Below, in pieces: positions 1-64,000 of a DNA stretch of 64,000 nucleotides. Below the pieces are notes generated by a model that worked only from the letters and a program-made list of their open reading frames with translations, ran no database searches and was not told the origin of the DNA. The position numbers and the translations under genes are program-made. Location of the stretch: positions 1 through 64,000 of IMG/VR virus record IMGVR_UViG_3300034104_003795; one strand, written 5' to 3'. How positions within the stretch are numbered: position 1 is the first letter of the stretch; the number at the start of each line of letters is the position of its first letter.

Positions 1-1615
1 TTCTTACAAAATCATAATAAGCAAAATTAGCTACTTCTCTAAATTCAGGTCTTGCCAATGTTTTACTTAATGAGAATCTATACTTTACTTTATCTAAATT
101 ATAAGAAAGGTTTAATGATGGTAAAATATCTAAATACTCTCTATTCACATTTACTTTACTTCCACTAAAATCTGCGGTATTAACATTGAATAGATTATAC
201 TCACCTCTTAAACCTGTATTTAGTTTCCACTTTCCCCATTCGTTTTCATACATTGAGTAAAGAGAACCTAAATCAAAATCGGCAGTGTATCTATCCGTAT
301 TATTTGTTATTTCATCCAACATATCAGTTGAAAGATATCTGAATATCCTTGCATTAAAGCCTCTAATCTTTTTTAGGTAACCACCACCTATTTTAATTTT
401 ACCAAAATCTTTGTTGATATTACCATTAAAACTATTCTCATCCATTACACTCCAAAAACGATATGTATCTCTCCATGCAGTAGCATAAGGTTCGTTTACA
501 CCTAATGATTTTGTAATTGGATTAACTCTATAATCTGGTTGTTCTCTGAATATAAAATTATATCCTAAATTGAAATCTAATGTTTTAATCTTCCCATCAA
601 ATTGAGAATTGATAACAACATTATTAATATGGTTAGATGAATTACTTAAAACATTTTGAACATTATCAAAGTTATCGCCATTACGAGTTAAATATGTATC
701 ATCCGCCTGATAGTTTACTAATGTTTTCCAGCTATATCGGTTTTTACCTAAATAAGTTAAGTTTAATAAACTATTTGCGGAAAATCTTTTCGTAAACAAA
801 GTATCTCTATAATCATATGCCAATTCAGTTGATGATTGATAATCAGTTCTTTCAATATAATTTAATCCAAATGTATTTCTAATTGTTGAACTAAACAATG
901 CATTAAATTTGTTTTTCTTTAAACCAAATGATAATCCACCATTTAAGTTTGGTGATGATGTAAACCCTTCTACAATTGGATTACCAAATTGTTTTGTGAA
1001 TAATCTTTTATCACCATTACTACTAATACGATATTTGTAAGTGGATGGGAATGTGGAAGGGAATTCGGTAGCTTGAACTAACTTAAAATCTTTAAGAGAT
1101 GAAACCAAACCCCAACCACTTCCCAATGAGATATTGAAAAAGTTATCGGATACTTCTTTTGTTGTAATTTGTACCAATCCACCACTCCAATCGCCCGGTT
1201 GGTTTGCGGATGCTGATTTGGCAACTATAATATTATCAATTAATGATGTTGGAATTATATCAAATGAAAATGCTCTCCTATCAGGTTCGGTTGATGGTAG
1301 GAGTGTTTTGTTTAGGATAGCTGAATTATATCTATCTGCCAATCCTCTTACCAATACAAACTTATCGTTTTGAATTGTTACACCACTTACTCTTTTAAGT
1401 GCATCACCAACATTTCTATCAGGTGTTTTTTTAATAAAATCTATTGATACTCCATCCGATACTACGGATGAATTACGAATGGTTGTTATTACAGCTACTT
1501 CTGTAGATTTCTTACCCGCTGAACGGACTGTAATTGTGGATAGTTGTTTGGAAAATAATGTGTCTTGTGAATACGTTAGAAATGGAAGTAACATTAATAA
1601 AAGAAACGCTCTCAT
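1..1615 (-). CDS. TonB-dependent outer-membrane receptor, Bacteroidota type; runs off the left window edge; absent from ORF track
   Basis: Hand translation from ATG at 1615: MRAFLLLMLLPFLTYSQ signal peptide, then plug-domain motifs DGVSIDFIKKTPDRNVGDALKRVSGVTIQNDKFVLVRGLADRYN and FSFDIIPTSLIDNIIVAKSASANQPGDWSGGLVQITT. Confidence 0.85.
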   Translation of the reverse strand, partial: MRAFLLLMLLPFLTYSQDTLFSKQLSTITVRSAGKKSTEVAVITTIRNSSVVSDGVSIDFIKKTPDRNVGDALKRVSGVTIQNDKFVLVRGLADRYNSAILNKTLLPSTEPDRRAFSFDIIPTSLIDNIIVAKSASANQPGDWSGGLVQITTKEVSDNFFNISLGSGWGLVSSLKDFKLVQATEFPSTFPSTYKYRISSNGDKRLFTKQFGNPIVEGFTSSPNLNGGLSFGLKKNKFNALFSSTIRNTFGLNYIERTDYQSSTELAYDYRDTLFTKRFSANSLLNLTYLGKNRYSWKTLVNYQADDTYLTRNGDNFDNVQNVLSNSSNHINNVVINSQFDGKIKTLDFNLGYNFIFREQPDYRVNPITKSLGVNEPYATAWRDTYRFWSVMDENSFNGNINKDFGKIKIGGGYLKKIRGFNARIFRYLSTDMLDEITNNTDRYTADFDLGSLYSMYENEWGKWKLNTGLRGEYNLFNVNTADFSGSKVNVNREYLDILPSLNLSYNLDKVKYRFSLSKTLARPEFREVANFAYYDFVR

Positions 1616-1658
1616 AAAGTTATTTTAGGTTAGTTCCTCAATAACTATGAGAGCGTTT
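1604..1658 (-). promoter_or_regulatory. RNA hairpin sequestering the TBDR start codon
   Basis: AAACGCTCTCAT(1604-1615)+AGTTATT(1618-1624) is the reverse complement of AATAACT+ATGAGAGCGTTT(1640-1658). Confidence 0.7.
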
Positions 1659-1688
1659 GTCTAAATAGGTTATTTTAATATTAACAAA

Positions 1689-1904
1689 TTATGAAGAAAT
1701 TCCACAAAGTGTTAAAAACTCCTTTGCATTATGTATAACATCTTCTGATTTGAACTTTCTTAACATAGCTTCTGCTATTTCTTTTCTATTGGCCATATCA
1801 TCTACCATACGAAGTATTTCAGCAACACCCACAACCATATCTCTATCATTCTCATGTCCCTGTCCAACTTCTACTTCGTTGATTAAACTACTTAACTTTA
1901 TCAT
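1689..1904 (-). CDS. small protein with MIKLSSLINE N-terminus (probable virion-internal protein)
   Basis: Internal Met of track ORF 1689..1991 follows the upstream stop directly; N-terminus resembles the neighbours' MIKLTNILNE. Confidence 0.55.
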   Translation of the reverse strand: MIKLSSLINEVEVGQGHENDRDMVVGVAEILRMVDDMANRKEIAEAMLRKFKSEDVIHNAKEFLTLCGISS

Positions 1905-1905
1905 A

Positions 1906-2625
1906 TTATTTACAGGTTTTCCAGCCACCACCTTTTGATTTGTAGTTTTTTGCAGCCCATCCATTTGCATAAGCCGATGGATATACATCAAACTTCTTTT
2001 TAGCTGCAGCTTTAGATGCTGACCATTTAGCCGGGTCAGTTGGACAATTCTTTTCTAAGAATAATTCCATTTTTTGTTCTACGGTTAATTTCATATTTTC
2101 GTTTTTCTTTTTACCAGCACAATGTGCTTTTTGTGAGAAACCTTTTGGGTTACTACAATTTATTGAGTTCTTATATTTTTGAGACCATTTCTCATCAATC
2201 CCCTCACTAGCTCCTGTCTTTACAAACGTTGGTTTTTGACCTTTTGATTTTTCTCCACCTTTTTTAGCATCCCCTGCTTTAGATTGTGCAGCTCTTTTTC
2301 TTTTTACAAACGAAGCTCTACCATCTTTACCTAATTTATCAGCTTTTGCATTTGATAAACAGGCTGCATAGGCAGAACCTTTTTTAGAATCTCCACATTT
2401 TCCAACCTTCTCACCTTTGGTATTGTATCTATCCCAACCACCAGTTGGTCCACTTCCAAACCATTTACGAAGGTCTTCGCTAATTGGTGTATTATCATGC
2501 CCGCATTTGTGACATAGGTAAGGTTGAGTACCACCATCGGATATATCCCAATGCCAATTACATGAATCACAAGTAACTACATTAGCGTTCACACCTTCAT
2601 TTAATATATTAGTTAGTTTTATCAT
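1906..2625 (-). CDS. modular basic protein: MIKLTNILNE leader, CxxC/CxxC Zn finger, several Lys-rich modules (last is DUF5872-like)
   Basis: CDSC..CHKC; modules start after ISE, IDE, FLE; C-terminal KFDVYPSAYANGWAAKNYKSKGGGW. Confidence 0.6.
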   Translation of the reverse strand: MIKLTNILNEGVNANVVTCDSCNWHWDISDGGTQPYLCHKCGHDNTPISEDLRKWFGSGPTGGWDRYNTKGEKVGKCGDSKKGSAYAACLSNAKADKLGKDGRASFVKRKRAAQSKAGDAKKGGEKSKGQKPTFVKTGASEGIDEKWSQKYKNSINCSNPKGFSQKAHCAGKKKNENMKLTVEQKMELFLEKNCPTDPAKWSASKAAAKKKFDVYPSAYANGWAAKNYKSKGGGWKTCK

Positions 2626-2898
2626 TTATTTATAAAAATTGTTATAAATATGTTGCTTTATTTGAATTGGCATTCTTAATTTTCTATTTTCTAAATAATT
2701 ATCTAATTTTACTCCTTTAACAAAATACTTAAATGTAAAATTTGCATTTGGTTTTGATTTTAGTGTTATATCTACCAACGCATTTCCATTTTTATCCCAC
2801 CCTTTACTTGGATATGATAGTATAGTATCTTTGCTAAATTCTTCAAACGATACTTTTTTATCTTTTACTTCATTTAATATATTAGTTAGTTTTATCAC
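2626..2898 (-). CDS. hypothetical protein, MIKLTNILNE N-terminus, GTG start
   Basis: 30 nt at the 5' end (2868-2897) identical to 2595-2624. Confidence 0.55.
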   Translation of the reverse strand: MIKLTNILNEVKDKKVSFEEFSKDTILSYPSKGWDKNGNALVDITLKSKPNANFTFKYFVKGVKLDNYLENRKLRMPIQIKQHIYNNFYK

Positions 2899-3004
2899 TT
2901 TCTAATTTCTTTAAAATTGCTAAATTAGCTTTTACTAATTCTAATTTTTTAATACCACTTCTACGGCTTCTCATTGCTCTTGGTTTCTTTGCTTTACTTC
3001 CCAT
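2882..3004 (-). CDS. 40-aa very basic peptide (not in ORF track)
   Basis: MGSKAKKPRAMRSRRSGIKKLELVKANLAILKKLESDKTN; fills the gap between genes. Confidence 0.4.
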   Translation of the reverse strand: MGSKAKKPRAMRSRRSGIKKLELVKANLAILKKLESDKTN

Positions 3005-3007
3005 AAA

Positions 3008-3736
3008 TTATTTAGTGAATACACCTTTTTTAATCATTTTATCTAATATATTTGCACAAGCTATATCTAATGCTTTTTTAGTTGAAATACTAATAGTTGA
3101 TTGGTTAAACTTAATCGGGTCTATTGAAGCATCTGAAACTAATGTTAATTGTCTATTTGTTTTAGCCTCACCCAAACCAGATGCTGCGATGATTGAACCA
3201 TTTTCAGCATTTGTGAAACGAACCTGTAAACCTAAACGAGTTACCAAATTATCTTTGATACCATCTTTTAAATTTATTGTTTCATCTTCGGATACTGAAT
3301 AATCATATACTTCAATTTCAACAAAGTAATGTGCTAATTTAATCTTTCCTCTACCTTCAATTTTGTTTTCAGAAATACCAGCATTTGATGCTTTGAATTG
3401 AGCAACCATTCTGTTCTTAATTTCTGTTTTATCTTCGGTGAATTCAAATCTATTAAGGTTATCCAAATATTCCAATACGATATTTGCAACACCCAATCCA
3501 ACTCTCTTTTCTTTTAATTCAGGATACATTTCGTACACTTCTTCACCAATACCACATTTAAGGATTTGAATATACTTCTTTGGACCTTCGTAATCTAAAT
3601 ATGCAGATATATCTTTCTTTTTTTCAAAATCTGCTTTGAATTCTTCTGTTTTAGTACTTCCTATTGTTTGAGCATGTAGGACACCCACACCACTCGTAAT
3701 TAACAATATACCTAATAATACGATTAATTTTTTCAT
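3008..3736 (-). CDS. CsgG/HfaB-like exported protein
   Basis: Signal peptide ..VLHA-Q; GLGVANIVLEYLDNLNRFEFTE, AHYFVEIEV and LGLQVRFTNAENGSIIAASGLGEA follow the CsgG-family pattern. Confidence 0.65.
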   Translation of the reverse strand: MKKLIVLLGILLITSGVGVLHAQTIGSTKTEEFKADFEKKKDISAYLDYEGPKKYIQILKCGIGEEVYEMYPELKEKRVGLGVANIVLEYLDNLNRFEFTEDKTEIKNRMVAQFKASNAGISENKIEGRGKIKLAHYFVEIEVYDYSVSEDETINLKDGIKDNLVTRLGLQVRFTNAENGSIIAASGLGEAKTNRQLTLVSDASIDPIKFNQSTISISTKKALDIACANILDKMIKKGVFTK

Positions 3737-3760
3737 ACATAAATAATTTATTATAAATAT

Positions 3761-3788
3761 AAAAAAAGGGAGAAACGATGTTCTCCCC
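3761..3788 (-). terminator. intrinsic terminator whose U-tract abuts an ATATTTATA motif
   Basis: GGGAGAA-ACGATG-TTCTCCC stem with A7 on +; near-identical copy at 5193-5220. Confidence 0.75.
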
Positions 3789-3792
3789 TAAT

Positions 3793-4269
3793 TTACTTTA
3801 CATTTGGGTCTTCTAGATTTTTGATATATTCATCAATCAATCTACTTACTGCTTCAGGCTTTTCATCAGCCTTAAACTTAACCTTTATTTTAGCCATCCC
3901 TGCTTCACTTGGATTATATCCTGAATCAACTTCAATACCTTTGATATTGTGTTCGTATCCTTTTTTCTTAAATAAACCTAATAAAGATTTTTTAAGACTG
4001 GATACTTCCTTTTCTTCATCACCAAATATAAGTCTACAAGTAAACTCAATATCTAGCTCATCTAATCCAATAGATGAATGGTCCGCTAAAATATAAAGAG
4101 GTACAACCAAATCCTTACCACCTATATTAAAGGAAGTAGTTTTGGGTGTACCATCTTCATTGAAATAGTTTCGGAGAGCATTAATATGCTGTCTTTCACT
4201 TATACCTTGAGAAACCATAGCGGCCTCTAATAGACCGCCAACTAGTTCCTCTACATTTAATCTTGCCAT
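3793..4269 (-). CDS. DUF2589-like protein (partner of the adjacent DUF2589)
   Basis: LVGGLLEAAMVSQ..VPLYILADHSSIGLDELDIEF resembles DUF2589 pair members. Confidence 0.55.
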   Translation of the reverse strand: MARLNVEELVGGLLEAAMVSQGISERQHINALRNYFNEDGTPKTTSFNIGGKDLVVPLYILADHSSIGLDELDIEFTCRLIFGDEEKEVSSLKKSLLGLFKKKGYEHNIKGIEVDSGYNPSEAGMAKIKVKFKADEKPEAVSRLIDEYIKNLEDPNVK

Positions 4270-4293
4270 AATATAACCTTTATTTTTTAATTA

Positions 4294-4890
4294 TTACTTT
4301 GCTTCTTCAGTAAGTGGAATTAAAGATGGTTCTAACATTTGAGTTAGGTAATCTGATAATTTCAACATACCTTCAGTTGCTGGTAATTGTTCAGCATGTA
4401 CTTTTACATTGTATTTAGCTGAGTTGTCAGTACTTCTAGTGTTCTCTTTGTTTGTAGCTACTTTACCAGAAATTTTTGCATTCCAGCTCATACCCCAAAA
4501 TCTACCACCAGCTGATACTTCAACACTGCTTTCAGTTTTTACATCACTTTTTTCTGTCTCTGAAGTTTTTACTTCCATAGCAAATTCAATATCTGCTGAA
4601 GTGATTGCTAATGAAGGAAGTGGTACTAATGGTAACATAGGAACTTTACTATACAATTTTTGTATAGTTTGTTGACCTGTTGCACCATCGGTTACAACTC
4701 TGTTCATTTCAACATCTAAAGAACGTGCTTTAGTTTTTTTAGTTTTCTCGTCCGTTACGAATGCTACTTCAGAAATGTATTTCCAAGTTACTTCGTTTAA
4801 TTTTGCTTGACCTTTTGCCATACCAACAATCGGTGAAACAATCAAATCTTCAATAGGAAGACCTGCGAATTGGTCTGCGATACCTGCCAT
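4294..4890 (-). CDS. DUF2589 family protein
   Basis: QFAGLPIEDLIVSPIVGMAKGQAKL..VPMLPLVPLPSLAITSADIEFAMEV..DNSAKYNVKVHAEQ. Confidence 0.7.
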   Translation of the reverse strand: MAGIADQFAGLPIEDLIVSPIVGMAKGQAKLNEVTWKYISEVAFVTDEKTKKTKARSLDVEMNRVVTDGATGQQTIQKLYSKVPMLPLVPLPSLAITSADIEFAMEVKTSETEKSDVKTESSVEVSAGGRFWGMSWNAKISGKVATNKENTRSTDNSAKYNVKVHAEQLPATEGMLKLSDYLTQMLEPSLIPLTEEAK

Positions 4891-4965
4891 AAATTTAAAT
4901 TTTTATAATTAATTTTTTGTAACTTGTTCCAACATAAATATCCCAAAAAAGATAAAACAACCCAA

Positions 4966-5169
4966 TTATCCAAATTTTACTATTCCTTTGTACTCTTTTT
5001 TGATTTTTTCTATCTCAATAAGTGCTTCTTTATATTTTTCCTTTATTTCATCGTTTACCGTAAAATCCAAAACGGTCTCACAATGTGGACAGGCTGAGAC
5101 TGGGTGTTTGAATATAAATTCTAAAGTTAAACCAATCGGTTTTTTACAAGCTGGACAGGGTAGAGCCAT
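4966..5169 (-). CDS. Zn-ribbon protein
   Basis: CPAC...CPHC. Confidence 0.6.
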   Translation of the reverse strand: MALPCPACKKPIGLTLEFIFKHPVSACPHCETVLDFTVNDEIKEKYKEALIEIEKIKKEYKGIVKFG

Positions 5170-5192
5170 AACATTTTATTTATTATAAATAT

Positions 5193-5220
5193 AAAAAAGG
5201 GAGAAACTATGTTCTCCCTT
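5193..5220 (-). terminator. intrinsic terminator plus ATATTTATA motif
   Basis: GGGAGAA-ACTATG-TTCTCCC. Confidence 0.75.
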
Positions 5221-5257
5221 AAATACTTCCGCCCTTCCTACAGTTAAAGGAAATATA

Positions 5258-5536
5258 TTATCCTAATTCTTCTTCAGTCCCAGCATCCAATTTGTTCTTA
5301 TCGTGTTCCGCTTTTCTATTGATGTACTTATCAACCGAAGCGATACCAAATGCGCCCAATGTGATTACTAAGAATCCGTTGAAAATATATTCGTTGATTA
5401 GTAATTCCTTACCCATATAACCTGTTATCAAGTCTACGAATAATGCAAGTACCATACAACCAAATGATAAGAAACCAACTACTGATTTTTCGTTGATATC
5501 ATTGTTGTCTTTGAATAATTCTTTAAAGAATCCCAT
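5258..5536 (-). CDS. two-TM small membrane protein (holin-like topology)
   Basis: Two hydrophobic segments and a charged C-tail. Confidence 0.5.
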   Translation of the reverse strand: MGFFKELFKDNNDINEKSVVGFLSFGCMVLALFVDLITGYMGKELLINEYIFNGFLVITLGAFGIASVDKYINRKAEHDKNKLDAGTEEELG

Positions 5537-5579
5537 AATTTTACAATTTAATTAATTAATGTAACAATACATAACTAAT

Positions 5580-6239
5580 TTATCCAGCTTGTTCAGCATC
5601 TTCATCTTTAATCTTTCCACACTTCAAACATTCTTCATCGCCATCTCCGTCTAAGTCACCCCAAACGTGCTCACATTGTCTATGTGCAAAATATACATCA
5701 ATCTTACCATCACCATCAAAATCAATACCATCCATTACACCATCACCATCTTCATCTACCTCAATACCGGTTCTTGGTTGAGCTTTAAAAGGGCTTTCAA
5801 TAATGTGAGGATTATTTGGTTCTGATTTTACTTCCACTTTATTTGCTTCGATAAGGTTAATTTCATGTGCGTTTTTTGCAGCTTGTACAAATGCATCTGG
5901 AATCAATGGAGTGTTATTTGGTGGAGTTACAGGCATATCAGCAGTATTGCTTAATGATGTACCATCTTCCTCATCCATCTTTTGTACTAACATCTTATCC
6001 TTATCGGTATCACTAAACCAATAATCTATAATCTTACCATAAGAACCGATGAAAGCTCCTAATAACAATAATAGAAGTTCTTTCCATTCTCCTTCTATTG
6101 CAGATTTGTTAAATATAGCAAAGAACATTCCTGCCATAATAAACATAAATCCACCCAACACCATAGCAGTAATCCACCATCTACGGCTCATCATTTTATT
6201 TAATAGGTCTTTAAACCCACTTGGTTGTTGCTCTGCCAT
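5580..6239 (-). CDS. two-TM membrane protein with C-terminal DxDGDG Ca-binding repeats and Cys/His ligands
   Basis: DEDGDGVMDGIDFDGDGKID, CEHVWGDLDGDGDEECLKC. Confidence 0.6.
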   Translation of the reverse strand: MAEQQPSGFKDLLNKMMSRRWWITAMVLGGFMFIMAGMFFAIFNKSAIEGEWKELLLLLLGAFIGSYGKIIDYWFSDTDKDKMLVQKMDEEDGTSLSNTADMPVTPPNNTPLIPDAFVQAAKNAHEINLIEANKVEVKSEPNNPHIIESPFKAQPRTGIEVDEDGDGVMDGIDFDGDGKIDVYFAHRQCEHVWGDLDGDGDEECLKCGKIKDEDAEQAG

Positions 6240-6262
6240 TTTATATAAATTTTAGTTTTTTA

Positions 6263-6583
6263 TTACCATTCAGCTGGTTTCTCTTTGAATTCATCACCTT
6301 CTTTCTTCTTCTCCTTTGGAGCTGGTGCTGGTTGTGCCGTTCCACCATTTCCACCTTTGTTGATGATTACAGTTTTACCTGCTGCTTGAGATTGTTGGTT
6401 AGAGTTTGTAATGTTAATTACTGGAGCAGCTGCCGGTGCCGGAGTTGCTTCTTTATCATCACCGCCTGTTAATTTTGTTGTGAACCAACCACCCACACCT
6501 AATGTGATAGTTGATACAAGTCCTAATAGTATGTTCTTTATTGAACCACCACCACTTGATTGTTCTTGTTGTTCTTCTGCCAT
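6263..6583 (-). CDS. single-TM protein with low-complexity Pro/Ala/Gln tail
   Basis: ILLGLVSTITLGVGGWF; PAPAAAP. Confidence 0.55.
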   Translation of the reverse strand: MAEEQQEQSSGGGSIKNILLGLVSTITLGVGGWFTTKLTGGDDKEATPAPAAAPVINITNSNQQSQAAGKTVIINKGGNGGTAQPAPAPKEKKKEGDEFKEKPAEW

Positions 6584-6610
6584 TTTGTTTTTATTTTAAT
6601 GTTACAAATT

Positions 6611-6982
6611 TTATAACTTATTGAAATCAGTAATACCAATCATCTTACCATTTGCATCATATAGAGCTATTCTATAAGCTGATGCCGGTAAAGCGGTAGT
6701 ATATACTTTTAATATATTATCTCCAGAATTTGCGTACATTGTTTCTTTAGATACTACTCTATTTGCAATATCTAAAATTTTAACTGTCACATTTCCTGCA
6801 GTTTCTAGCTTTACGTTCATAGCCACTTCCGAAGTGACAAATTGAGATTGTAACTTAATACCAGCGGTTGCTGACATTTTTAATTCTGCGTTTGGATTTA
6901 CAGGTTGAATCATATCAATTGGAGATTTTCTACATCCAACCAAGATGATTACTCCAAATAACACTAATAATACTTTTTTCAT
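6611..6982 (-). CDS. lipoprotein with T9SS-CTD/FlgD-like Ig domain
   Basis: Lipobox ILVGC; GNVTVKILDIANRVV..GDNILKVYTTALPASAYRIALYD. Confidence 0.6.
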   Translation of the reverse strand: MKKVLLVLFGVIILVGCRKSPIDMIQPVNPNAELKMSATAGIKLQSQFVTSEVAMNVKLETAGNVTVKILDIANRVVSKETMYANSGDNILKVYTTALPASAYRIALYDANGKMIGITDFNKL

Positions 6983-6994
6983 TTTAATTCTATT

Positions 6995-7348
6995 TTAATT
7001 TATTATCAGTAACGTTTTACCTATTTGGACACTATTCTCATCTTCCAAAGATAAATATAAATATCTAACAGGTAACGATTTTGTGTATAACTTTAAGGAA
7101 TTTTCCCCAATTTTACCAATTATTCTTTCTCTAGTAACTACTTGCTGACCTACTGAATCAAAAAGAGTAAGTGTATATATTCCTTCCGATTTTAAAGTGA
7201 ACTTAAATTGTTCTCCGTTTCCAATAGATGCTTCTTTAACAGAAAATATATCTTCTACTTTTGGTGGTGGGGTTGGTTCTACTTCTACTTTTCTACAAGA
7301 GATTATAAAAACAACACAACACAATAAGATTAATATTAACTTTTTCAT
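6995..7348 (-). CDS. lipoprotein with T9SS-CTD/FlgD-like Ig domain (paralogue of neighbour)
   Basis: Lipobox IISC; YTLTLFDSVGQQV..GENSLKLYTKSLPVRYLYLSLED. Confidence 0.6.
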   Translation of the reverse strand: MKKLILILLCCVVFIISCRKVEVEPTPPPKVEDIFSVKEASIGNGEQFKFTLKSEGIYTLTLFDSVGQQVVTRERIIGKIGENSLKLYTKSLPVRYLYLSLEDENSVQIGKTLLIIN

Positions 7349-9636
7349 TATTTCATTTTTACTTTTAATGTGTTTCCGCTTTTATTTACTGCATCGGTGA
7401 ATGAAATTGAAATTAAACCTAATACATTGTTCAATTTTGTTTGTGGTTTGAAACTGATTTTATATTCGGTAGTATTATCTAAAACCCCACCATCAGTAAT
7501 TAAAGAACCAAAATTTACATAATCACCTTTATCAGTTCCATAATTAGTTGGTGACCCCTTTGTCTTATAAGATACACTACTAAATTTCAATAAACTATTA
7601 TCGTAATTTAATTTGAATTGAGTTCCAACTAATTCTTGTTGTAATGGGTCAATCTTAATATATGCAGTAACACTATCTCCAATAATTTCAGTTATTATAG
7701 ATGCGTTTATTTGATTTGATATTGGTAAACTCATTGGTATAACACTCATACTTCTAATAGAAGAACCTGATATCGCAGGTGGAGTTTGTTGTGCTGAATG
7801 TGATAAATTTACATCACCTTTCCAAGTTACACTAACATTATATGTGTTATTAAGTGTTCCACTATTCAAATTAAATGGATATAAACTTCTAGTGTAATTG
7901 AATTGTGTATTCCAATTTGATTTTGTAATCGCATCATATTCCGATTTTCCATACAACTTCATCAAATAAGTTAATGTTGAATATTCATTAATAGGTTGTA
8001 CACCTATTAAATGTTGTAATAATTTATAGGTATCGGTTTCATTAAATACACCATTACCATCTACATCTGCGTTCATAAATTGAATACCAGATGTAAACTC
8101 TAATCCACTTTCGTTTCCAAATATTCCACTATTTGATAATTCTTTAAATGCCAAATACACATCGGATACACTTACTACACTACTATATAAATTATTTAGT
8201 TCGGTTTGATTAGTATATGATAAATCAATTCCATGTTGCTTAAACATCACATTAGGTGTAAATGTAAACTCTGCACTCAACCCCCAAAAAAATCCAGCTC
8301 TTCTTATATTAGATGAAAATGATGAACCTGCAAAATTAAGTTCCGTTGGTGTATAAATCCAATATGCGGCCCAAGTTCCATCATCCCATTGATAAGTTAC
8401 AGCCCCATTCCACAAATCAAATAATTGTAAACTTGTAACACTACTTGCTGAAGTACCTTGTGGGAATTCTCTTTTATCAATTAGGATTTGATATCTTTGG
8501 GATTGTGATTCATAATCATATACTACGCACCATTCTACTTGTCCGCCTGATGTTGTTGCTCTAACACCATTACCATTTACCTTTACAGTATCTAAATCAT
8601 TTGTTAAATCAACTTTACCTAATCCACTTATAGCTCTTGATGTGTTAGTTGTTGTTCCCCACACATTGTTTACAAAAGTATTTGCTTTTGCTGTAAATTT
8701 AGTTTCATCTACATTACTTCCAAAATCAAAATTAAATCTTGCTGTTAATACTTCCCCATTTGAATGTGTTACTGAATTTGTATAGAATTCTGTAAATGTT
8801 GCATCATCAGGGTTAGTCCAAGTTCCGTATTCAATTACATAAGGGCAACTAAATCCATTCGGTAAATCATTCCATTGAGAACCGTTCCATTTTGTTACCG
8901 CATAATCTTCGTTACCACTATTGTTTGGTTCACCAGGTGCCCAGTTATTATATTGACCTTGTATGTTTCCGGCTGTTTGTCCGTTTGATGTTTTTATTAG
9001 AGTTCCAGCTTCAGGACCGGCATCAATTCTCCATTGTCCCTCAACAGCTTCATCCGTTAATGCAAACCAAATGTTTGTTTGTGGAACATTGTTAAACACA
9101 AACGCATCTTCATCTGCGGAAGTGATTGTTACCAAATATCCTTGTTGCCCTTTAAATGTGGTATTTAACGCTGCCGCCCTTGCACCCGTATAACTTGTTC
9201 CTGTTGATATTGGTCTATAAAAATGACCATTTGTTCCATTGTAAAAGAACCCCGTTGGATTAACCGTAGCTGCTACCGATAATGCAATATTACCTCTTAC
9301 TGAACCTGTGTTTACTTTTAAAGATGCTAATGCCGTATTGATATTAGCCATTGTTCCCGTTACCACTAAACGAGTCTTATTACCTGCTAATGTAAATCCA
9401 CTAGCTGCAGTTAGACCTGTTGTTGTGGTTAAGTTAAATGTAGTACCTGTTGGTGGATTAACTAAACTGATTGAAGCTAATAGAGTTGCGGTTGAACCAA
9501 ATCCACTCAATACAAACCCACTCGCATCTTGTCCGTTTGTGGATGGTAAAAAAGATTTAGAGTCCGGTGCAGATACACTCTGACCGAACCCTAAATTTGT
9601 AATTAATAAAAATAAAAATATTAATAAGTTTCTCAT
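7348..9636 (-). CDS. exported multidomain protein: C-type lectin, dockerin-like repeat, C-terminal cohesin-like domain
   Basis: Signal peptide; GYLVTITSADEDAF..WFALTD..YNNWAPGEPNNSGNEDYAVTKWNGSQWNDLP (CTL); ADVDGNGVFNETDTYKLLQHLIG; WKGDVNLSH; LVGTQFKLNYDNSLLKF. Confidence 0.7.
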   Translation of the reverse strand: MRNLLIFLFLLITNLGFGQSVSAPDSKSFLPSTNGQDASGFVLSGFGSTATLLASISLVNPPTGTTFNLTTTTGLTAASGFTLAGNKTRLVVTGTMANINTALASLKVNTGSVRGNIALSVAATVNPTGFFYNGTNGHFYRPISTGTSYTGARAAALNTTFKGQQGYLVTITSADEDAFVFNNVPQTNIWFALTDEAVEGQWRIDAGPEAGTLIKTSNGQTAGNIQGQYNNWAPGEPNNSGNEDYAVTKWNGSQWNDLPNGFSCPYVIEYGTWTNPDDATFTEFYTNSVTHSNGEVLTARFNFDFGSNVDETKFTAKANTFVNNVWGTTTNTSRAISGLGKVDLTNDLDTVKVNGNGVRATTSGGQVEWCVVYDYESQSQRYQILIDKREFPQGTSASSVTSLQLFDLWNGAVTYQWDDGTWAAYWIYTPTELNFAGSSFSSNIRRAGFFWGLSAEFTFTPNVMFKQHGIDLSYTNQTELNNLYSSVVSVSDVYLAFKELSNSGIFGNESGLEFTSGIQFMNADVDGNGVFNETDTYKLLQHLIGVQPINEYSTLTYLMKLYGKSEYDAITKSNWNTQFNYTRSLYPFNLNSGTLNNTYNVSVTWKGDVNLSHSAQQTPPAISGSSIRSMSVIPMSLPISNQINASIITEIIGDSVTAYIKIDPLQQELVGTQFKLNYDNSLLKFSSVSYKTKGSPTNYGTDKGDYVNFGSLITDGGVLDNTTEYKISFKPQTKLNNVLGLISISFTDAVNKSGNTLKVKMK

Positions 9637-11318
9637 TAGTCTACTACAAGTTCTATCTTCTTACCAGTCGCATCAACAGCATCTGCTAGTACAAAGAAGA
9701 ATAAACCGGCAGTATTGCTTAATGGAACTTTTGGTGTGAAGATTAATTTATATGGAATACCAGTTTTGATTCTAGAAACTTTTATTTGGTCAATAGAACC
9801 AAATGTCAATCTACCATTATCATGCGTTGAGAAATTGGTGATTGTAGAACCAGCATCAAATATTACATTATCTAATGTTAATTTTGTTGAATCATAATTC
9901 ATAATAACCTGTAAACCCGCTAAACCTTCTTTGGTTAATCTAGTACTTAAAACAACTTTACCACCTTCTAATGTAGATACTACACTTAAAGATGCTTGTT
10001 CTAATTTAGCACTTTCATATGAATTTGATTGATATGAAGTCATTGCCATTGTTGACATACTCTTTATAGTAGCAACATCCGATGTACCAGGATTAGCTGC
10101 ATTTGTAAAGATACCACTTGCTATTCTTGCAGCTACAGTATCAGGATGAGATGAATGTGACCAATCCAAATCACCACCCCATGCAAATACAGCATCCACA
10201 GTTTGTGCAGGTTGTGTAACATATACTCTATATTTTGAAGTACCATCTAACCAACTCTGATTTAACAATCCACTATTCCATCTCCAAGAAGTTGCAGTTG
10301 ATGTTGGTATAAATGCGTTAGCCGATACGTCTTGTCCCATTACATAAGCAAATGCGTAATAAGAATCTGCTTCGGTGAAGGTCATATCATTTTTAGTAAT
10401 ATTACCAATTTTCTTTTCTAAATTTGGTCTTGTGAAATAATTTGCAACACCACTAATATCAGTTTGTGAAACACCTAAGAATGATTTGTATGCATCTGAT
10501 ACAGTTATAACATTGTTCATCCAAGTCTTTTGTGATGCAGGTGATACAAATACACCTAATGAATCACCAACTTTAATACCAGAAGTAAATAAGGCTTCAC
10601 CACTACCATCTAATGCTCTTTGTGCAATAGGTTGTTGTGACCAATCTATATCACCAGTACCATCGGTTTTTAATTTCATTAATTGAATGTTATGGTCAGC
10701 AATATTATATCCAGATGGAAATAATACTCTTACTTTAAAGAAAGAAGTATTACCAGTCACTCCGGTAATTGATAAAGGACCGGATGTTGTTTTTACATAT
10801 GGAATATTTGCACCAGTAGCACTATCTAAAGCATATGATAAATCCAATTTATGAAAGTTTTGATAAGTGTTTTGGTCTTTAATGATATACTTTTGTGTTG
10901 CTATCACACCATTTACCGATTGGTCTGCTCTTTGAACTGCTAATTGTCCAACATTCCAATCTGCATTTACAGCATATCCCCAAGGTGTAGTGGTATATTG
11001 ACCATATAAAGATGTATCACTCACATTTGCATTTGAGGTGAACTTATAGTTAGTCCAACCGGTATAATAAGTTTGTGATTGACTACCTTGTGAGAAAGCA
11101 GTAGATACATAAGTTAAAGCCTTATTATTAAATTGATATCTTAACCAAAAATAACGTGGTTTAGTTACACCTTTATCTACACTATATGTTACGGTTACAG
11201 TATCACCAACTTTATAAGGTCCTGCTGAAATAGATTGGTTTACAACTATTTGCGCTTCTGTCTTAAATGTTAATAGGGATATCACCAATACCCCTAAAAA
11301 TGTTAATAGTTTTTTCAT
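9636..11318 (-). CDS. exported protein with degenerate dockerin-like and C-terminal cohesin-like domains
   Basis: Signal peptide ..TEA-Q; ITVSDAYKSFL; WGGDLDWSHS; GLAGLQVIMNYDSTKLTLDNV. Confidence 0.6.
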   Translation of the reverse strand: MKKLLTFLGVLVISLLTFKTEAQIVVNQSISAGPYKVGDTVTVTYSVDKGVTKPRYFWLRYQFNNKALTYVSTAFSQGSQSQTYYTGWTNYKFTSNANVSDTSLYGQYTTTPWGYAVNADWNVGQLAVQRADQSVNGVIATQKYIIKDQNTYQNFHKLDLSYALDSATGANIPYVKTTSGPLSITGVTGNTSFFKVRVLFPSGYNIADHNIQLMKLKTDGTGDIDWSQQPIAQRALDGSGEALFTSGIKVGDSLGVFVSPASQKTWMNNVITVSDAYKSFLGVSQTDISGVANYFTRPNLEKKIGNITKNDMTFTEADSYYAFAYVMGQDVSANAFIPTSTATSWRWNSGLLNQSWLDGTSKYRVYVTQPAQTVDAVFAWGGDLDWSHSSHPDTVAARIASGIFTNAANPGTSDVATIKSMSTMAMTSYQSNSYESAKLEQASLSVVSTLEGGKVVLSTRLTKEGLAGLQVIMNYDSTKLTLDNVIFDAGSTITNFSTHDNGRLTFGSIDQIKVSRIKTGIPYKLIFTPKVPLSNTAGLFFFVLADAVDATGKKIELVVD

Positions 11319-11319
11319 C

Positions 11320-11976
11320 TTACTTTGCGTTTTTACCGAATAGTTTTTTAATCAAACTATCCGATGCTTTTTTAAGGGCGTTGCTTAAGGATGTTTGATT
11401 GAATTTACCACCCTGGTCAACGATTAACGTAGACATTGATATTTCAGATGAACTTTCTTCCACCACCACTTCTTTCTCTTTCTTTCCATCTTTATAAAGA
11501 ATACCCTGTAGTCTTACAACCACTTCTTCTTCTCCTTTATGAAAAACTGAAATATTTGTTTTTGTAGATAACACATCCAAATAAACAATATTTACTTTTA
11601 ATTTGTATGGTGCATCCGGAGCTAAATCATATCCTTTTTCCTGAAGATATTCTTCTAATATATTTTTTACCCCAAATGCCAAATTACGATTTCCGGCTAA
11701 TTTACCAATCTTAACCTGGTTTTCAACACCTTCAACCCAAACGTGGTCTGATTCTTCATACCAAATATTTTCTGGATTATTTTTGAATGTACCGTCAATT
11801 CTATGAGTAATTTCATTAGAGAGTTCGGTAGCCCATTGTTCTCTACCACTAATTTGTAGAAATACAAAGAACAATTGGAATACGAGTGCAAATCCTATAA
11901 AAAGACCAACACCCAGTAAAAACATTTTGAACAATAACTCTTTAAAGTTCAAAACAGTTGATTTAATGTATTGCAT
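11320..11976 (-). CDS. membrane-anchored CsgG/TolB-N-like protein
   Basis: N-terminal TM; GNRNLAFGVKNILEEYLQEKGY and FNQTSLSNALKKA parallel the 3008 protein. Confidence 0.45.
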   Translation of the reverse strand: MQYIKSTVLNFKELLFKMFLLGVGLFIGFALVFQLFFVFLQISGREQWATELSNEITHRIDGTFKNNPENIWYEESDHVWVEGVENQVKIGKLAGNRNLAFGVKNILEEYLQEKGYDLAPDAPYKLKVNIVYLDVLSTKTNISVFHKGEEEVVVRLQGILYKDGKKEKEVVVEESSSEISMSTLIVDQGGKFNQTSLSNALKKASDSLIKKLFGKNAK

Positions 11977-12072
11977 GATTTTTCCTGCTTATTATATTAG
12001 TATAACAAGTTACGGAACACTTATCACAACGAAATTTTGTAAAACTATTGCAGAAACTAATTGGACACAAAT

Positions 12073-12108
12073 AAAAAGAGTATCCAAACATAAATATTGG
12101 ATACTCTT
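12073..12108 (-). terminator. terminator, perfect 12-bp stem; loop carries ATATTTATG
   Basis: AAGAGTATCCAA-acataaata-TTGGATACTCTT. Confidence 0.75.
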
Positions 12109-12134
12109 AAAATAGTATTATTTTTAATATTAAA

Positions 12135-12500
12135 TTATAAATTTCTTAATTTATAGAGGGTAGAATATATTAACTTTTCAACATTATCAACTTCATTTTG
12201 AATCCAACTCGCTGATAATTCTTCGGTTTTTCTATTTGTTTGTACAAATTTTAATAGGTCTTCAAAGTATTCAATGATATTCTCAATTGATGCATCGTTA
12301 TCAATTCCCTTTACTGCTTTGAATTCAATCAAACCCGCCATTCCTTGATAACCTTCTACTAAACCATCTATTAATCCTACTATACCATCGTAGTATGCTT
12401 CTAAAGCAAGATGTGGAGCTAATCCGTTTGGAGATACTCTTAAATGAAACACATGCGCCTGTGTTCTGCTGTGTAATAACATTGAAGCTAAATCTGTCAT
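12135..12500 (-). CDS. ferritin/Dps-like four-helix protein (DUF5856-type phage family)
   Basis: HSRTQAHVFH..HLALEAYYDGIVGLIDGLVEGYQG..IQNEVDNVEKLIYSTLYKL. Confidence 0.65.
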   Translation of the reverse strand: MTDLASMLLHSRTQAHVFHLRVSPNGLAPHLALEAYYDGIVGLIDGLVEGYQGMAGLIEFKAVKGIDNDASIENIIEYFEDLLKFVQTNRKTEELSASWIQNEVDNVEKLIYSTLYKLRNL

Positions 12501-12518
12501 ATTATAATCCTTTATAGA

Positions 12519-13241
12519 TTATAAATATTCCTCTTTCCAAAAATCGTTACTTGGTGATGTAATCATTCCGTGGTCTAAATAATCATTCAACATCTTTACC
12601 TGATGTTTCTTCATTTCGTTTACCACTTTTGTAATGTAGTGAGTCTTACAATCTGTCATTTCTCTAATAAGAAGATATAAATGTTTCTTATTAAAGTTTT
12701 CTATAAATCTACTTCTGCGGAATAACTCTAATACCGCATCTGCAATTTGTATATCTCTTTTCTTTGTAAATACTTTGGTAAGATTCTGGTCCCAATATTT
12801 GAGCATTAAATCTTTGAATTCTACAAACTCATTTCCTTGCTCAACTTCTCTAAAGTCATCTTCAGGATTCCAACTTTCTGGCATTTCAGAAAGTAGTGCA
12901 GTCTTTTTGAAGCGTTTGTAGTTACCATTATTTTTTAGAATCAAATGGTTTTTTGCAACAATAGAAAAATAAGAGAATGCTTTACCCTTACCTTCTTTGA
13001 ACATATGTATTTTTTCAATGAGAGTAGATACCACTTCCATTTGAATATCTTCTTTGGATACATCAAAATATGAAAACTTAAATGTATTGAGAATATTTTC
13101 TGCTAATTTTTCAAATGGATATTTTATACTTTCTTCGTAAATTTTATTTCTAAATTTAAAATCTTCAGATTTGTTATATTCTATAATGGCTCTTTCAGTA
13201 TCCATTGTAAAATACATTTTTTCCTTCTTTTTTCTAGGCAT
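12519..13241 (-). CDS. phage sigma factor (sigma70 region-2, T4 gp55-like)
   Basis: YFTMDTERAI..EDIQMEVVSTLIEKIHMFKEGKGKAFSYFSIVAKN. Confidence 0.7.
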   Translation of the reverse strand: MPRKKKEKMYFTMDTERAIIEYNKSEDFKFRNKIYEESIKYPFEKLAENILNTFKFSYFDVSKEDIQMEVVSTLIEKIHMFKEGKGKAFSYFSIVAKNHLILKNNGNYKRFKKTALLSEMPESWNPEDDFREVEQGNEFVEFKDLMLKYWDQNLTKVFTKKRDIQIADAVLELFRRSRFIENFNKKHLYLLIREMTDCKTHYITKVVNEMKKHQVKMLNDYLDHGMITSPSNDFWKEEYL

Positions 13242-13244
13242 GTT

Positions 13245-14056
13245 TTAGATTTCGTTTTTATATGTTTCTATTGTTTCCTTTAATTCAGAAAACACAGCTC
13301 CTACTTCATCATCGGATTCAAATGAACCTCTAATATCAATTTCTTTCATTTTTTGGAGCATGGATTCTATTTTAATTTGAGTACCGATTTGTCTATCATC
13401 GTAATCTCTAATAGTATCCATTAATTGTTCATTTTGCTTGACAAAGTTTATCCCTCTAATTAATAGAAGGATATTAAATATTATTGAAGCTGGTAATAAT
13501 ATTATTAGTAAGAATCCAATTAAATAATCCATAAAATTTTAATTAATATACAAATATACAATTTTTTATTGAAACTACCAAATTTAAGCTTCGCCCATTT
13601 TACCACCAAACATAGAACTATTAAAATAATCTATTTCCATTTCGTTTCTGGCTTTTTTTATTTCGTTTTGGGCCCATTCCATTTTAGCCTGAAATCTATC
13701 ATCAAGTTTTTCTTCCTTAATTTTTTTAGTTTCTATTAACTCATCTACTAATGCTTCTAATAACAATTGTAAGGTTAATATTCTTTCGTTTTGTGCTGCT
13801 AATAATTCTTTCATGCTAATTCAATTGAGCCACTATAAGCGGTTTGAAAGATTTGTGATAGTTCTGAATCCAAATCTTTTTTATATTCTATACCAAATGC
13901 TTTTCTTACTGATAACGATGTATATCCCATAGCTCCCGCCATTCTCATACACATTCTTTTGTATTCCCAAACATCCATATCGTTTGGTACTTCAAATTCT
14001 ATTTTAGAAGCTTCTCTATTTTCTTCTTCATCTATGATAAATATTAATTTTGCCAT
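13245..14056 (-). CDS. run of three small hypothetical CDSs (13245-13532 N-terminal TM/coiled coil; 13584-13814; 13811-14056)
   Basis: Tightly packed ORFs on the main coding strand. Confidence 0.55.
13551..13582 (-). promoter_or_regulatory. Bacteroidota primary-sigma promoter
   Basis: Minus strand TTTGG-N19-TATATTTG. Confidence 0.75.
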
Positions 14057-14066
14057 TGTTTAGAAT

Positions 14067-14648
14067 TTAAATTACACTCCATCCTTTTTGTAGGTAAGAA
14101 TCAACCTTTTTGCTTTTTACAAATTCCATTTCACCCGCAGGTCCTTGTAACATAACTCTTTCATTTCTACCAGGTGCTTTATCTTTTGTAATAGTTTCTG
14201 AATATTGACGAGTTGGATGTGTAATATCAATACCATCAATTGCATCCAAAGCCCGTTGTACTAACACAGCTTCCAATAAGCCGGCATCACTAAAAAATTC
14301 ATCAGCACTTTTCCAATCAAATGTTTCACTCGTTGCTTTAAATTCAACTTTTCCCAAATTATCGGTTTCCAATACTATCCAAGGGTAACGAATTGTTTTT
14401 CTAACTTTATTTTCTTTATATGTATCTTTTTCAAAATATACCAATGGTCTATCTGATAATGATATTACTTTTGGGTTTACCAAAGTTAATTCATCTTCTT
14501 TATTTCCCAATCGTATAGTAATGATTCGTTTATCAATTAATACATCCGCGGCACTAAATACAATGCCTTCTAAAGAAGATATCAATGATTTATACGAAGA
14601 AACATCTTCGGCAGATATTGGAGCCTCACTAATTTTTTTTATTTTCAT
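14067..14648 (-). CDS. peptide-deformylase-like protein with all catalytic motifs degenerate, plus SEC-C-like tail
   Basis: GIVFSAADV, LVNPKVI, EKDTY, QRALDAIDGI line up with PDF motifs 1-3; PGRNERV tail. Confidence 0.6.
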   Translation of the reverse strand: MKIKKISEAPISAEDVSSYKSLISSLEGIVFSAADVLIDKRIITIRLGNKEDELTLVNPKVISLSDRPLVYFEKDTYKENKVRKTIRYPWIVLETDNLGKVEFKATSETFDWKSADEFFSDAGLLEAVLVQRALDAIDGIDITHPTRQYSETITKDKAPGRNERVMLQGPAGEMEFVKSKKVDSYLQKGWSVI

Positions 14649-14649
14649 T

Positions 14650-14913
14650 TTATTTATTTTTATATTTAATAGTATTTTCAAAAAATTCTTTATCAATTAA
14701 TTTCCATTTATTTGCAGGGCAAGCATTTTCAACTGGCGAATATATCTTACCGCTCAACGGACACCCACACAATCCGCATCTTGCAAAAGCAATTACTTGC
14801 TTATGTTCACATGAATTACAAATATCCATTCTTAAAGATGCTAACTGTTTTTGTGCTTCATTTGGATTGAATGAAGTTTTCCATGCTTTAAAAATTTCTT
14901 CAACTTTATTCAT
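14650..14913 (-). CDS. Cys-rich metal-binding small protein
   Basis: CNSC..CGLCGCP..CPANKW. Confidence 0.55.
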   Translation of the reverse strand: MNKVEEIFKAWKTSFNPNEAQKQLASLRMDICNSCEHKQVIAFARCGLCGCPLSGKIYSPVENACPANKWKLIDKEFFENTIKYKNK

Positions 14914-15096
14914 TGTTGTTTGGATTTTTTATAATGTTATTATATTCTTTAATTTTTTCTTCTACATAATCTATTGAACCTTCGTGTTGAGATTCAAATC
15001 CCATATAACCCATATAGAATTTTATATTCTCCGGATATTCTTCTAATTCTTTTTTTATATCTTCTACACTTCGTAGATGTTTTGTTATCTTTGTCA

Positions 15097-15483
15097 TTAT
15101 TCTAAATCACTTGGTTGATTTCTGTATATTCGGTAACTATCTTCGTCAAAATGTTGGGTACTCGCTTCAAATATTGTAGCACCATCAGTTAGTGCCGTAA
15201 GTTGATGTGGTAATCCTTTTTTTATTTCTATCACATCACCTTGCTGTATTTGTGTGTAACATCTCTCACCATTTTCGGTATCAATCCAATCAAATTGAAA
15301 TGCTCCTTCTTGCACATACCAAGTTTCATCTTTAATCATATGATAATGCATTGAGAATTTATTTCCTGAATTATTAAATACTAATAACTTACCACAATAA
15401 TCAGTATCATTATGTATCCATAATTCATATCCCCATTTCTTTTCAACTCTTTTAGGATGTTGTATTTTTACATCGTATATCAT
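15097..15483 (-). CDS. cupin (sugar isomerase-like)
   Basis: KKWGYE..SMHYHMIKDETWYVQEG..IKKGLPHQL. Confidence 0.75.
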   Translation of the reverse strand: MIYDVKIQHPKRVEKKWGYELWIHNDTDYCGKLLVFNNSGNKFSMHYHMIKDETWYVQEGAFQFDWIDTENGERCYTQIQQGDVIEIKKGLPHQLTALTDGATIFEASTQHFDEDSYRIYRNQPSDLE

Positions 15484-15484
15484 A

Positions 15485-16408
15485 TTAATTACTTAAAGGT
15501 GCTTTAATTGTTGGGTGTGATTGATATCCTTCTAATATGAAATCATCAGGTGTATTACAACATATACCGTCTATCTTTGCATCAGTTTTTAATTGTGGTA
15601 AATCAAATGATTCTCTACTGATTTGTTCTTTTGCCTGTTGGATATGGTTTAAATACAAATGAGTATCACCTAAATTACCAATCAATTCATCAGGTACCAT
15701 ATTCACTTCATTCGCTATAATATGTAACAATAATCCATATGAAGCAATATTAAATGGTAATCCTAAAAACGTATCCACACTTCTTTGATTCCACATTAAC
15801 GAAATTGCTCTTTTAGGTATATTTAATTCATCCAATTTAGATTCATCAAAATCTTCTGCGTAGTAAATACTTTTATTTATAGAATCGGTAAAATATTTTT
15901 TTCTTTCTTCAAAGCTTAATTCTCTTGTATAAACTTGGAATCCATAATGACAAGGCGGTAATACCATTTGGTCTAACTCACCTACATTCCAAGCACTCAC
16001 CATTAATCTTCTACTATCTGGATTTTCTTTTAAGTTTGTAACCAAATCATGTATCTGGTCAATCTTACCATTACTACCATTCCACTGTCTCCATTGTTTA
16101 CCATATATAGGTCCTAATTCACCGTCAGTTCTTCCACTCTTTTCATAATCACCATCCCATATATGATTATTATGTTTATGTAAAAAAGAAATATTAGTTT
16201 GACCTGTTAGAAACCAAAGTAGTTCCGATACAACTTGCTTCCACGCTAATTTTTTTGTTGTAAGAGCCGGAAATCCATCTTTCATATTATGTCTGATAGT
16301 GTATCCGAAAATAGATTTAGTACCAGTTCCGGTTCTATCTTTTTTCTCAACACCATAGTTGATAATAGTTTCTAATAATTCTTTATATTGTTTATCTAAA
16401 TTATTCAT
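15485..16408 (-). CDS. thyA: thymidylate synthase
   Basis: DRTGTGT, LGPIYGKQWR, LPPCH, QRSVDTFLGLPFNIASY, HLYLNH. Confidence 0.97.
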   Translation of the reverse strand: MNNLDKQYKELLETIINYGVEKKDRTGTGTKSIFGYTIRHNMKDGFPALTTKKLAWKQVVSELLWFLTGQTNISFLHKHNNHIWDGDYEKSGRTDGELGPIYGKQWRQWNGSNGKIDQIHDLVTNLKENPDSRRLMVSAWNVGELDQMVLPPCHYGFQVYTRELSFEERKKYFTDSINKSIYYAEDFDESKLDELNIPKRAISLMWNQRSVDTFLGLPFNIASYGLLLHIIANEVNMVPDELIGNLGDTHLYLNHIQQAKEQISRESFDLPQLKTDAKIDGICCNTPDDFILEGYQSHPTIKAPLSN

Positions 16409-16409
16409 A

Positions 16410-16950
16410 TTAAATTATTAAATCATCCAGTTTTATATTGTGTTCATCCAATATTTCATATATCTTTTCATATACCATATCTAATGCCTCATACTTATCT
16501 ATTTCTTTACCTTCCATACTCCACTCTAACCTCTTTTTAGTATTATGGGTTATATCCCACAATGCTAATGCCATATCCAATGATTTAACAGCTCTTTTAT
16601 GTGCCATAGAATCATCGGCATCATTTAAATCATATTCTAGTTTTGCCTTTGCCATTTTTTTCAGTTTTAGTTTTGAAAAAGAAAAATAATTTTGATTCTA
16701 AATTATCCATTTGAGTCATAGCTATCCATTTACCCAATACACTACCACCAATATAAAATGGTAGTACCCACATATCACCTTTTAACAAACTATCTAATGA
16801 GAAATAAACCGAAGCAAGTGATACCAAATTAATCCATACTGAATTAAGCATCAATCTTGTCAATTGATTTTCATAAGTAAATTTAATTTCCAATACCTTA
16901 AAGATATTAAACATTATTTGAAAAGTTAATATGGCTATATAATTCATCAT
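16410..16950 (-). CDS. two small CDSs (16410-16655 hypothetical; 16630-16950 multi-TM membrane protein)
   Basis: Overlapping start/stop packing; hydrophobic segments. Confidence 0.55.
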
Positions 16951-17822
16951 TTAATAAAAGGTAGTATTGCTAATTCTTTTGCTTTTGCCTCAACCATAAT
17001 ATCCAAATTCAATCCATATGTGTTTGGTAATTGTTTAATATAATCAGCATGTGCTTGTGGTTTGTTTCCTTCTCTTGCTTCGGAATAATGTACTTCTTGA
17101 GTAATACCATTAGGCCAAGTTGCTGATGCTAATTTAAGAGCTTCTTCTTCGGTTAATCCACCTGTACAAAATTGGTGATGGTGGTAATCAAATACAATTG
17201 GAATATTTGTATGTTTGTGAATATACATAAGGTCTAAAACTGAATACATAGACGCCTTATCATCATTCTCTACTGTCAATCGTTTGCGAACCGATGGAGA
17301 GAGTCTTTTGAAGTTTTGGATGAATCTATCCATGGCGGATTTTTTATCACCATAAACACCATTACAATGAATATTAATATTATTATAATGAGTTTTAGAT
17401 AACCCCATCATATCAAATATTTTAGCATGTAATTCTAAATCTGCAATTGCGTTTTTAACTACTTCTTCTTTTGGAGAAGTTAATACAACAAATGGACCAG
17501 GATGTGAATTAATACGCATATCCCAAAACTTAGCGAAATCACCAGCTTTCTTTAACTCACTTTTAATCTCTTTGTAATCTTTTAATTGAGTTAAATCCAA
17601 ATGGTCACCCCAAGGCACAATGGTAGATGATAAACGGAATAATTTAATTCCATTCAATCTATTCCACTCTAAAATTTTAATAATATCTTTTGCATTGAGT
17701 AATGCAAGCTCAGAAACATAATCTAAACCTTTTGTTTGGAAAGTTCTTTTAACCATAGCTCGATTAGTAGATACTTTCTTACCCATACTCATATTGATAC
17801 AAGCGTATCCTAAATTCATCAT
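16947..17822 (-). CDS. uvsE: UV-damage endonuclease (UvsE/UvdE)
   Basis: LGYACIN, FRLSS, HPGPFVVLTSP, HCNGVYGDK, LTVENDD, VFDYHHH, HYSE, HADYI, MVEAKAKE. Confidence 0.92.
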   Translation of the reverse strand: MMNLGYACINMSMGKKVSTNRAMVKRTFQTKGLDYVSELALLNAKDIIKILEWNRLNGIKLFRLSSTIVPWGDHLDLTQLKDYKEIKSELKKAGDFAKFWDMRINSHPGPFVVLTSPKEEVVKNAIADLELHAKIFDMMGLSKTHYNNINIHCNGVYGDKKSAMDRFIQNFKRLSPSVRKRLTVENDDKASMYSVLDLMYIHKHTNIPIVFDYHHHQFCTGGLTEEEALKLASATWPNGITQEVHYSEAREGNKPQAHADYIKQLPNTYGLNLDIMVEAKAKELAILPFIK

Positions 17823-17844
17823 TTTAGTATTATTTGTTGTTATA

Positions 17845-17876
17845 CAAATATACGAAAACTTTATGAATTTACCAAA
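17845..17876 (-). promoter_or_regulatory. Bacteroidota primary-sigma promoter
   Basis: TTTGG-N19-TATATTTG. Confidence 0.8.
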
Positions 17877-17878
17877 TA

Positions 17879-19294
17879 TTAGTATGATTTACTTGAGAAA
17901 TCGGTTGGATATTGAGAAGGTTTGATATGTTTTATCCAATAATTAACCGCATTTTGGTCATTTATCCAATGTTTACGGTCAGCCCAATTGAAATCAGGTC
18001 TAGCATAGTATGGTAACATATTTTGTATTGCTGCCGCTCTACCAGGATGCGATGCTATAACTCTATTTATTAAACCATCACCATCGGTATCTATACCATC
18101 AGTACTACCATCACCATCCAAATCAATAGCTCTTTCTGAATAATCAGTTTTAAGATTTAATAGTATTTCATCGGTGATTTCTGGTTCTAATGCTTTCTTT
18201 TCTTCATCCGTTAATGTAGAGTATTCCTCTTCCAAATTTGTTGGAGTGGCATCAGTTTCGTTTTTTTTTATGTCCTCATTATATTGAGTAGCTACATTAA
18301 CTAATTGTTCGTTTGGTTCTGATGGATTTTCTATTTCATTAAAGAATACTTCCGAATCTTTTTCTGATAGAGTTATTGGTTCATCGTATAATCCTAACTC
18401 TTGGTCATTTTTCATCATTTCGGCTAATAAATCCTCTCGTCTTTTCTTATCACCATATACCTCATAATTCTTATAATTCTCATCCATCAATTCATCCAAC
18501 CCATCTCCTAATGTAGCATCCCAATCTGATAAATCATCTTCTTCTTTTCGTTTCATCAATAATCCATTAAATGCTATAATCAATGCAACTGCTAACGGGT
18601 CAAATACAATTACTATAATGAATATAAAGAATTTTACAACTGTATTAAGTGGTACTCCAAATGCTTCTGCTACGAAACGAAATCCACCAACTTCTCTTTC
18701 TAATTCAATGTTGTTATTTTTGATTGCGTTAATTGAATCTAATGCAACATTGTTTTGTCTTGTCAGTTCATCAATACGTTTAGATACCGATGCAATTTCT
18801 TTATCGGCAGTTTTAATCATTTGCGATACTCTTGAAGTTGATTTATCTTTATCTATTTGTTTAGATAAATTAGCTTCTTGTGAGTTACGAATATTTTGTT
18901 GGTTAGTTAATTGAGTTGTATAACGGGCTATCTCTCCATCATTTTTAGTGATTTGAGTTTGATACACTGCAATATCTCTTTCAATCTTTTGTAATCCCAA
19001 ATTTTGTTGTTGGAATGCGTTTGATAGATACCCAAAGATACCTGCTGATGTGATAAGCATCAAAGTACCAACTGATATAGTTAAATACCATTTGTTAAAT
19101 CCTTTAAGGGTATCCCATTCTTGTTTTAGGTATGTTGCGGCAACTAATTTAGCAAGTTCCAATGAACCTGCCATTACCATTACCGAAACCGATGCTCCCG
19201 CAAATAGTACACCTAATCCAGTTACAGAGAAATAAGCCGCACATCCGGCAACAAGGATTGCTGAAAGCCCAACTAATACTTTTAACCAATTCAT
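17879..19294 (-). CDS. multi-TM coiled-coil protein with acidic tail and DxDGDG repeats
   Basis: Three N-terminal TMs, long heptad region, further TM (FDPLAVAL), DLDGDGSTDGIDTDGDG. Confidence 0.65.
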   Translation of the reverse strand: MNWLKVLVGLSAILVAGCAAYFSVTGLGVLFAGASVSVMVMAGSLELAKLVAATYLKQEWDTLKGFNKWYLTISVGTLMLITSAGIFGYLSNAFQQQNLGLQKIERDIAVYQTQITKNDGEIARYTTQLTNQQNIRNSQEANLSKQIDKDKSTSRVSQMIKTADKEIASVSKRIDELTRQNNVALDSINAIKNNNIELEREVGGFRFVAEAFGVPLNTVVKFFIFIIVIVFDPLAVALIIAFNGLLMKRKEEDDLSDWDATLGDGLDELMDENYKNYEVYGDKKRREDLLAEMMKNDQELGLYDEPITLSEKDSEVFFNEIENPSEPNEQLVNVATQYNEDIKKNETDATPTNLEEEYSTLTDEEKKALEPEITDEILLNLKTDYSERAIDLDGDGSTDGIDTDGDGLINRVIASHPGRAAAIQNMLPYYARPDFNWADRKHWINDQNAVNYWIKHIKPSQYPTDFSSKSY

Positions 19295-19299
19295 TTTTA

Positions 19300-19479
19300 T
19301 TATGCTAAATCTACAATGTTTGTTGTCAATTCAACCAATCTTTCAATTTCCTTTGCAGCTCTTTTTGCTTCATCTTGATTAACCGGTCTTTCACCATTTA
19401 ACATTTCGGAAATAACTTTAGCTCTTTTAGCAATTGCTTCTAAATTCTCTTGAGCTCTCATTTTGTATTCAGGTTTCAT
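19300..19479 (-). CDS. 59-aa helical protein (not in ORF track)
   Basis: MKPEYKMRAQENLEAIAKRAKVISEML..; preceded by ATATTTATA at 19500-19508. Confidence 0.55.
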   Translation of the reverse strand: MKPEYKMRAQENLEAIAKRAKVISEMLNGERPVNQDEAKRAAKEIERLVELTTNIVDLA

Positions 19480-19512
19480 AAAACTATTATTTGTTTTTAT
19501 ATAAATATAAGT

Positions 19513-19548
19513 AAAAAGAAAAAGGGTGGATTTTGATACCCACCCTCT
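19513..19548 (-). terminator. intrinsic terminator after hsp20
   Basis: AGGGTGG..CCACCCT with A-tract on +. Confidence 0.7.
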
Positions 19549-19565
19549 TCTGTATTTTGATAGGA

Positions 19566-20045
19566 TTACCCTATTGAAATTGTTCTTTTCTTTGGTTTTT
19601 CAGGCTCCCTCTTTGGTATTTGTAACTCCAATACACCATCTTCAAATGATGCTTTTACCTTATCTAAATCAAAGATTTTAGAATCAGCTGTAAAACTTCT
19701 CAAGAAAGATGAACGTTTAACTTCTCTACGAAGATATACTCCACCTTCTTTTTCTTGTGATTTACTTGCTTTTTCTCCTTTTAAAGTAATTACATCACCA
19801 TCTACATCAATGGTAATTTGTTCTTTGGTTAGACCAGGAACTTCCGCTACAATCTCAATACGGTCATCAAAGTTAATGATGTCACATTTTGGATAAGCGT
19901 TTTGTTGGAATGGATTGATACCGATTTCCTTTGTTAATTCAGGAAATGCATCTGAAAATACTTTATCAAATAAAGTATCTAATGGTGAGAAGAACTCGTC
20001 CCTAAAATTTGGGGTAGGGAATCCCCTTTGAATTTGGTTTTTCAT
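19566..20045 (-). CDS. hsp20: small heat-shock protein
   Basis: YPKCDI..AEVPGLTKEQITI..FLRSF..VKASFEDGVLELQIPK. Confidence 0.93.
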   Translation of the reverse strand: MKNQIQRGFPTPNFRDEFFSPLDTLFDKVFSDAFPELTKEIGINPFQQNAYPKCDIINFDDRIEIVAEVPGLTKEQITIDVDGDVITLKGEKASKSQEKEGGVYLRREVKRSSFLRSFTADSKIFDLDKVKASFEDGVLELQIPKREPEKPKKRTISIG

Positions 20046-20145
20046 TTTTTTACCTTTTTTAAGCGTTAATTTGTATCTCCTTTTGGATGATACGCCGATA
20101 TGCTGGCCAGCTCTATCGGTTTATAAATATAGCCGTAGCTAAAAA

Positions 20146-20793
20146 TTATGCATTTTGTCTTTCAATAATTGTACTCATATGGTCAGCCCAATGTAGTATA
20201 TATTGAATTTTAGAACGAAGGTATTTTGAAGTATCATATACTTTAAAGTATTTTTCATTATCTTCATCATATAGACCATCGGTTAGTTTGATACCAAAGT
20301 ATTCATTCTCATTATACTGAACTCCATAATGATTTAATGTAAAGAATGTTCTATCGGTAATTGTCATAAAAGGAATATTTTCATTTCTTTTATACAATTC
20401 ACCTCTATTATCAATGTGCCATTTTGAATCATTTGGTACATAGTGTAATTCGTCTTTAATACCTAACTTGCCCAAATCATGATGAAGTGCTGCAAATAAT
20501 AACTGCTCATCGGTGAAATCGACTGTACCACCAGCTTCTTCGTAAAGTTTTTTCATACGAAGTGCGTTTTTACAAACATTCATAATGTGGTCAATATATC
20601 CACCCTCATATGCATTGTGATAATTGAGATTACCACTCGCAGGAGATATAATCAAATTAGGACCTAATTCTTCCATTGAATACATCTTTAATAGTTTCTC
20701 CAATCTTTCAGGATTAGAACTACATGCTTTACGAACCAAGTTTAGAAACTTTTCGTAATTTTCTTCCAATTGTTTTTCTGTGTAATTTTTCAT
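20146..20793 (-). CDS. HD-domain phosphohydrolase
   Basis: HNAYEGGYIDH..ALHHDLGK..ILHWAD. Confidence 0.8.
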   Translation of the reverse strand: MKNYTEKQLEENYEKFLNLVRKACSSNPERLEKLLKMYSMEELGPNLIISPASGNLNYHNAYEGGYIDHIMNVCKNALRMKKLYEEAGGTVDFTDEQLLFAALHHDLGKLGIKDELHYVPNDSKWHIDNRGELYKRNENIPFMTITDRTFFTLNHYGVQYNENEYFGIKLTDGLYDEDNEKYFKVYDTSKYLRSKIQYILHWADHMSTIIERQNA

Positions 20794-20810
20794 AATACAA
20801 ATATACGATT

Positions 20811-21176
20811 TTATTCTTGAATTTCCAAATTTTCTTCAATGTCCTCTCCACAAAGAGCTGAATATAGAATATCCAATTCTTCCTCACTACTACAAAACCC
20901 TAACCCGTCCATATCCATTATTTCTATAAAAAATTGACCAGGCTTTATTCCAATTTCTTTCATTAAGAGTTGTTCATCAGTTGCACTTGATATTAACATT
21001 GGTGCAAATTCATCTTCTCTATATTTTGGAATCGGTATCGTCCAATAGTAATGCCCATCCTCATCATTTCCATTCTCATTCATACCATCACCGGCTATAA
21101 TTTTTTTCCAACCCTGTCTAATAAACGTTTCTTCGGTTATAGGGGTCATTGGTAGTTTAACTTCTTTCTTTCTCAT
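20811..21176 (-). CDS. hypothetical acidic protein
   Basis: ORF in operon. Confidence 0.55.
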   Translation of the reverse strand: MRKKEVKLPMTPITEETFIRQGWKKIIAGDGMNENGNDEDGHYYWTIPIPKYREDEFAPMLISSATDEQLLMKEIGIKPGQFFIEIMDMDGLGFCSSEEELDILYSALCGEDIEENLEIQE

Positions 21177-21727
21177 TCAATTATTATTTTAGTATAAACT
21201 ATTTTTTTACTTAATGTGTTTTCCGCTTTCAATACCATTGTATCACCAATCATTTCTTTAATAGGACCAATCATATTAGAAAATTCACCATCTTTGGATG
21301 TATATGATGCAATATTTGTTGTTGGTACTAATTCAGATTTAAGAGCTATAAATGGTGGTAATTTTACAATTGTAAATTGACCTGTAAAATAATTTATATA
21401 AGTTTCGCTTATTGTTGCAATAGTATCACCTCTTTGTATTGACCAAAATAAATTACTTTCCCATTCTATTTTATGTGGATATTGTGCAGGTTTGTTATTT
21501 ACTAAAAATCTTCCAACTACTCTATGAGTTTGTTGTGTAGAATACGGATTGTTTATAACCAAATGATAATACCCATTACTATCTTTTGGTAGAGATTTAG
21601 TACCTGCTCTATTAAGTACCGAATCAATTCTTAATTCGTAATTATAAATTGGTTCAGGATATATTTCATCTTTTTGACAAGATATTAGTAAAAATAAACA
21701 AACAATAGGGGTTAATAGTTTTTTCAT
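21173..21727 (-). CDS. lipoprotein (start reassigned to MKKLLTPIVCLFLLISC)
   Basis: Lipobox LISC; the track start overlaps the upstream gene. Confidence 0.65.
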   Translation of the reverse strand: MKKLLTPIVCLFLLISCQKDEIYPEPIYNYELRIDSVLNRAGTKSLPKDSNGYYHLVINNPYSTQQTHRVVGRFLVNNKPAQYPHKIEWESNLFWSIQRGDTIATISETYINYFTGQFTIVKLPPFIALKSELVPTTNIASYTSKDGEFSNMIGPIKEMIGDTMVLKAENTLSKKIVYTKIIIE

Positions 21728-21728
21728 T

Positions 21729-22211
21729 TTATAACAATTTTTTAAGGATACTTTCCCAAGTAGGATATTCGTTAAATAATTTTGTTTCGTAAGACCATCC
21801 GAATTGTAATAGTTCACCTTTGAATTCACCAGCACCATTTGCGGTTCTATCGTCAATTAAGTAATCACCAATCAATAAACCTTTAAGGTGAGTGATTGCC
21901 ATTTTCTTTTTGAATAGATTTCCAAAGTGTTCTTCAATCCAAAATCTTTTATCCATAGCTGCCATAGGATTTCCCCAAGGGGCCGCAGTAGCTATATACA
22001 ATTCGTACTTACCACTTTCCGCTAATTTGTTGATAGCTTCAATAGCTCCTTCAACTGGTTTTGGGTTTCTAAAAATACCAGGTATGTGGTCATATCTGCC
22101 TTTATAGTTTTCTTTTAAAAATACATTCTTTGATATAGTTTCTTCAACGTGCCCATTGAAATCAACAAGCACCCCATCCATATCAATCCATACAATCTTC
22201 TTTTGGGACAT
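21729..22211 (-). CDS. 5'(3')-deoxyribonucleotidase (NT5C, HAD fold)
   Basis: IDMDGVLVDF, ATAAPW, KRFWIEEHFG, GDYLIDDR. Confidence 0.88.
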   Translation of the reverse strand: MSQKKIVWIDMDGVLVDFNGHVEETISKNVFLKENYKGRYDHIPGIFRNPKPVEGAIEAINKLAESGKYELYIATAAPWGNPMAAMDKRFWIEEHFGNLFKKKMAITHLKGLLIGDYLIDDRTANGAGEFKGELLQFGWSYETKLFNEYPTWESILKKLL

Positions 22212-22234
22212 AATCTCTCAATTTGTTTACATAG

Positions 22235-22343
22235 TAAAGATACGAAAAATACCTGATATTACCAAATAAAAAAGGGGAAATAACGTGTTGAAAATCAACT
22301 AGTTACGTCCCCTTTTCATAAGTCATTGAAAATCAATTAGTTA
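22235..22343 (-). promoter_or_regulatory. host-type promoter plus terminator plus two 25-bp dyads
   Basis: TTTGG-N19-TATCTTTA; dyads at 22281-22305 and 22319-22343. Confidence 0.65.
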
Positions 22344-23184
22344 TAACTTCCTCATTTTCAACGATTTCCTGTTCATCTTCATCTGGAAATGGTTTAAAAC
22401 TGAAATCTAAATCATAAGGGTTATTTTCCCCTAAAATTATTTGTTCTTCTAATTCATATCTTTCAAGTACTCTTTTAACAATACCTGAACGAATACAATC
22501 TTCTCTTGTAAATTCTATTTGATAAACTCCTTTTAATTTACCCAATCTTTTCCACACATCAAAGAATCCACTTTTTGTATAAGCGGGTGAACCATTAGTT
22601 CTGTATTTATCACATTGAGAAAGGTCACCTTCAATAATTAATTTTGTATCATCTGAAATACGAGTAATTAAAGTTTTTAATTGATGTGGTGATGCGTTTT
22701 GAGCTTCATCTAAAATTACATAACTTTTTTCAAAGTTTATACCTCTTAAAAAGTTAAGTACTCTAAACTCAATTTTACCTTGTTCTATTAATTTTTTTGT
22801 TTCAACTGGTCCTATAATTTTATGCATTATAAAAAGAGATGATTCGTTGTGAACTGCAATCTTCTCCATTAAATCTCCTGGCAAATGCCCTAACTTATCT
22901 TCGTTACCAACATCAACGGTTGGATTTATAATTATTAATTTTTCAATATGTGACAAACGATGTAATAATAACTCTAAACCTTTTTGAATTGATATGTATG
23001 TTTTTCCTGCTCCTGCTAAAGCATGACCCATTATAATATTATGATTGGGGTGCTCAATTGCTTTGTAAAATCTTTTTTGATTGAATGTTTTAAATTTTAT
23101 TTTCTTTATAACTTTTGGATAAGATAACTTATACTCTTTAACTACTTCCTTTGGAACTTCTTCCTCTCTAACCTTTTTAGCCAT
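22333..23184 (-). CDS. phoH: PhoH-like ATPase
   Basis: GHALAGAGKT, LGHLPGDLMEK, FLRGINF, LDEAQN, LITRI, GDLSQCD. Confidence 0.9.
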   Translation of the reverse strand: MAKKVREEEVPKEVVKEYKLSYPKVIKKIKFKTFNQKRFYKAIEHPNHNIIMGHALAGAGKTYISIQKGLELLLHRLSHIEKLIIINPTVDVGNEDKLGHLPGDLMEKIAVHNESSLFIMHKIIGPVETKKLIEQGKIEFRVLNFLRGINFEKSYVILDEAQNASPHQLKTLITRISDDTKLIIEGDLSQCDKYRTNGSPAYTKSGFFDVWKRLGKLKGVYQIEFTREDCIRSGIVKRVLERYELEEQIILGENNPYDLDFSFKPFPDEDEQEIVENEEVITN

Positions 23185-23190
23185 ATCAAT

Positions 23191-23550
23191 TTATTTTTTT
23201 AGTTTTTTGGCCGTAACACTTTGTGGTTTCCCTCTAGCTTTTTTTAATTTAATAAGTTTCAATTTATTATGTATATCTCTACACAATTCGTATTTTTCTA
23301 ATTTAATACAAAGGTTTAGTAAATGTTCTAATGCTAAGACGTACTCATCTCTACCGATTTTAGAAACAATATCGGAATCTTTAAAACGAAATAAAATGAT
23401 GTGAGATTTTTTAGATGTGATTGCGGATGTTAATCGTTGAAATGTCTGATGAAGAATATTATCACCGTAATCATTAAGATATCGGTTAATAATAGGATTA
23501 CTACTATTAAGGTATTTCTTCCATGCAACATTTGGATTAACCATCGGCAA
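23191..23550 (-). CDS. hypothetical protein with UVR-like C-terminal helix pair
   Basis: CIKLEKYELCRDI. Confidence 0.5.
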   Translation of the reverse strand: MPMVNPNVAWKKYLNSSNPIINRYLNDYGDNILHQTFQRLTSAITSKKSHIILFRFKDSDIVSKIGRDEYVLALEHLLNLCIKLEKYELCRDIHNKLKLIKLKKARGKPQSVTAKKLKK

Positions 23551-23584
23551 CCTTTTTATTACTTATAAATATAAGTAAAGAAGT

Positions 23585-25237
23585 TTATCCAAACGCAGTT
23601 TGTGTATTATTTTCTTTCTGTTGTTGTTTTTCTAAAATACTTCTTCCTATATTTTGGAAATATTTTTGAGTTGATGAAAATCTATCATCTCCCTTTGGTT
23701 TACCATCAATTGTTAATTTACCACTCTTGATTATATTATTAATTTCAAATTCAATATCTTCTTTTCGTTTAGTTAGACGTTCTAATTCAGCCATAGATTT
23801 ATCATATGCTTCTTTTTGTTTCTTAAATTCTTTCTTTTGTTTTGCTTTACCAACAAAGAATTTAACAATACCAACTGCCGCCATAATACCCGCACCAATT
23901 GGACCAGTAGCTGCACCTAATATCTTCGCCCCAACCCCTTTTACAATTCCTTTTGTAATAGCTTTTTTTACTATCGCTTTTCCTAATTCTATGGTTGCAG
24001 TTTTTCTTACTTCTTTTAGTACTTTTACTGCTACTGCTCCTTTTGGTTGAACACTTCCCTTACTACTTGCGACTACACCATTAACTGCTATTGCAGTTTG
24101 GATTGTAGCTGCACCAAGCTGTGTACCAGCCGCTCTATTGATTAATCCAGAAACTTGTTTAGTCTTATTACCTACAAATGTGGTAGCAGTTCCAACCGCT
24201 TTACCAACTTTAGTTACTGTATTTTTTACACTATTTACTGCGTTTTTTAAAGTAAATGCCCTTTTTGTTAGTTGCGCAGTTACAGTTGGGGCTCCAATTC
24301 TATTACCCAACGAGTCTACAAGTCCACCCGATACAACTTTGTTTTGTAAAGCGGTCATTCCGGCTTGATTTAAATCAGTTACCTTGGTAATTGCTCTTTC
24401 GGTTTTAATAATAGCTTCACTACCAGCTTTTAATGCCTTACTTGCTTTTTCTGCCGCTACAAGCGATTTAAGAGCAGTAGCTCCTTTTACTACACTAACA
24501 GCTCCCAATCCCAAACTAATAATTTCCAATACCGATGTTTTTCTTTTTGTTGGAGCAGCTGGTATATCACCCTGCATAGCCGCGATTGCCTCATCAATAT
24601 CTTCCAATTCCAAATATAAACTTTCTAGTCTATTTGCTAAAGCAACTGCTTTTGCACTATTTGGAGTAAACTCACCCGTTTCTTTATTATATTCTCCAAT
24701 TTCATAATCAGCAATTTTTTCAGCAGGTAAAACTCCATTATTATCATCATCATCTGGATTTACCTTTCCAACAACCCAATCTATATATTGAACTAATGTA
24801 ATGTAATCAACTGTATTATCTGCTACTAAAAAAAGATTTTGGTTTTGTTTTACACCCGTACCTAAATCTATTAATTTCAAATCATTAAATACCGCTATTT
24901 GTTTATCAAGTGTAACTCTTATAAATAAATTTTCATTTAAAGCGTTATTGATAAAATAGGGATTATTTTCAGTTATTGAAATTAACAAATCATCGTAAAA
25001 AGGCTGAGAAGTGAAATATCTCGTCTCATCGGATATATTGGATTCTTTGACTGCAAGGATAAATCTAAACGAAGTATTATCAATAATCTCTATATTGTCT
25101 AGATTTGGTTTTGTATATGGTTTTACGTTATCCCTTTCGTAATTACCAACCACGGCAAAGTTACCATCAAGAGTTCTTCCATAATTATCAACTGACGGAT
25201 ATACGTTTGGATATAGTAATAAGTTTTGATATTCCAT
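23585..25237 (-). CDS. 550-aa protein with Ala/Gly/Val-rich amphipathic C-half and coiled coils
   Basis: ISLGLGAVSVV and GAKILGAATGPIGAGIMAAVGIVKFFVG hydrophobic segments. Confidence 0.6.
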   Translation of the reverse strand: MEYQNLLLYPNVYPSVDNYGRTLDGNFAVVGNYERDNVKPYTKPNLDNIEIIDNTSFRFILAVKESNISDETRYFTSQPFYDDLLISITENNPYFINNALNENLFIRVTLDKQIAVFNDLKLIDLGTGVKQNQNLFLVADNTVDYITLVQYIDWVVGKVNPDDDDNNGVLPAEKIADYEIGEYNKETGEFTPNSAKAVALANRLESLYLELEDIDEAIAAMQGDIPAAPTKRKTSVLEIISLGLGAVSVVKGATALKSLVAAEKASKALKAGSEAIIKTERAITKVTDLNQAGMTALQNKVVSGGLVDSLGNRIGAPTVTAQLTKRAFTLKNAVNSVKNTVTKVGKAVGTATTFVGNKTKQVSGLINRAAGTQLGAATIQTAIAVNGVVASSKGSVQPKGAVAVKVLKEVRKTATIELGKAIVKKAITKGIVKGVGAKILGAATGPIGAGIMAAVGIVKFFVGKAKQKKEFKKQKEAYDKSMAELERLTKRKEDIEFEINNIIKSGKLTIDGKPKGDDRFSSTQKYFQNIGRSILEKQQQKENNTQTAFG

Positions 25238-25265
25238 AAGGATAAATATATCCCTATCAAATTCT

Positions 25266-25592
25266 TTACTTTTGTAGGTTTTCTATCTTTCTATTAAGGT
25301 AAAATGCGGCTTTCTTTAAATCTTCTAATTCCTTTTGTGGGTCTTTCTTGCCGGCTCTTGCTATGTATTTAGCTACATTGAATAGGTATGCATCTTTATC
25401 TAAACCCCATGCTTCACATACCTTAATTACTTCGTATGGATTATCAACCCCACCATAATAGACTGGATTCTTAACTGCTTCTCTTTGTGCTTGTCTTTGA
25501 ATTTCCTTCTCAGTTGGTTTTAATACTACTTGATTTTTTGAGTAATTTCCTACTAATAATTCGGATGTGCTTATCTTTGGTTTAGCGGGCAT
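25266..25592 (-). CDS. DUF3310 family protein
   Basis: YYGG..YEVIKV..FNVAKYIARAGKK..EDLKKAAFYLNR. Confidence 0.8.
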   Translation of the reverse strand: MPAKPKISTSELLVGNYSKNQVVLKPTEKEIQRQAQREAVKNPVYYGGVDNPYEVIKVCEAWGLDKDAYLFNVAKYIARAGKKDPQKELEDLKKAAFYLNRKIENLQK

Positions 25593-25799
25593 ATAGTTAG
25601 ATATTTTTATTCGTTTCACAAATATACGAATAATTCCTGATATTACCAAGCAAAACAAACTATATTTGAAAAACTAAAAAATTTTTCCACATTTGTTTAC
25701 GTTTGGGATTTTTTGACAATAGTTATTGACACTAGACTATTTAACCAGGGAATAAGAAAGCAGTATAAATAAAGACTTTAACTAGGAACTTGGAGCAGC

Positions 25800-26414
25800 T
25801 TACAGTTCTGAAAAACTCCCATCTTCATTCTTTATAGAAATTTTATAATCTCTACCATCGGCATCAGAATTTTTCAATTCATTTAATTTCAATTCAGCTT
25901 CTTCTAACGTAGAAAAAGAATGCAAATCATCACTATCGTTTATTTTTAATACCCAGATAAGTGTGTTTTTTGGTATAAGTTGTTTATGAATAACGTACAT
26001 CTTATTTTATTAATTTTTTAAATAATATCTTTTTAGCCCATACACTTCTCAACCCTATCCATTGATAATATCTATATTTCAATTGTTGTGTAAAAATCAA
26101 AAAGAAAACAAAACCAAACACCAATAACAAAAGATTAAGTAACTTTGATATGGTGGTTGATATCATCATTATTTCTTTTTCAACAATGATTTAATATCAC
26201 AATAACAGGCATTTGCTCCGTGTGCTATTGCCATTAATATCCACATCCAAGTCATTTCACCTAATCCCAAAAGAGTTTTTGATTCCCCAACACTAATTAA
26301 TATGTTTGGAGAGCAATGAATGGTTGTTGATTGTGGTTCGTAAAAATAATATGCTAATACTAAAAAAGAGAAAGAAACCCAATATCGTAGTATGTAGTAT
26401 TTTATTTTACTCAT
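25800..26414 (-). CDS. three small CDSs (25800-26000; 26002-26169 55-aa TM peptide not in track; 26169-26414 membrane protein)
   Basis: Hand translation MMISTTISKLLNLLLLVFGFVFFLIF..; tight packing. Confidence 0.5.
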
Positions 26415-26434
26415 ACTAATAAATATTAACTAAA

Positions 26435-27814
26435 CTAAATACCGATTTCTTTAAGACGGAGTAACTCCTGCTGAATATGTTTATTGAAAGGATTCCATTT
26501 AATATTTTCTAACATCCACTTACGATACCAAATTGGAATCTTACGAATTTCAGTATCTTTGTATTTTCCGAATGTCATCTTAACCACCGGTCCTTGTGCA
26601 GCTATATCGTGCGGCGATGGTTGATTTTGTTTATGTAAACCAATTTCATGAAGTGGAATACCTGTCAATAACTTCTGACCTTCTCCATATAATTTCCAAA
26701 GGGGTACTTCGTAATCAAAATATAAATCTTCTACCTTCCCGAACTTCGGTACACTTCCCACGAAATCAATTATAAGCCCATTCTGCTTCTCAGGATGGAT
26801 ACGTGTCACTCTACCAACAAATTGATACCACCAACTCAAAGAAGCCGTAGGTCTCCCCGTAATGATACAATCCAGTTGTGGATGGTCAAACCCTACTGAA
26901 AGGATTGTAACTTGTACGATGATTCTTAATACACCTCTTTTAAATTCATCTATTATCCTATCTCTATCGGCATCCGCCATACCACTATATATCGGTGCAC
27001 AACTTGGTAGACGGGTTGAAAGTTCTTTTGCTTCTTCAATTGAAGGAACTGCCACCAATATTGATTTTCTATCCGGTAATTGAGCTATTTTACGAATTAT
27101 CTTACCTGCAATATCCTGGTCTTTGTACGCCCTTCTAATACTTTCTTCGGTATATTCAGCATTTGTTGAATTATATACTAAATCACCGGTTTCAAAATCG
27201 TATGATTCATATTGTAGTGGTGACCAGAATCCTAAATCAACCATTTCCTTAATTTGAGCAACGTGGATGATTTCTTTGAAGAAATTACCCTTTTTACTCT
27301 TTGAAGTAAGCATTACTAACTTTGAAAATGGTTTTCCGAACTCATCCATATTAGTTTGTAACTTTAAAGGGGTTGCTGTTAATCCTAATATGTGTGTTAT
27401 TTTAGATGCAGTTAAAAATCTCCTTAACATACCATCTGGTTCTCTAGGAAAACGGTCACATTCATCAATAATCACCTTTTTTATCCCTAATTCGTGGAAT
27501 TTCCAAGCAATATTAACAATTGAACCGATTGTAGCATAAGTTACATCACCAATCTCCTTTTCATTCATAGATGCGGAGTAAATTGATGCTTTTCCACCTA
27601 AATTGATGAATTTATTGTAATTTTGTTCTAATAACTCTTTTGAAGGCTGAATAACTAGGATTTTTTCACCCAATTGGTGAGCAATTTCAGCAATAACGAT
27701 ACTTTTACCAAAAGCGGTAGGGGCAACAATGATTGAAGGGTGCGGCTTCTTACTTTTAAAGAATTCCACACCCTTTTTTACAGGTTCTATCTGATTCGGT
27801 CTTAATTCCATCAA
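26435..27814 (-). CDS. SF2 DExD/H helicase (RadD/YejH-like)
   Basis: APTAFGKS, IIDECD, LTATP, ILSVGFDHP, RPTASLSWWYQFVGRVTR. Confidence 0.9.
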   Translation of the reverse strand: MMELRPNQIEPVKKGVEFFKSKKPHPSIIVAPTAFGKSIVIAEIAHQLGEKILVIQPSKELLEQNYNKFINLGGKASIYSASMNEKEIGDVTYATIGSIVNIAWKFHELGIKKVIIDECDRFPREPDGMLRRFLTASKITHILGLTATPLKLQTNMDEFGKPFSKLVMLTSKSKKGNFFKEIIHVAQIKEMVDLGFWSPLQYESYDFETGDLVYNSTNAEYTEESIRRAYKDQDIAGKIIRKIAQLPDRKSILVAVPSIEEAKELSTRLPSCAPIYSGMADADRDRIIDEFKRGVLRIIVQVTILSVGFDHPQLDCIITGRPTASLSWWYQFVGRVTRIHPEKQNGLIIDFVGSVPKFGKVEDLYFDYEVPLWKLYGEGQKLLTGIPLHEIGLHKQNQPSPHDIAAQGPVVKMTFGKYKDTEIRKIPIWYRKWMLENIKWNPFNKHIQQELLRLKEIGI

Positions 27815-27815
27815 A

Positions 27816-28337
27816 TTATTTTAAATATTCCGGTCCATACACACCATATTGGGCAGTTCCATCTATAATATTACCTCTAGCGTGCTTTGCTGGAGCTTTC
27901 CAAGTGGCTGCTTTCAATAAATCACCTTTTTTTATCGGTGAACCTTTCAAATCACCATCAACTCTACTAATAAATCCCCAACAAGATGTACCTTGCCAAA
28001 TTCTAATGAATTTATTACCAACTTCAATCACTACCGGTTTGTATTGATTGGGCATACTACATTTTTCGTAATATTCTTTACGTTCTTTATCCAATTTTTC
28101 AATAAAATTAGCTACAATAGGGTTACTTTTCAAATAATCCAATGCTTTTTGATTCGGTGTTCTCATATTTCTTAATTTTTATTTACAATTTTTAAAATCA
28201 AAGGTGAATTTCTTACGAGCCCACTCTTTTTTCTCTTTTTTCTTCTTGTCAACTACTGTTTTTTCACGAAAACGTCCATCGTAAGCTCCCGCTTGTATCA
28301 TATCGGCTCGTTTTAACGTTAATTCATAATTTTTCAT
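27816..28337 (-). CDS. two CDSs (27816-28166 conserved-looking phage protein; 28179-28337 basic 52-aa peptide not in track)
   Basis: KGDLLKAATWKAPAKHARGNI; MKNYELNVKRADMIQAGAYDGRF.. Confidence 0.55.
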
Positions 28338-28358
28338 AATCATAATCTTTTTACTATG

Positions 28359-28552
28359 TAAAAATACGAAAAAATTTCCAATTTTCCAAATTTTTTTTCA
28401 TAAAAATACCCTCATAAGTCATTGAAAATCAACAAATTATGAACTTTTTTGAGTTTTTTATAAATATTTGATTATCAACCACTTATAAGTCATTGACCTT
28501 CAATAATTTATCTCAAAATATTTGGTTTGGTGGAAATTTTTTCGTATATTTG
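28359..28552. promoter_or_regulatory. divergent host-type promoters flanking three 25-bp dyads
   Basis: Minus promoter 28359-28390, plus promoter 28526-28552 (TTTGG..TATATTTG); dyads at 28415, 28461, 28486. Confidence 0.75.
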
Positions 28553-28569
28553 TTAAACTTTTACAAAAA

Positions 28570-28677
28570 ATGAATATAGTTATAAGAGTAAAAAATGTTT
28601 CAAAGCCTATGAATGTAGAATATACATATACAAATTTATATATAACGAATTTGACTGTAAAAAGTCATAAACTCTAA
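28570..28677 (+). CDS. 35-aa leader ORF
   Basis: MNIVIRVKNVSKPMNVEYTYTNLYITNLTVKSHKL, directly after the promoter. Confidence 0.35.
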   Translation: MNIVIRVKNVSKPMNVEYTYTNLYITNLTVKSHKL

Positions 28678-28712
28678 AAGGGTATGGGGAGTAATCTCTA
28701 TACCTTTTTTAT
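28678..28712 (+). terminator. terminator-like hairpin in the TBDR leader
   Basis: AGGGTATGGGGA-GTAA-TCTCTATACCT followed by a T-tract. Confidence 0.6.
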
Positions 28713-28748
28713 TTTTAATGGTTACAATTTAAACAAAAAACAAAACAC

Positions 28749-31700
28749 ATGAAAAAAATCGGAAAATTTCTCCTTATGGTAGTGATAACACTATTATCAT
28801 TTGGAGCAAGTGCGCAAGAAACTACCTCTGAAATTCAGGGTTTGGTTTCTGATGGAAAAGCCGGATTAGCAGGTGTAACAATTGTAGCTACTCACCAGCC
28901 AACGGGTACGAAGTATAGTACTTCTTCTCGTACTGATGGTAGATACAACTTGCCAAACTTGAAAATCGGTGGACCGTATTCAATTCACGTAACATCAATT
29001 GGTTTCAAAGCAGAACATCAAGACGATATTACATTGTTATTGGGTCAGTCACACAAGGCAAACTTTATTTTGAAAGAAGCATCAACAACTTTGAAAGAAG
29101 TAGTTGTAACTTCAGGACAAAGTAAGGTATTTAACTCTAGCCGTAATGGTTCTCAAGAGATTATCAACAGACAATTGATTGAGAGAATACCAAACGTTAA
29201 TAGAAGCTGGAAAGATTTAGTTAAATTAGTACCTTCACAAAACAACTTATCATTTGGTGGTTTATCTTCTCAATTGAATAACGTTACTTTGGATGGTGCT
29301 AACTTCAATAACTCTTTCGGTTTAGGTGATGGTACATTGGGTGGTCAAACTGGAGCACAACCAATCTCATTGGATGCGATTGAGCAAATCCAAGTTAACG
29401 TTTCACCGTTTGATGTTAAGTTCGGTGGTTTCGCAGGTGGTTCAATCAACACCGTAACTCGTAGTGGTAAGAACCAATCATTCGGTTCGGTTTACCAATT
29501 CTTTAAGAATAAAGATTTACAGGGTTACAAAGTTGGTGATGTAACTTTACCAAAGCAAGATTTCACTTATGATTTAAAAGGATTCACCGCAGGTGGAGCA
29601 ATTGTTAAAAACAAATTGTTCTTCTTTGTAAATGGTGAACAAGAAAGTAGAATGGAACCTGGTACACAATGGGTAGCATCTGATGCCAACAATACACCAA
29701 ATGGTATCAACGTATCTCAAGCTAAAGCAGCTGATTTGGATGCATTGAGAAAGTTCTTAATTGAAAAATATAATTACGATCCAGGTGCATATCAAGGATA
29801 CCAATATGGTTCAGTATCAAAAAGATTGACTACTAAATTAGATTGGAATATTAATAGTAAAAATTCATTCTCATTGAAATATACACTATTACGTTCATCA
29901 GCAGATATTCCAGCATCTAACTCACAATCGGTAAATGCATCAAATGGTAGAAGACCAAGTACAACTTCAATGCCGTTTTATGGTGGTGGTTATACGATTA
30001 ATAACAATGCGGATATTATTATTGGTGAGTTAAACACTAGATTCTCAAATAACGCTTCCAACAAATTACAAATTGGATACACTAAATTGAGAGATTTTAG
30101 AGGAACATTGACTAGTGGTAATTTCCCACAAGTAGATATATTAGATGGTAACGGTCAACCTTTCACAACTTTTGGTTATGAAAGATTTACTTATGGTAAC
30201 GTTTTAAATTCAGATGTAATTCAATTGAATAACATTTTCAACTTATATAAAGGTAAGCATGAATTTACATTCGGTACACAAAATTCATTTAAGAAATATT
30301 CAAATGGATTCTCACCTAACTATGCCGGAGCATTCCGTTTTAATAGTTTAGCTGATTTCTACGCATCTGCAGAAGGTACAAAACCGGCAGCTGCGTATGA
30401 TTTATCGTGGTCATTAACCGGTGATTTTCCGTTGGTTGGTCCAAAGAATACTGAATTAAGTTTATTTGCTCAGGACAAATTTAGAGTAAAAGATAACTTA
30501 ACAATCACTTACGGTTTGAGAGCGGATTATGTATCTTTCGCTGATAATTTCCTTTACAATCCAGTAGTTGATACATTATCTAAATTCTATGATGGTGTAA
30601 GATTAAATACAGGTTTAGCACCTAAAAATGCTTTACAACTTTCGCCTAGAATTGGTTTCAACTGGGATGTGAATAATGACCAAACATTGCAAGTTCGCGG
30701 TGGTACTGGTTTATTTCAAGGACCTCCACCATTCGTTTGGATATCTAACCAAGCATCTAATAGTGGTATGGCATTATTCGGAAGTATTACAAACGCAACC
30801 GGATATATGTTTAATCCAGATATTAATGCATATAGACCAACTCCAACACCTGGTTTATCTAGAGCATATTCTCTTAACGTAACTGACCCTAACTACAAAT
30901 TCCCTCAAGTATGGAAATCAACGTTAGCAGTAGATAAGAAAGTATTAGGATGGACCGTAACTGCGGAAGGAACTTATATTAAGAACATCAACGCTACTGT
31001 ATTCCAAAACGTTGCATTACCTTCAACAGGAAATATTACGTTAAGTGATGGTAGAACTCGTTTCATCAAACGTTCAGTTTACGATGCAACTGGAACTGCT
31101 CAAACATCAGCTAATCCAAACATTGGTAACGCAATTTATATGACTAATGCAAACGTTGGTTATGTATTATTCGGAACATTGCAGGTTCAAAGACAATTTA
31201 AGAATTTAGCGGTAAACGCTTCTTACACTCGTCAAACTGCAAAAGATGGTACAATCAATGGTTCTACTGCATTTACAATGTGGGGAGCTAGACCAACATC
31301 TACAAACCCTAATAACTTTGAAGAAGGTTTTTCAAACAACTACCTACCTCATAGAATCATAGGTTCATTTGTTTATGGTAAAGAGTTTATTAAGAATACA
31401 AGAACTTCAATTGGTTTATTATATGAAGCTTCTCCAAATTCTCCACAATCTTCTCTATCTTACACATACGCGGGTGATTTGAATAATGATGGTTTCAATG
31501 GTAATGATTTAATCTTCGTTCCTAAAGATGCATCTCAAATCAAATTAACTAACGCATCTGCAGTAGGTGGTGTAGCTGATACTCGTACACAAGAAGAATT
31601 ATGGAATCAATTAGATGCTTTCATTTCAAATAACAAATACCTTTCAACTCGTAGAGGCCAGTTTGCTGAAAGACAAGCATTAGTATTACCTTGGGTTCAT

Positions 31701-32009
31701 AGATTAGATTTGAATTTCACACAAGATGTTTATATCAAAGTTAAAGATACAAAACATACTTTAAGATTCACAGCCGATATCTATAACTTCACAAACTTCA
31801 TCAGCAAAGATTGGGGTGTAAACCAAACTCCAACAACTGTAACTCCACTTAACTTCGTAAGATTGGATACTGATGGAAAAACTCCGGTATTCTCATTCCC
31901 TTATTTAGATGGAAGAAACAAAGTTCCGTTTACTGATTCATTCAGAGATAACGTAGGATTTAGTTCTCGCTACCAAATTCAATTGGGTGTAAGATATATC
32001 TTTAACTAA
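28749..32009 (+). CDS. TonB-dependent receptor with N-terminal carboxypeptidase-regulatory-like domain (Oar-like)
   Basis: Signal peptide; GRYNLPNLKIGGPYSI; LDGANFNNSFGL; ISLDAIEQIQVNVSPFDV..GGSINTVTRSG; C-terminal IQLGVRYIFN. Confidence 0.92.
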   Translation: MKKIGKFLLMVVITLLSFGASAQETTSEIQGLVSDGKAGLAGVTIVATHQPTGTKYSTSSRTDGRYNLPNLKIGGPYSIHVTSIGFKAEHQDDITLLLGQSHKANFILKEASTTLKEVVVTSGQSKVFNSSRNGSQEIINRQLIERIPNVNRSWKDLVKLVPSQNNLSFGGLSSQLNNVTLDGANFNNSFGLGDGTLGGQTGAQPISLDAIEQIQVNVSPFDVKFGGFAGGSINTVTRSGKNQSFGSVYQFFKNKDLQGYKVGDVTLPKQDFTYDLKGFTAGGAIVKNKLFFFVNGEQESRMEPGTQWVASDANNTPNGINVSQAKAADLDALRKFLIEKYNYDPGAYQGYQYGSVSKRLTTKLDWNINSKNSFSLKYTLLRSSADIPASNSQSVNASNGRRPSTTSMPFYGGGYTINNNADIIIGELNTRFSNNASNKLQIGYTKLRDFRGTLTSGNFPQVDILDGNGQPFTTFGYERFTYGNVLNSDVIQLNNIFNLYKGKHEFTFGTQNSFKKYSNGFSPNYAGAFRFNSLADFYASAEGTKPAAAYDLSWSLTGDFPLVGPKNTELSLFAQDKFRVKDNLTITYGLRADYVSFADNFLYNPVVDTLSKFYDGVRLNTGLAPKNALQLSPRIGFNWDVNNDQTLQVRGGTGLFQGPPPFVWISNQASNSGMALFGSITNATGYMFNPDINAYRPTPTPGLSRAYSLNVTDPNYKFPQVWKSTLAVDKKVLGWTVTAEGTYIKNINATVFQNVALPSTGNITLSDGRTRFIKRSVYDATGTAQTSANPNIGNAIYMTNANVGYVLFGTLQVQRQFKNLAVNASYTRQTAKDGTINGSTAFTMWGARPTSTNPNNFEEGFSNNYLPHRIIGSFVYGKEFIKNTRTSIGLLYEASPNSPQSSLSYTYAGDLNNDGFNGNDLIFVPKDASQIKLTNASAVGGVADTRTQEELWNQLDAFISNNKYLSTRRGQFAERQALVLPWVHRLDLNFTQDVYIKVKDTKHTLRFTADIYNFTNFISKDWGVNQTPTTVTPLNFVRLDTDGKTPVFSFPYLDGRNKVPFTDSFRDNVGFSSRYQIQLGVRYIFN

Positions 32010-32017
32010 TAATAAAT

Positions 32018-32045
32018 GGGGAGAAGAAATTCTCCCCTTTATTTT
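32018..32045 (+). terminator. intrinsic terminator after TBDR
   Basis: GGGGAGAA-GAAA-TTCTCCCC-TTT. Confidence 0.85.
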
Positions 32046-32077
32046 GTCCTTTAAATAAATTTTCGTATATTTGTACA

Positions 32078-32617
32078 ATGAGTAAAATTATTAATCTATT
32101 CGGTGGACCTTCAATTGGTAAATCCACACAAGCGGCCGGTTTGTATTATGAAATGAAAAAGGCAGGATACAATGTTGAGATGCCTTATGAGTTTCCAAAG
32201 TTACAAGCTTGGGAAAGAAATGTATATGCAGTTAAAGACCAATTTTATATTACCGCTAATCAACATCGTAACATTTCTCGTCTTTATGGACAGGTAGATT
32301 ATATTATTGTTGATTCTCCAATTCTATTTGGATTAATTTATAAAAATCACTATAACGAAGAACCGGAATATCCTTCTATGTTTTATGGATATAAGTTTGA
32401 CGAGTTTATTGTTGACTTGCATGGACATTACGATTCTCTTAATATAGTGTTAGATAGAGACCCTACAATGTACCAAGAAGATGGAAGATTTCAAAATTTA
32501 GAAGAAAGTATAGAAATTGATAAAGAGATTGTTGGTATGCTTGAAAAATACAATGTAGAGTATTTTAAAGTACCAATCAATAATGATACAGCCAATATCA
32601 TTATATCACTATTATAG
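32078..32617 (+). CDS. P-loop NTPase/kinase (NadR/Ttd14-like AAA)
   Basis: INLFGGPSIGKS; IIVDSPIL; own promoter at 32043-32073. Confidence 0.75.
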   Translation: MSKIINLFGGPSIGKSTQAAGLYYEMKKAGYNVEMPYEFPKLQAWERNVYAVKDQFYITANQHRNISRLYGQVDYIIVDSPILFGLIYKNHYNEEPEYPSMFYGYKFDEFIVDLHGHYDSLNIVLDRDPTMYQEDGRFQNLEESIEIDKEIVGMLEKYNVEYFKVPINNDTANIIISLL

Positions 32618-32768
32618 TATAATACATTTTATTAACTATCACAATTAAAGTTGTTTATCACAATGTGGATAGCTAGTATTACCATACCTTTTTATACGAT
32701 ATTTATTAAAACAAATTAGCGCTTGTTTTATTATTATGTTATTTTGATTAACTTAAACAAATAGAAAC

Positions 32769-32882
32769 ATGCAAACAATTGTAGATTTCGTATTCAATTT
32801 TCACTTCCTTGTAGGTGGATTAGTTGGATACTTCGCTGTTCCTTTCTTAGTAAAATTCGCTAAAGGATTCCTAAAGAAGTAA
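32769..32882 (+). CDS. 37-aa single-TM peptide (not in track)
   Basis: MQTIVDFVFNFHFLVGGLVGYFAVPFLVKFAKGFLKK; terminator at 32922-32957. Confidence 0.55.
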   Translation: MQTIVDFVFNFHFLVGGLVGYFAVPFLVKFAKGFLKK

Positions 32883-33076
32883 TAGTAAATTAAAAACAAA
32901 GTTGATATTAGCTAATCAAACAAACCCTCATAGAAATATGGGGGTTTTTTATTTTTTCATTATATATATTATTGAAACCTTGTGGTTAATCCTTTAGTGT
33001 TCTCCGAAACATTTGAGTTGAAAATAAAACCCTCAACGAATAAAGGCTTAAATAAACAAACAAAAACAAGAAAATT

Positions 33077-33865
33077 ATGTACAACATTACAAACACGTGG
33101 TCTGCTACAAAAAGACCAGAAGCCTTCATTACGAAAGGTAAAAAAAGAATCAAACAATTTGATGGACAAGTATATCTCTCCGATGGAGATGAATACGAAA
33201 TCGAATTATTCAATCCTACACAAGAAGTAGTATTAGCAAAAATTAAAATTGATGGAGATTATATTGCCGGTGGTGGTATAGTTCTTCGTAGGGGTGAAAG
33301 AGTATTTTTAGAACGATTCTTGGATTCACCAGAGAAGTTTAAATACTCAACCTATGTAGTTAATGGAAATAATACAGAGGTTCAGGATGCGATTGCAAAT
33401 AACGGATATGTAGAGATTGAATTCTATTCAGAATACAAACCAACTTGGAATAGTGGATTCCTAACAACAGGTACATTCAACCCCCAAACCATTAATGGAA
33501 ATCCAATAACATATACTACAACGGGTAATAGTGGAAATTTCACTTTAACATCAGGCAATACAACTAGTACATTCTATAATGCTAGTTTAACTTCTAATAC
33601 ATTAGCCGGTCCAAATATTAGAAACCTATCCAATAAGATAGAAACCGGTACAACTGAAAAGGGTAGTAGTTCAGACCAAACATTTCAACATACAAACAAA
33701 ACATTCAATTCGTTTTCGTTTTGGAATGTAGCTTGGCAAATTCTACCAACATCGCAAAAACAATATACGGCAGAAGAAGTAGGTGTAAACTATTGTGGAA
33801 ATTGTGGAGCTAAAAGAAAGAAATCATCTTTTAAATTCTGCCCGCACTGCGGAAATAAATTCTAA
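33077..33865 (+). CDS. hypothetical protein with Thr/Asn/Gly-rich linker and C-terminal Zn ribbon
   Basis: YCGNCG..FKFCPHCG. Confidence 0.7.
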   Translation: MYNITNTWSATKRPEAFITKGKKRIKQFDGQVYLSDGDEYEIELFNPTQEVVLAKIKIDGDYIAGGGIVLRRGERVFLERFLDSPEKFKYSTYVVNGNNTEVQDAIANNGYVEIEFYSEYKPTWNSGFLTTGTFNPQTINGNPITYTTTGNSGNFTLTSGNTTSTFYNASLTSNTLAGPNIRNLSNKIETGTTEKGSSSDQTFQHTNKTFNSFSFWNVAWQILPTSQKQYTAEEVGVNYCGNCGAKRKKSSFKFCPHCGNKF

Positions 33866-33892
33866 TAAGTTATAATAAATCACAAGGTATTC

Positions 33893-33930
33893 AAAGAAAA
33901 AGGGAAGTGTAATTACTTCCCTTTCTTTTT
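33893..33930. terminator. bidirectional terminator between convergent genes
   Basis: AAAGAAAAAGGGAAGT-GTAATT-ACTTCCCTTTCTTTTT. Confidence 0.85.
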
Positions 33931-33942
33931 TATAATAATTTA

Positions 33943-34521
33943 TTAAAATGGTTCACCGGTTGTTAAATCTCCACCCGTTATTTTTGGTTTAGAAGTCCAC
34001 CAGTCTTTGGGTAAAGTATTTAAAATAAATACTTGAGCCCTTGCGGTAAAATCCGGACGCATTATCGTAAATAATAATAGTTTTGCAAAAAACTGCTCAT
34101 CTTCTTTTGTAAGCTTATGTTTTGTTTTTAGTTTCTTATATGAAGATGTTTTTAATAGTTTTTCTACAACTCTTTTTGCAGTTGAATTCGGCTTGAAATC
34201 AGGAGCATTAATAGTTTTCCAAATTCTCCAAGTACCATGTAAATCAGATTTATCAGATGTTTTAACTTTTCTAAAGTCATCGGCTGTTTTTTCAAAGTCA
34301 CCTTCATCGGAAAGAATCTTTGCAAAATCTTTTACAAATGGTTTATCATCCCACATATCATTTATTGCCTGAATAACGTTATCATTTGGAAGTGGTTTAT
34401 CTTTTATTCCCGGTGTACCTTTATCCCAGTTTTTATTAATAAACTTTAATCCATACGATGCAAGATACAAAGCGGCTAATGTAAGTAAACCAGCACCTAA
34501 ATCTTCTTTTAAAATTTTCAT
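33943..34521 (-). CDS. hypothetical protein, MKILKE N-terminus
   Basis: Preceded by ATATTTATA at 34525-34533. Confidence 0.55.
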   Translation of the reverse strand: MKILKEDLGAGLLTLAALYLASYGLKFINKNWDKGTPGIKDKPLPNDNVIQAINDMWDDKPFVKDFAKILSDEGDFEKTADDFRKVKTSDKSDLHGTWRIWKTINAPDFKPNSTAKRVVEKLLKTSSYKKLKTKHKLTKEDEQFFAKLLLFTIMRPDFTARAQVFILNTLPKDWWTSKPKITGGDLTTGEPF

Positions 34522-34545
34522 ACATATAAATATAATGGAAACTAA

Positions 34546-34872
34546 TTATCCACTATACGCAGTAATGTGCTTTATCTTACCATCGTTAGTCCAATCAATT
34601 ACATCCACTATTTTAAGTGTAGAACCACCAATTTCCAATTGTATGTGACCGTATGTACGATTACCACTAATACGAACCTCATCAATCTTTAGATGAAATT
34701 CATTGTTAAAAAGGTTCTCATTCATTTCAAGTACAGCTAATCTACCCTTCCATTGTCCATTCCAATCAGTTAGGGTAATATCTTCACTATACAATTCTTC
34801 TAACCCTTTTGGGTTTTTACTCAAAAACAAGTTAAAGTACTTGTGTGTTAATTCAATTAAATTTAATTCCAT
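34546..34872 (-). CDS. SnoaL/NTF2-like protein
   Basis: LEELYSEDITLTDWNGQWKGRLAV..IVDVIDWTNDGKIKHITAY. Confidence 0.75.
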   Translation of the reverse strand: MELNLIELTHKYFNLFLSKNPKGLEELYSEDITLTDWNGQWKGRLAVLEMNENLFNNEFHLKIDEVRISGNRTYGHIQLEIGGSTLKIVDVIDWTNDGKIKHITAYSG

Positions 34873-34885
34873 AATATTTTATTTT

Positions 34886-36760
34886 TTAAACTACATCTTT
34901 TTGTTTACGGTTGATATCTCTATCGGATAACTCTATGTTTGATACGGCACTAGAACCACCTTTTGCTCTTGCTTTATTATGTGCTCTATCTGTTTCTTCT
35001 GTAGACCCTAGCAGATTTACTAACTCGTCAAAATCGGATGAAACCAATTTAGAAACGGTTGGTAGTTCGGAGCATGATATAAATCCAATTTCGCAAAAAG
35101 GATGTTTAGATGTTTTCATATCAATCATAGTAGTTTGAAATGCATGTTCAATGTGTTTGTTAAATACATTAATAACACACGAGTGGTCATGTCCCCAAGT
35201 TAATAAATCACCAATAAAGTGTCTACCAAAAGACTTTTCAATATCTTTTGTTTCGTTTTTTTCACATTTCTTTTCAATATCTACCCAATCATTTTGGTAT
35301 TCTTTAGCCAAGTCTTTTGCAGAAAGAGGATGTGGTTTTGTTGTAAAATCAAAAGCTTTCTTACTTTTCCAAAATTCAATCTGGTCCTTACCATCTTCGG
35401 TTTGCCAATAATTAGTATTTTGTGGATGTGTTATTTTAGATTCTATAAAACATACCATAAGAATACTATGAATAAATTCATACATATTTGAATCTTTTAT
35501 ATCCAATTTCCACTTATCTCTTCCGTGAGAATATACATAATTGTTTCTATAATAATTCAAAGCAAACATACAATATATGAAAAAGGAAGCCTTCTCATAA
35601 GTTTTTTTGAATACTTTAGCGTTGGGTTGGGCATCAATATCTGATATAGCAGCCATAACTTTTACCATATCCGTAAGAAGTTTATCACCCCATTCTATTA
35701 TAAAAGGCGAATCATCTTTAAATAAGATTTTACAAATGTCTGATTTTGTTTTTACCTCAAATCTATTAATGGATTGTGGTTGAGCATAAATTGTAGCCAT
35801 TAGTACTCCTATAAAGTATTGCCAACCACCATCATTTCTCTTAAAAGTACCTTTAGAGATTGATAATGGACTTGTTTTAGTATAGAATAATTTCTCGTAT
35901 TTATTTAAATCATTTGTTCTCTCTGGCATCAAATTATCTCTAAACCAAGTAGAATATGCGGAAAATGATTGAATTGCTTCGAATGCAAAGTCATCCCATC
36001 CAGCCGATTGGTTACTTCGTTTAACGTATGTCATTATACTACTAAAATCATTTGAATCAACAATTTCAATTATACATAATTGACAAGATTCCAAATAACT
36101 TTGAAATATATTTTTTCTTTCATCGTAACTCAAATCTTTTGCAAAATCATATAATAACCACTCACCTGCGGAACAAAGTTTTGTTTTTAATTCATGCAAA
36201 CTCGTAACGGTTTCATTATAAACTTCACCATTAATTTCCGCCTTTAAATTAGAGTATTCAACTTGAGTTGTTTTTTTCTTATTTTTAGGTTCAAGATTTC
36301 CCAAATAATCTTGTTTTATAGAATCAAATCTATGTTGTCCATTGATTATGAAATACTGACCAGTTTTTTCAGTAAAGTAATTCAGATAAATTGTTAAACT
36401 AGCAATTACACTTTCGTATCTTTCAATCAAAACATTATTTTGCTTTGATTTTTTTGATTGTTCGTACTTTATATCTTCTCGTTTTTCATCAATCTGTCTT
36501 TTGATTATATTAACAACGGTTTCTGCTTTTATAATATAATACCCTGCGGAAGTACCATACCCAGTTGTTACTGATGCGCACATTCCCTTTTGTGTATCAA
36601 AATTCAACTCTCTCATTAAGCGATTTAGAGTTGGGTCATTGATGATTACATCAATATTATCAATTAATGATTTTAGAGAAGTTCCAAATATTCTAGTGAG
36701 AATATCTTTAGATGCTGTTATTTTTATAGCATCGTTTTCAAATAAAGGAGAATATATCAT
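34886..36760 (-). CDS. ParB/Srx-fold (xGQHR) plus C-terminal HNH protein, GmrSD/DndB-like architecture
   Basis: YFIINGQHRF; DRAHNKARAKGGSSAVSNIELSDRDINRKQK. Confidence 0.6.
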   Translation of the reverse strand: MIYSPLFENDAIKITASKDILTRIFGTSLKSLIDNIDVIINDPTLNRLMRELNFDTQKGMCASVTTGYGTSAGYYIIKAETVVNIIKRQIDEKREDIKYEQSKKSKQNNVLIERYESVIASLTIYLNYFTEKTGQYFIINGQHRFDSIKQDYLGNLEPKNKKKTTQVEYSNLKAEINGEVYNETVTSLHELKTKLCSAGEWLLYDFAKDLSYDERKNIFQSYLESCQLCIIEIVDSNDFSSIMTYVKRSNQSAGWDDFAFEAIQSFSAYSTWFRDNLMPERTNDLNKYEKLFYTKTSPLSISKGTFKRNDGGWQYFIGVLMATIYAQPQSINRFEVKTKSDICKILFKDDSPFIIEWGDKLLTDMVKVMAAISDIDAQPNAKVFKKTYEKASFFIYCMFALNYYRNNYVYSHGRDKWKLDIKDSNMYEFIHSILMVCFIESKITHPQNTNYWQTEDGKDQIEFWKSKKAFDFTTKPHPLSAKDLAKEYQNDWVDIEKKCEKNETKDIEKSFGRHFIGDLLTWGHDHSCVINVFNKHIEHAFQTTMIDMKTSKHPFCEIGFISCSELPTVSKLVSSDFDELVNLLGSTEETDRAHNKARAKGGSSAVSNIELSDRDINRKQKDVV

Positions 36761-36797
36761 TTTTTATGTTTTATGGGTTTAAAATCTTTTAACTATA

Positions 36798-36829
36798 CAA
36801 ATATACAACTATTTTTTCAGACCACCAAA
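36798..36829 (-). promoter_or_regulatory. Bacteroidota primary-sigma promoter
   Basis: TTTGG-N19-TATATTTG. Confidence 0.8.
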
Positions 36830-36835
36830 TCTTTT

Positions 36836-37342
36836 TTAATATTTTATTAGGGATACCACATTTTTACCACCGATTCGGATATCACCATGTAGGTAGGTTA
36901 AATCAATAAGGGTTACTGCTCCAATCACATTATACCCAGCTAACCTCAATAGTTCCTCTGCCGCAAGTAAAGTTCCGCCAGTAGCAAGAACATCATCTAC
37001 AATCACTATATCACCTTTACCTTCTTTAACCTCTAATATATCATGTCCATACTCTTTGGATGAATCTATTTTTATTGTAGGTGGTGGTAACTTACCTGCC
37101 TTACGAATAGGAACGAATCCTTTACTATCTACTCCTGCGATTGCGGAAGCAAATATAAATCCTCTTGCCTCTATTCCTGCAACTGAATGACAAGGAAAGT
37201 TTTCATCTATTAAAACTACCATTTCATCTATCGCAGATTGAAATGCTCTACCATCTGAAAGGAGTGGTGTTATATCCCTAAAAGTTACTCCGTCAATCGG
37301 AAATCCTTCTACATCGTTAATTAATCTTTTTAAATTTTCCAT
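36836..37342 (-). CDS. apt: adenine phosphoribosyltransferase
   Basis: FPIDGVTFRDITPLL, GIEARGFIF, VPIRKAGKLP, VIVDDVLATGGT. Confidence 0.93.
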   Translation of the reverse strand: MENLKRLINDVEGFPIDGVTFRDITPLLSDGRAFQSAIDEMVVLIDENFPCHSVAGIEARGFIFASAIAGVDSKGFVPIRKAGKLPPPTIKIDSSKEYGHDILEVKEGKGDIVIVDDVLATGGTLLAAEELLRLAGYNVIGAVTLIDLTYLHGDIRIGGKNVVSLIKY

Positions 37343-37343
37343 T

Positions 37344-37649
37344 TTATATTGTGTTTAAATAATGTACCAATGATTCGCCAAAAAGTTCCATATCATGTAA
37401 TGTTGCTTGATATACAACATCTTCTATAATATCTCCAGTAGAATCATTCATAAGTTTTATATCATAGGTAAGTTCACTCCATTCATCATTTAATAAACCT
37501 TGCCTAAATATAACCAATGTTATTGTTCGTTTACCATCTTTATGTCTGGCCTGCAAAGCATAATGTTCTTTACCCGCATCGGTTCTACCAATCTGCCAAT
37601 CACCATACCATTGGTTTTGTATCTTCTTAAAATTTTCTATTGTTAGCAT
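37344..37649 (-). CDS. MLTIxN-family paralogue A1
   Basis: MLTIENFKKI..W..HYAL..LVIFR. Confidence 0.7.
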   Translation of the reverse strand: MLTIENFKKIQNQWYGDWQIGRTDAGKEHYALQARHKDGKRTITLVIFRQGLLNDEWSELTYDIKLMNDSTGDIIEDVVYQATLHDMELFGESLVHYLNTI

Positions 37650-37651
37650 AA

Positions 37652-38122
37652 TTAAAAAGGTATTACTGGATGGTATTTATCAACTATTTCTTCTACCATT
37701 CCCCAAAAGTTTTTATAATTCAAATCATGCCCTCTAAACCAACCTCTATAATCCCATTCACCTTTATCATCGTTAATATACACTTGATACATCATTTCTG
37801 GATAATATGGTACAGGTGCAACTTGAAGTTCTCTACCCAAAGTAATATATACTCTCAATTTTTTATCTTCTCTATGTACAAGTTGAAATGTATATACTTC
37901 TTCCGATTCATCCGCAGATAGAATATCCCATCCCCAAAAAATCATCGTAGTAAGTTCTTTATCGTAATTTTGTATATGTAATTTTTTCTTTTTCATATTT
38001 GGTTCTTTTGGTGTAACTGTTACTATAACCTTTCCATAGTTTTTAGGATTGATTGGTTTACTATATCCCTTTCTAATAAGTTGGTTAGGTCTAAATCCAC
38101 CTTTTAATTTATTTATTCTCAT
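37652..38122 (-). CDS. MLTIxN-family paralogue A2 (family domain starts at Met 37996)
   Basis: LHIQNYDK..WDI..VYTF..ITLGR. Confidence 0.65.
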   Translation of the reverse strand: MRINKLKGGFRPNQLIRKGYSKPINPKNYGKVIVTVTPKEPNMKKKKLHIQNYDKELTTMIFWGWDILSADESEEVYTFQLVHREDKKLRVYITLGRELQVAPVPYYPEMMYQVYINDDKGEWDYRGWFRGHDLNYKNFWGMVEEIVDKYHPVIPF

Positions 38123-38123
38123 A

Positions 38124-38432
38124 TTACATTGATGCCTTTAAGCAACTACTAAACGTTCTCATCACATTTGTAAATTTTCCAAACCATTTCGCAGTTATAA
38201 TATGAATTGGACAATTAGGATAGTTTAATCGGTATTCCCATGCCTTCTCAATATCATTATAATGCCCAATCTTACTTACCTCAATCCAAATATAACGGTG
38301 TACACCGGAACTATCATCTCTGAATTGAAATCTATAATTTGTATCCGTTTCAATAGCCTCAGTACAAATAAATCTTTCTTTATGAAACATCGCTGTTACT
38401 ATCTTATCGTAATTTTGTATTATTAGTTTCAT
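38124..38432 (-). CDS. MLTIxN-family paralogue A3
   Basis: MKLIIQNYDK..NYRF..EYRL. Confidence 0.65.
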   Translation of the reverse strand: MKLIIQNYDKIVTAMFHKERFICTEAIETDTNYRFQFRDDSSGVHRYIWIEVSKIGHYNDIEKAWEYRLNYPNCPIHIITAKWFGKFTNVMRTFSSCLKASM

Positions 38433-38436
38433 TCAT

Positions 38437-38745
38437 CTATTTTTTATGTTCTGATTGAATATAACATTCCATCATCAACCAAAATTGCTCCTTATCTTTA
38501 AATTGAGAAAGTGGTAGTTGCCCTTTCCAAATTATATTCGTATAAGAACGATACATAACACTAACCTCAACTTTACCATTTTTAATTTCTCTCCCTAATT
38601 GTACCGCAGCATGTGTAGTATTACCATCAATACATTTCAATTTAAATGTATAATACTGATTGGTTTCTTGTGCAAAATATATTACCCAATTTTGTATTAG
38701 ATAATTCTTTAAATCTGCGTAATTACTAATATCTAACTTTTTCAT
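38437..38745 (-). CDS. MLTIxN-family paralogue A4
   Basis: LDISNY..WVI..YYTF..VQLGR. Confidence 0.65.
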   Translation of the reverse strand: MKKLDISNYADLKNYLIQNWVIYFAQETNQYYTFKLKCIDGNTTHAAVQLGREIKNGKVEVSVMYRSYTNIIWKGQLPLSQFKDKEQFWLMMECYIQSEHKK

Positions 38746-38753
38746 TTATTATA

Positions 38754-39056
38754 TTATCTTTGTAACCCACCCATTATTTCGGTGAATTTGTTCACTAAAT
38801 TATTTATATCTTTTATATAGTCAAGCGTTACCGCATATCCTATTGGTTTATCATCTAATGTAAATTTATATTCTCCACTACTTTCAGCAATTCTATTAAG
38901 AGATAATTTCCTTACATCATCTATTTTACCTGTTAAAGGGTTTTTTCTTAACAATACGAAGTGATACCAATTGTCAGTTTCACTAATACTATCCACCAAC
39001 CAATGTTTGTCAAACGCATATTGGTTTAATTTATTTACATTTAATATTGTTAGCAT
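38754..39056 (-). CDS. MLTIxN-family paralogue A5
   Basis: MLTILNVNKL..WLV..WYHF..LSLNR..EYKF. Confidence 0.7.
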   Translation of the reverse strand: MLTILNVNKLNQYAFDKHWLVDSISETDNWYHFVLLRKNPLTGKIDDVRKLSLNRIAESSGEYKFTLDDKPIGYAVTLDYIKDINNLVNKFTEIMGGLQR

Positions 39057-39057
39057 G

Positions 39058-39333
39058 TTATATTAATTCATCTATTAAAAATCTTACAAACTCATCTCTA
39101 TCTCCCATACACTCTATTGGTAGATAATGTTCTTTTTGTGTTTCTAAACAATAGACATGATAATCACCATGCTTTGTTTTCTTCCTATCAATACAAAGGT
39201 TAAACATATCAAAAGGTGAACCATTGTGTATTGTCTTTATATAGTAGATATCATCTCCTATTGACAAGTTATGTATCTTCCAATGGCCTATATACTTACC
39301 AGCCAATGTATTTATGTTTTGTATTGTTAGCAT
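39058..39333 (-). CDS. MLTIxN-family paralogue A6
   Basis: MLTIQNINTL..WKI..IYYI..LCIDR..DYHV. Confidence 0.7.
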   Translation of the reverse strand: MLTIQNINTLAGKYIGHWKIHNLSIGDDIYYIKTIHNGSPFDMFNLCIDRKKTKHGDYHVYCLETQKEHYLPIECMGDRDEFVRFLIDELI

Positions 39334-39334
39334 T

Positions 39335-39655
39335 TTATATCTTTTCTTTGTTCATTAAAATATATTCCAATTGGTTAATCATATTATCTTTATCGGCTAT
39401 GAAATCTGCGGTGACACATACATCGGTTCGTTTTGAATCAAATATGAAGAAGTACGATAAGTTAGGTGAACCAACACCTCTAATACCAGTTCTCTCCAAC
39501 ATAATCTTATGTCTTGTTGTGAATCCACTCCCATCCCAATCCTTAACCAATTCAAATATGTAAGTATCGGGTCTACCTTCATATATCAGTTGTATTGTCC
39601 AACCATCTGCCAAAGGTCTCCCTTCTAATTTCAATATGTTTTCTATTGTTAGCAT
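39335..39655 (-). CDS. MLTIxN-family paralogue A7
   Basis: MLTIENILKL..WTI..TYIF..IMLER. Confidence 0.7.
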   Translation of the reverse strand: MLTIENILKLEGRPLADGWTIQLIYEGRPDTYIFELVKDWDGSGFTTRHKIMLERTGIRGVGSPNLSYFFIFDSKRTDVCVTADFIADKDNMINQLEYILMNKEKI

Positions 39656-39656
39656 C

Positions 39657-40037
39657 TTAAATTAAATTTTGGTCTTTAGCCCATCTCATTATCACCTTGG
39701 TTGCGTACATTTCTAAATTGTTTTGGAATAGTTTCATATCCTTTATTTGTGATATCTTTAACCAATCATCACTATCCATTAAATTATTTTCCATTTGGTA
39801 TATTCCTTTTTCATCCGGCGTTCTACGAAGATAGATACAAAGTGGTACATCATAATCCGAAACGGCTTTATATTCAAATCGGTATGATTCATCCGTCTCA
39901 CCTGTTACTGCAGTTACATCACCGGGAAACTCAATAACTCGCTCACACTCCCATTCTAATAATTCAGAAGGGACGTACAAGTTTTGAAGTTTTATTTTAG
40001 TACCTACTAATTTTTCTATGTTCTTTATTGTTATCAT
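39657..40037 (-). CDS. MLTIxN-family paralogue A8
   Basis: MITIKNIEKL..WEC..SYRF..IYLRR..IYQM. Confidence 0.7.
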   Translation of the reverse strand: MITIKNIEKLVGTKIKLQNLYVPSELLEWECERVIEFPGDVTAVTGETDESYRFEYKAVSDYDVPLCIYLRRTPDEKGIYQMENNLMDSDDWLKISQIKDMKLFQNNLEMYATKVIMRWAKDQNLI

Positions 40038-40405
40038 CCGAATACTAAATTTTTAATATCATCATATTGTTTAATACTAGCACCATTCAAACTATTTTTT
40101 ACAATATACACACCAAACCTTCTCAACGAGCCCATCATTACTCTTTTAGAATTAAAGGAATTTGACCTAACTCTTAAAGGATACGCCATATCTTTGGAAT
40201 GATTAACTAAATAACAACCCCAACCCAATTCTTTTGGATGGGCTGAACTTCTCATAATGATAAGATAACAAATGTGGTTCTCTATACCATCGTTGTACAT
40301 AAACTCAATAGCATACAAATCTCTTTGAGCAACACAATATATTACCGATATCTTATCATCGGTCCATCCACCTAACTTTTCAACACCATCAATAGTTAAT
40401 CTCAT
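40034..40405 (-). CDS. MLTIxN-family paralogue A9 (divergent)
   Basis: MRLTIDGVEKL..LYAI..LIIMR. Confidence 0.6.
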   Translation of the reverse strand: MRLTIDGVEKLGGWTDDKISVIYCVAQRDLYAIEFMYNDGIENHICYLIIMRSSAHPKELGWGCYLVNHSKDMAYPLRVRSNSFNSKRVMMGSLRRFGVYIVKNSLNGASIKQYDDIKNLVFG

Positions 40406-40414
40406 ATTATACGT

Positions 40415-40507
40415 TTAGCAGGATATCAATAACATTAATAAGAGTATAAGCAAATACACTCCTAACATTTTCATTGTAGTCCAATCGTTTTTCTTTTTAG
40501 TTTTCAT
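40415..40507 (-). CDS. 30-aa peptide that is essentially a lipoprotein signal ending at the lipobox Cys
   Basis: MKTKKKNDWTTMKMLGVYLLILLLMLLISC-stop. Confidence 0.4.
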   Translation of the reverse strand: MKTKKKNDWTTMKMLGVYLLILLLMLLISC

Positions 40508-40856
40508 CCCAATACTTTTTACCTTTACGAACAACCTCATGCATACAAGCGATGAAGTATCCAAATTTCTTTATATCATCTACATCCAAATACTCAATCG
40601 TTACACCATGCAATCCCATCCAAAACAATTCGTACTTACCAGATACGTTTGGGTTTCGGTAAAGATAAATTTTGAAACTATCTTCCCATTGTTTATATGG
40701 ATTATTGGTTTTGGTGATGAAAGGTATTGCCGGAAAATGGAATACATACGCACTCCCATTAACTATCTCACCTTTCTCTACCGTTATCTTTTCAATAGTA
40801 CGATTGTGGAAATGGTGACCGGTAAGTTTGTTGATACCTTCTATGTTTAAGACCAT
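40497..40856 (-). CDS. MLTIxN-family paralogue A10
   Basis: MVLNIEGINKL..AYVF..IYLYR..KYEL. Confidence 0.65.
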   Translation of the reverse strand: MVLNIEGINKLTGHHFHNRTIEKITVEKGEIVNGSAYVFHFPAIPFITKTNNPYKQWEDSFKIYLYRNPNVSGKYELFWMGLHGVTIEYLDVDDIKKFGYFIACMHEVVRKGKKYWDEN

Positions 40857-41967
40857 ATACCTTTCAGTTTTAAAAAGTTAAGGAATGAAGATTTCGGAGA
40901 TACAGTCGAAAAATCATATTGGTCGTTGAGGTAATTTGCTTTGATAGTACTTTCCGGGTCTACATACGATTGAGAAACCTTCAACTCCGCCTTCCATTGT
41001 TGGTATTGAGGATTTAGCATAGTAGTTGTTCTTTCGTTTTCCAAGACCTCATACGCTTGGACATCATTGTAGTTGTTATAAGTTGTACTCATAATAAGGG
41101 TTTTATAATATAAATTAATCTAAATAGTTATCAAATAGTAGGTATATCGTCCATACTACACCGAATACCAATACACCTGCTATAAAGGCAATGGAAACCG
41201 GTGGTATTAATAGGAATACCTTAAATGGCCGTTCCTTTAACCATCTCTTATCAGTATCGGAGAATATAAATTGAATACCTAATGCTGATAGGAAGTTTAA
41301 TAGGAATAGGATAAGGAATAGTAATACCATTATTTCTTTGATTTAGTACGTTTAGTAGAAGCGGGTTTAGTTTCTTCTACAATCCCTGTGTTATCTGATG
41401 CCGTAGGGATTGTATCATCTATAAACTGACCACCATACGGAAAGAATTGTTTCCCACTAATACTGATGGAATGGATACGTCCAACTTTTCCTTTGATATG
41501 TGATTCGGATGGGTTTTCGGAATAGTACACACCATCTACTAACATCTTACCTTCTCTAACTTTAAAACTTTTCATAATCTTTAATTTTTGTTTTTATAAT
41601 GAATAATTGTTTATACTAAATAATTTTGTTGAACGAACTTTAAGATATTGGTTCTATCCTTACCCGATACACCTTTGAATGATTTGAACGAATAGATATC
41701 ATCCGCCCAATACTTTGTCATAGTGTTGGTATGTGTAGGACGTACCTCAAAGAAACGTACAAAGAAGTAATTGGGTTCACCACCGAATTCACTTTTGATA
41801 CTAATAGGTACATATACTACCTCGCAACTATCCGAAGGAATCTTTGTTACTTCATCTAACCATATATCAATAGGTTTAGAGAAATGTGAAAACCTCTCTA
41901 TCTCATTGTAGAACCTTTTCCAAGTACTCTTACTTAACTTAATTGAATCTACATACTTCATAGCCAT
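40847..41967 (-). CDS. four small hypothetical CDSs (40847-41092; 41115-41330 two-TM; 41330-41575; 41611-41967)
   Basis: Packed ORFs with AT-rich initiation regions. Confidence 0.55.
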
Positions 41968-41986
41968 AATCTTAATTTTTATTTTA

Positions 41987-42310
41987 TTACTTTGTGTTTA
42001 ATGCGGGTTTGTGTTTCTTAACCAATTCCATCTCTCTAATGTGAGCGGCCTCTTTACCTCTTACTACATCTAATACCGATACTTCATATACCAATTCTAA
42101 ATCATCAATGTAGTTGAACATATCCATATACAATTTCCAATCCCAATTTTCCCTTCTCGCTCTACTAAAATGTTTTTGTAACCGAACCTTTGCGGAACGA
42201 AGGAACGCCCGACCGGTTGAAGCCGTAATACCAATATATTCGTTACCATTGAAGGTATTTGTAATAAGGTATATAATATGATTCCTATCTGTACGTTTCT
42301 TCCTACTCAT
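41987..42310 (-). CDS. GIY-YIG endonuclease-family protein (start MSRKKRTDRNH)
   Basis: HIIYLITNTFNGNEYIGIT..RLQKH..REMELV..LNT; promoter at 42332-42363. Confidence 0.8.
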   Translation of the reverse strand: MSRKKRTDRNHIIYLITNTFNGNEYIGITASTGRAFLRSAKVRLQKHFSRARRENWDWKLYMDMFNYIDDLELVYEVSVLDVVRGKEAAHIREMELVKKHKPALNTK

Positions 42311-43098
42311 ATCTAACTTAACTTTTATACCTAAAATTACGAAAATTAATTGAGACCACCAAATTCTACCTAAAAGTTCTCGATTGGAAATCAACCCTTT
42401 ATAGATATATTTTAACCCCATACATAAGTCATTGACCGTCAACCAAGTATATATTAACCCCTTTCCGTTCCATTTTAACCCTATGAACCCCTAAACCATA
42501 CCTTTACCCTACCCATCCAAAATAACCCCAAGAAACCCCCTCGAAATGATTCATATATACGGCTATACTGTACAACCCACTGGTACCCCAATCCTAACCT
42601 ATTGATTGTCAATGAGTTATAACCAATTGATAATGAAGGGGTTATATATAGGGAATATCCACCATACCAATAAGGACGGATACAATAAAGACAGGTACAA
42701 TAGTAATAAAGACTATATACCATTAGGGGTAATATATAAAAATCTCGTATAGCGAAAAACTTGGGCTCGATACGAGAAGGGGTTAGGGGGCCCTCTAATA
42801 AAAAAATATTTTCTACGGTTCCAAGAAATTCAGTCCCCTACAGTCCCTATGGCGCCTACGTTCCAGAGGATTGGTATGCATGTATATATGTGTGTCCTCT
42901 ACAATCCTTATGGCGCCTACGTTGCGTGAGATTGTGTTTTTGATTGAAGTAAAATCTTTTTTGTTAAGGTAGTCCGTCCATGTGGGTAAGTTATAGACAC
43001 AAGAAAGGGGACCCGATTCCCAGTCAGTCCCCTCAGTCAACTTGCTCATTTAATAAACGTCAAATCACCAAACACTCCTCATTCAAGAGGATAATATT

Positions 43099-44282
43099 TT
43101 ATTTATTCATATAGTCCAATCCTATGTAGATATCGAACCATTGATTTATAACTCTATACTTTAGCCCCATTCCTTTACTATCATAATCTGTATAATCAGG
43201 TCCAGCTACCGCCTTCACTTCATTATATAGTGCTTCCGCATCTTCTTTGTGTATGGCACATAGGGCGTGTATTTTTGCTTTAATACTAGCTTCGTGTCTC
43301 ATACCTACTTCCCATACCGAGTGGCTATCTGACATCATATAGGACCAATCATGCTCATTCACTAACTGCATTAGGTCACTTCTCATTGTATTACTTATAC
43401 TCATATACTTAATTTTTTATAATAAATAAAATGTTACTGTCTCAGCTTTCCGCCAGGGTATATCATTTTGGGTACCGGGTCTATATGCATTACCCAGCAC
43501 AGCCTTTCGGTTACTATGTCTACCACGTGGACGGACACGGCCACCACCACAGGTTGCAGATAGTAACTTCTTTATAGATAATATCTGGATTTCGGACTCA
43601 AACTTTACAGTCAATAATTTTTCACTCATTGTATAAGGGGTTTATGAATTAATAAGAATAAGCCTTTGTACTAGCTTCTTCCATCTCTGCCAAATAGGCT
43701 TTACCATTGGCTGTACCCCAATATGATTTAGGGATACTATTATCGTATGGATTTGTACGCACAATACGTTCAATCACTTCCGCTTCCAACTCATTCGAGC
43801 GTAGAAAACCATTCACCAATTTTTCCATAAGGTCAGAACGTGTCTCACGTCTGTCCAACTTATTGTATGCGGCCAAGGCCATAACTAATGTTTTCAACTC
43901 TTTATTTGAGAAAGCCGATACTAACAGGTCACAATTTTGATTATACATATAGATAATTTAAGGGGTTTAAAAATTACTTCAAAAGGTATTTAGAACACAT
44001 ACCGAAACCAGCAGACTGTAAGTCCGATTTGATTTCCTTATGGAACTTTTTAGGGAACTTACCCATTGAAACCGGATACTCTCTCAAGATTGAATTGATC
44101 TTGGTTGTTTCAGATTTGAAAAGGGAAAGGAACTCTCTAGCCTCATTGAAGGCTTTACGAGTCTTACATTGGATACGGTGGGTATTACCCAAGAAGTCAG
44201 TATATTCTACTGATACGTTAAAACGGGGGTTTTCACTCATTTTAGAGGCTGAGAAACTCTTAAAGGGATTTTGCGTATTCAT
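43099..44282 (-). CDS. four small early hypothetical CDSs (43099-43404; 43417-43629; 43649-43948; 43974-44282)
   Basis: Downstream of host-type promoter 44306-44337. Confidence 0.55.
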
Positions 44283-44305
44283 ATCTTATCATTTTTATTA
44301 CATAA

Positions 44306-44640
44306 TAAAGATAGGGGTATTTTCCGAGCTGGCCAAACTTTTTGGGACTTATTTTAAAAATTCTTGCTTGAGAATCAATGACTTATGTAAGGGGTTGAAT
44401 ATCAATGACTTATAAAACGTTGGTTTTCAATGAGTTACGATTCAGTATAGATTAGGGGTATTTCACCCAGCCCCTACACAGATTCCAGAAGACCTGTCCA
44501 GAAAATGTGGATAACTTGATAAAAAACGGGTAAAACTACACAGAAAAATGTTCAAAATATAATATGTAGCATGTTAGTGTGTTAATTAGTATATTAACCC
44601 CACCAGTCCATCTGGGCCCAGGTCCCGCGGGACTTGTGGT
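44306..44640. promoter_or_regulatory. non-coding control region: promoter, three dyads, DnaA-box match, GC palindromes
   Basis: Dyads 44361-44437; TGTGGATAA 44506-44514; CTGGGCCCAG and GTCCCGCGGGAC 44612-44633. Confidence 0.55.
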
Positions 44641-44684
44641 ACTTTGGGAACATCAGCGAGGTACATTGGGTACATTAGGGACAT

Positions 44685-44709
44685 AAAAAAACCGGTCACA
44701 TCGGACCGG
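44685..44709 (-). terminator. intrinsic terminator
   Basis: CCGGTC-ACATCG-GACCGG with A7. Confidence 0.7.
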
Positions 44710-44734
44710 CTAATTATTTACTAACCTATCTTAA

Positions 44735-44908
44735 TTACTTAACGATAGTAGTAGTATCAGCTGCTACTGGAGCTACAGTTGAATCCACAGCTACTGCTGT
44801 TGTATCTACTGCTACTGCTGTTGAATCAGTAGTTACTTCTGTTGAAGTTGAACCACCACAAGCTACCAATGATGTAGCGATTACGAAAATTGCGATTACT
44901 TTTTTCAT
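44735..44908 (-). CDS. 57-aa Bacteroidota-type Thr/Ala/Val-rich lipoprotein (not in track)
   Basis: MKKVIAIFVIATSLVA-CGGSTSTEVTTDSTAVAVDTTAVAVDSTVAPVAADTTTIVK. Confidence 0.75.
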   Translation of the reverse strand: MKKVIAIFVIATSLVACGGSTSTEVTTDSTAVAVDTTAVAVDSTVAPVAADTTTIVK

Positions 44909-44976
44909 CTTTGTTGTTTTTATATTTGTTTTATTGTTTACCCATTAAAATAACAGGTATAAGTATTGGTTGTCTT

Positions 44977-45015
44977 AAAAAATTGGGACCGGCTAAATAG
45001 GTATCTGCCGGTCCC
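44977..45015 (-). terminator. intrinsic terminator
   Basis: GGGACCGGC..GCCGGTCCC. Confidence 0.7.
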
Positions 45016-45036
45016 TAATAAATTTATCAGTTAAGA

Positions 45037-45231
45037 TTAACCAACCCACTCATTACGAAGAGTCTTCGCTTTCTTTAATGAAGTCTCATATTGAGAATAA
45101 GTGATACCATCTTCGGTAACTCTCACGCGATAAGATACAGTACCAGATGGACGTGTAATCTTTTGAATGTTGTTAGAAACTGTTTCGTACATGTTTCCAC
45201 GCTTTGCTGCTTTTTTTGACTTATTAGCCAT
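45037..45231 (-). CDS. small basic protein, possibly AP2/integrase-N-like DNA-binding fold
   Basis: IQKITRPSGTVSYRVRV..KAKTLRNE; own promoter at 45329-45360. Confidence 0.5.
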   Translation of the reverse strand: MANKSKKAAKRGNMYETVSNNIQKITRPSGTVSYRVRVTEDGITYSQYETSLKKAKTLRNEWVG

Positions 45232-45532
45232 AGTTTTGAACGGTTGACCTCTTACACCGCTAGGTTTAGTTTATTTCGGTCCAACTTATTAATAGGGGTG
45301 GTCCTTACCCTTTATCTTTATAGAATATCAAAGATACGAAATATTTCTGATACTTCCAAATTTATTTTTTCCTTACGTTCAAGGTCAGCAATAACCCTAT
45401 CTACCATTGCTTCTGTTATTTGGGGTGATGCCATGCTCATATCTTTCATTAACTCTTGCATCGCTTCCCACTTGTCACCTTCAACTTCTATACAAATATA
45501 CGAATAATTTCCCATACTACCAAATTTATTTT

Positions 45533-45790
45533 TTAGGATGTAAAATACAACTCACCATTGTTGCTATATACCCTATCCACACTATTTTCTACAATAGTAA
45601 CCAAGTTACCCTTGCGTAACCCTTCGGAATAGAATTTAGCATACTGGTCAGTAGATTGCTCTAATACTTCAATAAACGGTCCAGCATCTATTGTACGGCA
45701 CCCAACAATCGGGGTATGTGTAAATGCAATGCGGACTTGGGGAAAGTCACTTAACAGTTGACGATAATAACCTTTTGGCGGTAAATTCAT
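45533..45790 (-). CDS. hypothetical protein
   Basis: ORF in early operon. Confidence 0.5.
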   Translation of the reverse strand: MNLPPKGYYRQLLSDFPQVRIAFTHTPIVGCRTIDAGPFIEVLEQSTDQYAKFYSEGLRKGNLVTIVENSVDRVYSNNGELYFTS

Positions 45791-45801
45791 ATTATTTGTT
45801 T

Positions 45802-46269
45802 TTATTTTGTAACTAACAATGCGTTAAATGGATTTCTATCTACAACCTCAACGGCTGCTATACCAAGGTCTGCTAACTCATCAGCTACTTTGGTTAAACC
45901 TTTCGCTACGATGTTAAAACCGTGTACCTCATCAATAGCAATCTTTGCGTACTCTAAATTCACATACCTACGTCCGCTAAGGTCATCCATAATCTTTGCC
46001 GGTCCCATTGTGATTTGAACCATCTCTGGAAACTTCTCATTACTTACATCCGATATTGCGCAGTTTAAGTACTTAATGTGCGGTAACGGGTTCTTTTTAC
46101 TACCAGCTTTAAAACCTTCTCTTAATGCTTGGATGGTCTTAATACTCTTAGCCTTCTTTGTAGCGGGCTTCTTTGCTGTTTTCTTTACAACCTTTTTAGT
46201 GGCTGCTTTCTTAACTACTTTTTTAGCTACCTTTTTAGGTGCTGACTTCTTTGTGACTTTCTTATTCAT
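45802..46269 (-). CDS. protein with histone-H1/HU-tail-like Lys/Ala N-terminus
   Basis: KKVTKKSAPKKVAKKVVKKAATKKVVKKTAKKPATKKAK. Confidence 0.65.
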   Translation of the reverse strand: MNKKVTKKSAPKKVAKKVVKKAATKKVVKKTAKKPATKKAKSIKTIQALREGFKAGSKKNPLPHIKYLNCAISDVSNEKFPEMVQITMGPAKIMDDLSGRRYVNLEYAKIAIDEVHGFNIVAKGLTKVADELADLGIAAVEVVDRNPFNALLVTK

Positions 46270-46297
46270 ATCTTATTAAATTAAAGGGGTTATTAAA

Positions 46298-47143
46298 TTA
46301 CTTCACCATACCAATACGCTTCCAACTACCATTCCATTCCTCACCATTCAGGTACCAATTCCAATTCTTTTGTTTGATGTGTACGCCGGGTATACCATTC
46401 AGACGTTCTTTTGTAGTGTTTGAGGACCATCCAGCGTTTGTTATACTCAATACTCCTAGCTCGTCAATAGTTGCAATAGTATTACCATGCAATCTGAGCT
46501 TATATATACCATAGGACTCTTCTACACTCATATTAGATTTGCGGAAGGTCTCTTTACTTAAAAACTTGTCAATAGATTCTTTTGTGATTTTTCTCATAAT
46601 AAGGGGTTTAACGGATTACTTAACAATTTCAACCATACTCAAAGGTACGTTAAATGTACCAATACCAAATCGGACTTTACAACGGGTACGATTGATTTCA
46701 ATTACTGAACCAGTCGAACCTTGTACTCTGGGTGAATTCACTTTAACGTTGTCACCAACTCTTAATTGGTTTTTAACTTCATACGCCCTATCTAATCGAG
46801 ATTCTTTTAATAGGGATACTACATAGGAATTCAACAACTTCAAGTCAAGTGAACTCATTTTTTGAATTTCTGCACGCATTTTTGAACTAATCATATAATA
46901 AGGGGTTTAAATTTTAATACTTAATGTGAACACCATTCTGGTCATCCACAACTTTTGGATACCCGATGTTCGGCTCTCTAATAACAAAAGCAACGAAAAC
47001 GATACCAAACCAAAGGATTGTCTTTAACATAGGGGTTATTTAGAAGTTTTGAAATAGTACTCATAAACGGTTTTACCTAAAACATATCCAAAAAGTGAAA
47101 CTCCACTTATAAGGACGAACTCTAAAATTGTAATGTGTGTCAT
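46298..47143 (-). CDS. four early CDSs (46298-46597; 46616-46894 KOW-like; 46914-47030 and 47036-47143 TM micro-proteins not in track)
   Basis: LRVGDNVKV..GSVIEINRTRCKV; hand-translated 38-aa and 35-aa hydrophobic peptides. Confidence 0.55.
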
Positions 47144-47162
47144 ATCTCTTAATCTTATATAC

Positions 47163-47522
47163 CAAAACTACACCTATTTTTTAATATATCCAAGCTTTTT
47201 ATCCACTTTTTTTGGTCCCCAAAGCGTAACTCGTTGATACTCAATCAAGAATTTTTTGGTAAAAAGCTGGATCTTGGTAAGTCATTGATTATCAACCACT
47301 TGCGGCAGCCGGACTTAACATAATATAATTTATAGGCGATTTAGGGGTTTTTCCATCGTAACACATTGATTATCAACGAGTTGTGGACTTAACATAATAT
47401 CCGTTATTGGGGGTCTCACTCAAAGGACGTACCCCGCCCTCCACTCCCTAAAGTTACGAAAAATACCTGATATTTCCAACAGGTGTGGATAACTTTTTAA
47501 TTAGTTGATAATCAATTCGTTA
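47163..47522. repeat. iteron-like repeats, four dyads and DnaA-box matches between two host-type promoters
   Basis: CATTGATTATCAAC..GGACTTAACATAATAT twice (47283-47326, 47364-47400); TGTGGATAA 47484-47492. Confidence 0.6.
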
Positions 47523-47949
47523 TATGCCATCTCTAAACAATCCAACCAGTCTGCCGTGTCACCATCGGTTTCCAGTTGTCTTTTTATTTGTTTGGCATAA
47601 CTAACTAACTCTTCGTCCATACCTAATTGGACAGCCCGTTGAATCATTTGAAGTTCTGTAAGCATATATAACATTATAGGTCAGTATCGGACCACTCATT
47701 TATTTTATCTAAACACCTTTGTAGTTTTAGAAGTTCCCTTTCGGCATCCTCTATTTGTTTACGTTTGTCCGCCATAATCGTTTGGACCAATGTAGTGGCG
47801 GCGTATTTCCTACCCCAGACTTTCGGATAATGGAAATTTGAACCAATAGGGATGTATTCACCTCTTATCAATGCATACCTGTCACCTCTTATGACAACCG
47901 CATCGTATTCACCCTCACCATTTTCCATTAACCTCATATCGTTATGCAT
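47501..47949 (-). CDS. two small CDSs (47501-47665 54 aa not in track; 47674-47949)
   Basis: Hand translation MLTELQMIQRAVQLG..; start of the second moved to avoid overlap. Confidence 0.5.
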
Positions 47950-48013
47950 GGCACGATTTGATGCCACTTGCTCACCTGGTTTGACATGAGTATTTTTATG
48001 AGTCTTTTTTTCT

Positions 48014-48370
48014 TTACTTTCCTTTCTTTCTGTATGCACGTTTGACAAGTTTTTCGTTTTCCCTTGCTTGTATTTCGTATGGGTTATTTTTGTACCCGTA
48101 TTTAATTTGATAATGATTGTACCAGCGGTATGACTGTTGTGCATGTGTCCATTCGTGTAGAATTGTTTTCTGAACCGCCACCATTCGTTTACATTGTGCT
48201 AAATTAATCCAAATTGTTTTTTCCCAATCGTAGTAACCACATTCGGCATCCTCTTTGGTATCCCAGTAAAAAGCAATTGCTCCACATCTGCTTTCACCCA
48301 GTTTTTCATGAGCCCAATTCCATAAACGGTTACAATCAAACTTCATTCCTATTTTATTACTTACACGCAT
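48014..48370 (-). CDS. HExxH zinc metallopeptidase-like protein
   Basis: TILHEWTHAQQ..NPYEIQAR; promoter at 48409-48440. Confidence 0.7.
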   Translation of the reverse strand: MRVSNKIGMKFDCNRLWNWAHEKLGESRCGAIAFYWDTKEDAECGYYDWEKTIWINLAQCKRMVAVQKTILHEWTHAQQSYRWYNHYQIKYGYKNNPYEIQARENEKLVKRAYRKKGK

Positions 48371-48816
48371 AAATATCTTTTAGATTTTAAATAGATTAAT
48401 TAGATATACAAATATACGAAAAAAAATCCATTCCACCAAATCTAATGCCAGTAAGGGTTACAGTAGTATAGTGTATTAAATTCATATAAAAAAATTTTTT
48501 TGCGTGGAAAAGAATTCGTATATACCTCACATTATGACTGACATATACTAATTTTGACATCGTTTTTATTGTGAAGTGGTAAAAAGTGGGATTTTGTGTT
48601 AAAGTGTGTTTTCATTGACACCCATCGGTTTTCAATTACTTTGTACTATCAAATTACATTTCATTAAAAATTGTGACACTTACCCCTTAAAACGTAATTA
48701 AATTTTAGTAGTATCAAAATAGGGTTTTATCAAGTTTCAACGCAAGTCCCAACACCCTTTTGCTCACCATCGTACTATCAATATTCGGACACAAAAAAGG
48801 GACCATTTAAGTATCC

Positions 48817-49011
48817 CTATTCTATTTCGTTTGTTGTACTATTGGTAGCGAGTAACTCGTATTTTTTATTGATTAGGTTTCGTATTTGGGTACAAAGCTC
48901 GTATTCCTCAATCCCAATACATTCTTTTAATAACCATTGGAGACGTTGTATTTTATGTTGAAGTTCAAGGCGTTCCCTTTGTGTTAAACCGTGTGTGTGA
49001 TTAGTATCCAT
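48817..49011 (-). CDS. small protein with UVR-like motif
   Basis: CIGIEEYELCTQIR. Confidence 0.45.
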   Translation of the reverse strand: MDTNHTHGLTQRERLELQHKIQRLQWLLKECIGIEEYELCTQIRNLINKKYELLATNSTTNEIE

Positions 49012-49071
49012 AACATTGTAATTAATGCGGTTATCAATAGGAGCTCGGACCCATTACCTTTAATACGCCCC

Positions 49072-49534
49072 TTATTTATTCTTTTTGTTTTCATTTGGTT
49101 TATGTTCGTAATCCCATTCAGTTCCCCTACGGATTACGATATCTTTTTTGTTTTCTTTTGTACCGTATTCCTTACTATATACCAATATCTTTAAGGTTAT
49201 GTAGAACCCTATAAAACCTATTAGAGCAAGGATATCAAAGAGGTTTATTTCATTACTCGGCATCTTCTATTCTATTGATTTGTTTTATTAGGTCTATTAC
49301 ACACCATACAGTCATTATACCTATTAACCCTATTACTATTCCCATAACTTATTTGTTTTTATTTTGTCTCCTTATTTCCCTATATATCAGTATTACTACT
49401 ATTAACGTTATTAATCCCATTATCTATTAGTCTTTGTTTATATCCTTATGATTTTCGTTTATGTATCTGTCTACTATATACTGACCTATTCCATACCCTA
49501 CTAACATTCCTATTACTATTACTACTATTAACAT
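49072..49534 (-). CDS. four single-TM micro-proteins (49072-49263; 49253-49345; 49349-49420; 49427-49534)
   Basis: MGIVIGLIGIMTVWCVIDLIKQINRIEDAE; MGLITLIVVILIYREIRRQNKNK; MLIVVIVIGMLVGYGIGQYIVDRYINENHKDINKD. Confidence 0.6.
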
Positions 49535-49567
49535 CTGTACTATAATTATTTTTATCTACGTCCGCTC

Positions 49568-50195
49568 TTATTCCCAAACAAACTCCCAACTCCTATCAGC
49601 TCTTTGAACACTTAAACGAAATGGACCAACTCTTGGATGTGTCCCTCTTATAACCCATTCGGTTGGAGTAGTTATCAATTCCCTATCTACAAAATCCGCT
49701 GGTATACACGCCTTGTAATGTTTCTCTATTGCTTCAAACCCCATACCAGCAGTAACTCCAAAACCCCCACCACCAGTGATATACCTTTCAAATGATTCTT
49801 GCCACCATGTATCCGTGTTTGTACTAAAATCTATTGCCATACTATTTGTTTTTAATTGTTTGTTATAAATATATATTCAAATCTTATTTTTATTTCCTAT
49901 TAATCCATTCTCTATTAATCAAGGCAGACACTATCAAAAATTTTCCCTATCGACCCGAACACCGATTCACCGATACGATATATACTACAAGTACTGAATA
50001 TACTATATGTATTATACTATGTATTACTATTGTCCGATTTTATTTTCTTATAGTTCGGAAATTACTTGCACCCTTTGTTAGTTCCCTCAATTCCTTTACT
50101 TCATATAACAGGCAAAACATACCTATTGTAGCTACTATCATTAATATAAAGGTTATCCCCTCTAATATATCTTTTGTTTTTAGTTCGTTATTCAT
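49568..50195 (-). CDS. two CDSs (49568-49840; 50040-50195 TM peptide not in track)
   Basis: ATATTTATA at 49864-49872 upstream of 49840. Confidence 0.5.
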
Positions 50196-50198
50196 ATT

Positions 50199-50525
50199 TT
50201 ATTGATTTACTATATTTTTTATATGAGTGTCCAAGCAAAAAGTAAAACTACTTATGGTCCTCATATACTCTATATCCCATGCCGAACGTCCATGAAAGCT
50301 TTGTTTTACTAGTCCGGTCTCCATTACATACCCACCTATTGTTTTTACTCTATTCAATTTTATAGTCAACTCATCACGCCTAAAACCCCCGATTGTCCAA
50401 TAACCTACCCGTTTATGGATTACAAATATATAGTTTTGTTCACCTATAAACATTTCACCTATCCGCCATTCGGGTGTACCGGCAAACTTACTATTGAGTA
50501 TGTTTATGTTTTCTATTGTTAGCAT
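50199..50525 (-). CDS. MLTIxN-family paralogue B1
   Basis: MLTIENINIL..WRI..NYIF..IKLNR..GYVM. Confidence 0.7.
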   Translation of the reverse strand: MLTIENINILNSKFAGTPEWRIGEMFIGEQNYIFVIHKRVGYWTIGGFRRDELTIKLNRVKTIGGYVMETGLVKQSFHGRSAWDIEYMRTISSFTFCLDTHIKNIVNQ

Positions 50526-50526
50526 A

Positions 50527-50835
50527 CTATTCTTTTAACATTTTATCAATTAAGTTTCCTATAAAATACGGCGTTATTTGATGCATACTCAACCATCTAT
50601 TTACTTTACTTTGGTCAAAATCTTTATATAACCTATAAACGGGTTCGTTTCTGCCACTTACATATTGGCTCTCTCTATTCAAATAAAATACATTTTGTAC
50701 CTTACCGTTTACAGAAACAGCAAATGCATATACATCCTTATAAACATCGGTTGTTTCTATCGCTTCACTTATATACCATATGTTAATAGATGAACCCACA
50801 TTTATTATTTTATCTATGTTTTGTATTGTTAGCAT
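50527..50835 (-). CDS. MLTIxN-family paralogue B2
   Basis: MLTIQNIDKI..WYI..VYAF..FYLNR..VYRL. Confidence 0.7.
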   Translation of the reverse strand: MLTIQNIDKIINVGSSINIWYISEAIETTDVYKDVYAFAVSVNGKVQNVFYLNRESQYVSGRNEPVYRLYKDFDQSKVNRWLSMHQITPYFIGNLIDKMLKE

Positions 50836-51152
50836 AGTATATATTTGTTTACTAAAAATTCTATTGAGCTTACAAACTGTCTCATGTCCGATATATCCTT
50901 TGTTCTTAAATATATTCTACTCGTAGGATTACTATTATCATACATCGCGTAGGTTGTTTCCATATTAGGACCAAATACGTCCGAAGTTCTAAGTAAAACT
51001 AATAACTCGTCAGATTTTGATTTACGCGGACATCTTAAATGTATTTGATATGCTCTTTCATATTGAGTAGTATTTCTTATATAATATTCTACAACACGAT
51101 TCTTAACTATTGGTACATCTAATATCTTATATGTATTTTCTATTGTTAGCAT
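50829..51152 (-). CDS. MLTIxN-family paralogue B3 (start reassigned to 51152)
   Basis: MLTIENTYKI..AYQI..VLLR..TYAM. Confidence 0.7.
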   Translation of the reverse strand: MLTIENTYKILDVPIVKNRVVEYYIRNTTQYERAYQIHLRCPRKSKSDELLVLLRTSDVFGPNMETTYAMYDNSNPTSRIYLRTKDISDMRQFVSSIEFLVNKYILC

Positions 51153-51162
51153 ATTATTTGTT

Positions 51163-51486
51163 TTAATTACTGAAACTATGCAATTGACCACCCAATATAC
51201 CAACAAACATTTTCAATTGTAAGTAACCTTTTGTTAGTATTGTATAACCATTATCTTGGTCATTATACATTTTCCACTCACCTAACGTACTACTAAATTC
51301 ATTATATCTTAATAGTTTAAAGTTTACATACTTTGGATGCTTTACGCCAAATGTAGTACCATACTCAAATCTTACTTTAATAATATAATCATGCTTTTGT
51401 TCCTCTATACTCATTACTACCCAATGTGCATGTGGTGTATGTATTTTTTTTCCTACTATCTTTTGTATGTTTTTTATTTTTAGCAT
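51163..51486 (-). CDS. MLTIxN-family paralogue B4
   Basis: MLKIKNIQKI..WVV..DYII..FKLLR. Confidence 0.7.
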   Translation of the reverse strand: MLKIKNIQKIVGKKIHTPHAHWVVMSIEEQKHDYIIKVRFEYGTTFGVKHPKYVNFKLLRYNEFSSTLGEWKMYNDQDNGYTILTKGYLQLKMFVGILGGQLHSFSN

Positions 51487-51496
51487 ATATTATTTT

Positions 51497-51820
51497 TTAT
51501 ATATCGTATGAGGTATCAATCATTTCAGTCATTCGTTTTATCAATAACCTCTTATCACTTATAGTTTCAATTGGTATGTATGTTTTAATCTTATACATTC
51601 TTTGCATACCCGGCCCACCTGCTGATATTCCAAATTCATATCCAATTCCATGTAGGTTTTGTTTATTCAAAGCAAATATTTCTTTTGGGCCTTTTCTATT
51701 TTCAATTAAGATTAGGTATTCATCGGTGTCATCTATAATTTTGTCCACTACCCAATACATACCCATCTTATCATAAAACGAATCACTTATTAACCGTCCT
51801 CTATTTTCTATTGTGAGCAT
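51497..51820 (-). CDS. MLTIxN-family paralogue B5
   Basis: MLTIENRGRL..WVV..EYLI..FALNK..GYEF. Confidence 0.7.
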   Translation of the reverse strand: MLTIENRGRLISDSFYDKMGMYWVVDKIIDDTDEYLILIENRKGPKEIFALNKQNLHGIGYEFGISAGGPGMQRMYKIKTYIPIETISDKRLLIKRMTEMIDTSYDI

Positions 51821-52127
51821 ATATCATTCCAGTTTGTATGTGTAACTCTAATATGAAGTTTTTCATTGTAAGGTTTTCCGGCGTTACATAAACATTTTGT
51901 TTTAGTTTTGCCGATGTCATTTCATATCCCCTACTATTCCTTATAGTTCGCATCAATTTATATACAATACCATCGTTTATACTTGCCACATTGTTTTCCA
52001 TCAAAGGAAATACCCCAAAACTATAATGGTCATAATATGCTCTTGCGATACCAATTATAAACTTCCGTCCGCTACTCAATTGGAATTCCTTACCGTCTAT
52101 ATTTTGTATGTTTTCTATTGTCAACAT
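51801..52127 (-). CDS. MLTIxN-family paralogue B6
   Basis: MLTIENIQNI..HYSF..YKLMR..GYEM. Confidence 0.7.
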   Translation of the reverse strand: MLTIENIQNIDGKEFQLSSGRKFIIGIARAYYDHYSFGVFPLMENNVASINDGIVYKLMRTIRNSRGYEMTSAKLKQNVYVTPENLTMKNFILELHIQTGMIYAHNRK

Positions 52128-52730
52128 TCATTCCGTTTATTAGGTCTTTTAAAATAACATTCCAATTATCCGCATTGTCCATTACTACTCTTTGATATTG
52201 CTTTAATATCGTATCCCTTTGCTCCTTTGTTAATTCTACGTCTAATTCTTGCTCTATTCCTTTGATATCGTCTATTGTAACATTCATACGATTTATTTAT
52301 TTAGATATTGCTTTACTAATTATGTCCACAATCCTATTCAACCGCCATTCACTCTTTTTTTCTCTTATTGTTTTCGGTTCGTCATCCTTTGTATTGTTAT
52401 ATACATTGACGGATGTATTGTATTGACTTATTAAGGATTGATAATAGATTTGATGTAAGTGATGCGGGATGTTTGTAAAATCAGCTTCAACAGTTACAGG
52501 CATTTTAGTACCTGTTCCGTATATTTGTATTGAAGTTTTGATTTGTACTTTACCATTACCCTTCATTGTAAGGTGTCTACTATCCGTTGAAATGTTTATA
52601 CTCATCCGAAACTATTTAATACTTTTTTAATTACTCTTTTTACCATTCGTTGTGCCACAAATAATGCAATTAGTGCACCAACTCCGGCTCCTATTAAGAA
52701 GCCCCAAATAAATTGAAATTCTATACTCAT
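52090..52730 (-). CDS. three interspersed non-family CDSs (52090-52287; 52297-52605; 52602-52730 TM peptide)
   Basis: ORFs inside array B. Confidence 0.5.
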
Positions 52731-52735
52731 ATTTT

Positions 52736-53044
52736 TTATTTTAAAGATTCTAACATATCTTTTATCAAATCAGTCACATATACAGTGCCTAACTTCAAAT
52801 CCGGTTTATTTAATATCCTTCTAATTGGTATTCCACTTCCCGATTGATTAGACCAAAACCATAATTCATAAAGTGCCGAATCACTCTTACCTATTGCGGT
52901 TCGTTCTAAATTAACTTGCAATCGTAGGCCATTGGATTTTCTTAATTCAATTAGGTATGCACTATCCAATGTTACTACTTTACCTATTCTCCATTCACCT
53001 ACATCCTGTTTGTAAAGTTTTTCTATGTTTACTATTGTTAGCAT
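52736..53044 (-). CDS. MLTIxN-family paralogue B7
   Basis: MLTIVNIEKL..WRI..AYLI..VNLER..LYEL. Confidence 0.7.
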   Translation of the reverse strand: MLTIVNIEKLYKQDVGEWRIGKVVTLDSAYLIELRKSNGLRLQVNLERTAIGKSDSALYELWFWSNQSGSGIPIRRILNKPDLKLGTVYVTDLIKDMLESLK

Positions 53045-53045
53045 A

Positions 53046-53342
53046 CTAAATAAATGATTCTAAATGATTACTGAATATATCAATATTTTTCATATCGTCT
53101 CTGTGTATATACTTTTTTTCATTTCCACATTCTAATTTGTATTGGTGTCCAAGTTTAAACGGTGAAAAACTTCTGTCCAAAACTATTTTCTTGTCCCAAC
53201 CATTTTCAGTTTGCTCAATAAAAATTACATAGTGATTCAAATGTGGTCTTATTGAAGTTACAACCCATTCCATTGGACCGGCACTTCCGCTACCATGCAA
53301 TATAGTACCTAATAACTTTTTTTCGTTTTCTATTGTTAGCAT
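53046..53342 (-). CDS. MLTIxN-family paralogue B8
   Basis: MLTIENEKKL..WVV..HYVI..IVLDR..QYKL. Confidence 0.7.
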   Translation of the reverse strand: MLTIENEKKLLGTILHGSGSAGPMEWVVTSIRPHLNHYVIFIEQTENGWDKKIVLDRSFSPFKLGHQYKLECGNEKKYIHRDDMKNIDIFSNHLESFI

Positions 53343-53343
53343 C

Positions 53344-53706
53344 TTAATAAGTGTTTGGTAGCATATATCTTAATACATCAATAAATTTATCCATTGTGTC
53401 TATATCGGTACAATATCCACGTTGTACTTGTCCATAACAAAACAATTCATATGTATTTTCATGTTGAACTCTATAAAAACTTAACTTAGCTTCCTCAATT
53501 CTTGCACGAGTCATAGAATAGTATTGCTGATTAGGTGAACTTATAACAGGCACTTGCGTTTGGAATTGAAATACATATGTAATTTCGTCATCCATCGTTA
53601 CATTGACGTTTGTTACACACCAAATCAAATTACCGGTTGCACTTGGTATAATTGTTTTTAATAACTTTTCAGGATTTTTTAATATCATTTTATTTGTTAT
53701 TATCAT
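53344..53706 (-). CDS. MLTIxN-family paralogue B9 (divergent)
   Basis: MILKNPEKL..WCV..TYVF..LSFYR..TYEL. Confidence 0.6.
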   Translation of the reverse strand: MIITNKMILKNPEKLLKTIIPSATGNLIWCVTNVNVTMDDEITYVFQFQTQVPVISSPNQQYYSMTRARIEEAKLSFYRVQHENTYELFCYGQVQRGYCTDIDTMDKFIDVLRYMLPNTY

Positions 53707-54567
53707 CTAAACATTTGTTACAACTTCCGTCCTCATTCAATAATGTACTATGTATTGGACAGATATCGTTTCGTTTATCTTCGTCCAAAACTATATAACG
53801 ATACCCATCTTTTGTTTGAGTAAACTCGCCCAACTTCGCTATTTGTTTTACTACATTCATTTTTCCGGTATTCGCCATCAAAGCAATTGTGTCCTCTAAA
53901 TAAATTATTTTTGCCATTCTTTACGATGTTTTATAAACCAATAAATGTGAATCATTAATACACAAGCATTAACTACAATTGTAGGTCCCGCCATAATACC
54001 CAATCCGTAAACTATCCAAAACATAGAACCGATTGAATTTATTAAACGCAATCGGTAAATGTTTTCTATTGTGAACGAATAAAGGACCACTACAGTTCCT
54101 ATGTATCCGAATATATCCCAATTCATAACTAATCAAATAAATCTTTAAATAATCCGGCTTCAACTCTTTTACCAAATGCTTCACCTAATAATTCAATTGT
54201 AAGTTCATTAGCTTTATCTTGCCTTTCAACTTCCTTACTGAATCTTTCAGGTGTTAATTCGTCCAACTCTTTGATATTGAAATGCTGTGTTGGTATTGTG
54301 AATACTACATACCCCTCGTTTGTTTTACGAATATCAATCCCGTCTTTAATCCATTCTTTTAACTCAATCATTTTCTTCAATGTTAAATTCTATATTGTCA
54401 ATAATTGTTCTACTAACTGGATAATATGCAATTCCAATTGCTTTACCCTGCTCATTTCGTTTCCAAAATTCGTAAAGACCGGAGTCTGACCAAGATATTC
54501 CATCTGCTTCAACTTTACGATTCATATAAGATTCGCCTGTTATAACTAAAATGTGGTATGCATTCAT
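53690..54567 (-). CDS. four small CDSs (53690-53917 Cys motif; 53905-54126 YgjV-like membrane protein; 54129-54380; 54364-54567)
   Basis: CPIH..CNKC; LRLINSIGSMFWIVYG. Confidence 0.55.
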
Positions 54568-54570
54568 AAA

Positions 54571-55017
54571 TTAAATGTTTGTTTCATTAATCACTTCAAT
54601 TGAAATAATAGAATCACCTTGTCTGATAAAATCAACCACTTCAACCCCTTCAATTACTTTACCGAAGCAAGTGTGATTGCCGTCCAAATGTGCAACTCCT
54701 GCTCTATTGTGACAAATAAAGAATTGTGAACCACCAGTATTTCGACCGGCGTGTGCCATACTTAATACACCCCTATCATGAAATTGCTTTGGTGCATTCA
54801 CCTCACACGGAATTGTATAACCAGGTCCGCCATCACCTCTACCGTTCGGACATCCACCTTGAACCATAAAGTTTGGAATAACTCTATGAAAGTTTAATCC
54901 ATTGTAAAATCCTTTTTCAACTAATTTTTTAAAGTTACCAGATGCAATTGGTGTCTCGTCATATAGTTCGACTACCATGTTACCTTTTGCTGTTTTAAAT
55001 AATACTTTTGTTGCCAT
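54571..55017 (-). CDS. cyclophilin-type peptidyl-prolyl isomerase
   Basis: FYNGLNFHRVIPNFMVQGGCP, SMAHAGRNTGGSQFFI, HTCFGKVIEG. Confidence 0.95.
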   Translation of the reverse strand: MATKVLFKTAKGNMVVELYDETPIASGNFKKLVEKGFYNGLNFHRVIPNFMVQGGCPNGRGDGGPGYTIPCEVNAPKQFHDRGVLSMAHAGRNTGGSQFFICHNRAGVAHLDGNHTCFGKVIEGVEVVDFIRQGDSIISIEVINETNI

Positions 55018-55022
55018 AATTT

Positions 55023-55334
55023 TTATTTTATAATCATTAATAATTCTTGTTCTCTGAATAAATAATATTCTTTGTTTTCTAGTTTCACAATTTGTGCAGT
55101 CCCGATTTGTGGCATCATAACCTTATCGCCTACTTTCACACTCATTGGAATTTTAACCCCATCGTTTGTGTATATACCTTCACCAACTGAAACTACAACT
55201 CCAATCTTTGTATCTTCTGCTCTAGCGGTTTCTGGAATGATAATACCACCTGTTGTTTTTGTTTGTACTTCTTCTTTCTCAATAAGTACTCTGTCCGCTA
55301 ACGGCTTTGCTAATTGAAATGTTTCTTTGCTCAT
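55023..55334 (-). CDS. groES: co-chaperonin GroES
   Basis: KPLADRVLI, TTGGIIIPE, VVSVGEG, VKVGDKV, FREQELL. Confidence 0.93.
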   Translation of the reverse strand: MSKETFQLAKPLADRVLIEKEEVQTKTTGGIIIPETARAEDTKIGVVVSVGEGIYTNDGVKIPMSVKVGDKVMMPQIGTAQIVKLENKEYYLFREQELLMIIK

Positions 55335-55345
55335 TATTGTTTTTG

Positions 55346-55939
55346 TTAAATTTTTACATTAAAGTTTATAATACATCGAGTATCCTTTGAAGGTCCAGAG
55401 CTTGAATGGTATCTATTTCCATTGAATAACACTACTCTACCTTTTTTTGGACTTACTCTTTTTAGTATTTCAGGCTTTGCATCTTTTGAAATCGGTCCAT
55501 CATTTTTTGTTCTATTGAATATAAACGTATCCCCATCGGTATCGTTTACATAATATAAACAAACAAGATGTTCGTAACCAATATCAATATGCGGATTGTC
55601 ATATTCCTTTCGTAATTCACTTGCCAATGGAAAATGCATAAAACTTCTTGCGTTATAAATTTCTTTACATTCTTTTCCAATTTTTTTACAAGCTTCATTT
55701 GGTATAATTTTCACTTCATTTAATAATGAATCATTTACAAAACGCGGATTATCCTGTTTGATGTAACATGCTATACCAGGTGTTAATTGTTTAATACCCA
55801 ATCTTTTTATTTCAGATAAAGGTAAAGCGATATCTTTAAAAAATATCCATGACAATCTTGTAGAACTAAAAAGTTCTTCTAATTTGTCTTGGGTAGATTT
55901 TGGTAAAAAATCGTCAATCACAATTATATCGTCAATCAT
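55346..55939 (-). CDS. 2OG-Fe(II) oxygenase-family protein
   Basis: PHID..LYYVNDTDGDT..PKKGRVVLFNGNRYHSS..RCIINFN. Confidence 0.82.
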   Translation of the reverse strand: MIDDIIVIDDFLPKSTQDKLEELFSSTRLSWIFFKDIALPLSEIKRLGIKQLTPGIACYIKQDNPRFVNDSLLNEVKIIPNEACKKIGKECKEIYNARSFMHFPLASELRKEYDNPHIDIGYEHLVCLYYVNDTDGDTFIFNRTKNDGPISKDAKPEILKRVSPKKGRVVLFNGNRYHSSSGPSKDTRCIINFNVKI

Positions 55940-57788
55940 TATGCTTTTGGTTTTGTTGTTTTCTTTTTTGTTTTTACAAATGGTGCATCGGTTTTAATTC
56001 CGTCCATTTGTTTAGGGTTTTTCTTTTTAGGTTGGATTTTATTAACAATTGAAACTCTGTCCTTATCAGCCGATTCTACTAATACATCTTTTGCTAATTG
56101 GTCAATAACAGGACCTAATTCTGATTCAATCATTTGTTTAGTTTGTGCATCCAATCTATCGGAAATATCTTGCTTAGCAATTTCAGCCATTTTCTTTTTA
56201 CCTTCGTCCGATACTCTACTCATTGGAACCTGTGCCAATGGGTCACTATCCCCATAACTGCCACCAATTGTAGTTAGTTTTGCCGTAGTTACCGGTATTG
56301 ATGGGTCTGGTGCTGGAAATTCTCCCTTCCTTAATTCCTCTTTAAGTTTTTCCTCGTCAATAATATTGTTATTAACTAAAAATTGGCGAACTTCATCATT
56401 AGGATTCGTTGGTATAATACCTGCTAACTTTTGAAGTGCATCCTTATCAAATCCATCTTCGTTTTTTGTTGGTTTGTTTTTCTTTTGTTGTACATCGTAA
56501 ACTAGCTTACCAACGAATGCTAATACTACGAATAGGAAAATCCATGCTAACATATTGTTTTATTTTAAAATTGATTGTAAAAGTATCCAGAACATTCTAA
56601 ATCCAAAATATAGAATATAAAATCCTAACCCTATTACAGCTAGGTATCCGAATGTTTCTAATGCTTTTGTTAATTTTTCTTTCATAATTTATTATTTTAT
56701 TATCCATTCACTCTTTTAATAGTACAATCCTCATATCTACAGTCATAGTACTCTTCTTGATTATCAGGATTAATAACCAATAATCTTGCTCCAATCATTT
56801 TGATAATTGCCGGCTGATATGTAACCGGTGATAAAACTCTTTCACCTACATATTCTCTAATATGAATCTTAGCATTATCATATCGTACTATTTCAATGTG
56901 TTTATTACTCATTTGTGTTTCTTTTAATCCTTTGTCCCAAACTTCTCTTTGAGCTAAACTCATTATTTTCTTTTTTTCTTTGGTGTTTCAATAGTTGCAG
57001 ATGCTTCGCGTGGTTTCCAATATTCATCAAAACTTTTTTTAGCTTCACCCCTATCAACCATGTCATAATACATTTTTAAAGCGTAATTACGGCAAATAGT
57101 TCGAACCCATCCGTTATTCCAAATTCCAACTTCAACTTCTGAACCGCTTTCCTCACATACTCCATATGATTTTTGTTCGGCGTTTCTAATCAATGCCCAA
57201 TTTTTATCGGATGTACCTGTCACATAGAAACGTAACCCACCGAATTTTTCTTTGCATTGTGTAACCTTTGTAATCCAGTCACCTTTTTTTAAGTCATTAA
57301 CTTTGATACCATCCACTAATTCGTAAATAATTTTAAACCAACCATTACCAACTTCAAACTCATATCTATACGGATTTGTTTGTTGGATGTAATCAATTTT
57401 ACGAGTCCACTTTATATTTTTATGGATATACGCTAACGCTTTATTGTATGTTTTTTCAAACATATTGTGCTCATATCCTCTAACTGTGAATGTAAACATT
57501 TCTGGATACAATTCAACAATCTTCATACTATTTTCCTTTGTCATCTTTTACTTTTTTCTTTTTACCTTTCAATTGTTTTTCGGCAATAGTTAATTCATCG
57601 GTTTCATCCGGTGATACAATCGTATCATTCTTTACTATTGCGGTTTTCAATGTTCCCTTCCATTCTTGTTTAGGAATAAATTTCCAAACGCCACTCCTTA
57701 CTTTTTCTTCTGCGTCCTGGTCATCGGTTCTACGAATTTCATCCAAATCGTAGCTCTTTGTTTGTTTAATACATTTAATACACTTCAT
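55939..57788 (-). CDS. hypothetical CDSs (55939-56553 N-terminal TM; 56700-56963; 56963-57544; 57528-57788)
   Basis: Packed ORFs; 56963 has KEKFGGLRFY..CEESG motif. Confidence 0.55.
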
Positions 57789-57829
57789 TGGTTTAAGCCT
57801 CCATGCTTATTTTTGTTTGTTAATTTATA

Positions 57830-57866
57830 CAAATATACAAAAAAGTCTTGGAATTACCAAGACTTT
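57830..57866 (-). promoter_or_regulatory. host-type promoter whose -33 box overlaps a terminator stem
   Basis: CTTGG-N19-TATATTTG; AAAGTCTTGG-AATTA-CCAAGACTTT. Confidence 0.7.
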
Positions 57867-57880
57867 ATGTAATTATTTTA

Positions 57881-58807
57881 TTATTGAATGCTTTTAAACA
57901 ACTGCGGTACAGTACCATATACTGGCAATTTACCATCCCACTTTTGTACATATTCTAATTGAATAAGTAATGGTGTCAATGTTTGTTGCTTCATTCTATT
58001 TGCTTCAGCTTCAGCTTTTGCCGATGTAAGTAATGCTTGTGCGTTACCTTCCGCAGTTGCTACTTTAATCTTTGCTTCAGCTTCGGCAGTTTTTACTTTA
58101 TTTTCAGCCATCAATGCCGCCTGAACTGCGTTATTCTTAGCCTCAATTGCCGTTTTGAATGTTTCAGGATATACTAAATTTGATGTAAACTGATTAACAA
58201 TAAATCCTTCTGCTAATAGTTGCCCTTCTAATATCTTACGAACCTCAACTTCATATGCTTGTCTATTACCAATTAATTCATCAGCTGTATATTTGTTGGT
58301 TGCCAATCTGAATGCGTCAAATACGGATGTTTTCAAAAACCCTTCTTCTATTTGGTCCAAACTTCTACGATATTTAGCGAAGATTGATGGAACTTTCTCT
58401 CTCTTTACTGAATAGTTAATGATTGGTGAAACGTGAAACTCACTACCATCTTTACTATTTACTACAAATGAATTTTCACCTGTATATTCTTTGTGTTGAA
58501 TGAATGTAGGGAACTCATAGATTGAATGTGTAATTGGATTATAGAATACCATACCAGTTACTTCAGTCACATCACTTACACCTTTGTTATCACCATAAAG
58601 GTTTACTTTAACACCCACGTGTCCTGCATCAATTCTTTCGCAAGACTTAAATAAAAATACCATTAGAAATAATCCAACGATACTACCACCGATAATCTTT
58701 GTCATCTTTTTAATTTTTAATTGTTGTTCTAATTTATATTGTTGTAATTGTTCTTCACGCTCTTTTTGTTGGCGAGCATACCTTTCTTCAAACGATTCGA
58801 ATGCCAT
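57881..58807 (-). CDS. SPFH/prohibitin (band 7) membrane protein
   Basis: RIDAGHVGVKV..FRLATNKYTADEL..AIEAKNNAVQ..TPLLIQLEYVQKWDGKLP. Confidence 0.88.
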   Translation of the reverse strand: MAFESFEERYARQQKEREEQLQQYKLEQQLKIKKMTKIIGGSIVGLFLMVFLFKSCERIDAGHVGVKVNLYGDNKGVSDVTEVTGMVFYNPITHSIYEFPTFIQHKEYTGENSFVVNSKDGSEFHVSPIINYSVKREKVPSIFAKYRRSLDQIEEGFLKTSVFDAFRLATNKYTADELIGNRQAYEVEVRKILEGQLLAEGFIVNQFTSNLVYPETFKTAIEAKNNAVQAALMAENKVKTAEAEAKIKVATAEGNAQALLTSAKAEAEANRMKQQTLTPLLIQLEYVQKWDGKLPVYGTVPQLFKSIQ

Positions 58808-58808
58808 A

Positions 58809-59772
58809 TTACTTTGTTTTTTTAGTGTACTTACGTTTTGGTTTACTTTGCTCATCTAATATTTTTTGAGCTTCCTTCAATTCCTCTTTATCAACTATAC
58901 CACCTTTATCCGATGTTATATAGCTGTAAAGTGCTAATCCACCCCATACAATCAATAACAAAAATCCAATACCTGCTAATATGTTTGATACGGTATCGGC
59001 CTTTGTAAGACCAGGATAAATTACGAATTCTAAAATCAAAAATATCGTAATGATATTAAAGATTTGCGTTTTGTACTTTTTTAAAAAATCTATCATTTTA
59101 TTTTATGTTTTATTTTACAAATATACGAAATTATTTTGAATATACCAAATTTATTTAAGAATCTTATTAACTAACTTATTCCACTCTTGCACTTCAATCT
59201 TATCGGCGTTATACATTTCAAACTCAAATTCATCAACGTTGGCCGGTACTACTAATATGTGATAATCATCTTTAATATCGTCTTTAAACATACTATCCCT
59301 AACTTGTCTAATTTCGGTACTGCTCATAGCTTGTGGTACTCTAATTACAAATATAGGTTTTGCTTTTGTAGAAAACATCATTGGTTGCTGATTTAATTGA
59401 GCTACCATTTGTTGTGCTATTTGTGTTGGATTCATATTAAGGTATTAAATGTCTTACTAATATTGTTAATGAAATCACTATCCATATCGTATTGAATGCA
59501 ATCAATGTAGGTAAATCCTTTCTCATTGATGCCCAAATTAACAAAGAGGATGTAATCAATGTTAAGAAATGAAATTGCCAAATCTCAATGCCAAATATTA
59601 AACCTGGAATGATAATGATTGCTTTGGCAAACCATGCAAAGAATTCAATCACATTATAATCTGTCCAATAATTTTTGTCCAAGAACATTTTATAACGTTT
59701 GAATATTTTTTTAATTCCAATTCCTAAATACAAAGCGAATAGGAATACAATATATGTGATTATGTATTTCAT
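58809..59772 (-). CDS. three CDSs (58809-59096 two-TM; 59151-59435; 59437-59772 multi-TM)
   Basis: Hydrophobic segments; promoter at 59118-59149. Confidence 0.55.
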
Positions 59773-60350
59773 TACTTTAAATCTTTTTTAACATCTTCTT
59801 TTACTTTTTCCAAATAAACTAATCTGTCATTGTGAGAAACAAATGGCACACTCCAAAATTGTCTTGTCTTTGTTTTGAACCAACCGAACACAAATGAATA
59901 TACACCCATCACCAATCTTAATTTTACCGAATTCAAATAAAGTGTCATAACAGGTAAAGCAGGTGCACCATGTGTTAAATAAGTTCTTACTTTTTTGTCA
60001 CTTAACAAAGGAGTTGGATATCCATACACCTTTGTAACAGGCGTAAACTTATATGCAAATCCAGGTGTAAAGATTTGGTCAAAGAATGATTCCATAGCCG
60101 GCGAACATCTAAACCAATATACCGGTGATACGAAGTAAATCTTATCAGCCCAAGTAATTAATTGTTTGTATTCACTAACTTTATCTTTATGGAATTCAAA
60201 CGTTTTGTTTTCTGCATACAAATCAATTACAAATACTTCTTGCTTATTTTTCTCAAGAGTTTCTTTGATTGTCTTTGCAATACCATTGGTGCAAAAACTT
60301 TCTTTGTTTGGATGCCCAATTACTATTAAATTTTTCATAACTTTATCCAT
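59772..60350 (-). CDS. flavodoxin-fold NAD(P)H:quinone oxidoreductase
   Basis: IGHPNKESF..WADKIYFVSPVYWFRCSP..FDQIFTPGFAY. Confidence 0.85.
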   Translation of the reverse strand: MDKVMKNLIVIGHPNKESFCTNGIAKTIKETLEKNKQEVFVIDLYAENKTFEFHKDKVSEYKQLITWADKIYFVSPVYWFRCSPAMESFFDQIFTPGFAYKFTPVTKVYGYPTPLLSDKKVRTYLTHGAPALPVMTLYLNSVKLRLVMGVYSFVFGWFKTKTRQFWSVPFVSHNDRLVYLEKVKEDVKKDLK

Positions 60351-60745
60351 TTGTTATTGGATTCTAATCTTGTTGCACCTATAAATTTCATATTCCATTC
60401 ATCAGGTGCTATTAATGAAAGGAATGGACTACCATCATTTTTTTCGTATAGATAATATGTTTCACCTATTACAGGTATAAAGTTGTAAGTTACTGAATAT
60501 ACAAATTCATTCCAACTAACTTCATCCACTAATTTTTTGAATTCATCTTTTATTTCCTCATACTTTTTAGTGAATATCTTATTAGCGTTTTGAGCTTGTA
60601 TTTGTTTCCAACCACCAACATCTTCTAATTTAATAGCAGGTGCTCCATTGTTACTACCATAGACTAATTCTCTTGGATAGTAACCGCGTTCCTCATCCCA
60701 TACAACTAAATCGGGTTTCTTTTTACTCATAACTTGCTCTATCAA
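60335..60745 (-). CDS. DUF2452-like protein
   Basis: YNFIPVIGETYYLYEK..FLSLIAPDEW. Confidence 0.7.
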   Translation of the reverse strand: MIEQVMSKKKPDLVVWDEERGYYPRELVYGSNNGAPAIKLEDVGGWKQIQAQNANKIFTKKYEEIKDEFKKLVDEVSWNEFVYSVTYNFIPVIGETYYLYEKNDGSPFLSLIAPDEWNMKFIGATRLESNNKWIKL

Positions 60746-61835
60746 TATTAATTACAAAAGGAAAACGAGGAATACCATCCGGTGTTAAATTGAAATACTT
60801 AATCGTTGCTTGTTTACCTATTAGTTTCTTTTTACTCTTTAACATTTCAGCAGTTTCTTCCCATGTCCCCTTTACATTTGATTTGAAAGGTTTACCATCT
60901 GCGGTTTCAAATACCATATAACCGGCAGTTCCAGTTCTATTACCCTCACCCTCACAAATATCTTTAATGATATATTCTTCGTCCACAAATGATTTATGTT
61001 TCAATAAAGATTTGCTTCTCTTATTCTCATACTTACTATCCAATCGTAACATCTGGCCTTCGAATCCTTTATCTACATACTCACCATACAATTCCATAAC
61101 TTCATCTTCGCTATTACACGTATCGGTTTCAACTAATACACAATGTTTTTCAAACGAATCAAGTTCAACATCAAATAACTGGTCCAATGCATAACAACGT
61201 TCACCAAAGTTTGAACTATTACTTGGTATATCATAAATCCAATACTGAATATTCTTTTTACTTTCAAGCAAATCAGCATCGGTTGGTTTTGTTTTCTTAA
61301 CCAACGATACAATTGCATTGAAATCGTTAGCGAACTTATCAGCATATAACTCACCATCCAATATCAATGTAGGGTGCGTTTCAAATACACTATTCAAACT
61401 CTCTCTAATGTGTGGTGCTGAAATGATTGGTTTACCATTTCTACTAAACATACCATCCTTTGTAACTATACAACGAATACCATCTAGCTTTGGCTGTGAG
61501 AATATTGGATATGTAACCTTATCTTTATAATCATCCCACTTAGCCGCTAACATTGGTTCAAAGTATTGAGTCTTATTGATGTGTTTGATATTCTCAAAGT
61601 AACCACTCTCTAATTTCTTTGTACGTTTAGCTTCAGCTTCTTTAAGAGCTTGTTCATTATCGGTAGTACCATTTGCTTTACCTACATTCTTACCATACAC
61701 TACTGTCCATTCGTTTGTAGTGATTGCCCCACCAACTTGTCCACTATGGGTTCGGTATTTGTTACTCACTACTTCAATTGTCCACTCTTGAGTAGCGCCT
61801 GTCTTTGTTTTTTTGTAAATTGTTTCTAACTTCAT
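60723..61835 (-). CDS. ATP-dependent DNA ligase with N-terminal WGR-like extension
   Basis: EPMLA, SQPKLDGIRC, ILDGELY, FEGQMLR, RSKSLLKHK, YFNLTPDGIPRFP. Confidence 0.93.
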   Translation of the reverse strand: MKLETIYKKTKTGATQEWTIEVVSNKYRTHSGQVGGAITTNEWTVVYGKNVGKANGTTDNEQALKEAEAKRTKKLESGYFENIKHINKTQYFEPMLAAKWDDYKDKVTYPIFSQPKLDGIRCIVTKDGMFSRNGKPIISAPHIRESLNSVFETHPTLILDGELYADKFANDFNAIVSLVKKTKPTDADLLESKKNIQYWIYDIPSNSSNFGERCYALDQLFDVELDSFEKHCVLVETDTCNSEDEVMELYGEYVDKGFEGQMLRLDSKYENKRSKSLLKHKSFVDEEYIIKDICEGEGNRTGTAGYMVFETADGKPFKSNVKGTWEETAEMLKSKKKLIGKQATIKYFNLTPDGIPRFPFVINIDRASYE

Positions 61836-61846
61836 ATCTTATTTTT

Positions 61847-62547
61847 TTACATTTTTTGATTAATAATTTCAGCCAAACTTTTTAATACTTTAAAAAATAA
61901 TTCAGGTGTTTTGAGTGCACCATTATTAACTTCTACCTTACCATTATGCCCTTCATTGGTCATAGCCGTTATTTTATATGTTGGTACTATTTCAGTATCA
62001 TATTCAATGCTAAATACAACATGCGGCGGAACAAGATAGTTTGTACCTTTGTTTTCAAATTTAGCTAATACAACTGCTCCCCAATTACCGTTTGATGAAC
62101 CTACTTTATCCAAAGTATTTACACTCTCAACTTTATATACAGCTTCATTTGCATGGGCTATTGGAAAATTAAACTCACTTCCTTTTATTTTTTCTATACC
62201 TACTATCATAATAATTTATTTATTAGGGTTACTACATAAGTTTTAAAGTAATCCTTTTTTCTAAAATGAACTTTACTAACATAATCTTCTATTAATGCCG
62301 GCGTAGATTCACCTTTTTTATAAACACAAACCTTATTCATTTTGTTTATATTATCCGCGAATATACCTACTGAATATTTCACATTTGAAACAGGAGCAAC
62401 TACTCTTTTTATATCAAAGTATTCAATCAGTTCCGGCTCACTACTTGTACGAATAATATTATTAGGGGCTATCACAAACACATCACCATTCTTAGCAAAG
62501 AGTTCGGAACGATATAATTTTTCAAAATTTTCTATTTTCTTAACCAT
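61847..62547 (-). CDS. two ~115-aa hypothetical CDSs (61847-62209; 62206-62547), possible distant MLTIxN relatives
   Basis: MIVGIEKI; MVKKIENFEKL. Confidence 0.5.
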
Positions 62548-62548
62548 G

Positions 62549-62812
62549 CTAATTATGTTTCATACCTTTACAAACACCATATCCCTGCCTTTGTGATAAC
62601 TTATACAATCTATTTGCATCTTCCATCGGCATTATCTGAATTTCATTACCAGTTTTGTGGTTAGCTATTGCTACCCCACCAACTCTTTGTGTTGTACTAC
62701 AATTCACACAACTTCTATAACCATACTTTGTGAATCGTAAAAGTGGCATATCATTACCACATTTAACACAACTAGTCATTTCTAATTTGTTTACATTTAC
62801 TTTCATATTCAT
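62549..62812 (-). CDS. TraR/DksA-type C4 zinc-finger protein
   Basis: CVKCGNDMPLLRF...SCVNCS. Confidence 0.6.
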   Translation of the reverse strand: MNMKVNVNKLEMTSCVKCGNDMPLLRFTKYGYRSCVNCSTTQRVGGVAIANHKTGNEIQIMPMEDANRLYKLSQRQGYGVCKGMKHN

Positions 62813-62824
62813 ATCTTATAATTT

Positions 62825-63295
62825 TTATACCATTGGAAAACCAGCAGCTGAATTTGTTGTTGAGTTTTTCCAAGATGGATTAGCTGCAAGAGCATCAATT
62901 GATGAACCCATAGGGGCTTTTATTGTTGGGGCCCAACCTTTTGAATGGGTACTAAAATGTTTACTGAATTGTGATGCTAAACCTCTACCTCTAATTTGTT
63001 GTGTAGGTTGTCCGATACTATCCCAAGCACTTTCCCACTTAACAGGTAAGATACCATCCCTAACAGTAATTTCACAAATCGCTGTAGGTTTGAAATTAAC
63101 AATATCTTTTCTATCTACTTTACGGAAAATGTTTTGGCGATTTTCTCTATCAACTTCTATAAAAGTAATTGAACGAGCTTTTACACTACATACTTTTAAT
63201 TCTTTTGTTCCGGTTTTACCATTAAGGGAAACGTGAACTTTACATACCAATCCCTTAATAAAGGAATCCGGCAACTGAATAGGTAATTGTTTCAT
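62825..63295 (-). CDS. hypothetical protein, first gene after promoter 63319-63350
   Basis: ORF directly downstream of TTTGG-N19-TATCTTTA. Confidence 0.55.
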   Translation of the reverse strand: MKQLPIQLPDSFIKGLVCKVHVSLNGKTGTKELKVCSVKARSITFIEVDRENRQNIFRKVDRKDIVNFKPTAICEITVRDGILPVKWESAWDSIGQPTQQIRGRGLASQFSKHFSTHSKGWAPTIKAPMGSSIDALAANPSWKNSTTNSAAGFPMV

Positions 63296-63482
63296 ATCTT
63301 TAAATTTTTAATACAACGTAAAGATACGAAAAAAGCCTGAAACGGCCAAATTTATTTTGAAGTTTTTTTGGGGAATTAGGGTAATTTAAGGTGATAAAAC
63401 GTACAGAAACACCCCAAATTTCCCCTAAAATACACAAGTAAGGTGAATATACCACCCACCATATTAGGCCAGTTTATATGTA

Positions 63483-63532
63483 TAACTCATTGAGAACCAA
63501 TAAGTTATAAGTCATTGATTATCAATCAGTTA
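63483..63532. repeat. two tandem 25-bp dyads
   Basis: TAACTCATTGAGAACCAATAAGTTA and TAAGTCATTGATTATCAATCAGTTA. Confidence 0.7.
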
Positions 63533-63893
63533 TGATGGCATGTATTTTTTGATTCAGGTCTATAAATTTATTAGTTATATCCTGACAAATACCATTGTTA
63601 TAATTTTCGGAATTTTGAATAGGAATTATTTTTGATAAAAATCCAGAAGGTCTCAAATAATCAACTTTATCACGTATTCTAAAATTTTCCTGATACATAG
63701 TTTGTCCGTTTACTTCTTTATTATAATCGGAAACTCTACCTTGATTATGCGTTCTTACAAAACACAAAATCTTTTTTATTGAATTATGTCCCAATCCTAA
63801 ATAATCTAAACTTCCCAAAAATTCAAGATCATCAACAAAAAAAGATGTTAGATTTATTTTATCTTTAACTCTTTTTACCGAAGAAGTTCTCAT
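63522..63893 (-). CDS. hypothetical protein
   Basis: ORF on the main strand. Confidence 0.45.
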   Translation of the reverse strand: MRTSSVKRVKDKINLTSFFVDDLEFLGSLDYLGLGHNSIKKILCFVRTHNQGRVSDYNKEVNGQTMYQENFRIRDKVDYLRPSGFLSKIIPIQNSENYNNGICQDITNKFIDLNQKIHAIITD

Positions 63894-64000
63894 TGAATAT
63901 GAATGATAAATTGATAATTGATTTGCTTTTGCCGCATGAATTATTGAAGTATAATGTTGCGGGGTTTCAAAGTAATTATCTATAAATTGCCACGGATTTG

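What the first reader, a model, noticed from the sequence alone, without database searches (positions are those of the whole stretch)
7348..11318. Adjacent cohesin/dockerin scaffold proteins, one carrying a C-type lectin
Seen: both proteins end with a GD(V/L)(N/D)xSHS motif, a Ser/Met-rich linker and a cohesin-like domain (G-x-Q-x-x-x-N-Y-D). The 762-aa protein has a clear dockerin-like Ca loop (DVDGNGVFNETD) and a C-type lectin (WAPGEPNN..WND). A cohesin plus a dockerin on each chain would allow head-to-tail polymerisation. Inference: a self-assembling glycan-binding fibre or lattice.
Basis: partly seen in the sequence, partly recalled or inferred. Interest (0 to 1): 0.65.

Follow-up and report, generated by a model that had tools for sequence, protein, structure and literature searches.

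The report
Phage-encoded secreted cohesin/dockerin-like lectin pair
Two neighbouring genes of a 274-kb bacteriophage, probably infecting a Bacteroidota host, encode exported modular proteins built from cohesin and dockerin-like assembly modules, one of them carrying a calcium-type sugar-binding head; this looks like a small viral version of the bacterial "cellulosome" building kit used at the infected cell's envelope, but whether the modules bind each other could not be tested.

Summary
The two overlapping minus-strand genes (762 aa and 560 aa) share a homologous C-terminal module. It consists of dockerin-like helices, an invariant GDxNxSHS motif, a flexible linker and a domain with a clear cohesin fold (Z 13.3).

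- **762-aa protein:** it has a Pfam-significant C-type lectin domain with a complete, invariant EPN/E/WND sugar site. It also has one canonical dockerin-type Ca loop.
- **560-aa protein:** Its dockerin-like loops are degenerate.
the window is part of a complete 274-kb jumbo tailed phage. Both proteins have Sec signal peptides that expose Gln at +1, the Bacteroidetes Q-rule. They sit in a conserved eight-gene operon of membrane proteins and lipoproteins.
- **Family:** it appears virus-only. It has conserved anchoring parts and swappable heads (C-type lectin, PA14/GLEYA, LCCL). Structural sister proteins carry a T9SS sorting domain.

My reading is an envelope-targeted, phage-encoded cohesin/dockerin-like lectin assembly. 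Membership in Dockerin_1 is below threshold. I rate it a new variant of a known kind, of moderate to high interest.

The parts
11320..11976 (-). 218-aa protein with an N-terminal TM or signal segment and a weak Lipoprotein_16-like region; first gene of the operon. Conserved upstream of the module protein in divergent phages.
   Evidence: Homologues lie directly upstream in L013, L016, L021 and L023.
9636..11318 (-). 560-aa 'class A' protein: signal peptide, N-terminal cohesin, beta domain with a helical dockerin-like insert, SHS motif, linker, C-terminal cohesin.
   Evidence: AF2 model with pLDDT 87.9 and pTM 0.76; fold searches; domain HMMs.
11253..11318 (-). Signal peptide of the 560-aa protein (residues 1-22), cleaved TEA|Q. 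Gln23 is invariant.
   Evidence: Q23 is invariant in A3.
10752..11252 (-). N-terminal cohesin-fold domain of the 560-aa protein (residues 23-189).
   Evidence: VIA Z 13.3, rmsd 2.2-2.4 A over about 130 residues to cohesins 2vo8, 2vn5, 4uyp and 6kgc.
10284..10532 (-). Dockerin-like helical region of the 560-aa protein (residues 263-345; helices 273-284, 298-305, 316-326). Its Ca loops are degenerate.
   Evidence: secondary structure; 99.5% homologous to the 762-aa region; loop residues.
10152..10175 (-). GDLDWSHS motif of the 560-aa protein (residues 382-389).
   Evidence: D383, S387, H388 and S389 are invariant or at least 90% conserved in A3.
9999..10151 (-). Flexible linker of the 560-aa protein (residues 390-440), containing the TIKSMS motif.
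   Evidence: pLDDT is below 50 at residues 410-437.
9639..9998 (-). C-terminal cohesin domain of the 560-aa protein (residues 441-560).
   Evidence: hhalign gives 99.9% to the 762-aa cohesin. 29 of 52 family members hit Pfam Cohesin. The A3 profile hits PDB cohesins, E 2.7e-5.
7348..9636 (-). 762-aa 'class B' protein: signal peptide, beta domain, C-type lectin, beta sandwich, dockerin-like module, SHS motif, linker, cohesin.
8821..9231 (-). C-type lectin domain (residues 136-272) with WFALTD, EPN (236-238), E243 and WND (255-257).
   Evidence: Lectin_C 29.1 bits, above the cut-off. PDB C-type lectins match at E 1.7e-5. The site residues are invariant in 36 homologues.
8239..8586 (-). Beta-sandwich domain (residues 351-466) preceding the dockerin-like module; shared by class B relatives.
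   Evidence: pLDDT is above 90. The '762_sandw' HMM hits in P0342, P0359, P0361, P0371, P0380, P0384 and P0386.
7957..8238 (-). Dockerin-like module of the 762-aa protein (residues 467-560). The canonical F-hand loop DVDGNGVFNETD is at residues 524-535 (window 8032-8067).
   Evidence: Dockerin_1 scores 15.0 and 19.5 bits, below the 22.9 cut-off. The segment aligns to dockerin repeats of 8x39, 1ohz_B and 4uyp_B. The loop is conserved in all class B representatives.
7795..7818 (-). GDVNLSHS motif of the 762-aa protein (residues 607-614).
   Evidence: G607, D608, N610, S612, H613 and S614 are invariant.
7351..7719 (-). C-terminal cohesin domain of the 762-aa protein (residues 640-762).
   Evidence: VIA Z 13.3, rmsd 2.2 A over 120 residues; the top 21 rows are all cohesins. 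Foldseek E 5e-6. Pfam Cohesin 25.5 bits.
6995..7348 (-). 117-aa lipoprotein (lipobox ...IISC|RKVEVE), translationally coupled to the 762-aa gene by a TAATG overlap. Candidate membrane anchor.
   Evidence: Homologues follow the module protein in L013, L015, L016, L021, L022 and L023.
6611..6982 (-). 123-aa paralogous lipoprotein (…LVGC|RKS); a small beta sandwich with weak DUF3244 and Por_Secre_tail-like hits.
5197..6583 (-). Remaining operon genes: a 106-aa TM protein (6263-6583), a 219-aa TM protein with acidic Ca-loop-like repeats (5580-6239) and a 92-aa two-TM protein (5258-5536). A terminator-like hairpin lies at 5220-5197.

Best explanation
**What it is.** The two genes belong to a jumbo tailed phage of a Bacteroidota host. 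They encode a pair of Sec-exported, non-enzymatic modular proteins that form a viral, non-cellulosomal cohesin/dockerin-like assembly system.
- The 560-aa protein is a scaffold-type chain: cohesin, beta domain with a dockerin-like helical insert, GDxDxSHS motif, linker, cohesin.
- The 762-aa protein is the ligand-binding chain: beta domain, Ca-dependent C-type lectin of the EPN (Man/Glc/GlcNAc/Fuc) type, beta sandwich, dockerin-like module with one intact Ca loop, GDVNLSHS motif, linker, cohesin.

**How it is made.** Both are made from one eight-gene operon, translationally coupled to each other and to a small lipoprotein, together with conserved inner- and outer-membrane proteins.

**Proposed mechanism.**
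1. After export and signal-peptide cleavage (Gln+1 converted to pyroGlu by the host), the chains associate through cohesin and dockerin-like contacts into a small hetero-oligomer. The contacts would be 762-Doc with a 560 cohesin and/or the C-terminal cohesins with the Doc-like modules.
2. The co-translated lipoprotein and membrane proteins tether this oligomer to the envelope.
3. The complex presents the lectin head to a glycan of the host envelope.
4. Because the heads are swapped between relatives (C-type lectin, PA14/GLEYA, LCCL) while the anchoring parts are conserved, the ligand is probably a strain-variable surface or cell-wall glycan. The likely benefit is receptor masking, superinfection exclusion, or adhesion of infected cells.

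**Shown versus inferred.**
- Shown: domain identities, homology of the shared module, export signals, operon structure, synteny, head swapping, and virus-only distribution.
- Inferred: that the modules bind each other, the stoichiometry, the cellular location, the ligand and the benefit to the phage.
For: **Phage identity.**
- The record is a complete 273,997-bp virus.
- It has a T4-type DNA polymerase, collagen-like tail fibres and SbcCD, plus a helicase, a ligase and ThyA.

**Cohesin folds.**
- 762 C-terminus: Z 13.3, rmsd 2.2 A over 120 residues; 21 top rows are cohesins. Foldseek E 5e-6.
- 560 N-terminus: Z 13.3.
- Cohesin dyad and Coh-X-Doc constructs rank among the top Foldseek rows for the 560-aa model.
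- Pfam Cohesin reaches 25.5 bits. 29 of 52 family members match it, best E 3.3e-10. Several class B representatives are over the cut-off.

**Dockerin-like module.**
- Hits to Dockerin_1 are recurrent but below threshold.
- The segment aligns to PDB dockerin repeats.
- A D-x-D/N-x-D/N-G-x-F-N/D-x-x-D loop is conserved in all class B and many class A representatives.
- The AF2 model shows three helices.

**Shared module homology:**

**Lectin:**

**Export.**
- Signal peptides are predicted.
- Gln is at +1 in 5 of 5 SPase-I-type phage proteins, and Q23 is invariant. This is the Q-rule of PMC5837995.

**Operon and coupling.**
- TAATG overlaps link the genes.
- A terminator-like hairpin lies at 5220-5197.

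**Synteny.** The order [218-aa homologue]-[module protein(s)]-[small lipoprotein] holds in close and distant phages.

**Head swapping:**

**Virus-only distribution.**
- All ESM-atlas and BFVD neighbours are viral.
- Only 163 clusters are found among 1.84 billion representatives.
- No real hit appears in 185,579 species genomes.
Against:
- Dockerin_1 is below Pfam's cut-off. The first F-hand is degenerate in the 762-aa protein and both are degenerate in the 560-aa protein, so canonical Ca-dependent dockerin binding may be lost.
- The dockerin-like helices are an insert inside a beta domain (X1-helices-X2). This topology differs from known X-Doc modules.
- In more distant phages a single module protein occurs without a partner, so the hetero-pair is not a family-wide requirement.
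- The proteins lack any recognised route across the outer membrane: no T9SS CTD and no lipobox.
- The AF2 model of the 762-aa protein is poor outside two domains, so the lectin fold itself rests on sequence only.
Confidence: 0.5

Rival explanations
1. Each chain has one dockerin and one cohesin, and the chains polymerise head-to-tail (homo- or hetero-typically) into a free glycan-binding fibre or lattice.
For: - Both chains carry a Doc-like module and a C-terminal cohesin, separated by a 25-50-residue flexible linker.
- Distant phages with a single module protein would need homotypic or cis contacts if the modules bind at all.
- Tandem Doc+Coh small proteins recur in atlas neighbours.
Against: - Binding was not tested.
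- The linker is long enough for intramolecular (cis) closure, which would prevent polymerisation.
- The 560-aa protein has two cohesins and a degenerate dockerin, so it is not a simple 1:1 monomer.
- The conserved lipoprotein and membrane partners argue for an anchored complex.
Confidence: 0.15
2. The cohesin-fold and dockerin-like parts do not bind each other. They would be spacer, stability or carbohydrate-binding modules of two independently acting secreted adhesins or lectins. The partner of the C-terminal cohesin, if any, would be the small lipoprotein or a host protein.
For: - The Ca loops are degenerate and the Dockerin_1 scores are below threshold.
- CBM2/CBM-type beta sandwiches also appear among the Foldseek hits of the C-terminal domain at E about 2e-4.
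- The most conserved gene partnership is module protein plus small lipoprotein, not class A plus class B.
- Pilin- or adhesin-like stalk matches appear at Z 9-10.
Against: - Cohesins fill the top of every structural list, well above the other folds.
- The F-hand loop and the helices are strictly conserved in class B, which suggests a functional Ca-dependent element.
- The Doc-like plus cohesin combination is kept together across the whole family.
Confidence: 0.2
3. The proteins are surface-displayed cargo of the host type IX secretion pathway, or of a phage-encoded outer-membrane route. The C-terminal cohesin would act as, or replace, the sorting/anchoring domain. The LES-bearing lipoproteins would be surface anchors.
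For: - The closest structural relative among viral proteins is annotated 'Secretion system C-terminal sorting domain' (A0A6J5M064, 636 aa, E 7e-21).
- ESM-atlas sister clusters carry Por_Secre_tail in 72-98% of members, together with Cohesin and Dockerin_1.
- The overall layout (Sec signal, passenger domains, linker, C-terminal beta sandwich) mirrors T9SS cargo.
- The lipoproteins show C-x-K-(D/E)-type N-termini resembling the LES of PMC5080379.
- The phage encodes outer-membrane barrels.
Against: - No Por_Secre_tail or TIGR04183 signal is found in either protein or anywhere in the phage at threshold.
- No member of A3 matches Por_Secre_tail.
- The C-terminal domain is a cohesin fold, not the 3+4 Ig-like CTD.
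- The atlas links score 0.86-0.88 with TM about 0.5, so they are leads only.
Confidence: 0.1
4. The cassette is an auxiliary nutrient-capture system, analogous to a polysaccharide-utilisation locus. Lectin-bearing surface glycan-binding proteins would feed the phage-encoded TonB-dependent receptors.
For: - Two TonB-dependent-receptor-like genes lie in the same 32 kb, and one lies next to the cassette in a distant relative.
- The system combines glycan-binding heads with lipoproteins.
Against: - There is no SusD-like gene and no glycoside hydrolase in the operon.
- Rapid head swapping and divergence fit strain-variable ligands better than a nutrient polymer.
- The TBDR genes are not in the same operon.
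Confidence: 0.07
5. The proteins are virion components, such as capsid decoration or fibres, anchored by the cohesin module.
For: Lectin- and Ig-like decoration proteins are common in large phages. The architecture has a conserved anchor and a variable head.
Against: - The signal peptides are cleavable, with an invariant Gln+1.
- The genes lie among membrane-protein and nucleotide-metabolism genes, far from the fibre and large structural genes at 135-260 kb.
- There are no PHROG structural hits.
Confidence: 0.03

Closest known systems
Non-cellulosomal cohesin-dockerin systems of secreted glycan-active proteins: Clostridium perfringens GH84C/GH33 cohesins (PDB 2w1n, 2vo8, 2jh2, 2o4e) and the Archaeoglobus fulgidus cohesin (2xdh)
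   Same: - The cohesin fold is the same: these entries are among the very best structural matches.
- The modules sit on secreted, non-cellulolytic, carbohydrate-recognising proteins.
- Cohesin and dockerin-type modules lie on the same or neighbouring gene products. That the A. fulgidus proteins combine both is from my own knowledge and was not checked here.
   Different: - The genes are viral and the family appears virus-only.
- There is no enzyme domain.
- The dockerin is degenerate, with at most one F-hand, and is inserted in a beta domain.
- There is an extra invariant GDxNxSHS motif.
- The genes are coupled to a lipoprotein and membrane-protein operon.
Cellulosomal scaffoldins, e.g. C. thermocellum CipA Coh9-X-DocII (3kcp, 4fl4) and the A. 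cellulolyticus ScaA cohesin dyad (3l8q)
   Same: - The 560-aa protein has two cohesins. Its first 385 residues superpose on the Coh plus X part of 3kcp_A (Z 12.7, 215 residues).
- The A3 profile hits 3l8q by sequence (E 2.7e-5).
- Flexible S/T/P-type linkers lie between the modules.
   Different: - There is no CBM3.
- No dockerin-bearing enzymes exist anywhere in the phage genome.
- There are only two cohesins.
- The inferred host is Gram-negative Bacteroidota.
- The function is not polysaccharide degradation.
Uncultured Caudovirales phage protein A0A6J5M064 ('Secretion system C-terminal sorting domain', 636 aa) and ESM-atlas viral clusters with Cohesin + Dockerin_1 + Por_Secre_tail
   Same: - The predicted architecture matches over the full length (Foldseek E 7e-21 over 605 columns; TM about 0.5).
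- They are viral.
- They combine the same cohesin and dockerin families.
   Different: - Those proteins carry a T9SS type A sorting domain that the window's proteins lack.
- No sequence-level link was recovered by HMMER.
C-type lectin domain protein of Flavobacterium phage vB_FspM_immuto (MW353175-7)
   Same: It is the only cultured-phage match: 34-36% identity over residues 136-300, the lectin domain. It is also a large phage of a Bacteroidota host.
   Different: Only the lectin domain is shared. No cohesin or dockerin-like module is present, and the 560-aa protein has no match at all among 50,697 phage records.

Membership tests
Cohesin (Pfam PF00963) | Match to the family HMM at or above the gathering score (24.1 bits) | tested here: met
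   - 762 C-terminus: 21.0 bits in the whole-protein scan but 25.5 bits in the six-frame domain scan.
- 29 of 52 members of the 560 family match at E <= 0.01, best 3.3e-10.
- P0371, P0373, P0375 and P0380 are over the cut-off.
- The window's own 560-aa protein gives no hit by itself; it is linked by 99.9% hhalign probability.
Cohesin (Pfam PF00963) | Nine-stranded beta-sandwich (jelly-roll) cohesin fold | tested here: met
   - 762 residues 640-762: Z 13.3, rmsd 2.2 A, 120 aligned to 2vn5_A; ranks 1-21 are all cohesins. Foldseek E 5e-6.
- 560 residues 22-189: Z 13.3, rmsd 2.2-2.4 A, about 130 aligned.
Cohesin (Pfam PF00963) | Binds a dockerin partner | not tested
No experiment was possible.
Dockerin type I (Pfam PF00404) | Match to the family HMM at or above the gathering score (22.9 bits) | tested here: not met
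   - 762-aa protein: 15.0 bits and 19.5 bits over profile positions 10-56.
- 560-aa protein: no hit.
- 1 of 52 A3 members matches at E 0.0097; P0361 matches at E 0.02.
Dockerin type I (Pfam PF00404) | Two tandem F-hand Ca loops (D/N at positions 1, 3, 5 and 12), each followed by a helix | tested here: not met
   - 762-aa protein: the second loop D524-V-D-G-N-G-V-F-N-E-T-D535 is canonical and conserved. The first loop (N-N-L-Y-S-S-V-V-S-V-S-D) keeps only position 12 and possibly 1 and 5.
- 560-aa protein: both loops are degenerate.
- Some distant class A members keep a canonical second loop.
Dockerin type I (Pfam PF00404) | Three-helix dockerin fold | tested here: inconclusive
   - The AF2 model of the 560-aa protein shows helices 273-284, 298-305 and 316-326 at high pLDDT.
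- The equivalent 762-aa region was modelled at pLDDT about 30.
C-type lectin (Pfam PF00059) | HMM match at or above the gathering score (22.6 bits) | tested here: met
   29.1 bits over residues 163-267. PDB C-type lectins (CD23, CLEC4F, aggrecan, MBP, langerin) match at E 1.7e-5 to 1e-3.
C-type lectin (Pfam PF00059) | Ca-site-2 / sugar-binding residues (EPN or QPD, a Glu, WND) | tested here: met
   E236-P237-N238, E243 and W255-N256-D257 are present. They are invariant in 36 homologues at 77-100% identity.
C-type lectin (Pfam PF00059) | Conserved disulfide-forming cysteines of the CTLD | tested here: not met
   Only one Cys (C264) lies in residues 136-272 (sequence).
T9SS cargo (type A CTD; PF18962 / TIGR04183) | C-terminal sorting domain recognised by the family models | tested here: not met
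   - No hit in either protein at E <= 0.1.
- The best match in the phage genome is 9.2 bits, in the 123-aa lipoprotein.
- No member of A3 matches.
T9SS cargo (type A CTD; PF18962 / TIGR04183) | N-terminal Sec signal peptide and a Bacteroidota host | tested here: met
   Signal peptides are predicted and Gln is at +1 in 5 of 5 cases. The Q-rule is from PMC5837995.
Cellulosome | Dockerin-bearing enzymes recruited to a multi-cohesin scaffoldin carrying a CBM | tested here: not met
   There are no further dockerin or cohesin matches in the 274-kb genome, and no glycoside hydrolase or CBM in the operon.

The most novel reading that the evidence does not exclude
This would be the first viral cohesin-dockerin assembly system. 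A jumbo Bacteroidota phage would build, on or in the envelope of the infected cell, a Ca-dependent, lipoprotein-anchored lectin array from a two-cohesin scaffold and exchangeable lectin-headed subunits (C-type lectin, PA14 or LCCL). The array would coat a strain-specific host glycan, giving receptor masking, superinfection exclusion or cell adhesion. The invariant GDxNxSHS motif would serve as a new Ca or processing site.
Probability: 0.25. Interest if true: 0.8.

Novelty: new variant of a known kind. Interest (0 to 1): 0.6.

Why it matters
- Cohesin-dockerin pairs are the classic high-affinity building kit of bacterial cellulosomes and are widely used in synthetic biology. A phage-specific, highly abundant family (more than 3000 metagenomic relatives of each protein) that joins these modules to swappable lectin heads would extend the system to viruses and to Gram-negative envelopes.
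- It would point to a so far undescribed way in which large phages remodel the surface or periplasm of Bacteroidota hosts.
- It could supply new orthogonal binding pairs.
- The cassette, with its conserved membrane parts and fast-evolving glycan-binding heads, is a tractable candidate locus for superinfection exclusion or receptor masking in environmental jumbo phages.

Tried and rejected
- **Complex prediction:** the job was 560 residues 23-400 against 438-560. No interface test exists, and this is neither support nor evidence against binding.
- **PHROGs:** no family for either protein or four neighbours.
- **blastn against phages:** no match.
- **tblastn of the 560-aa protein against 50,697 phage records:** no match.
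- **NCBIfam:** nothing meaningful.
- **AF2 of the 762-aa protein with a shallow alignment:** poor model (mean pLDDT 52). The lectin, N-terminal and dockerin-like regions of this protein remain unmodelled.
- **The search for related loci with the diverse alignment A3:** failed because there was no conserved stretch.
- **Scan of genome contigs:** gave a single 37-residue match in a Bacteroidetes MAG contig. On inspection the contig encodes unrelated bacterial genes, so I rejected it as host evidence.
- **PDB searches for the 242-aa, 218-aa and 219-aa neighbours:** nothing significant.
- **Literature searches:** no description of this family was found.
- **CohN versus CohC profile comparison:** not significant by sequence (probability 13-20%), so their relation rests on fold only.
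- **Sigma-70 promoter scan:** fewer hits than in shuffles, and the consensus does not apply to Bacteroidota.
- **Genetic code:** no alternative code was used or needed.

Full report
**Context.** The window is the first 64 kb of a 273,997-bp virus record rated complete. It has about 31% G+C and almost all genes lie on the minus strand. The record encodes:
- a T4-type DNA polymerase, collagen-like tail-fibre proteins and SbcCD;
- a helicase, an ATP-dependent ligase and thymidylate synthase.

It is therefore a jumbo tailed phage. Joining the end of the record to its start gives one uninterrupted 1450-residue frame, so the record is circularly permuted. No alternative genetic code was needed.

**The observation.** The two ORFs are present as described: 7348-9636 (762 aa) and 9636-11318 (560 aa), both on the minus strand.
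- GDVNLSHS (762: residues 607-614) and GDLDWSHS (560: residues 382-389);
- S/M-rich linkers;
- GTQFKLNYD and GLQVIMNYD;
- DVDGNGVFNETD (762: residues 524-535);
- WAPGEPNN...WND (762: residues 232-257).

The resemblance between the two chains is homology, not chance:
- BLASTP aligns 762:591-759 with 560:348-557 at E 3e-11.
- Profile-profile comparison of sub-alignments gives 99.9% (E 3e-31) for the C-terminal domains, 99.5% (E 4e-22) for the helical region upstream, and 96% (E 2e-9) for the SHS segment.
- No third copy of the module exists in the genome.

**Domain identities: cohesin and lectin.**
- Lectin_C is significant: 29.1 bits against a cut-off of 22.6. PDB C-type lectins match at E 1.7e-5.
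- The complete Ca/sugar site (E236-P-N238, E243, W255-N-D257) is invariant in 36 homologues. The canonical cysteines are missing.
- The C-terminal domain of the 762-aa protein is a cohesin by fold. It reaches Z 13.3 with rmsd 2.2 A over 120 residues, the first 21 rows of an unbiased search of 48,161 chains are all cohesins, and Foldseek gives E 5e-6.
- By sequence it scores 21.0 and 25.5 bits around the 24.1 cut-off.
- For the 560-aa protein a diverse alignment (A3, 52 sequences at 20-93% identity) gave a confident AF2 model with pLDDT 87.9 and pTM 0.76.
- In this model the N-terminal domain (residues 22-189) is a second cohesin fold (Z 13.3, rmsd 2.2-2.4 A).
- The first 385 residues of the model superpose on the cohesin and X-module part of CipA (3kcp_A, Z 12.7).
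- At family level, 29 of 52 members match Pfam Cohesin, best E 3.3e-10. The A3 profile finds PDB cohesins at E 2.7e-5.

**Domain identities: the dockerin-like part.** This assignment is weaker.
- Dockerin_1 reaches only 15.0 and 19.5 bits against a cut-off of 22.9.
- The segment NADVDGNGVFNETDTYKLLQHLIG aligns to individual dockerin repeats in PDB (8x39, 1ohz_B, 4uyp_B).
- The loop pattern D-x-D/N-x-D/N-G-x-F-N/D-x-x-D is conserved in every class B representative and in many distant class A ones.
- The first repeat keeps only its helix and the position-12 Asp.
- In the window's 560-aa protein both loops have lost ligands.
- In the AF2 model the region forms three helices (273-284, 298-305, 316-326). 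They are inserted between two halves of a beta domain, which is not the known X-Doc order.

I therefore call it dockerin-like and do not file it as a member of Dockerin_1.

**Family and evolution.**
- Each protein has more than 3000 metagenomic relatives.
- An exhaustive HMM search of 1.84 billion 50% representatives found only 163 clusters. The family is abundant but narrow.
- All language-model and structural neighbours are viral.
- Cultured phages share only the lectin domain, in Flavobacterium phage immuto.
- A scan of 185,579 species genomes gave only a spurious hit.
- Domain HMMs split the representatives into two classes. Class A is cohesin, beta domain, Doc-like, SHS, cohesin; the 560-aa protein belongs here. 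Class B is variable head, beta sandwich, Doc-like, SHS, cohesin; the 762-aa protein belongs here.
- The class B heads are C-type lectin, PA14/GLEYA or LCCL. All three are ligand- or glycan-binding adhesin domains.
- The most conserved element of the whole family is [WF]xGD[VIL][ND]xSHS. It is unexplained.

**Genomic setting.**
- Both proteins have N-terminal signal peptides.
- All five SPase-I-type signal peptides I found in the phage expose Gln at +1, and Q23 is one of seven invariant columns in A3. This is the Bacteroidetes Q-rule (PMC5837995). Together with the Bacteroidota-type TonB-dependent receptors, it indicates a Bacteroidota host.
- The genes form a tight operon from about 11976 to a terminator-like hairpin at 5220-5197. 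The gene order is 218 aa (TM), 560 aa, 762 aa, 117 aa and 123 aa (lipoproteins), 106 aa and 219 aa (TM), and 92 aa (two TM).
- TAATG stop/start overlaps link the 560/762 and 762/117 junctions.
- The order is identical in relatives at about 75% identity.
- In distant phages, the 218-aa homologue, one module protein and one small lipoprotein remain adjacent, usually with overlapping start and stop. Homologues of the 106-aa, 219-aa and 242-aa proteins follow.
- The membrane parts are far better conserved (E 1e-64 to 1e-101) than the module proteins (E 1e-14).
- The lipoproteins begin C-x-K-(D/E)-like. The pattern is perfect in three loci (CEKDE, CSKEE, CAKDD) and partial in the window. It resembles the surface-export signal K-(D/E)2 of Capnocytophaga (PMC5080379). 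This is a lead, not a test.

**Relation to T9SS.**
- The best viral structural match is a 636-aa uncultured-phage protein annotated as carrying a T9SS sorting domain (E 7e-21).
- ESM-atlas sister clusters combine Cohesin, Dockerin_1 and Por_Secre_tail.
- The window's proteins end with the cohesin and have no detectable CTD.
- How they would leave the periplasm, if they do, is therefore open.

**Interpretation.** The best-supported reading is a phage-encoded, Sec-exported, envelope-associated cohesin/dockerin-like assembly. It would present a Ca-dependent lectin, with the 560-aa chain as a two-cohesin scaffold and the small lipoprotein as a likely anchor. Conserved anchoring parts together with exchangeable glycan-binding heads suggest a strain-variable envelope glycan as ligand. 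The role would be receptor masking, superinfection exclusion or adhesion.

Shown here: the domains, the homology, the export signals, the operon, the synteny, the head swapping and the viral distribution.

Inferred only: mutual binding, stoichiometry, location, ligand and benefit to the phage. The decisive in-silico test was not available.

The linkers allow cis closure, and the conserved partners point to an anchored complex. The rivals are listed separately: non-interacting structural modules, T9SS-type surface cargo, a PUL-like nutrient system, and virion components.

**Novelty.** Cohesins and dockerins outside cellulosomes are known, for example the C. perfringens toxin complexes and A. 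fulgidus; the latter example is from my own knowledge. Automatic annotations of viral proteins already carry these Pfam labels. I found no description of this phage family, its two-class architecture, its operon or its SHS motif. I rate it a new variant of a known kind, with interest 0.6.

Noticed in passing
window 28749-32009 (+); window 2-1615 (-) continuing across the record end (G000 271269-273997): The phage encodes TonB-dependent-receptor-like outer-membrane proteins. One is a complete 1086-aa CarboxypepD_reg + Plug + OMP_b-brl_4 protein. The other has Plug + OMP_b-brl_3, and its frame runs across the record ends (1450 aa when the ends are joined), which shows the record is circularly permuted. 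A distant relative (L023) also has an 823-aa TBDR near the cassette.
   Followed up: partly
window 2-1615, 3008-3736, 7348-9636, 9636-11318, 28749-32009 (N-termini): All five signal-peptidase-I-type signal peptides expose Gln at +1 (YS|Q, HA|Q, FG|Q, EA|Q, SA|Q). This matches the Bacteroidetes Q-rule and serves as a sequence-only host-phylum indicator for this uncultured phage.
   Followed up: partly
window 5580-6239 (-): This 219-aa membrane protein is very conserved (E 1e-90 to a distant phage). It has tandem acidic loops DEDGDGVMDGIDFDGDGKID and a Cys-rich tail (CEHVW...CLKCGK). Only insignificant EF-hand similarity was found. It could be a Ca-binding partner in the same operon.
   Followed up: partly
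window 6995-7348 and 6611-6982 (-): These are two paralogous small lipoproteins. Their homologues follow the module protein in every related locus examined. Their mature N-termini (C-x-K-acidic) resemble the Bacteroidetes lipoprotein surface-export signal.
   Followed up: partly
762: residues 605-614 (window 7795-7824); 560: residues 380-389 (window 10152-10181); linkers 7720-7794 and 9999-10151: The invariant motif [WF]xGD[VIL][ND]xSHS lies directly before the flexible linker. A short conserved [IV][RK]S[MF]S motif lies inside the otherwise variable linker. Their function (Ca site or processing site) is unknown.
   Followed up: no
window 3008-3736 (-): This 242-aa secreted protein has no family match but is extremely conserved (E 1e-101 to 1e-134) next to the cassette in distant phages (L016, L023).
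   Followed up: no
window 3793-4890 (-), 12135-12500 (-), 14067-14696 (-), 15485-16408 (-): Other genes seen here are two DUF2589 proteins, a DUF5856 protein, a peptide deformylase-like gene and thymidylate synthase. In relatives a UvdE endonuclease lies next to them (L013).
   Followed up: no
G000 185836-221843 (-): There are three giant ORFs of 3069, 3729 and 4184 aa, and a further one of 2479 aa at 255527-262966. They were not examined.
   Followed up: no

What the first reader, a model, noticed from the sequence alone, without database searches (positions are those of the whole stretch)
37344..40856. Array A: ten tandem hypervariable ~100-aa paralogues on one conserved scaffold (MLTIxN family)
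Seen: ten back-to-back genes, mostly a few bases apart or slightly overlapping, look unrelated at first but align by eye on one pattern. It runs M-L-T-I-x-N-(I)-x-K-(L), W-x-(I/V), Y-x-(F/I), (I/L)-x-L-x-R, Y-x-(L/M/F), then a C-terminal amphipathic helix (IKDINNLVNKF, IADKDNMINQL, IKDMKLFQNNL). Loops between these anchors vary freely in length and sequence. I do not recognise the family. Inference: a repertoire of single-domain binders with a fixed beta-sheet fold and variable loops, expressed from host-type promoters. Each may target a different host factor or defence protein, so this could be an expanded anti-defence or host-takeover toolkit. It is the strongest candidate for an undescribed system in the window.
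Basis: partly seen in the sequence, partly recalled or inferred. Interest (0 to 1): 0.9.

Follow-up and report, generated by a model that had tools for sequence, protein, structure and literature searches.

The report
Phage gene arrays of small paralogues
A 274-kb phage of Bacteroidota carries at least 19 back-to-back genes for one undescribed family of ~100-residue proteins with a fixed core and a free surface; they are good candidates for host-targeting or anti-defence proteins, but their function has not been tested.

Summary
Ten co-directional ORFs fill 37344-40856 on the minus strand. Nine more lie at 50199-53706.

- **Family:** leave-one-out HMMs recover 17 of the 19 at E 1e-5 to 1e-14. 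The other two score about 1e-4 and 1e-3 to 0.2. No shuffled decoy matched.
- **Known relatives:** none in Pfam, PHROGs, NCBIfam, PADLOC, PDB sequences or 50,697 GenBank phage records.
- **Spread:** 444 clusters at 50% identity in metagenomes. Related large-phage contigs carry arrays of up to 16 genes.
- **Fold:** AlphaFold2 gives a short N-terminal helix, a five-strand antiparallel sheet and a C-terminal helix (pLDDT 93.6). Foldseek finds no match. Conserved residues lie on one sheet face, the helix and the N-terminal MLTIxNxxKL.
- **Evolution:** related phages differ by whole-gene gains and losses at gene junctions. Orthologues are 70-100% identical with dN/dS 0-0.46, so these are old paralogues, not a mutating locus.
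- **New here:** the first 12 bases (ATGCTAACAATA) are conserved at synonymous sites. Avoiding the GTTAAC restriction site explains part of this.

Function is inferred only. Diversified binders of host proteins is my best reading (0.45). No promoter lies at or inside the arrays.

The parts
40497..40856 (-). Array A gene 1 in transcription order (119 aa, MVLNIEGINKL)
   Evidence: ORF. Leave-one-out HMM E 1.6e-5. 97% identical orthologue in L001.
40415..40474 (-). 19-codon hydrophobic mini-ORF in the only real gap of array A
   Evidence: Identical in L001; L006 has a similar hydrophobic mini-ORF at the same place. Coding status is not shown.
40034..40405 (-). Array A gene 2 (123 aa, MRLTIDGVEKL), the most divergent member
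   Evidence: Leave-one-out E 6e-4 to 0.2; E 1.3e-7 against the 150-sequence profile, which includes it. The AF2 model has the family topology plus an extra C-terminal helix, pLDDT 79.5.
39657..40037 (-). Array A gene 3 (126 aa, MITIKNIEKL)
   Evidence: Leave-one-out E 9e-12. Its start overlaps the stop of the gene before it by 4 nt.
39335..39655 (-). Array A gene 4 (106 aa, MLTIENILKL)
   Evidence: Leave-one-out E 2.8e-12. Orthologue 76% identical, dN/dS 0.46. L001 has two extra family genes inserted just upstream.
39058..39333 (-). Array A gene 5 (91 aa, MLTIQNINTL)
   Evidence: Leave-one-out E 2.3e-12. 100% identical in L001.
38754..39056 (-). Array A gene 6 (100 aa, MLTILNVNKL), the member modelled first
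   Evidence: Leave-one-out E 2.1e-14. AF2 pLDDT 93.6, pTM 0.84.
38437..38745 (-). Array A gene 7 (102 aa, MKKLDISNY)
   Evidence: Leave-one-out E 1.4e-11. Orthologue 70% identical, dN/dS 0.36.
38124..38432 (-). Array A gene 8 (102 aa, MKLIIQNYDK)
   Evidence: Leave-one-out E 1.1e-7. 100% identical in L001.
37652..38122 (-). Array A gene 9 (156-aa ORF; the family domain is residues 43-153; the true start may be Met43 at 37996)
   Evidence: The L001 orthologue has the same ORF length. N-terminal extensions in other phages are unrelated in sequence.
37344..37649 (-). Array A gene 10 (101 aa, MLTIENFKKI), followed 1 nt later by a phosphoribosyltransferase gene
   Evidence: Leave-one-out E 3.9e-12. 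80 orthologues at 66-95% identity, variable mainly at residues 50-82. The neighbour matches PF00156.
50199..52127 (-). Array B, lower block: six family genes (50199-50525, 50527-50835, 50829-51152, 51163-51486, 51497-51820, 51801-52127)
52736..53706 (-). Array B, upper block: three family genes (52736-53044, 53046-53342, 53344-53706)
   Evidence: Two non-family ORFs (52090-52287, 52297-52605) separate the two blocks.
42332..42363 (-). Nearest Bacteroidota-type promoter-like site upstream of array A (TTTGG, 20 nt, TAATTTTA), just before ATG 42310 of a GIY-YIG gene
   Evidence: (repeat family D6). It is a consensus match only.

Best explanation
Arrays A and B encode a phage-specific multigene family of small, soluble, single-domain cytoplasmic proteins.

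Shown:
- Every member keeps the same hydrophobic core: one face of a five-strand antiparallel sheet, the C-terminal helix that packs on it, and the N-terminal MLTIxNxxKL segment.
- The other sheet face and four loops differ completely between paralogues.
- Each paralogue is kept as its own orthologue group under purifying selection.
- The arrays gain and lose whole genes at gene junctions.

Inferred:
- Each paralogue uses its own surface to bind a different partner, most plausibly host proteins such as defence or other takeover targets.
- The genes are read as long polycistronic, translationally coupled transcripts from distant upstream promoters.
- The repertoire is reshuffled between co-infecting phages by recombination anchored in the conserved 5' ends.
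For: - **Family is real and large:** (444 clusters at 50% identity, all about 90-156 aa and matched over nearly their whole length).
- **Fold:** searches give the same order of elements in two distant members.
- **Core and surface map:**. Conserved positions alternate along the strands (19, 21 / 31, 33, 35 / 51, 53 / 63, 65 / 76) and line one side of the helix (81, 87, 91, 95). The intervening positions have entropy of 3.5-4 bits. Insertions cluster after residues 15, 39-45, 60 and 67.
- **No enzyme-like features:** no known domain and no signal peptide or membrane segment visible in the sequences. pI ranges from 4.7 to 9.6.
- **Paralogue-specific conservation:** orthologues are 45-87% identical in distant phages, against 24-41% over partial lengths for the nearest paralogue in the same genome.
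- **Selection and mosaicism:** dN/dS 0-0.46. dS jumps from 0.06 to 0.49 between adjacent genes.
- **Cassette turnover:** indels fall exactly at gene junctions, and divergent blocks begin 70-120 nt inside genes.
- **Phage-only distribution:** 23 of 27 viral matches to the start motif are family arrays. None of 64 matches in bacterial or archaeal genomes is.
- **Setting:** an accessory and nucleotide-metabolism region with heavy restriction-site avoidance, so host defence pressure on this phage is real.
Against: - No binding partner, expression data, virion data or informative domain fusion exists.
- dN/dS never exceeds 1.
- The conserved polar residues N6, K9 and R55 could mark one shared site or ligand, which would point to a common activity and not to many different targets.
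- The second model was built from an alignment of the whole family, so it leans towards the family fold.
- Recombination breakpoints were judged from only one pair of phages.
Confidence: 0.45

Rival explanations
1. The members are internal or ejected virion proteins. The near-invariant N-terminal MLTIxNxxKL acts as a targeting signal that loads them into the capsid, as in T4 internal proteins or the paralogous inner-body proteins of phiKZ. The variable bodies then act in the newly infected cell.
For: The N-terminus is the most conserved part of the family, and it sits at residue 1 to 3 in about 90% of members. Polymorphic loci of injected proteins are known in T-even phages (my own knowledge).
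Against: The rest of the protein also shares one fold, unlike T4 internal proteins. Position 5 is Glu in only 27% of members, so there is no T4-type L/I-x-E cleavage site. L2, I4 and L10 are hydrophobic and are modelled with pLDDT about 91, as expected for core packing. No structural genes were recognised near the arrays. Some members place the motif behind a 35-45-residue extension.
Confidence: 0.1
2. All paralogues share one activity through the conserved N6/K9/R55 residues and the N-terminal segment, for example docking to one phage or host machine or binding a nucleic acid or nucleotide. The variable surface only tunes specificity, so they act as regulators or adaptors and not as independent inhibitors.
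For: Three polar residues are 81-94% conserved across 150 diverse sequences. The position of the N-terminal motif is constrained.
Against: No nucleic-acid-binding or enzyme family is detected. pI varies widely.
Confidence: 0.17
3. The members are immunity-like antidotes to polymorphic toxins. These could be abortive-infection toxins, toxins of competing phages, or toxins the phage itself carries. Like strings of T7SS immunity genes, a phage would collect many variants.
For: The layout matches strings of non-identical esaG and tsaI immunity paralogues that evolve by recombination between tandem copies (abstract of bioRxiv 10.1101/2022.01.07.475358 = PMC9484751, listed). The variable large gene downstream (624 aa here, an unrelated 545 aa in L001) could in principle be a partner.
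Against: No toxin domain is found in the flanks. The family was not found in bacterial genomes. The variable large gene has its own promoter and is separated from the array by a phosphoribosyltransferase gene.
Confidence: 0.1
4. The family is a largely neutral or selfish cassette family. The copies persist because the conserved 5' ends drive unequal crossing-over and exchange, not because each copy has a host target.
For: Whole cassettes are gained and lost at junctions, the 5' ends are conserved and the blocks are mosaic. A GIY-YIG homing-type nuclease gene lies 1.1 kb upstream.
Against: Reading frames stay intact. dN/dS is 0-0.46. Orthologue groups are kept at 45-87% identity across distant phages. 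The fold is confidently predicted in divergent copies.
Confidence: 0.08

Closest known systems
Strings of T7SS immunity paralogues (esaG, tsaI) in Firmicutes
   Same: Tandem, non-identical small paralogues. Copy number varies between strains. They evolve by recombination between neighbouring copies (abstract of PMC9484751, listed).
   Different: They are bacterial, not phage genes, and they sit next to known toxins. The family here matches no library model of any kind and was not found in bacterial genomes.
T4-type internal proteins and hyperplastic accessory loci
   Same: Phage-encoded and polymorphic between related phages. The extreme N-terminus is conserved, and at least one member has an anti-restriction role (my own knowledge of T4 IPI*).
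   Different: T4 internal proteins share only the targeting peptide, which ends in a protease site. Here the whole domain is homologous and no such cleavage motif exists.
Multigene families of large eukaryotic DNA viruses (poxvirus ankyrin/PRANC proteins, ASFV MGF families, 'genomic accordions')
   Same: Tandem expansions of host-interaction genes in variable genome regions of large viruses, with copy-number differences between strains (my own knowledge; an analogy only).
   Different: The hosts, folds and scale differ, and there is no sequence or structural relation.
S. aureus lpl tandem paralogue cluster
   Same: The unit of exchange spans the 3' part of one gene, the junction and the 5' part of the next gene (abstract of PMC2568036, listed). 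This resembles the block structure seen.
   Different: Those are bacterial lipoproteins of an unrelated family.
Small sheet-plus-helix phage inhibitors such as AcrIF1
   Same: Size and general design: an exposed antiparallel sheet backed by a helix (recalled from memory, so a lead and not a test).
   Different: Foldseek against PDB finds nothing better than E 0.23 and TM 0.42 for either model.

Membership tests
Any curated protein family (Pfam-A, PHROGs v4, NCBIfam, PADLOC) | A significant HMM match, or consistent weak matches across members | tested here: not met
   The ten members scanned singly gave nothing below E 0.0025 and nothing near any curated cut-off. Among 150 members scanned, no family was matched by more than 2.
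Any solved structure or viral predicted fold | Foldseek E below 1e-3 or TM above 0.5 | tested here: not met
   PDB best E 0.23 with TM at most 0.42. BFVD best E 0.056 with TM at most 0.46 over the listed matches. Second model best E 1.4. A PDB sequence-profile search gave only noise.
Diversity-generating retroelement targets | A near-identical template/variable repeat pair | tested here: not met
   No long direct repeats in 36800-54000. The top repeat family is the roughly 40-nt gene-start motif. Paralogues are about 20% identical.
Diversity-generating retroelement targets | A reverse transcriptase gene close to the variable genes | not tested
   No dedicated search for a reverse transcriptase was made. 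The Pfam scans of the immediate neighbours show none.
T4-type internal proteins (capsid-targeting sequence) | A conserved N-terminal peptide that ends in a prohead-protease site (L/I-x-E) | tested here: not met
   The N-terminus is conserved, but position 5 is K 36%, E 27% or other residues.
T4-type internal proteins (capsid-targeting sequence) | The body of the protein is unrelated between members | tested here: not met
   The whole domain aligns and folds alike in two distant members.
T4-type internal proteins (capsid-targeting sequence) | Presence in virions | not testable with these tools
   No isolate or proteome exists. There is no match in GenBank phage records.
Polyimmunity arrays of polymorphic toxin systems | A linked cognate toxin gene | tested here: not met
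   No toxin domain in the flanking genes.
Polyimmunity arrays of polymorphic toxin systems | Homologues present in bacterial genomes | tested here: inconclusive
   None of 64 start-motif matches in 185,579 species genomes encodes a member. This test finds only genes that carry the exact motif.
Anti-CRISPR-type loci | Small genes followed by a conserved helix-turn-helix regulator (Aca) | tested here: not met
   The array neighbours are a phosphoribosyltransferase, a SnoaL-like protein, a GIY-YIG nuclease and unknowns. No HTH family was detected.
Catalogued anti-defence proteins | Homology to an experimentally shown anti-defence family | not testable with these tools
   No anti-defence library was available. 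PADLOC holds defence proteins only.

The most novel reading that the evidence does not exclude
The family is a modular adaptor system. The invariant N-terminal MLTIxNxxKL (with N6, K9 and R55) docks every member onto one common machine, for example a protease, unfoldase, or packaging or export apparatus. A ClpS gene lies near the array in a related phage. The paralogue-specific sheet face would select a different host protein for each member. That would make it a phage counterpart of poxvirus substrate-adaptor families. Its repertoire would be reshuffled as cassettes by recombination at the conserved gene-start sequence.
Probability: 0.1. Interest if true: 0.9.

Novelty: new variant of a known kind. 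Interest (0 to 1): 0.62.

Why it matters
Most genes of large phages have no known function, and much anti-defence discovery starts from small, variable accessory genes.

- This is a sharply defined family with no known relative in sequence or predicted fold.
- It reaches at least 19 copies in 64 kb, and up to 16 in one 8-kb stretch of a related contig.
- It has clear orthologue groups and presence/absence variation between related phages.

That gives a ready panel of natural variants on one scaffold to test against Bacteroidota defence systems, a phylum in which phage-host conflict is little studied. If the members are binders, the scaffold may also be useful for protein engineering. The cassette-like turnover and the conserved gene-start sequence give a tractable case of how phage gene repertoires are rebuilt.

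Tried and rejected
- **DNA search of the region against GenBank phages:** no match. tblastn with three members also found nothing.
- **Scan of viral contigs with the 19-member alignment:** I used one member and the DNA start motif instead.
- **Two further candidates (61847-62209 and 62206-62547, N-termini MIVGIEKIKG and MVKKIENFEKL):** they look similar by eye, but the profile does not hit them.
- **Sigma-70 promoter scan:** uninformative, 36 sites against 39 expected. I replaced it with the Bacteroidota motif.
- **Phage tRNA-Leu for the rare CTA codon:** there are no tRNA genes and no Rfam families in the window.
- **The 624-aa downstream gene as a nuclease or toxin partner:** I suspected this from motifs seen by eye, but Pfam, PADLOC and PDB sequences give no support.
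- **Fusion partners and long members (216, 147-157 aa):** no known domain. The N-terminal extensions are unrelated to each other, and some may be ORF-calling artefacts.
- **Literature searches for a described equivalent in jumbo phages:** none found. The 'moraphage' paper (PMC12619734) describes aquatic large phages of Bacteroidota, but its text contains none of the words paralog, tandem, multi-copy or duplicat. Whether this phage belongs to that lineage was not tested.
Full report
**1. What is there**

The window is the first 64 kb of a 273,997-bp viral contig, IMGVR_UViG_3300034104_003795. It is 31% G+C, and nearly all genes lie on the minus strand.

From 40856 down to 37344 there are ten ORFs of 91-156 codons. 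They are separated by 1-8 nt, apart from one 4-nt overlap and one 91-nt gap. A phosphoribosyltransferase gene follows 1 nt later (PF00156). A second run of nine related ORFs lies at 53706-50199, interrupted by two unrelated ORFs.

**2. Is the family real?**

Pairwise BLAST links only some members. An HMM iterated from four seeds recruits 17 ORFs and matches none of 2360 shuffled decoys.

In leave-one-out runs every one of the 17 is recovered at E 1.6e-5 to 2.1e-14. The two best non-members are always 53344-53706 (E 6e-6 to 2e-3) and 40034-40405 (E 6e-4 to 0.2). Both sit inside the arrays.

The second of these is the weakest member of array A, so I modelled it separately. AlphaFold2 gives it the family topology. 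That alignment contained the whole family, so the model leans towards the family fold.

**3. Relatives**

- A profile of the 19 members finds 414 proteins in the 90%-identity collection. All of the best 120 listed lack a Pfam domain, and sources call them 'hypothetical' apart from one stray enzyme label.
- It finds 444 clusters among 1.84 billion 50%-identity representatives. The best 150 are 67-156 aa, and nearly all are matched over almost their whole length.
- Nothing turns up in Pfam, PHROGs, NCBIfam, PADLOC or PDB sequences, whether members are scanned singly or 150 at a time.
- Three members give no tblastn match in 50,697 GenBank phage records.
- The exact 18-nt start motif occurs in 27 stretches of IMG/VR, and 23 of them hold family arrays of up to 16 genes. 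It occurs in 64 stretches of bacterial and archaeal genomes, and none of those encodes a member.

Related contigs reach 275 kb. They share a helicase, an AAA_28 protein and a TonB-receptor-like outer-membrane protein with the window.

The host is inferred to be Bacteroidota from four observations:
- The helicase is closest to those of Bacteroides and Cellulophaga phages.
- The TTTG-N17-21-TAnnTTTG promoter motif is enriched, 16 found against 4.5 expected.
- Start sites lack a Shine-Dalgarno sequence but have A at -3 in 69% of cases, as described for Flavobacterium (PMC6847099).
- The outer-membrane protein and the signal peptides are of the Bacteroidota type.

**4. Fold and conservation**

With a 150-sequence alignment, AlphaFold2 models 38754-39056 at pLDDT 93.6 and pTM 0.84. 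The elements are helix 7-10, strands 19-26, 30-38, 45-54, 62-67 and 70-77, and helices 78-81 and 84-98.

Foldseek finds nothing significant in PDB (best E 0.23) or BFVD (best E 0.056), and no listed match exceeds TM 0.46.

Conserved positions alternate along the strands and line one side of the C-terminal helix. The other sheet face is close to maximal entropy, and insertions cluster in four loops. The N-terminal block (L2, I4, N6, K9, L10) is the most conserved part.

There is no visible signal peptide, membrane segment or cysteine pattern, and pI runs from 4.7 to 9.6.

**5. How the arrays evolve**

I compared the window with an 89.5-kb relative (L001).
- Flanking genes are mostly 93-100% identical, apart from a few divergent genes. 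Array members are 100, 100, 99, 97, 97, 91, 85, 78, 76 and 70% identical.
- dS jumps from 0.06 to 0.49 between adjacent genes, which marks a recombination mosaic. dN/dS is 0-0.46 in the array and 0.02-0.20 in the flanks.
- L001 has 13 members plus one non-member where the window has 10. All indels are whole genes inserted exactly at junctions. Divergent blocks start 70-120 nt inside a gene, so the 5' ends stay identical.
- Among 80 orthologues of 37344-37649, variation concentrates at residues 50-82.
- Most window members have full-length orthologues at 45-87% identity in distant phages, well above their nearest paralogue in the same genome.

The paralogues are therefore old, and each is maintained on its own. 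What differs between phages is which ones are present. There are no long repeats, so a retroelement-type diversifier is unlikely.

**6.

The genes begin ATG CTA ACA ATA. In 51 non-redundant members from unbiased loci:

| Codon | At this position | Elsewhere in the same genes | Fisher p |
|---|---|---|---|
| CTA (Leu2) | 25/34 | 61/438 | 2e-13 |
| ACA (Thr3) | 23/27 | 96/294 | 1e-7 |
| ATA (Ile4) | 29/33 | 256/453 | 2e-4 |

Part of this is restriction-site avoidance. The window holds one GTTAAC against 17 expected, and no CTATAG against 10 expected.

ATG-TTA-ACN would create GTTAAC. TTA at codon 2 is 0/95 when residue 3 is Thr and 12/34 when it is not.

The preference for CTA over TTG and CTT (78, 7 and 7 of those 95) remains unexplained. 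It could reflect gene conversion at the 5' ends, a translational signal or a recombination anchor. Shared ancestry inflates these counts.

**7. Expression**

No Bacteroidota-type promoter lies in or directly before either array. The nearest candidate for array A is at 42332-42363, before a GIY-YIG gene that more likely starts at 42310.

The tight spacing suggests polycistronic, coupled translation. That is an inference.

**8. Interpretation**

The data fit a fixed scaffold that presents paralogue-specific surfaces. The family is confined to phages and sits in an accessory region of a genome under clear host-defence pressure. I rate diversified binders of host proteins at 0.45.

The rivals are injected virion proteins, a shared-site adaptor or regulator, immunity-like antidotes and selfish cassettes. 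None is excluded. No tool here could show a partner, timing or location.

**9. Novelty**

The protein family and its predicted fold have no described relative, and the arrays are unusually large. Tandem multigene families in the accessory regions of large viruses are a known kind of thing, so I class this as a new variant of a known kind. Interest is moderately high.

Noticed in passing
window, family gene starts (e.g. 37638-37649, 39644-39655, 50514-50525); also L007, L008, L012-L037: The first 12-18 nt of family genes (ATGCTAACAATAnnnAAC) are conserved at synonymous sites. CTA supplies 74% of Leu2 codons against 14% of the other Leu codons in the same genes. The 12-mer occurs 9 times in the window, only at family gene starts.
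   Followed up: partly
whole window; the single GTTAAC is at 29394: Several 6-bp palindromes are strongly avoided: GTTAAC 1 seen against 17 expected, CTATAG 0 against 10, CTTAAG 1 against 10, GTATAC 2 against 17, TACGTA 0 against 7, and none of the GATC-containing palindromes counted (AGATCT, TGATCA). The only GTTAAC lies in the plus-strand outer-membrane-protein gene, which may be a recent acquisition.
   Followed up: partly
window 13551, 13579, 17845, 20798, 36798, 45329, 45493, 48409, 59118 (minus strand); 28521, 32043 (plus strand): A long, nearly identical promoter-like element (TTTGG ... CGTATATTTG) recurs. It fits the Bacteroidota -33/-7 consensus and is enriched 16 against 4.5 expected.
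   Followed up: partly
window 40415-40474 (minus strand): A 19-codon hydrophobic mini-ORF lies in the only gap of array A. The gap is almost identical in L001 (two differences near its 3' end), more conserved than the two flanking genes. L006 has a comparable hydrophobic mini-ORF at the same place.
   Followed up: partly
window 28749-33865 (plus strand): An island on the opposite strand encodes a 1086-aa TonB-dependent-receptor-like outer-membrane protein and an AAA_28 protein. Both are conserved in every related phage contig examined. Phage-encoded receptors of this kind are reported in a 2026 preprint (10.64898/2026.10.24.761521).
   Followed up: partly
window 34886-36760 (minus strand) against L001 13292-14929: The 624-aa gene downstream of array A has its own promoter. 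In the otherwise 93-100% identical relative it is replaced by an unrelated 545-aa gene. Neither matches any library.
   Followed up: partly
L007 3508-4976; L008 13493-15105 and 17489-17779: In more distant phages the arrays lie next to a polynucleotide-kinase-like gene and a T4 Rnl1-type RNA ligase, a tRNA-repair pair. A ClpS homologue lies a few kb away.
   Followed up: no
window 42833-42934 and 47277-47410: There are short direct repeats (41 nt twice, 61 nt apart; 26-29 nt pairs) in stretches with higher G+C and only implausible ORFs. These may be non-coding elements. No Rfam family matched.
   Followed up: no
window 6611-7348 and 7348-11318 (minus strand): Two further paralogue pairs have signal-peptide-like N-termini: 123 and 117 aa at 31% identity, and 762 and 560 aa at 25% identity.
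   Followed up: no

What the first reader, a model, noticed from the sequence alone, without database searches (positions are those of the whole stretch)
37633..53342. Family members share near-identical 5' nucleotides (ATGCTAACAATA), a possible crossover site or RNA-level signal
Seen: the exact 12-mer ATGCTAACAATA opens 9 genes (starts 37649, 39056, 39333, 39655, 50525, 50835, 51152, 53044, 53342). Single-change or synonymous variants open those at 40037, 51486, 51820 and 52127, and many extend to ATGCTAACAATAGAAAA. The rest of each gene has diverged almost beyond recognition, yet the same synonymous codons (CTA ACA ATA) are kept, although TTA looks like the commoner Leu codon here. Inference: constraint at the nucleotide level. 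Short homology at each gene start would let recombination swap, delete or duplicate whole genes as cassettes. Alternatively it is a translation-coupling or regulator-binding element.
Basis: partly seen in the sequence, partly recalled or inferred. Interest (0 to 1): 0.75.

Follow-up and report, generated by a model that had tools for sequence, protein, structure and literature searches.

The report
Shared gene-start codons forced by restriction-site avoidance
Nineteen small paralogous genes of a freshwater jumbo phage mostly open with the same 12 bases, mainly because a conserved protein start (Met-Leu-Thr-Ile) can be spelled only this way if the phage uses A-ending codons and avoids the restriction site GTTAAC; the shared bases also serve as joints where whole genes are gained, lost or moved.

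Summary
ATGCTAACAATA opens 9 genes, with close variants at 4 more. All lie on the minus strand, and the motif occurs nowhere else in the 274-kb genome. The genes belong to a 19-member family of about 100-aa proteins with no annotation, arranged in two tandem arrays.

The codon anomaly is mostly the rare Leu codon CTA (8.6% of Leu genome-wide, 11 of 17 at codon 2). The common codon TTA would create GTTAAC in ATG-TTA-ACN. This genome has 2 GTTAAC sites against about 56 expected.

- In relatives that avoid GTTAAC, ATG-Leu-ACN starts never use TTA (0 of 101).
- Where codon 3 is not ACN, TTA is used in 10 of 32 starts.
- In relatives that tolerate GTTAAC, TTA is used in 9 of 12 starts.
- ACT at codon 3 would make the avoided word CTATAG.
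- A-ending codons are favoured at 5' ends across the genome.

The motif is the only all-A-ending, GTTAAC-free spelling of MLTIE.

A dedicated RNA or regulator signal is not supported. The crossover idea is partly supported. Three whole-gene indels between close relatives have their joints inside the motif, one bounded by a perfect 21-nt repeat. A one-gene cassette also sits in different neighbourhoods in two relatives. Some excess uniformity remains unexplained. The finding is of modest interest.

The parts
37344..40856 (-). Tandem array 1: 10 paralogues of the MLTIEN family (starts 40856, 40405, 40037, 39655, 39333, 39056, 38745, 38432, 38122, 37649). Spacers between genes are -4 to 8 nt, plus one of 91 nt.
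   Evidence: Alignment A1; family HMM on the six-frame translation of the genome; spacers.
50199..53706 (-). Tandem array 2: 9 paralogues (starts 53706, 53342, 53044, 52127, 51820, 51486, 51152, 50835, 50525). It is interrupted at 52128-52735 by non-family ORFs.
37638..37649 (-). Exact 12-mer ATGCTAACAATA at a gene start; extends to the 17-mer.
39045..39056 (-). Exact 12-mer at a gene start.
39322..39333 (-). Exact 12-mer at a gene start.
39635..39655 (-). Exact 12-mer, here part of the 21-mer ATGCTAACAATAGAAAACATA. This 21-mer is the single remaining copy of the direct repeat that bounds a 773-nt two-gene indel relative to locus L001.
40026..40037 (-). Variant ATGATAACAATA (Met-Ile-Thr-Ile). 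Its ATGA overlaps the stop of the upstream paralogue.
50514..50525 (-). Exact 12-mer at a gene start; extends to the 17-mer.
50824..50835 (-). Exact 12-mer at a gene start. The TAA inside ATGCTAA serves as the stop codon of the upstream paralogue (50829-51152).
51141..51152 (-). Exact 12-mer at a gene start; extends to the 17-mer.
51475..51486 (-). Variant ATGCTAAAAATA (Met-Leu-Lys-Ile).
51809..51820 (-). Synonymous variant ATGCTCACAATA.
52116..52127 (-). Synonymous variant ATGTTGACAATA (Leu = TTG, which does not create GTTAAC).
53033..53044 (-). Exact 12-mer at a gene start.
53331..53342 (-). Exact 12-mer at a gene start; extends to the 17-mer.
29394..29399 (.). One of only two GTTAAC sites in the whole 274-kb genome. 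It lies inside the plus-strand SusC/TonB-receptor-like gene. It is listed as context for the avoidance argument.

Best explanation
The window is the first 64 kb of a complete 274-kb, 33% GC jumbo phage from lake water. Its host is probably a member of the Bacteroidota, which do not use Shine-Dalgarno sequences; the host is inferred, not shown. The phage carries 19 paralogues of an unannotated family of about 100-aa proteins. The N-terminal peptide of this family, Met-Leu-Thr-Ile-(Glu/Lys/Gln)-Asn, is its best-conserved part, and it is also conserved in hundreds of metagenomic relatives.

The shared 12-17 bases are the spelling of that peptide that remains after two genome-wide pressures act on synonymous sites.

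1. A-ending codons are preferred in codons 2-8. This gives an A-rich, weakly folded start region. The preference leaves TTA or CTA for Leu, and only ACA, ATA and GAA for Thr, Ile and Glu.
2. Short palindromes that look like restriction sites are strongly avoided. ATG-TTA-ACN would contain GTTAAC (an HpaI-type site), so TTA is barred and CTA is the only A-ending Leu codon left. ACT-ATA-G would contain CTATAG. ATC-GAA would contain TCGA.

The result is ATG CTA ACA ATA GAA AA.

Shown here: the depletion of these words, the dependence of TTA use on sequence context, and the return of TTA in relatives that tolerate GTTAAC. Inferred: that host restriction enzymes cause the depletion, and that start-region accessibility causes the A-ending preference.

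As a by-product, the 12-21 identical bases are the only nucleotide homology among otherwise saturated paralogues. They therefore act as microhomology for unequal recombination, which adds, removes and relocates whole genes in the arrays. The joints are shown. The rates of these events, and any feedback by which recombination homogenises the motif, are inferred.
For: Protein-level conservation
- L2, I4 and N6 are at least 90% conserved in 82 diverse members.
- 462 cluster representatives match the family profile at E<1e-3, and those inspected start with MLTI-x-N.

Avoidance of GTTAAC and other palindromes
- GTTAAC: 2 observed against 56 expected. CTATAG: 2 against 39. GATC: 25 against 907. TCGA: O/E 0.31. 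The reversed control word CAATTG is not depleted: 244 against 191.
- The avoidance acts in other reading frames too. The Val-Asn codon pair GTT-AAC occurs once, against GTA-AAC 61 times and GTT-AAT 77 times. In non-family genes the context NNG-Leu-ACN is rare (15 cases) and uses TTA once, against 59% TTA in other contexts.
- Within the family in this genome, TTA is used only where it cannot form GTTAAC.

Unbiased scans of viral contigs (ATGYTN..., which accept any Leu codon), filtered with the family HMM
- In records that avoid GTTAAC, ATG-Leu-ACN starts use CTA 84, CTT 8, TTG 6, CTC 3 and TTA 0.
- In the same records, ATG-Leu-other starts use TTA in 10 of 32 (Fisher P=2e-7).
- In GTTAAC-tolerant records (40 sites in 164 kb; 16 sites in 117 kb), ATG-Leu-ACN starts use TTA in 9 of 12 (P=4e-11).
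- ACT at codon 3 occurs in 0 of 86 starts among relatives.

A-ending preference and start-region folding
- A-ending codons are 70% at codons 2-4 of non-family genes against 53% in gene bodies.
- Non-family genes with Leu at codon 2 use TTA in 7 of 12 and CTA in 1 of 12, so C at +4 is not a general preference.
- The native codons give a more open predicted start region than most synonymous variants in 8 of 9 genes (mean rank 13.7 of 71).

Recombination joints
- A 773-nt two-gene indel against L001 is bounded by a perfect 21-nt repeat of the motif.
- One-gene indels have joints at nt 18/19 of the ORF (L083 against L097) and within about 20 nt of the ATG (L066 against L040).
- A one-gene cassette is identical from its ATG to the next ATG but has different neighbours in L066 and L068.
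- The phage encodes its own RecA-family recombinase.
Against: Quantitatively the two pressures do not fully account for the uniformity.
- With 5'-end codon usage and rejection of avoided words, P(12-mer | MLTIE) is only about 0.12, yet 9 of 11 MLTI genes carry it.
- CTA is also 17 of 32 in ATG-Leu-nonACN starts of avoiding genomes, where TTA is allowed.
- Record G008 has 10 GTTAAC sites in 95 kb but no TTA in 10 MLT starts.
- In gene bodies the usual replacements for TTA in the G-Leu-AC context are CTT and TTG rather than CTA.

Other limits:
- Counts from relatives are not phylogenetically independent.
- The host and its restriction enzymes are unknown.
- The preference for an open start region rests on predicted folding only.
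- Gene-boundary joints are also what selection for intact genes would leave after random illegitimate recombination.
Confidence: 0.62

Rival explanations
1. The motif is kept because of recombination. Frequent unequal crossover or gene conversion at the gene starts homogenises the first 12-21 nt (concerted evolution). Lineages with the shared module gain and shuffle cassettes faster. On this view it is a coding-sequence analogue of the PeSL modules of T4-type phages.
For: - Three of three whole-family-gene indels between motif-bearing neighbours have joints in the motif.
- A cassette has been relocated with ATG-to-ATG boundaries.
- Array sizes differ widely among relatives, with 3 to at least 16 members per locus.
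- The residual uniformity is not explained by codon bias plus site avoidance, and CTA persists in non-ACN contexts.
- The phage encodes a RecA-family recombinase.
Against: - Homogenisation alone does not predict which codon wins. It also does not predict TTA being 0 of 101 in avoiders against 9 of 12 in tolerant genomes.
- Other indels in the same arrays use unrelated microhomologies such as GTAAATAA and GATAA.
- 12-21 nt is short for RecA-type exchange.
- Selection for evolvability is a second-order force.
- CTA/CTT variants do not visibly cluster by genome in the small sample.
Confidence: 0.2
2. The sequence is an RNA-level operator that overlaps the start codon. A phage or host RNA-binding protein (RegA-like), a small RNA, or a termination-reinitiation element would recognise AUGCUAACAAUA and co-regulate the family.
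For: - The motif overlaps the AUG of 13 co-oriented, tightly packed genes. Their spacers are mostly 1-10 nt, and three pairs overlap.
- Uniformity exceeds the simple expectation.
Against: - C at +4 is freely replaced by T in relatives that tolerate GTTAAC.
- CTT, TTG, CTC, ACG, ACC and ATT variants occur without any compensating change.
- The sequence upstream of the ATG is not conserved.
- There is no Rfam match in the window.
- The genome holds no antisense copy of the 17-mer with up to 2 mismatches.
- Every conserved base is accounted for by the peptide plus A-ending codons.
Confidence: 0.07
3. The codon choice ties the family to phage-encoded tRNAs. CUA and ACA are read by phage tRNA-Leu(UAG) and tRNA-Thr(UGU). 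AUA may be read by one of the three CAU tRNAs if it is an Ile2 type. Translation would then be timed or boosted by the supply of phage tRNAs.
For: The genome carries 26 tRNAs, including Leu(TAG), Thr(TGT) and three with a CAT anticodon.
Against: - The tRNA set is nearly complete and also includes Leu(TAA), so it does not single out CTA.
- Other conserved Leu columns of the same genes do not use CTA.
- TTA replaces CTA in GTTAAC-tolerant relatives.
Confidence: 0.04
4. Shared ancestry only: the 12-mer is an inherited relic that has not yet decayed.
For: The genes are paralogues. CTA persists after codon 3 has changed, as in ATGCTAAAA.
Against: - Paralogues share only about 20% amino-acid identity.
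- Synonymous sites at other conserved columns match ordinary codon usage.
- The context dependence and genome dependence of TTA use is not predicted by ancestry alone.
Confidence: 0.04

Closest known systems
Restriction-site (short palindrome) avoidance in phage genomes shaping local codon choice. The classic work of Sharp 1986 and Rocha et al. 2001 is cited from my own knowledge. Non-translational pressures on local codon usage are reviewed in PMC8410138 (found).
   Same: A 6-bp palindrome is depleted about 28-fold against the Markov expectation, in all reading frames. Synonymous codons that would create it are not used. The depletion and the codon choice vary together among related phages.
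   Different: Here the effect falls on one fixed position of a multigene family, because the conserved peptide Met-Leu-Thr places ATG, Leu and ACN side by side. It therefore produces a repeated identical 12-mer rather than scattered codon shifts. The cognate enzyme and the host are unknown.
Preference for A-rich, weakly structured 5' coding ends. It is especially relevant in Bacteroidia, whose ribosomes do not use Shine-Dalgarno pairing (PMC9976891 abstract). Work on Kozak-like A-rich start contexts in Flavobacterium is cited from my own knowledge.
   Same: There is a genome-wide excess of A-ending codons at codons 2-8. The native codons give a more open predicted start region than most synonymous alternatives.
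   Different: The bias in this family is stronger than the genome average: about 90% A-ending at codons 2-7 against 70%. No expression data exist for this phage.
PeSL mobile regulatory cassettes of T4-type phages (PMC2839356, PMC4122927; found).
   Same: Short conserved sequences flank small genes of unknown function in hyperplastic regions. They coincide with the ends of insertions, deletions and replacements between closely related phages.
   Different: As I recall from the literature, PeSLs are intergenic promoter-plus-stem-loop modules of tens of bases. The motif here is 12-21 nt of coding sequence at the start codon, in arrays with spacers of 1-10 nt. There is no room for a promoter or terminator.
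Conserved gene-boundary or linker sequences proposed as recombination points in lambdoid phage mosaics (modular theory; Susskind and Botstein 1978, Juhala 2000, Clark 2001; cited from my own knowledge).
   Same: Mosaic joints fall at gene boundaries, in short stretches of identity.
   Different: Here the identity arises inside paralogous coding starts of one family, and its sequence can be explained by codon-level constraints.

Membership tests
Restriction-site avoidance | The word is depleted relative to a composition-aware expectation. | tested here: met
   GTTAAC is seen 2 times against 56 expected (maximal-order Markov). The reversed control word CAATTG is seen 244 times against 191 expected.
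Restriction-site avoidance | The depletion is independent of reading frame and of the gene family. | tested here: met
   The Val-Asn pair GTT-AAC occurs once against about 19 expected from the marginal frequencies. In non-family genes NNG-TTA-ACN occurs in 1 of 15 cases.
Restriction-site avoidance | The codon choice relaxes in relatives that do not avoid the site. | tested here: met
   TTA is used in 9 of 12 ATG-Leu-ACN starts in tolerant records and in 0 of 101 in avoiders. One intermediate record (G008) does not fit.
Restriction-site avoidance | The host has a cognate restriction enzyme. | not testable with these tools
   The phage comes from lake-water metagenomes. The host is unknown.
PeSL-type mobile regulatory cassette | An intergenic module holding an early promoter and a stem-loop terminator. 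| tested here: not met
   The motif is coding sequence. Spacers between the family genes are -20 to 10 nt, apart from 91 nt and 608 nt within the arrays and 9342 nt between them. The sequence upstream of the ATG is not conserved.
PeSL-type mobile regulatory cassette | The module bounds indels and replacements between closely related phages. | tested here: met
   Three whole-gene indels and one relocated cassette have joints at the motif.
PeSL-type mobile regulatory cassette | Excised circular intermediates. | not testable with these tools
   Only short assembled contigs were available. The joints from read laying had short sides under 30 nt and were inconclusive.
RegA-like translational operator | A shared sequence overlapping the AUG of several mRNAs. 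| tested here: met
   13 gene starts carry the motif.
RegA-like translational operator | The operator bases are conserved beyond what coding requires, across relatives. | tested here: not met
   C at +4 changes to T in GTTAAC-tolerant relatives. Third positions vary (ACG, ACC, ATT, CTT). Upstream bases are not conserved.
RegA-like translational operator | A cognate RNA-binding repressor gene. | not tested
   No search for such a gene was made.
Diversity-generating retroelement (considered because of the hypervariable gene bodies) | A reverse transcriptase in the genome. | tested here: not met
   No RVT_1 match in the complete genome.

The most novel reading that the evidence does not exclude
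The shared gene start may be a maintained recombination module, a coding-sequence counterpart of the PeSL cassettes. Gene conversion and unequal crossover at the 12-21-nt start would homogenise it. They would also drive cassette-like gain, loss and shuffling of a hyperdiverse family of about 100-aa proteins in freshwater jumbo phages of probable Bacteroidota hosts. The family has a fold with no informative structural match and may act in host takeover or counter-defence. Restriction-site avoidance would then only dictate which spelling is used.
Probability: 0.2. Interest if true: 0.6.

Novelty: new member of a known kind. Interest (0 to 1): 0.35.

Why it matters
This is a clean worked example of how selection unrelated to the gene's own function can mimic a nucleotide-level signal. 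Restriction-site avoidance and a preference for an open translation start freeze synonymous sites at a conserved peptide. In this way, identical codons arise across paralogues that are otherwise saturated with change.

The resulting microhomology then channels structural evolution of a large tandem gene family. This may be a general way for phage hyperplastic regions to acquire cassette-like behaviour without a dedicated element.

The work also flags an abundant, unannotated, structurally unmatched family in freshwater jumbo phages that deserves functional study.

Tried and rejected
- Pfam and PHROGs scans of 10 family members gave nothing significant.
- An Rfam scan of the window gave no match.
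- A megablast search of the region against phage records gave no match.
- The search for related loci with the full alignment failed because there was no conserved stretch. It worked with a single protein.
- I compared synonymous conservation by codon position between the window and its nearest relative G006. It was uninformative because the two are about 93% codon-identical everywhere.
- Laying contigs from four lake metagenome runs on array 2 gave ten joints. All but two have an end within about 20 nt of a family gene start. Eight of the ten have a short side of at most 30 nt (all have 52 nt or less), and they are as well explained by the repeat itself. I judged this inconclusive.
- Structure searches against PDB, AFDB clusters, BFVD and the ESM Atlas found only unnamed viral clusters or sub-threshold matches, so no function can be assigned.
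- A diversity-generating retroelement, considered as the source of the divergent gene bodies, was rejected because there is no reverse transcriptase.
- An antisense small RNA partner was rejected: the genome holds no plus-strand copy of the 17-mer with up to 2 mismatches.
- I checked whether the +1-frame stops inside the motif (TAA and TAG in A-TGC-TAA-CAA-TAG) explain CTA. They do not, because TTA would give the same stops. The TAA is used as the upstream gene's stop only once.
- RecT and ERF recombinases are absent. A RecA-family recombinase is present.

Full report
**Context**

The window is the first 64 kb of a single-contig virus record of 273,997 bp with 33% GC. CheckV rates it 100% complete. 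Near-identical sequence is held by many lake-water metagenome runs.

Of 236 long non-overlapping ORFs, 233 lie on the minus strand.

A SusC/TonB-dependent-receptor-like gene lies at 28749-32009 on the plus strand (Pfam OMP_b-brl_4, CarboxypepD_reg, Plug). The only phage hits are weak ones to Flavobacterium phages. Both point to a Bacteroidota host; this is an inference. Bacteroidia ribosomes do not use Shine-Dalgarno pairing (PMC9976891 abstract). Accordingly, no Shine-Dalgarno-like sequence precedes the genes studied here.

**The observation**

- It is absent from the remaining 210 kb of the genome on both strands.
- With up to one mismatch there are 13 hits against 1.04 expected.
- The four variant starts are as described.
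- The 17-mer is exact in five genes.

**The genes**

An alignment and a profile HMM show 19 paralogues of about 91-156 aa. Ten lie at 37344-40856 and nine at 50199-53706. There are no others in the genome. Pairwise identity is about 18-21%.

The genes are packed tightly. Most are 1-10 nt apart and three pairs overlap.

There is no Pfam or PHROG match. An AlphaFold2 model built on an 82-sequence alignment is confident (pLDDT 90.5). It shows a short N-terminal helix, a five-stranded sheet and a C-terminal helix. It has no informative match in PDB, AFDB clusters, BFVD or the ESM Atlas beyond unnamed viral clusters.

The family is large in metagenomes. 462 representatives of 50%-identity clusters match the profile at E<1e-3. 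The N-terminus MLTI-(E/K/Q)-N is its best-conserved segment: L2, I4 and N6 are at least 90% conserved.

**Is there synonymous constraint?**

Genome codon usage:

| Codon | Share of its amino acid |
|---|---|
| Leu TTA | 53% |
| Leu CTA | 8.6% |
| Thr ACA | 41% |
| Ile ATA | 36% |

At the aligned positions the family uses CTA in 11 of 17, ACA in 12 of 13 and ATA in 16 of 18.

Three other conserved Leu columns of the same genes use CTA in 0 of 12, 1 of 14 and 0 of 12. Conserved Tyr, Phe and Arg columns also follow ordinary usage. Synonymous sites elsewhere in these genes are therefore randomised.

ACA and ATA are much less surprising than they first appear.
- Non-family genes use ACA in 67% and ATA in 50% of cases at codons 2-8.
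- The family bodies use ATA in 58% of cases.
- A-ending codons make up 70% at codons 2-4 against 53% in gene bodies.

The true anomaly is CTA, with P of about 1e-7 against any background. It is not a general preference at +4. Non-family genes with Leu at codon 2 use TTA in 7 of 12 and CTA in 1 of 12.

**Why CTA**

ATG-TTA-ACN contains GTTAAC. This genome has 2 GTTAAC sites against 56 expected. It is among the most depleted six-base palindromes, together with:
- TACGTA (0 against 28)
- CTATAG (2 against 39)
- GTATAC (5 against 65)
- CTTAAG (7 against 49)
- GGTACC (16 against 68)

GATC (25 against 907) and TCGA (O/E 0.31) are also depleted.

The depletion does not depend on the family.
- The codon pair GTT-AAC occurs once, while GTA-AAC occurs 61 times and GTT-AAT 77 times.
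- In non-family genes the context NNG-Leu-ACN is rare (15 cases) and uses TTA once, against 59% TTA in other contexts.

Within the family, the four members that do use TTA at the aligned Leu all have a context that cannot form GTTAAC, for example AGA-TTA-ACT.

Enumerating the synonymous variants of the consensus shows the following:
- TTA creates GTTAAC.
- ACT creates CTATAG when followed by ATA and a codon beginning with G.
- ATC-GAA contains TCGA.

ATG-CTA-ACA-ATA-GAA is therefore the only all-A-ending spelling of MLTIE that avoids GTTAAC.

**Comparative test**

Two scans of viral contigs used patterns that accept any Leu codon (ATGYTNACN...). They were followed by HMM filtering, whole-record GTTAAC counts and retrieval of further arrays. 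After removing duplicates the counts were as follows.

| Set | Context | Leu codon counts |
|---|---|---|
| Records and loci that avoid GTTAAC (0-3 sites per 48-274 kb where counted) | ATG-Leu-ACN | CTA 84, CTT 8, TTG 6, CTC 3, TTA 0 |
| Same records | ATG-Leu-other | TTA 10 of 32 (Fisher P=1.9e-7) |
| Records that tolerate GTTAAC (40 sites in 164 kb; 16 in 117 kb; three smaller loci) | ATG-Leu-ACN | TTA 9 of 12 (P=3.7e-11) |

Four of the 16 GTTAAC sites of record G005 are family gene starts. ACT at codon 3 is never seen among 86 relatives.

The C at +4 is thus dispensable wherever GTTAAC is tolerated. This argues against a sequence-specific RNA or protein-binding signal.

**What remains unexplained**

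- With 5'-end usage and rejection of avoided words, the expected frequency of the 12-mer given MLTIE is about 0.12 (0.013 without those corrections), yet 9 of 11 genes carry it.
- CTA is also 17 of 32 in starts of avoiding genomes where codon 3 is not ACN.
- Record G008, with 10 GTTAAC sites in 95 kb, still has no TTA start.

Possible contributors:
- Stronger selection for an open start region in this family. The native codons rank in about the lowest fifth of opening energies among 71 synonymous variants, and they are more open than the mean of the variants in 8 of 9 genes.
- Descent from ACN-bearing ancestors.
- Homogenisation by recombination.

**Recombination**

The nearest relative is one 89.5-kb viral contig, IMGVR_UViG_3300032326_001208 (loci L001 and L022). 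It is 98-100% identical to the window over most of both arrays.

It has three extra segments in array 1. It also has patches of about 25-30% divergence inside some gene bodies. These patches begin 50-95 nt after the ATG and end near the stop codon.

The largest indel is 773 nt and spans two whole family genes. In the relative it is bounded by two perfect copies of ATGCTAACAATAGAAAACATA. The window keeps one copy, at 39635-39655, with the left flank of the first copy and the right flank of the second. This is the signature of exchange between direct repeats.

In two other pairs of close relatives:
- A one-gene deletion has its joint at nt 18/19 of the ORF (L083 against L097).
- A one-gene indel has its joint within the first 20 nt or so (L066 against L040).

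A one-gene segment is 98% identical from its ATG to the next gene's ATG but has different neighbours in L066 and L068.

Other indels in the same arrays use unrelated microhomologies: GTAAATAA near stop codons, and GATAA. The phage encodes a RecA-family recombinase but no RecT or ERF.

These data show that the motif is used as a joint. They do not show that this use is why the motif is conserved. Selection for intact genes would also enrich gene-boundary joints.

**Other rivals**

- No Rfam family matches the window.
- There is no antisense copy of the motif in the genome.
- There is no reverse transcriptase.
- The phage tRNA set (26 tRNAs) includes Leu(TAG), Thr(TGT) and three CAT tRNAs. It also includes Leu(TAA), so it does not single out CTA.
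- Contigs from four lake metagenome runs laid on array 2 gave joints that cluster at family gene starts. Their short sides are mostly under 30 nt, so they are as well explained by the repeat itself.

**Verdict**

The identical codons are best explained as the forced spelling of a conserved N-terminal peptide under restriction-site avoidance and a preference for A-ending 5' codons. The resulting microhomology serves secondarily as a joint for whole-gene rearrangements.

This is a new instance of known phenomena. The closest known parallels are palindrome avoidance acting on codon choice (PMC8410138) and PeSL-mediated shuffling in T4-type phages (PMC2839356, PMC4122927). The PeSL definition is not met here, because the motif is coding sequence and there is no room between the genes for a promoter or terminator.

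Noticed in passing
Genome G000:C1:85230-92009 and 171074-171460 (outside the window): The phage carries a cluster of 26 tRNA genes, including Leu(TAG), Leu(TAA), Thr(TGT) and three with a CAT anticodon. It also carries a tmRNA gene with the tag peptide DVELSTWTFDDVMSFMGADLAVAA (ARAGORN).
   Followed up: partly
window 28749-32009 (+): A SusC/TonB-dependent-receptor-like ORF of 1086 aa is one of only three long plus-strand ORFs in the genome. It contains one of the only two GTTAAC sites (29394). It looks like a recently acquired host-type gene that has not yet adapted to the site avoidance.
   Followed up: partly
Whole genome G000: Several restriction-type words are extremely depleted: GATC 25 against 907 expected, TCGA O/E 0.31, CATG O/E 0.36, TACGTA 0 against 28, CTATAG 2 against 39, GTATAC 5 against 65, CTTAAG 7 against 49, GGTACC 16 against 68. 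This suggests exposure to many restriction systems and no protective DNA modification.
   Followed up: partly
Whole genome G000: 233 of 236 long non-overlapping ORFs lie on the minus strand of a 274-kb genome.
   Followed up: no
window 37363-37600, 38440-38740, 39340-39575, 50900-51065, 51270-51300: Between the window and its 98-100% identical relative (L001 and L022), divergence of about 25-30% is confined to the bodies of a few family genes. It starts 50-95 nt after the ATG. This looks like allelic cassette replacement or very fast local evolution. There is no reverse transcriptase in the genome, so it is not a diversity-generating retroelement.
   Followed up: partly
window 52090-52287 (-) and its upstream region to about 52330: The non-family ORF just upstream of the family gene at 52127 is replaced or heavily diverged in the close relative L022. 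Identity resumes about 13 nt before the family gene's ATG. A similar ORF follows the relocated cassette in L068.
   Followed up: no
window 37344-40856 and 50199-53706; alignment A2; model m59dc9fa7106a: The MLTIEN family has no Pfam or PHROG entry. 462 cluster representatives in metagenomes match its profile. It forms arrays of up to at least 16 copies in related contigs. Its confident predicted fold has no informative structural match.
   Followed up: partly
window 41987-42442 (-): An ORF between the two arrays shows, by eye, a GIY-YIG-like motif (IYLITN...NEYIGIT). This suggests a homing-endonuclease-type gene. Pfam gave no hit at E<=0.001, so this is unverified.
   Followed up: no
L001:10905-11160: The close relative has an extra segment of about 250 nt between two family genes. 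It encodes a small hydrophobic ORF that is absent from the window. The joint shows only a GATAA/ATAA microhomology.
   Followed up: no
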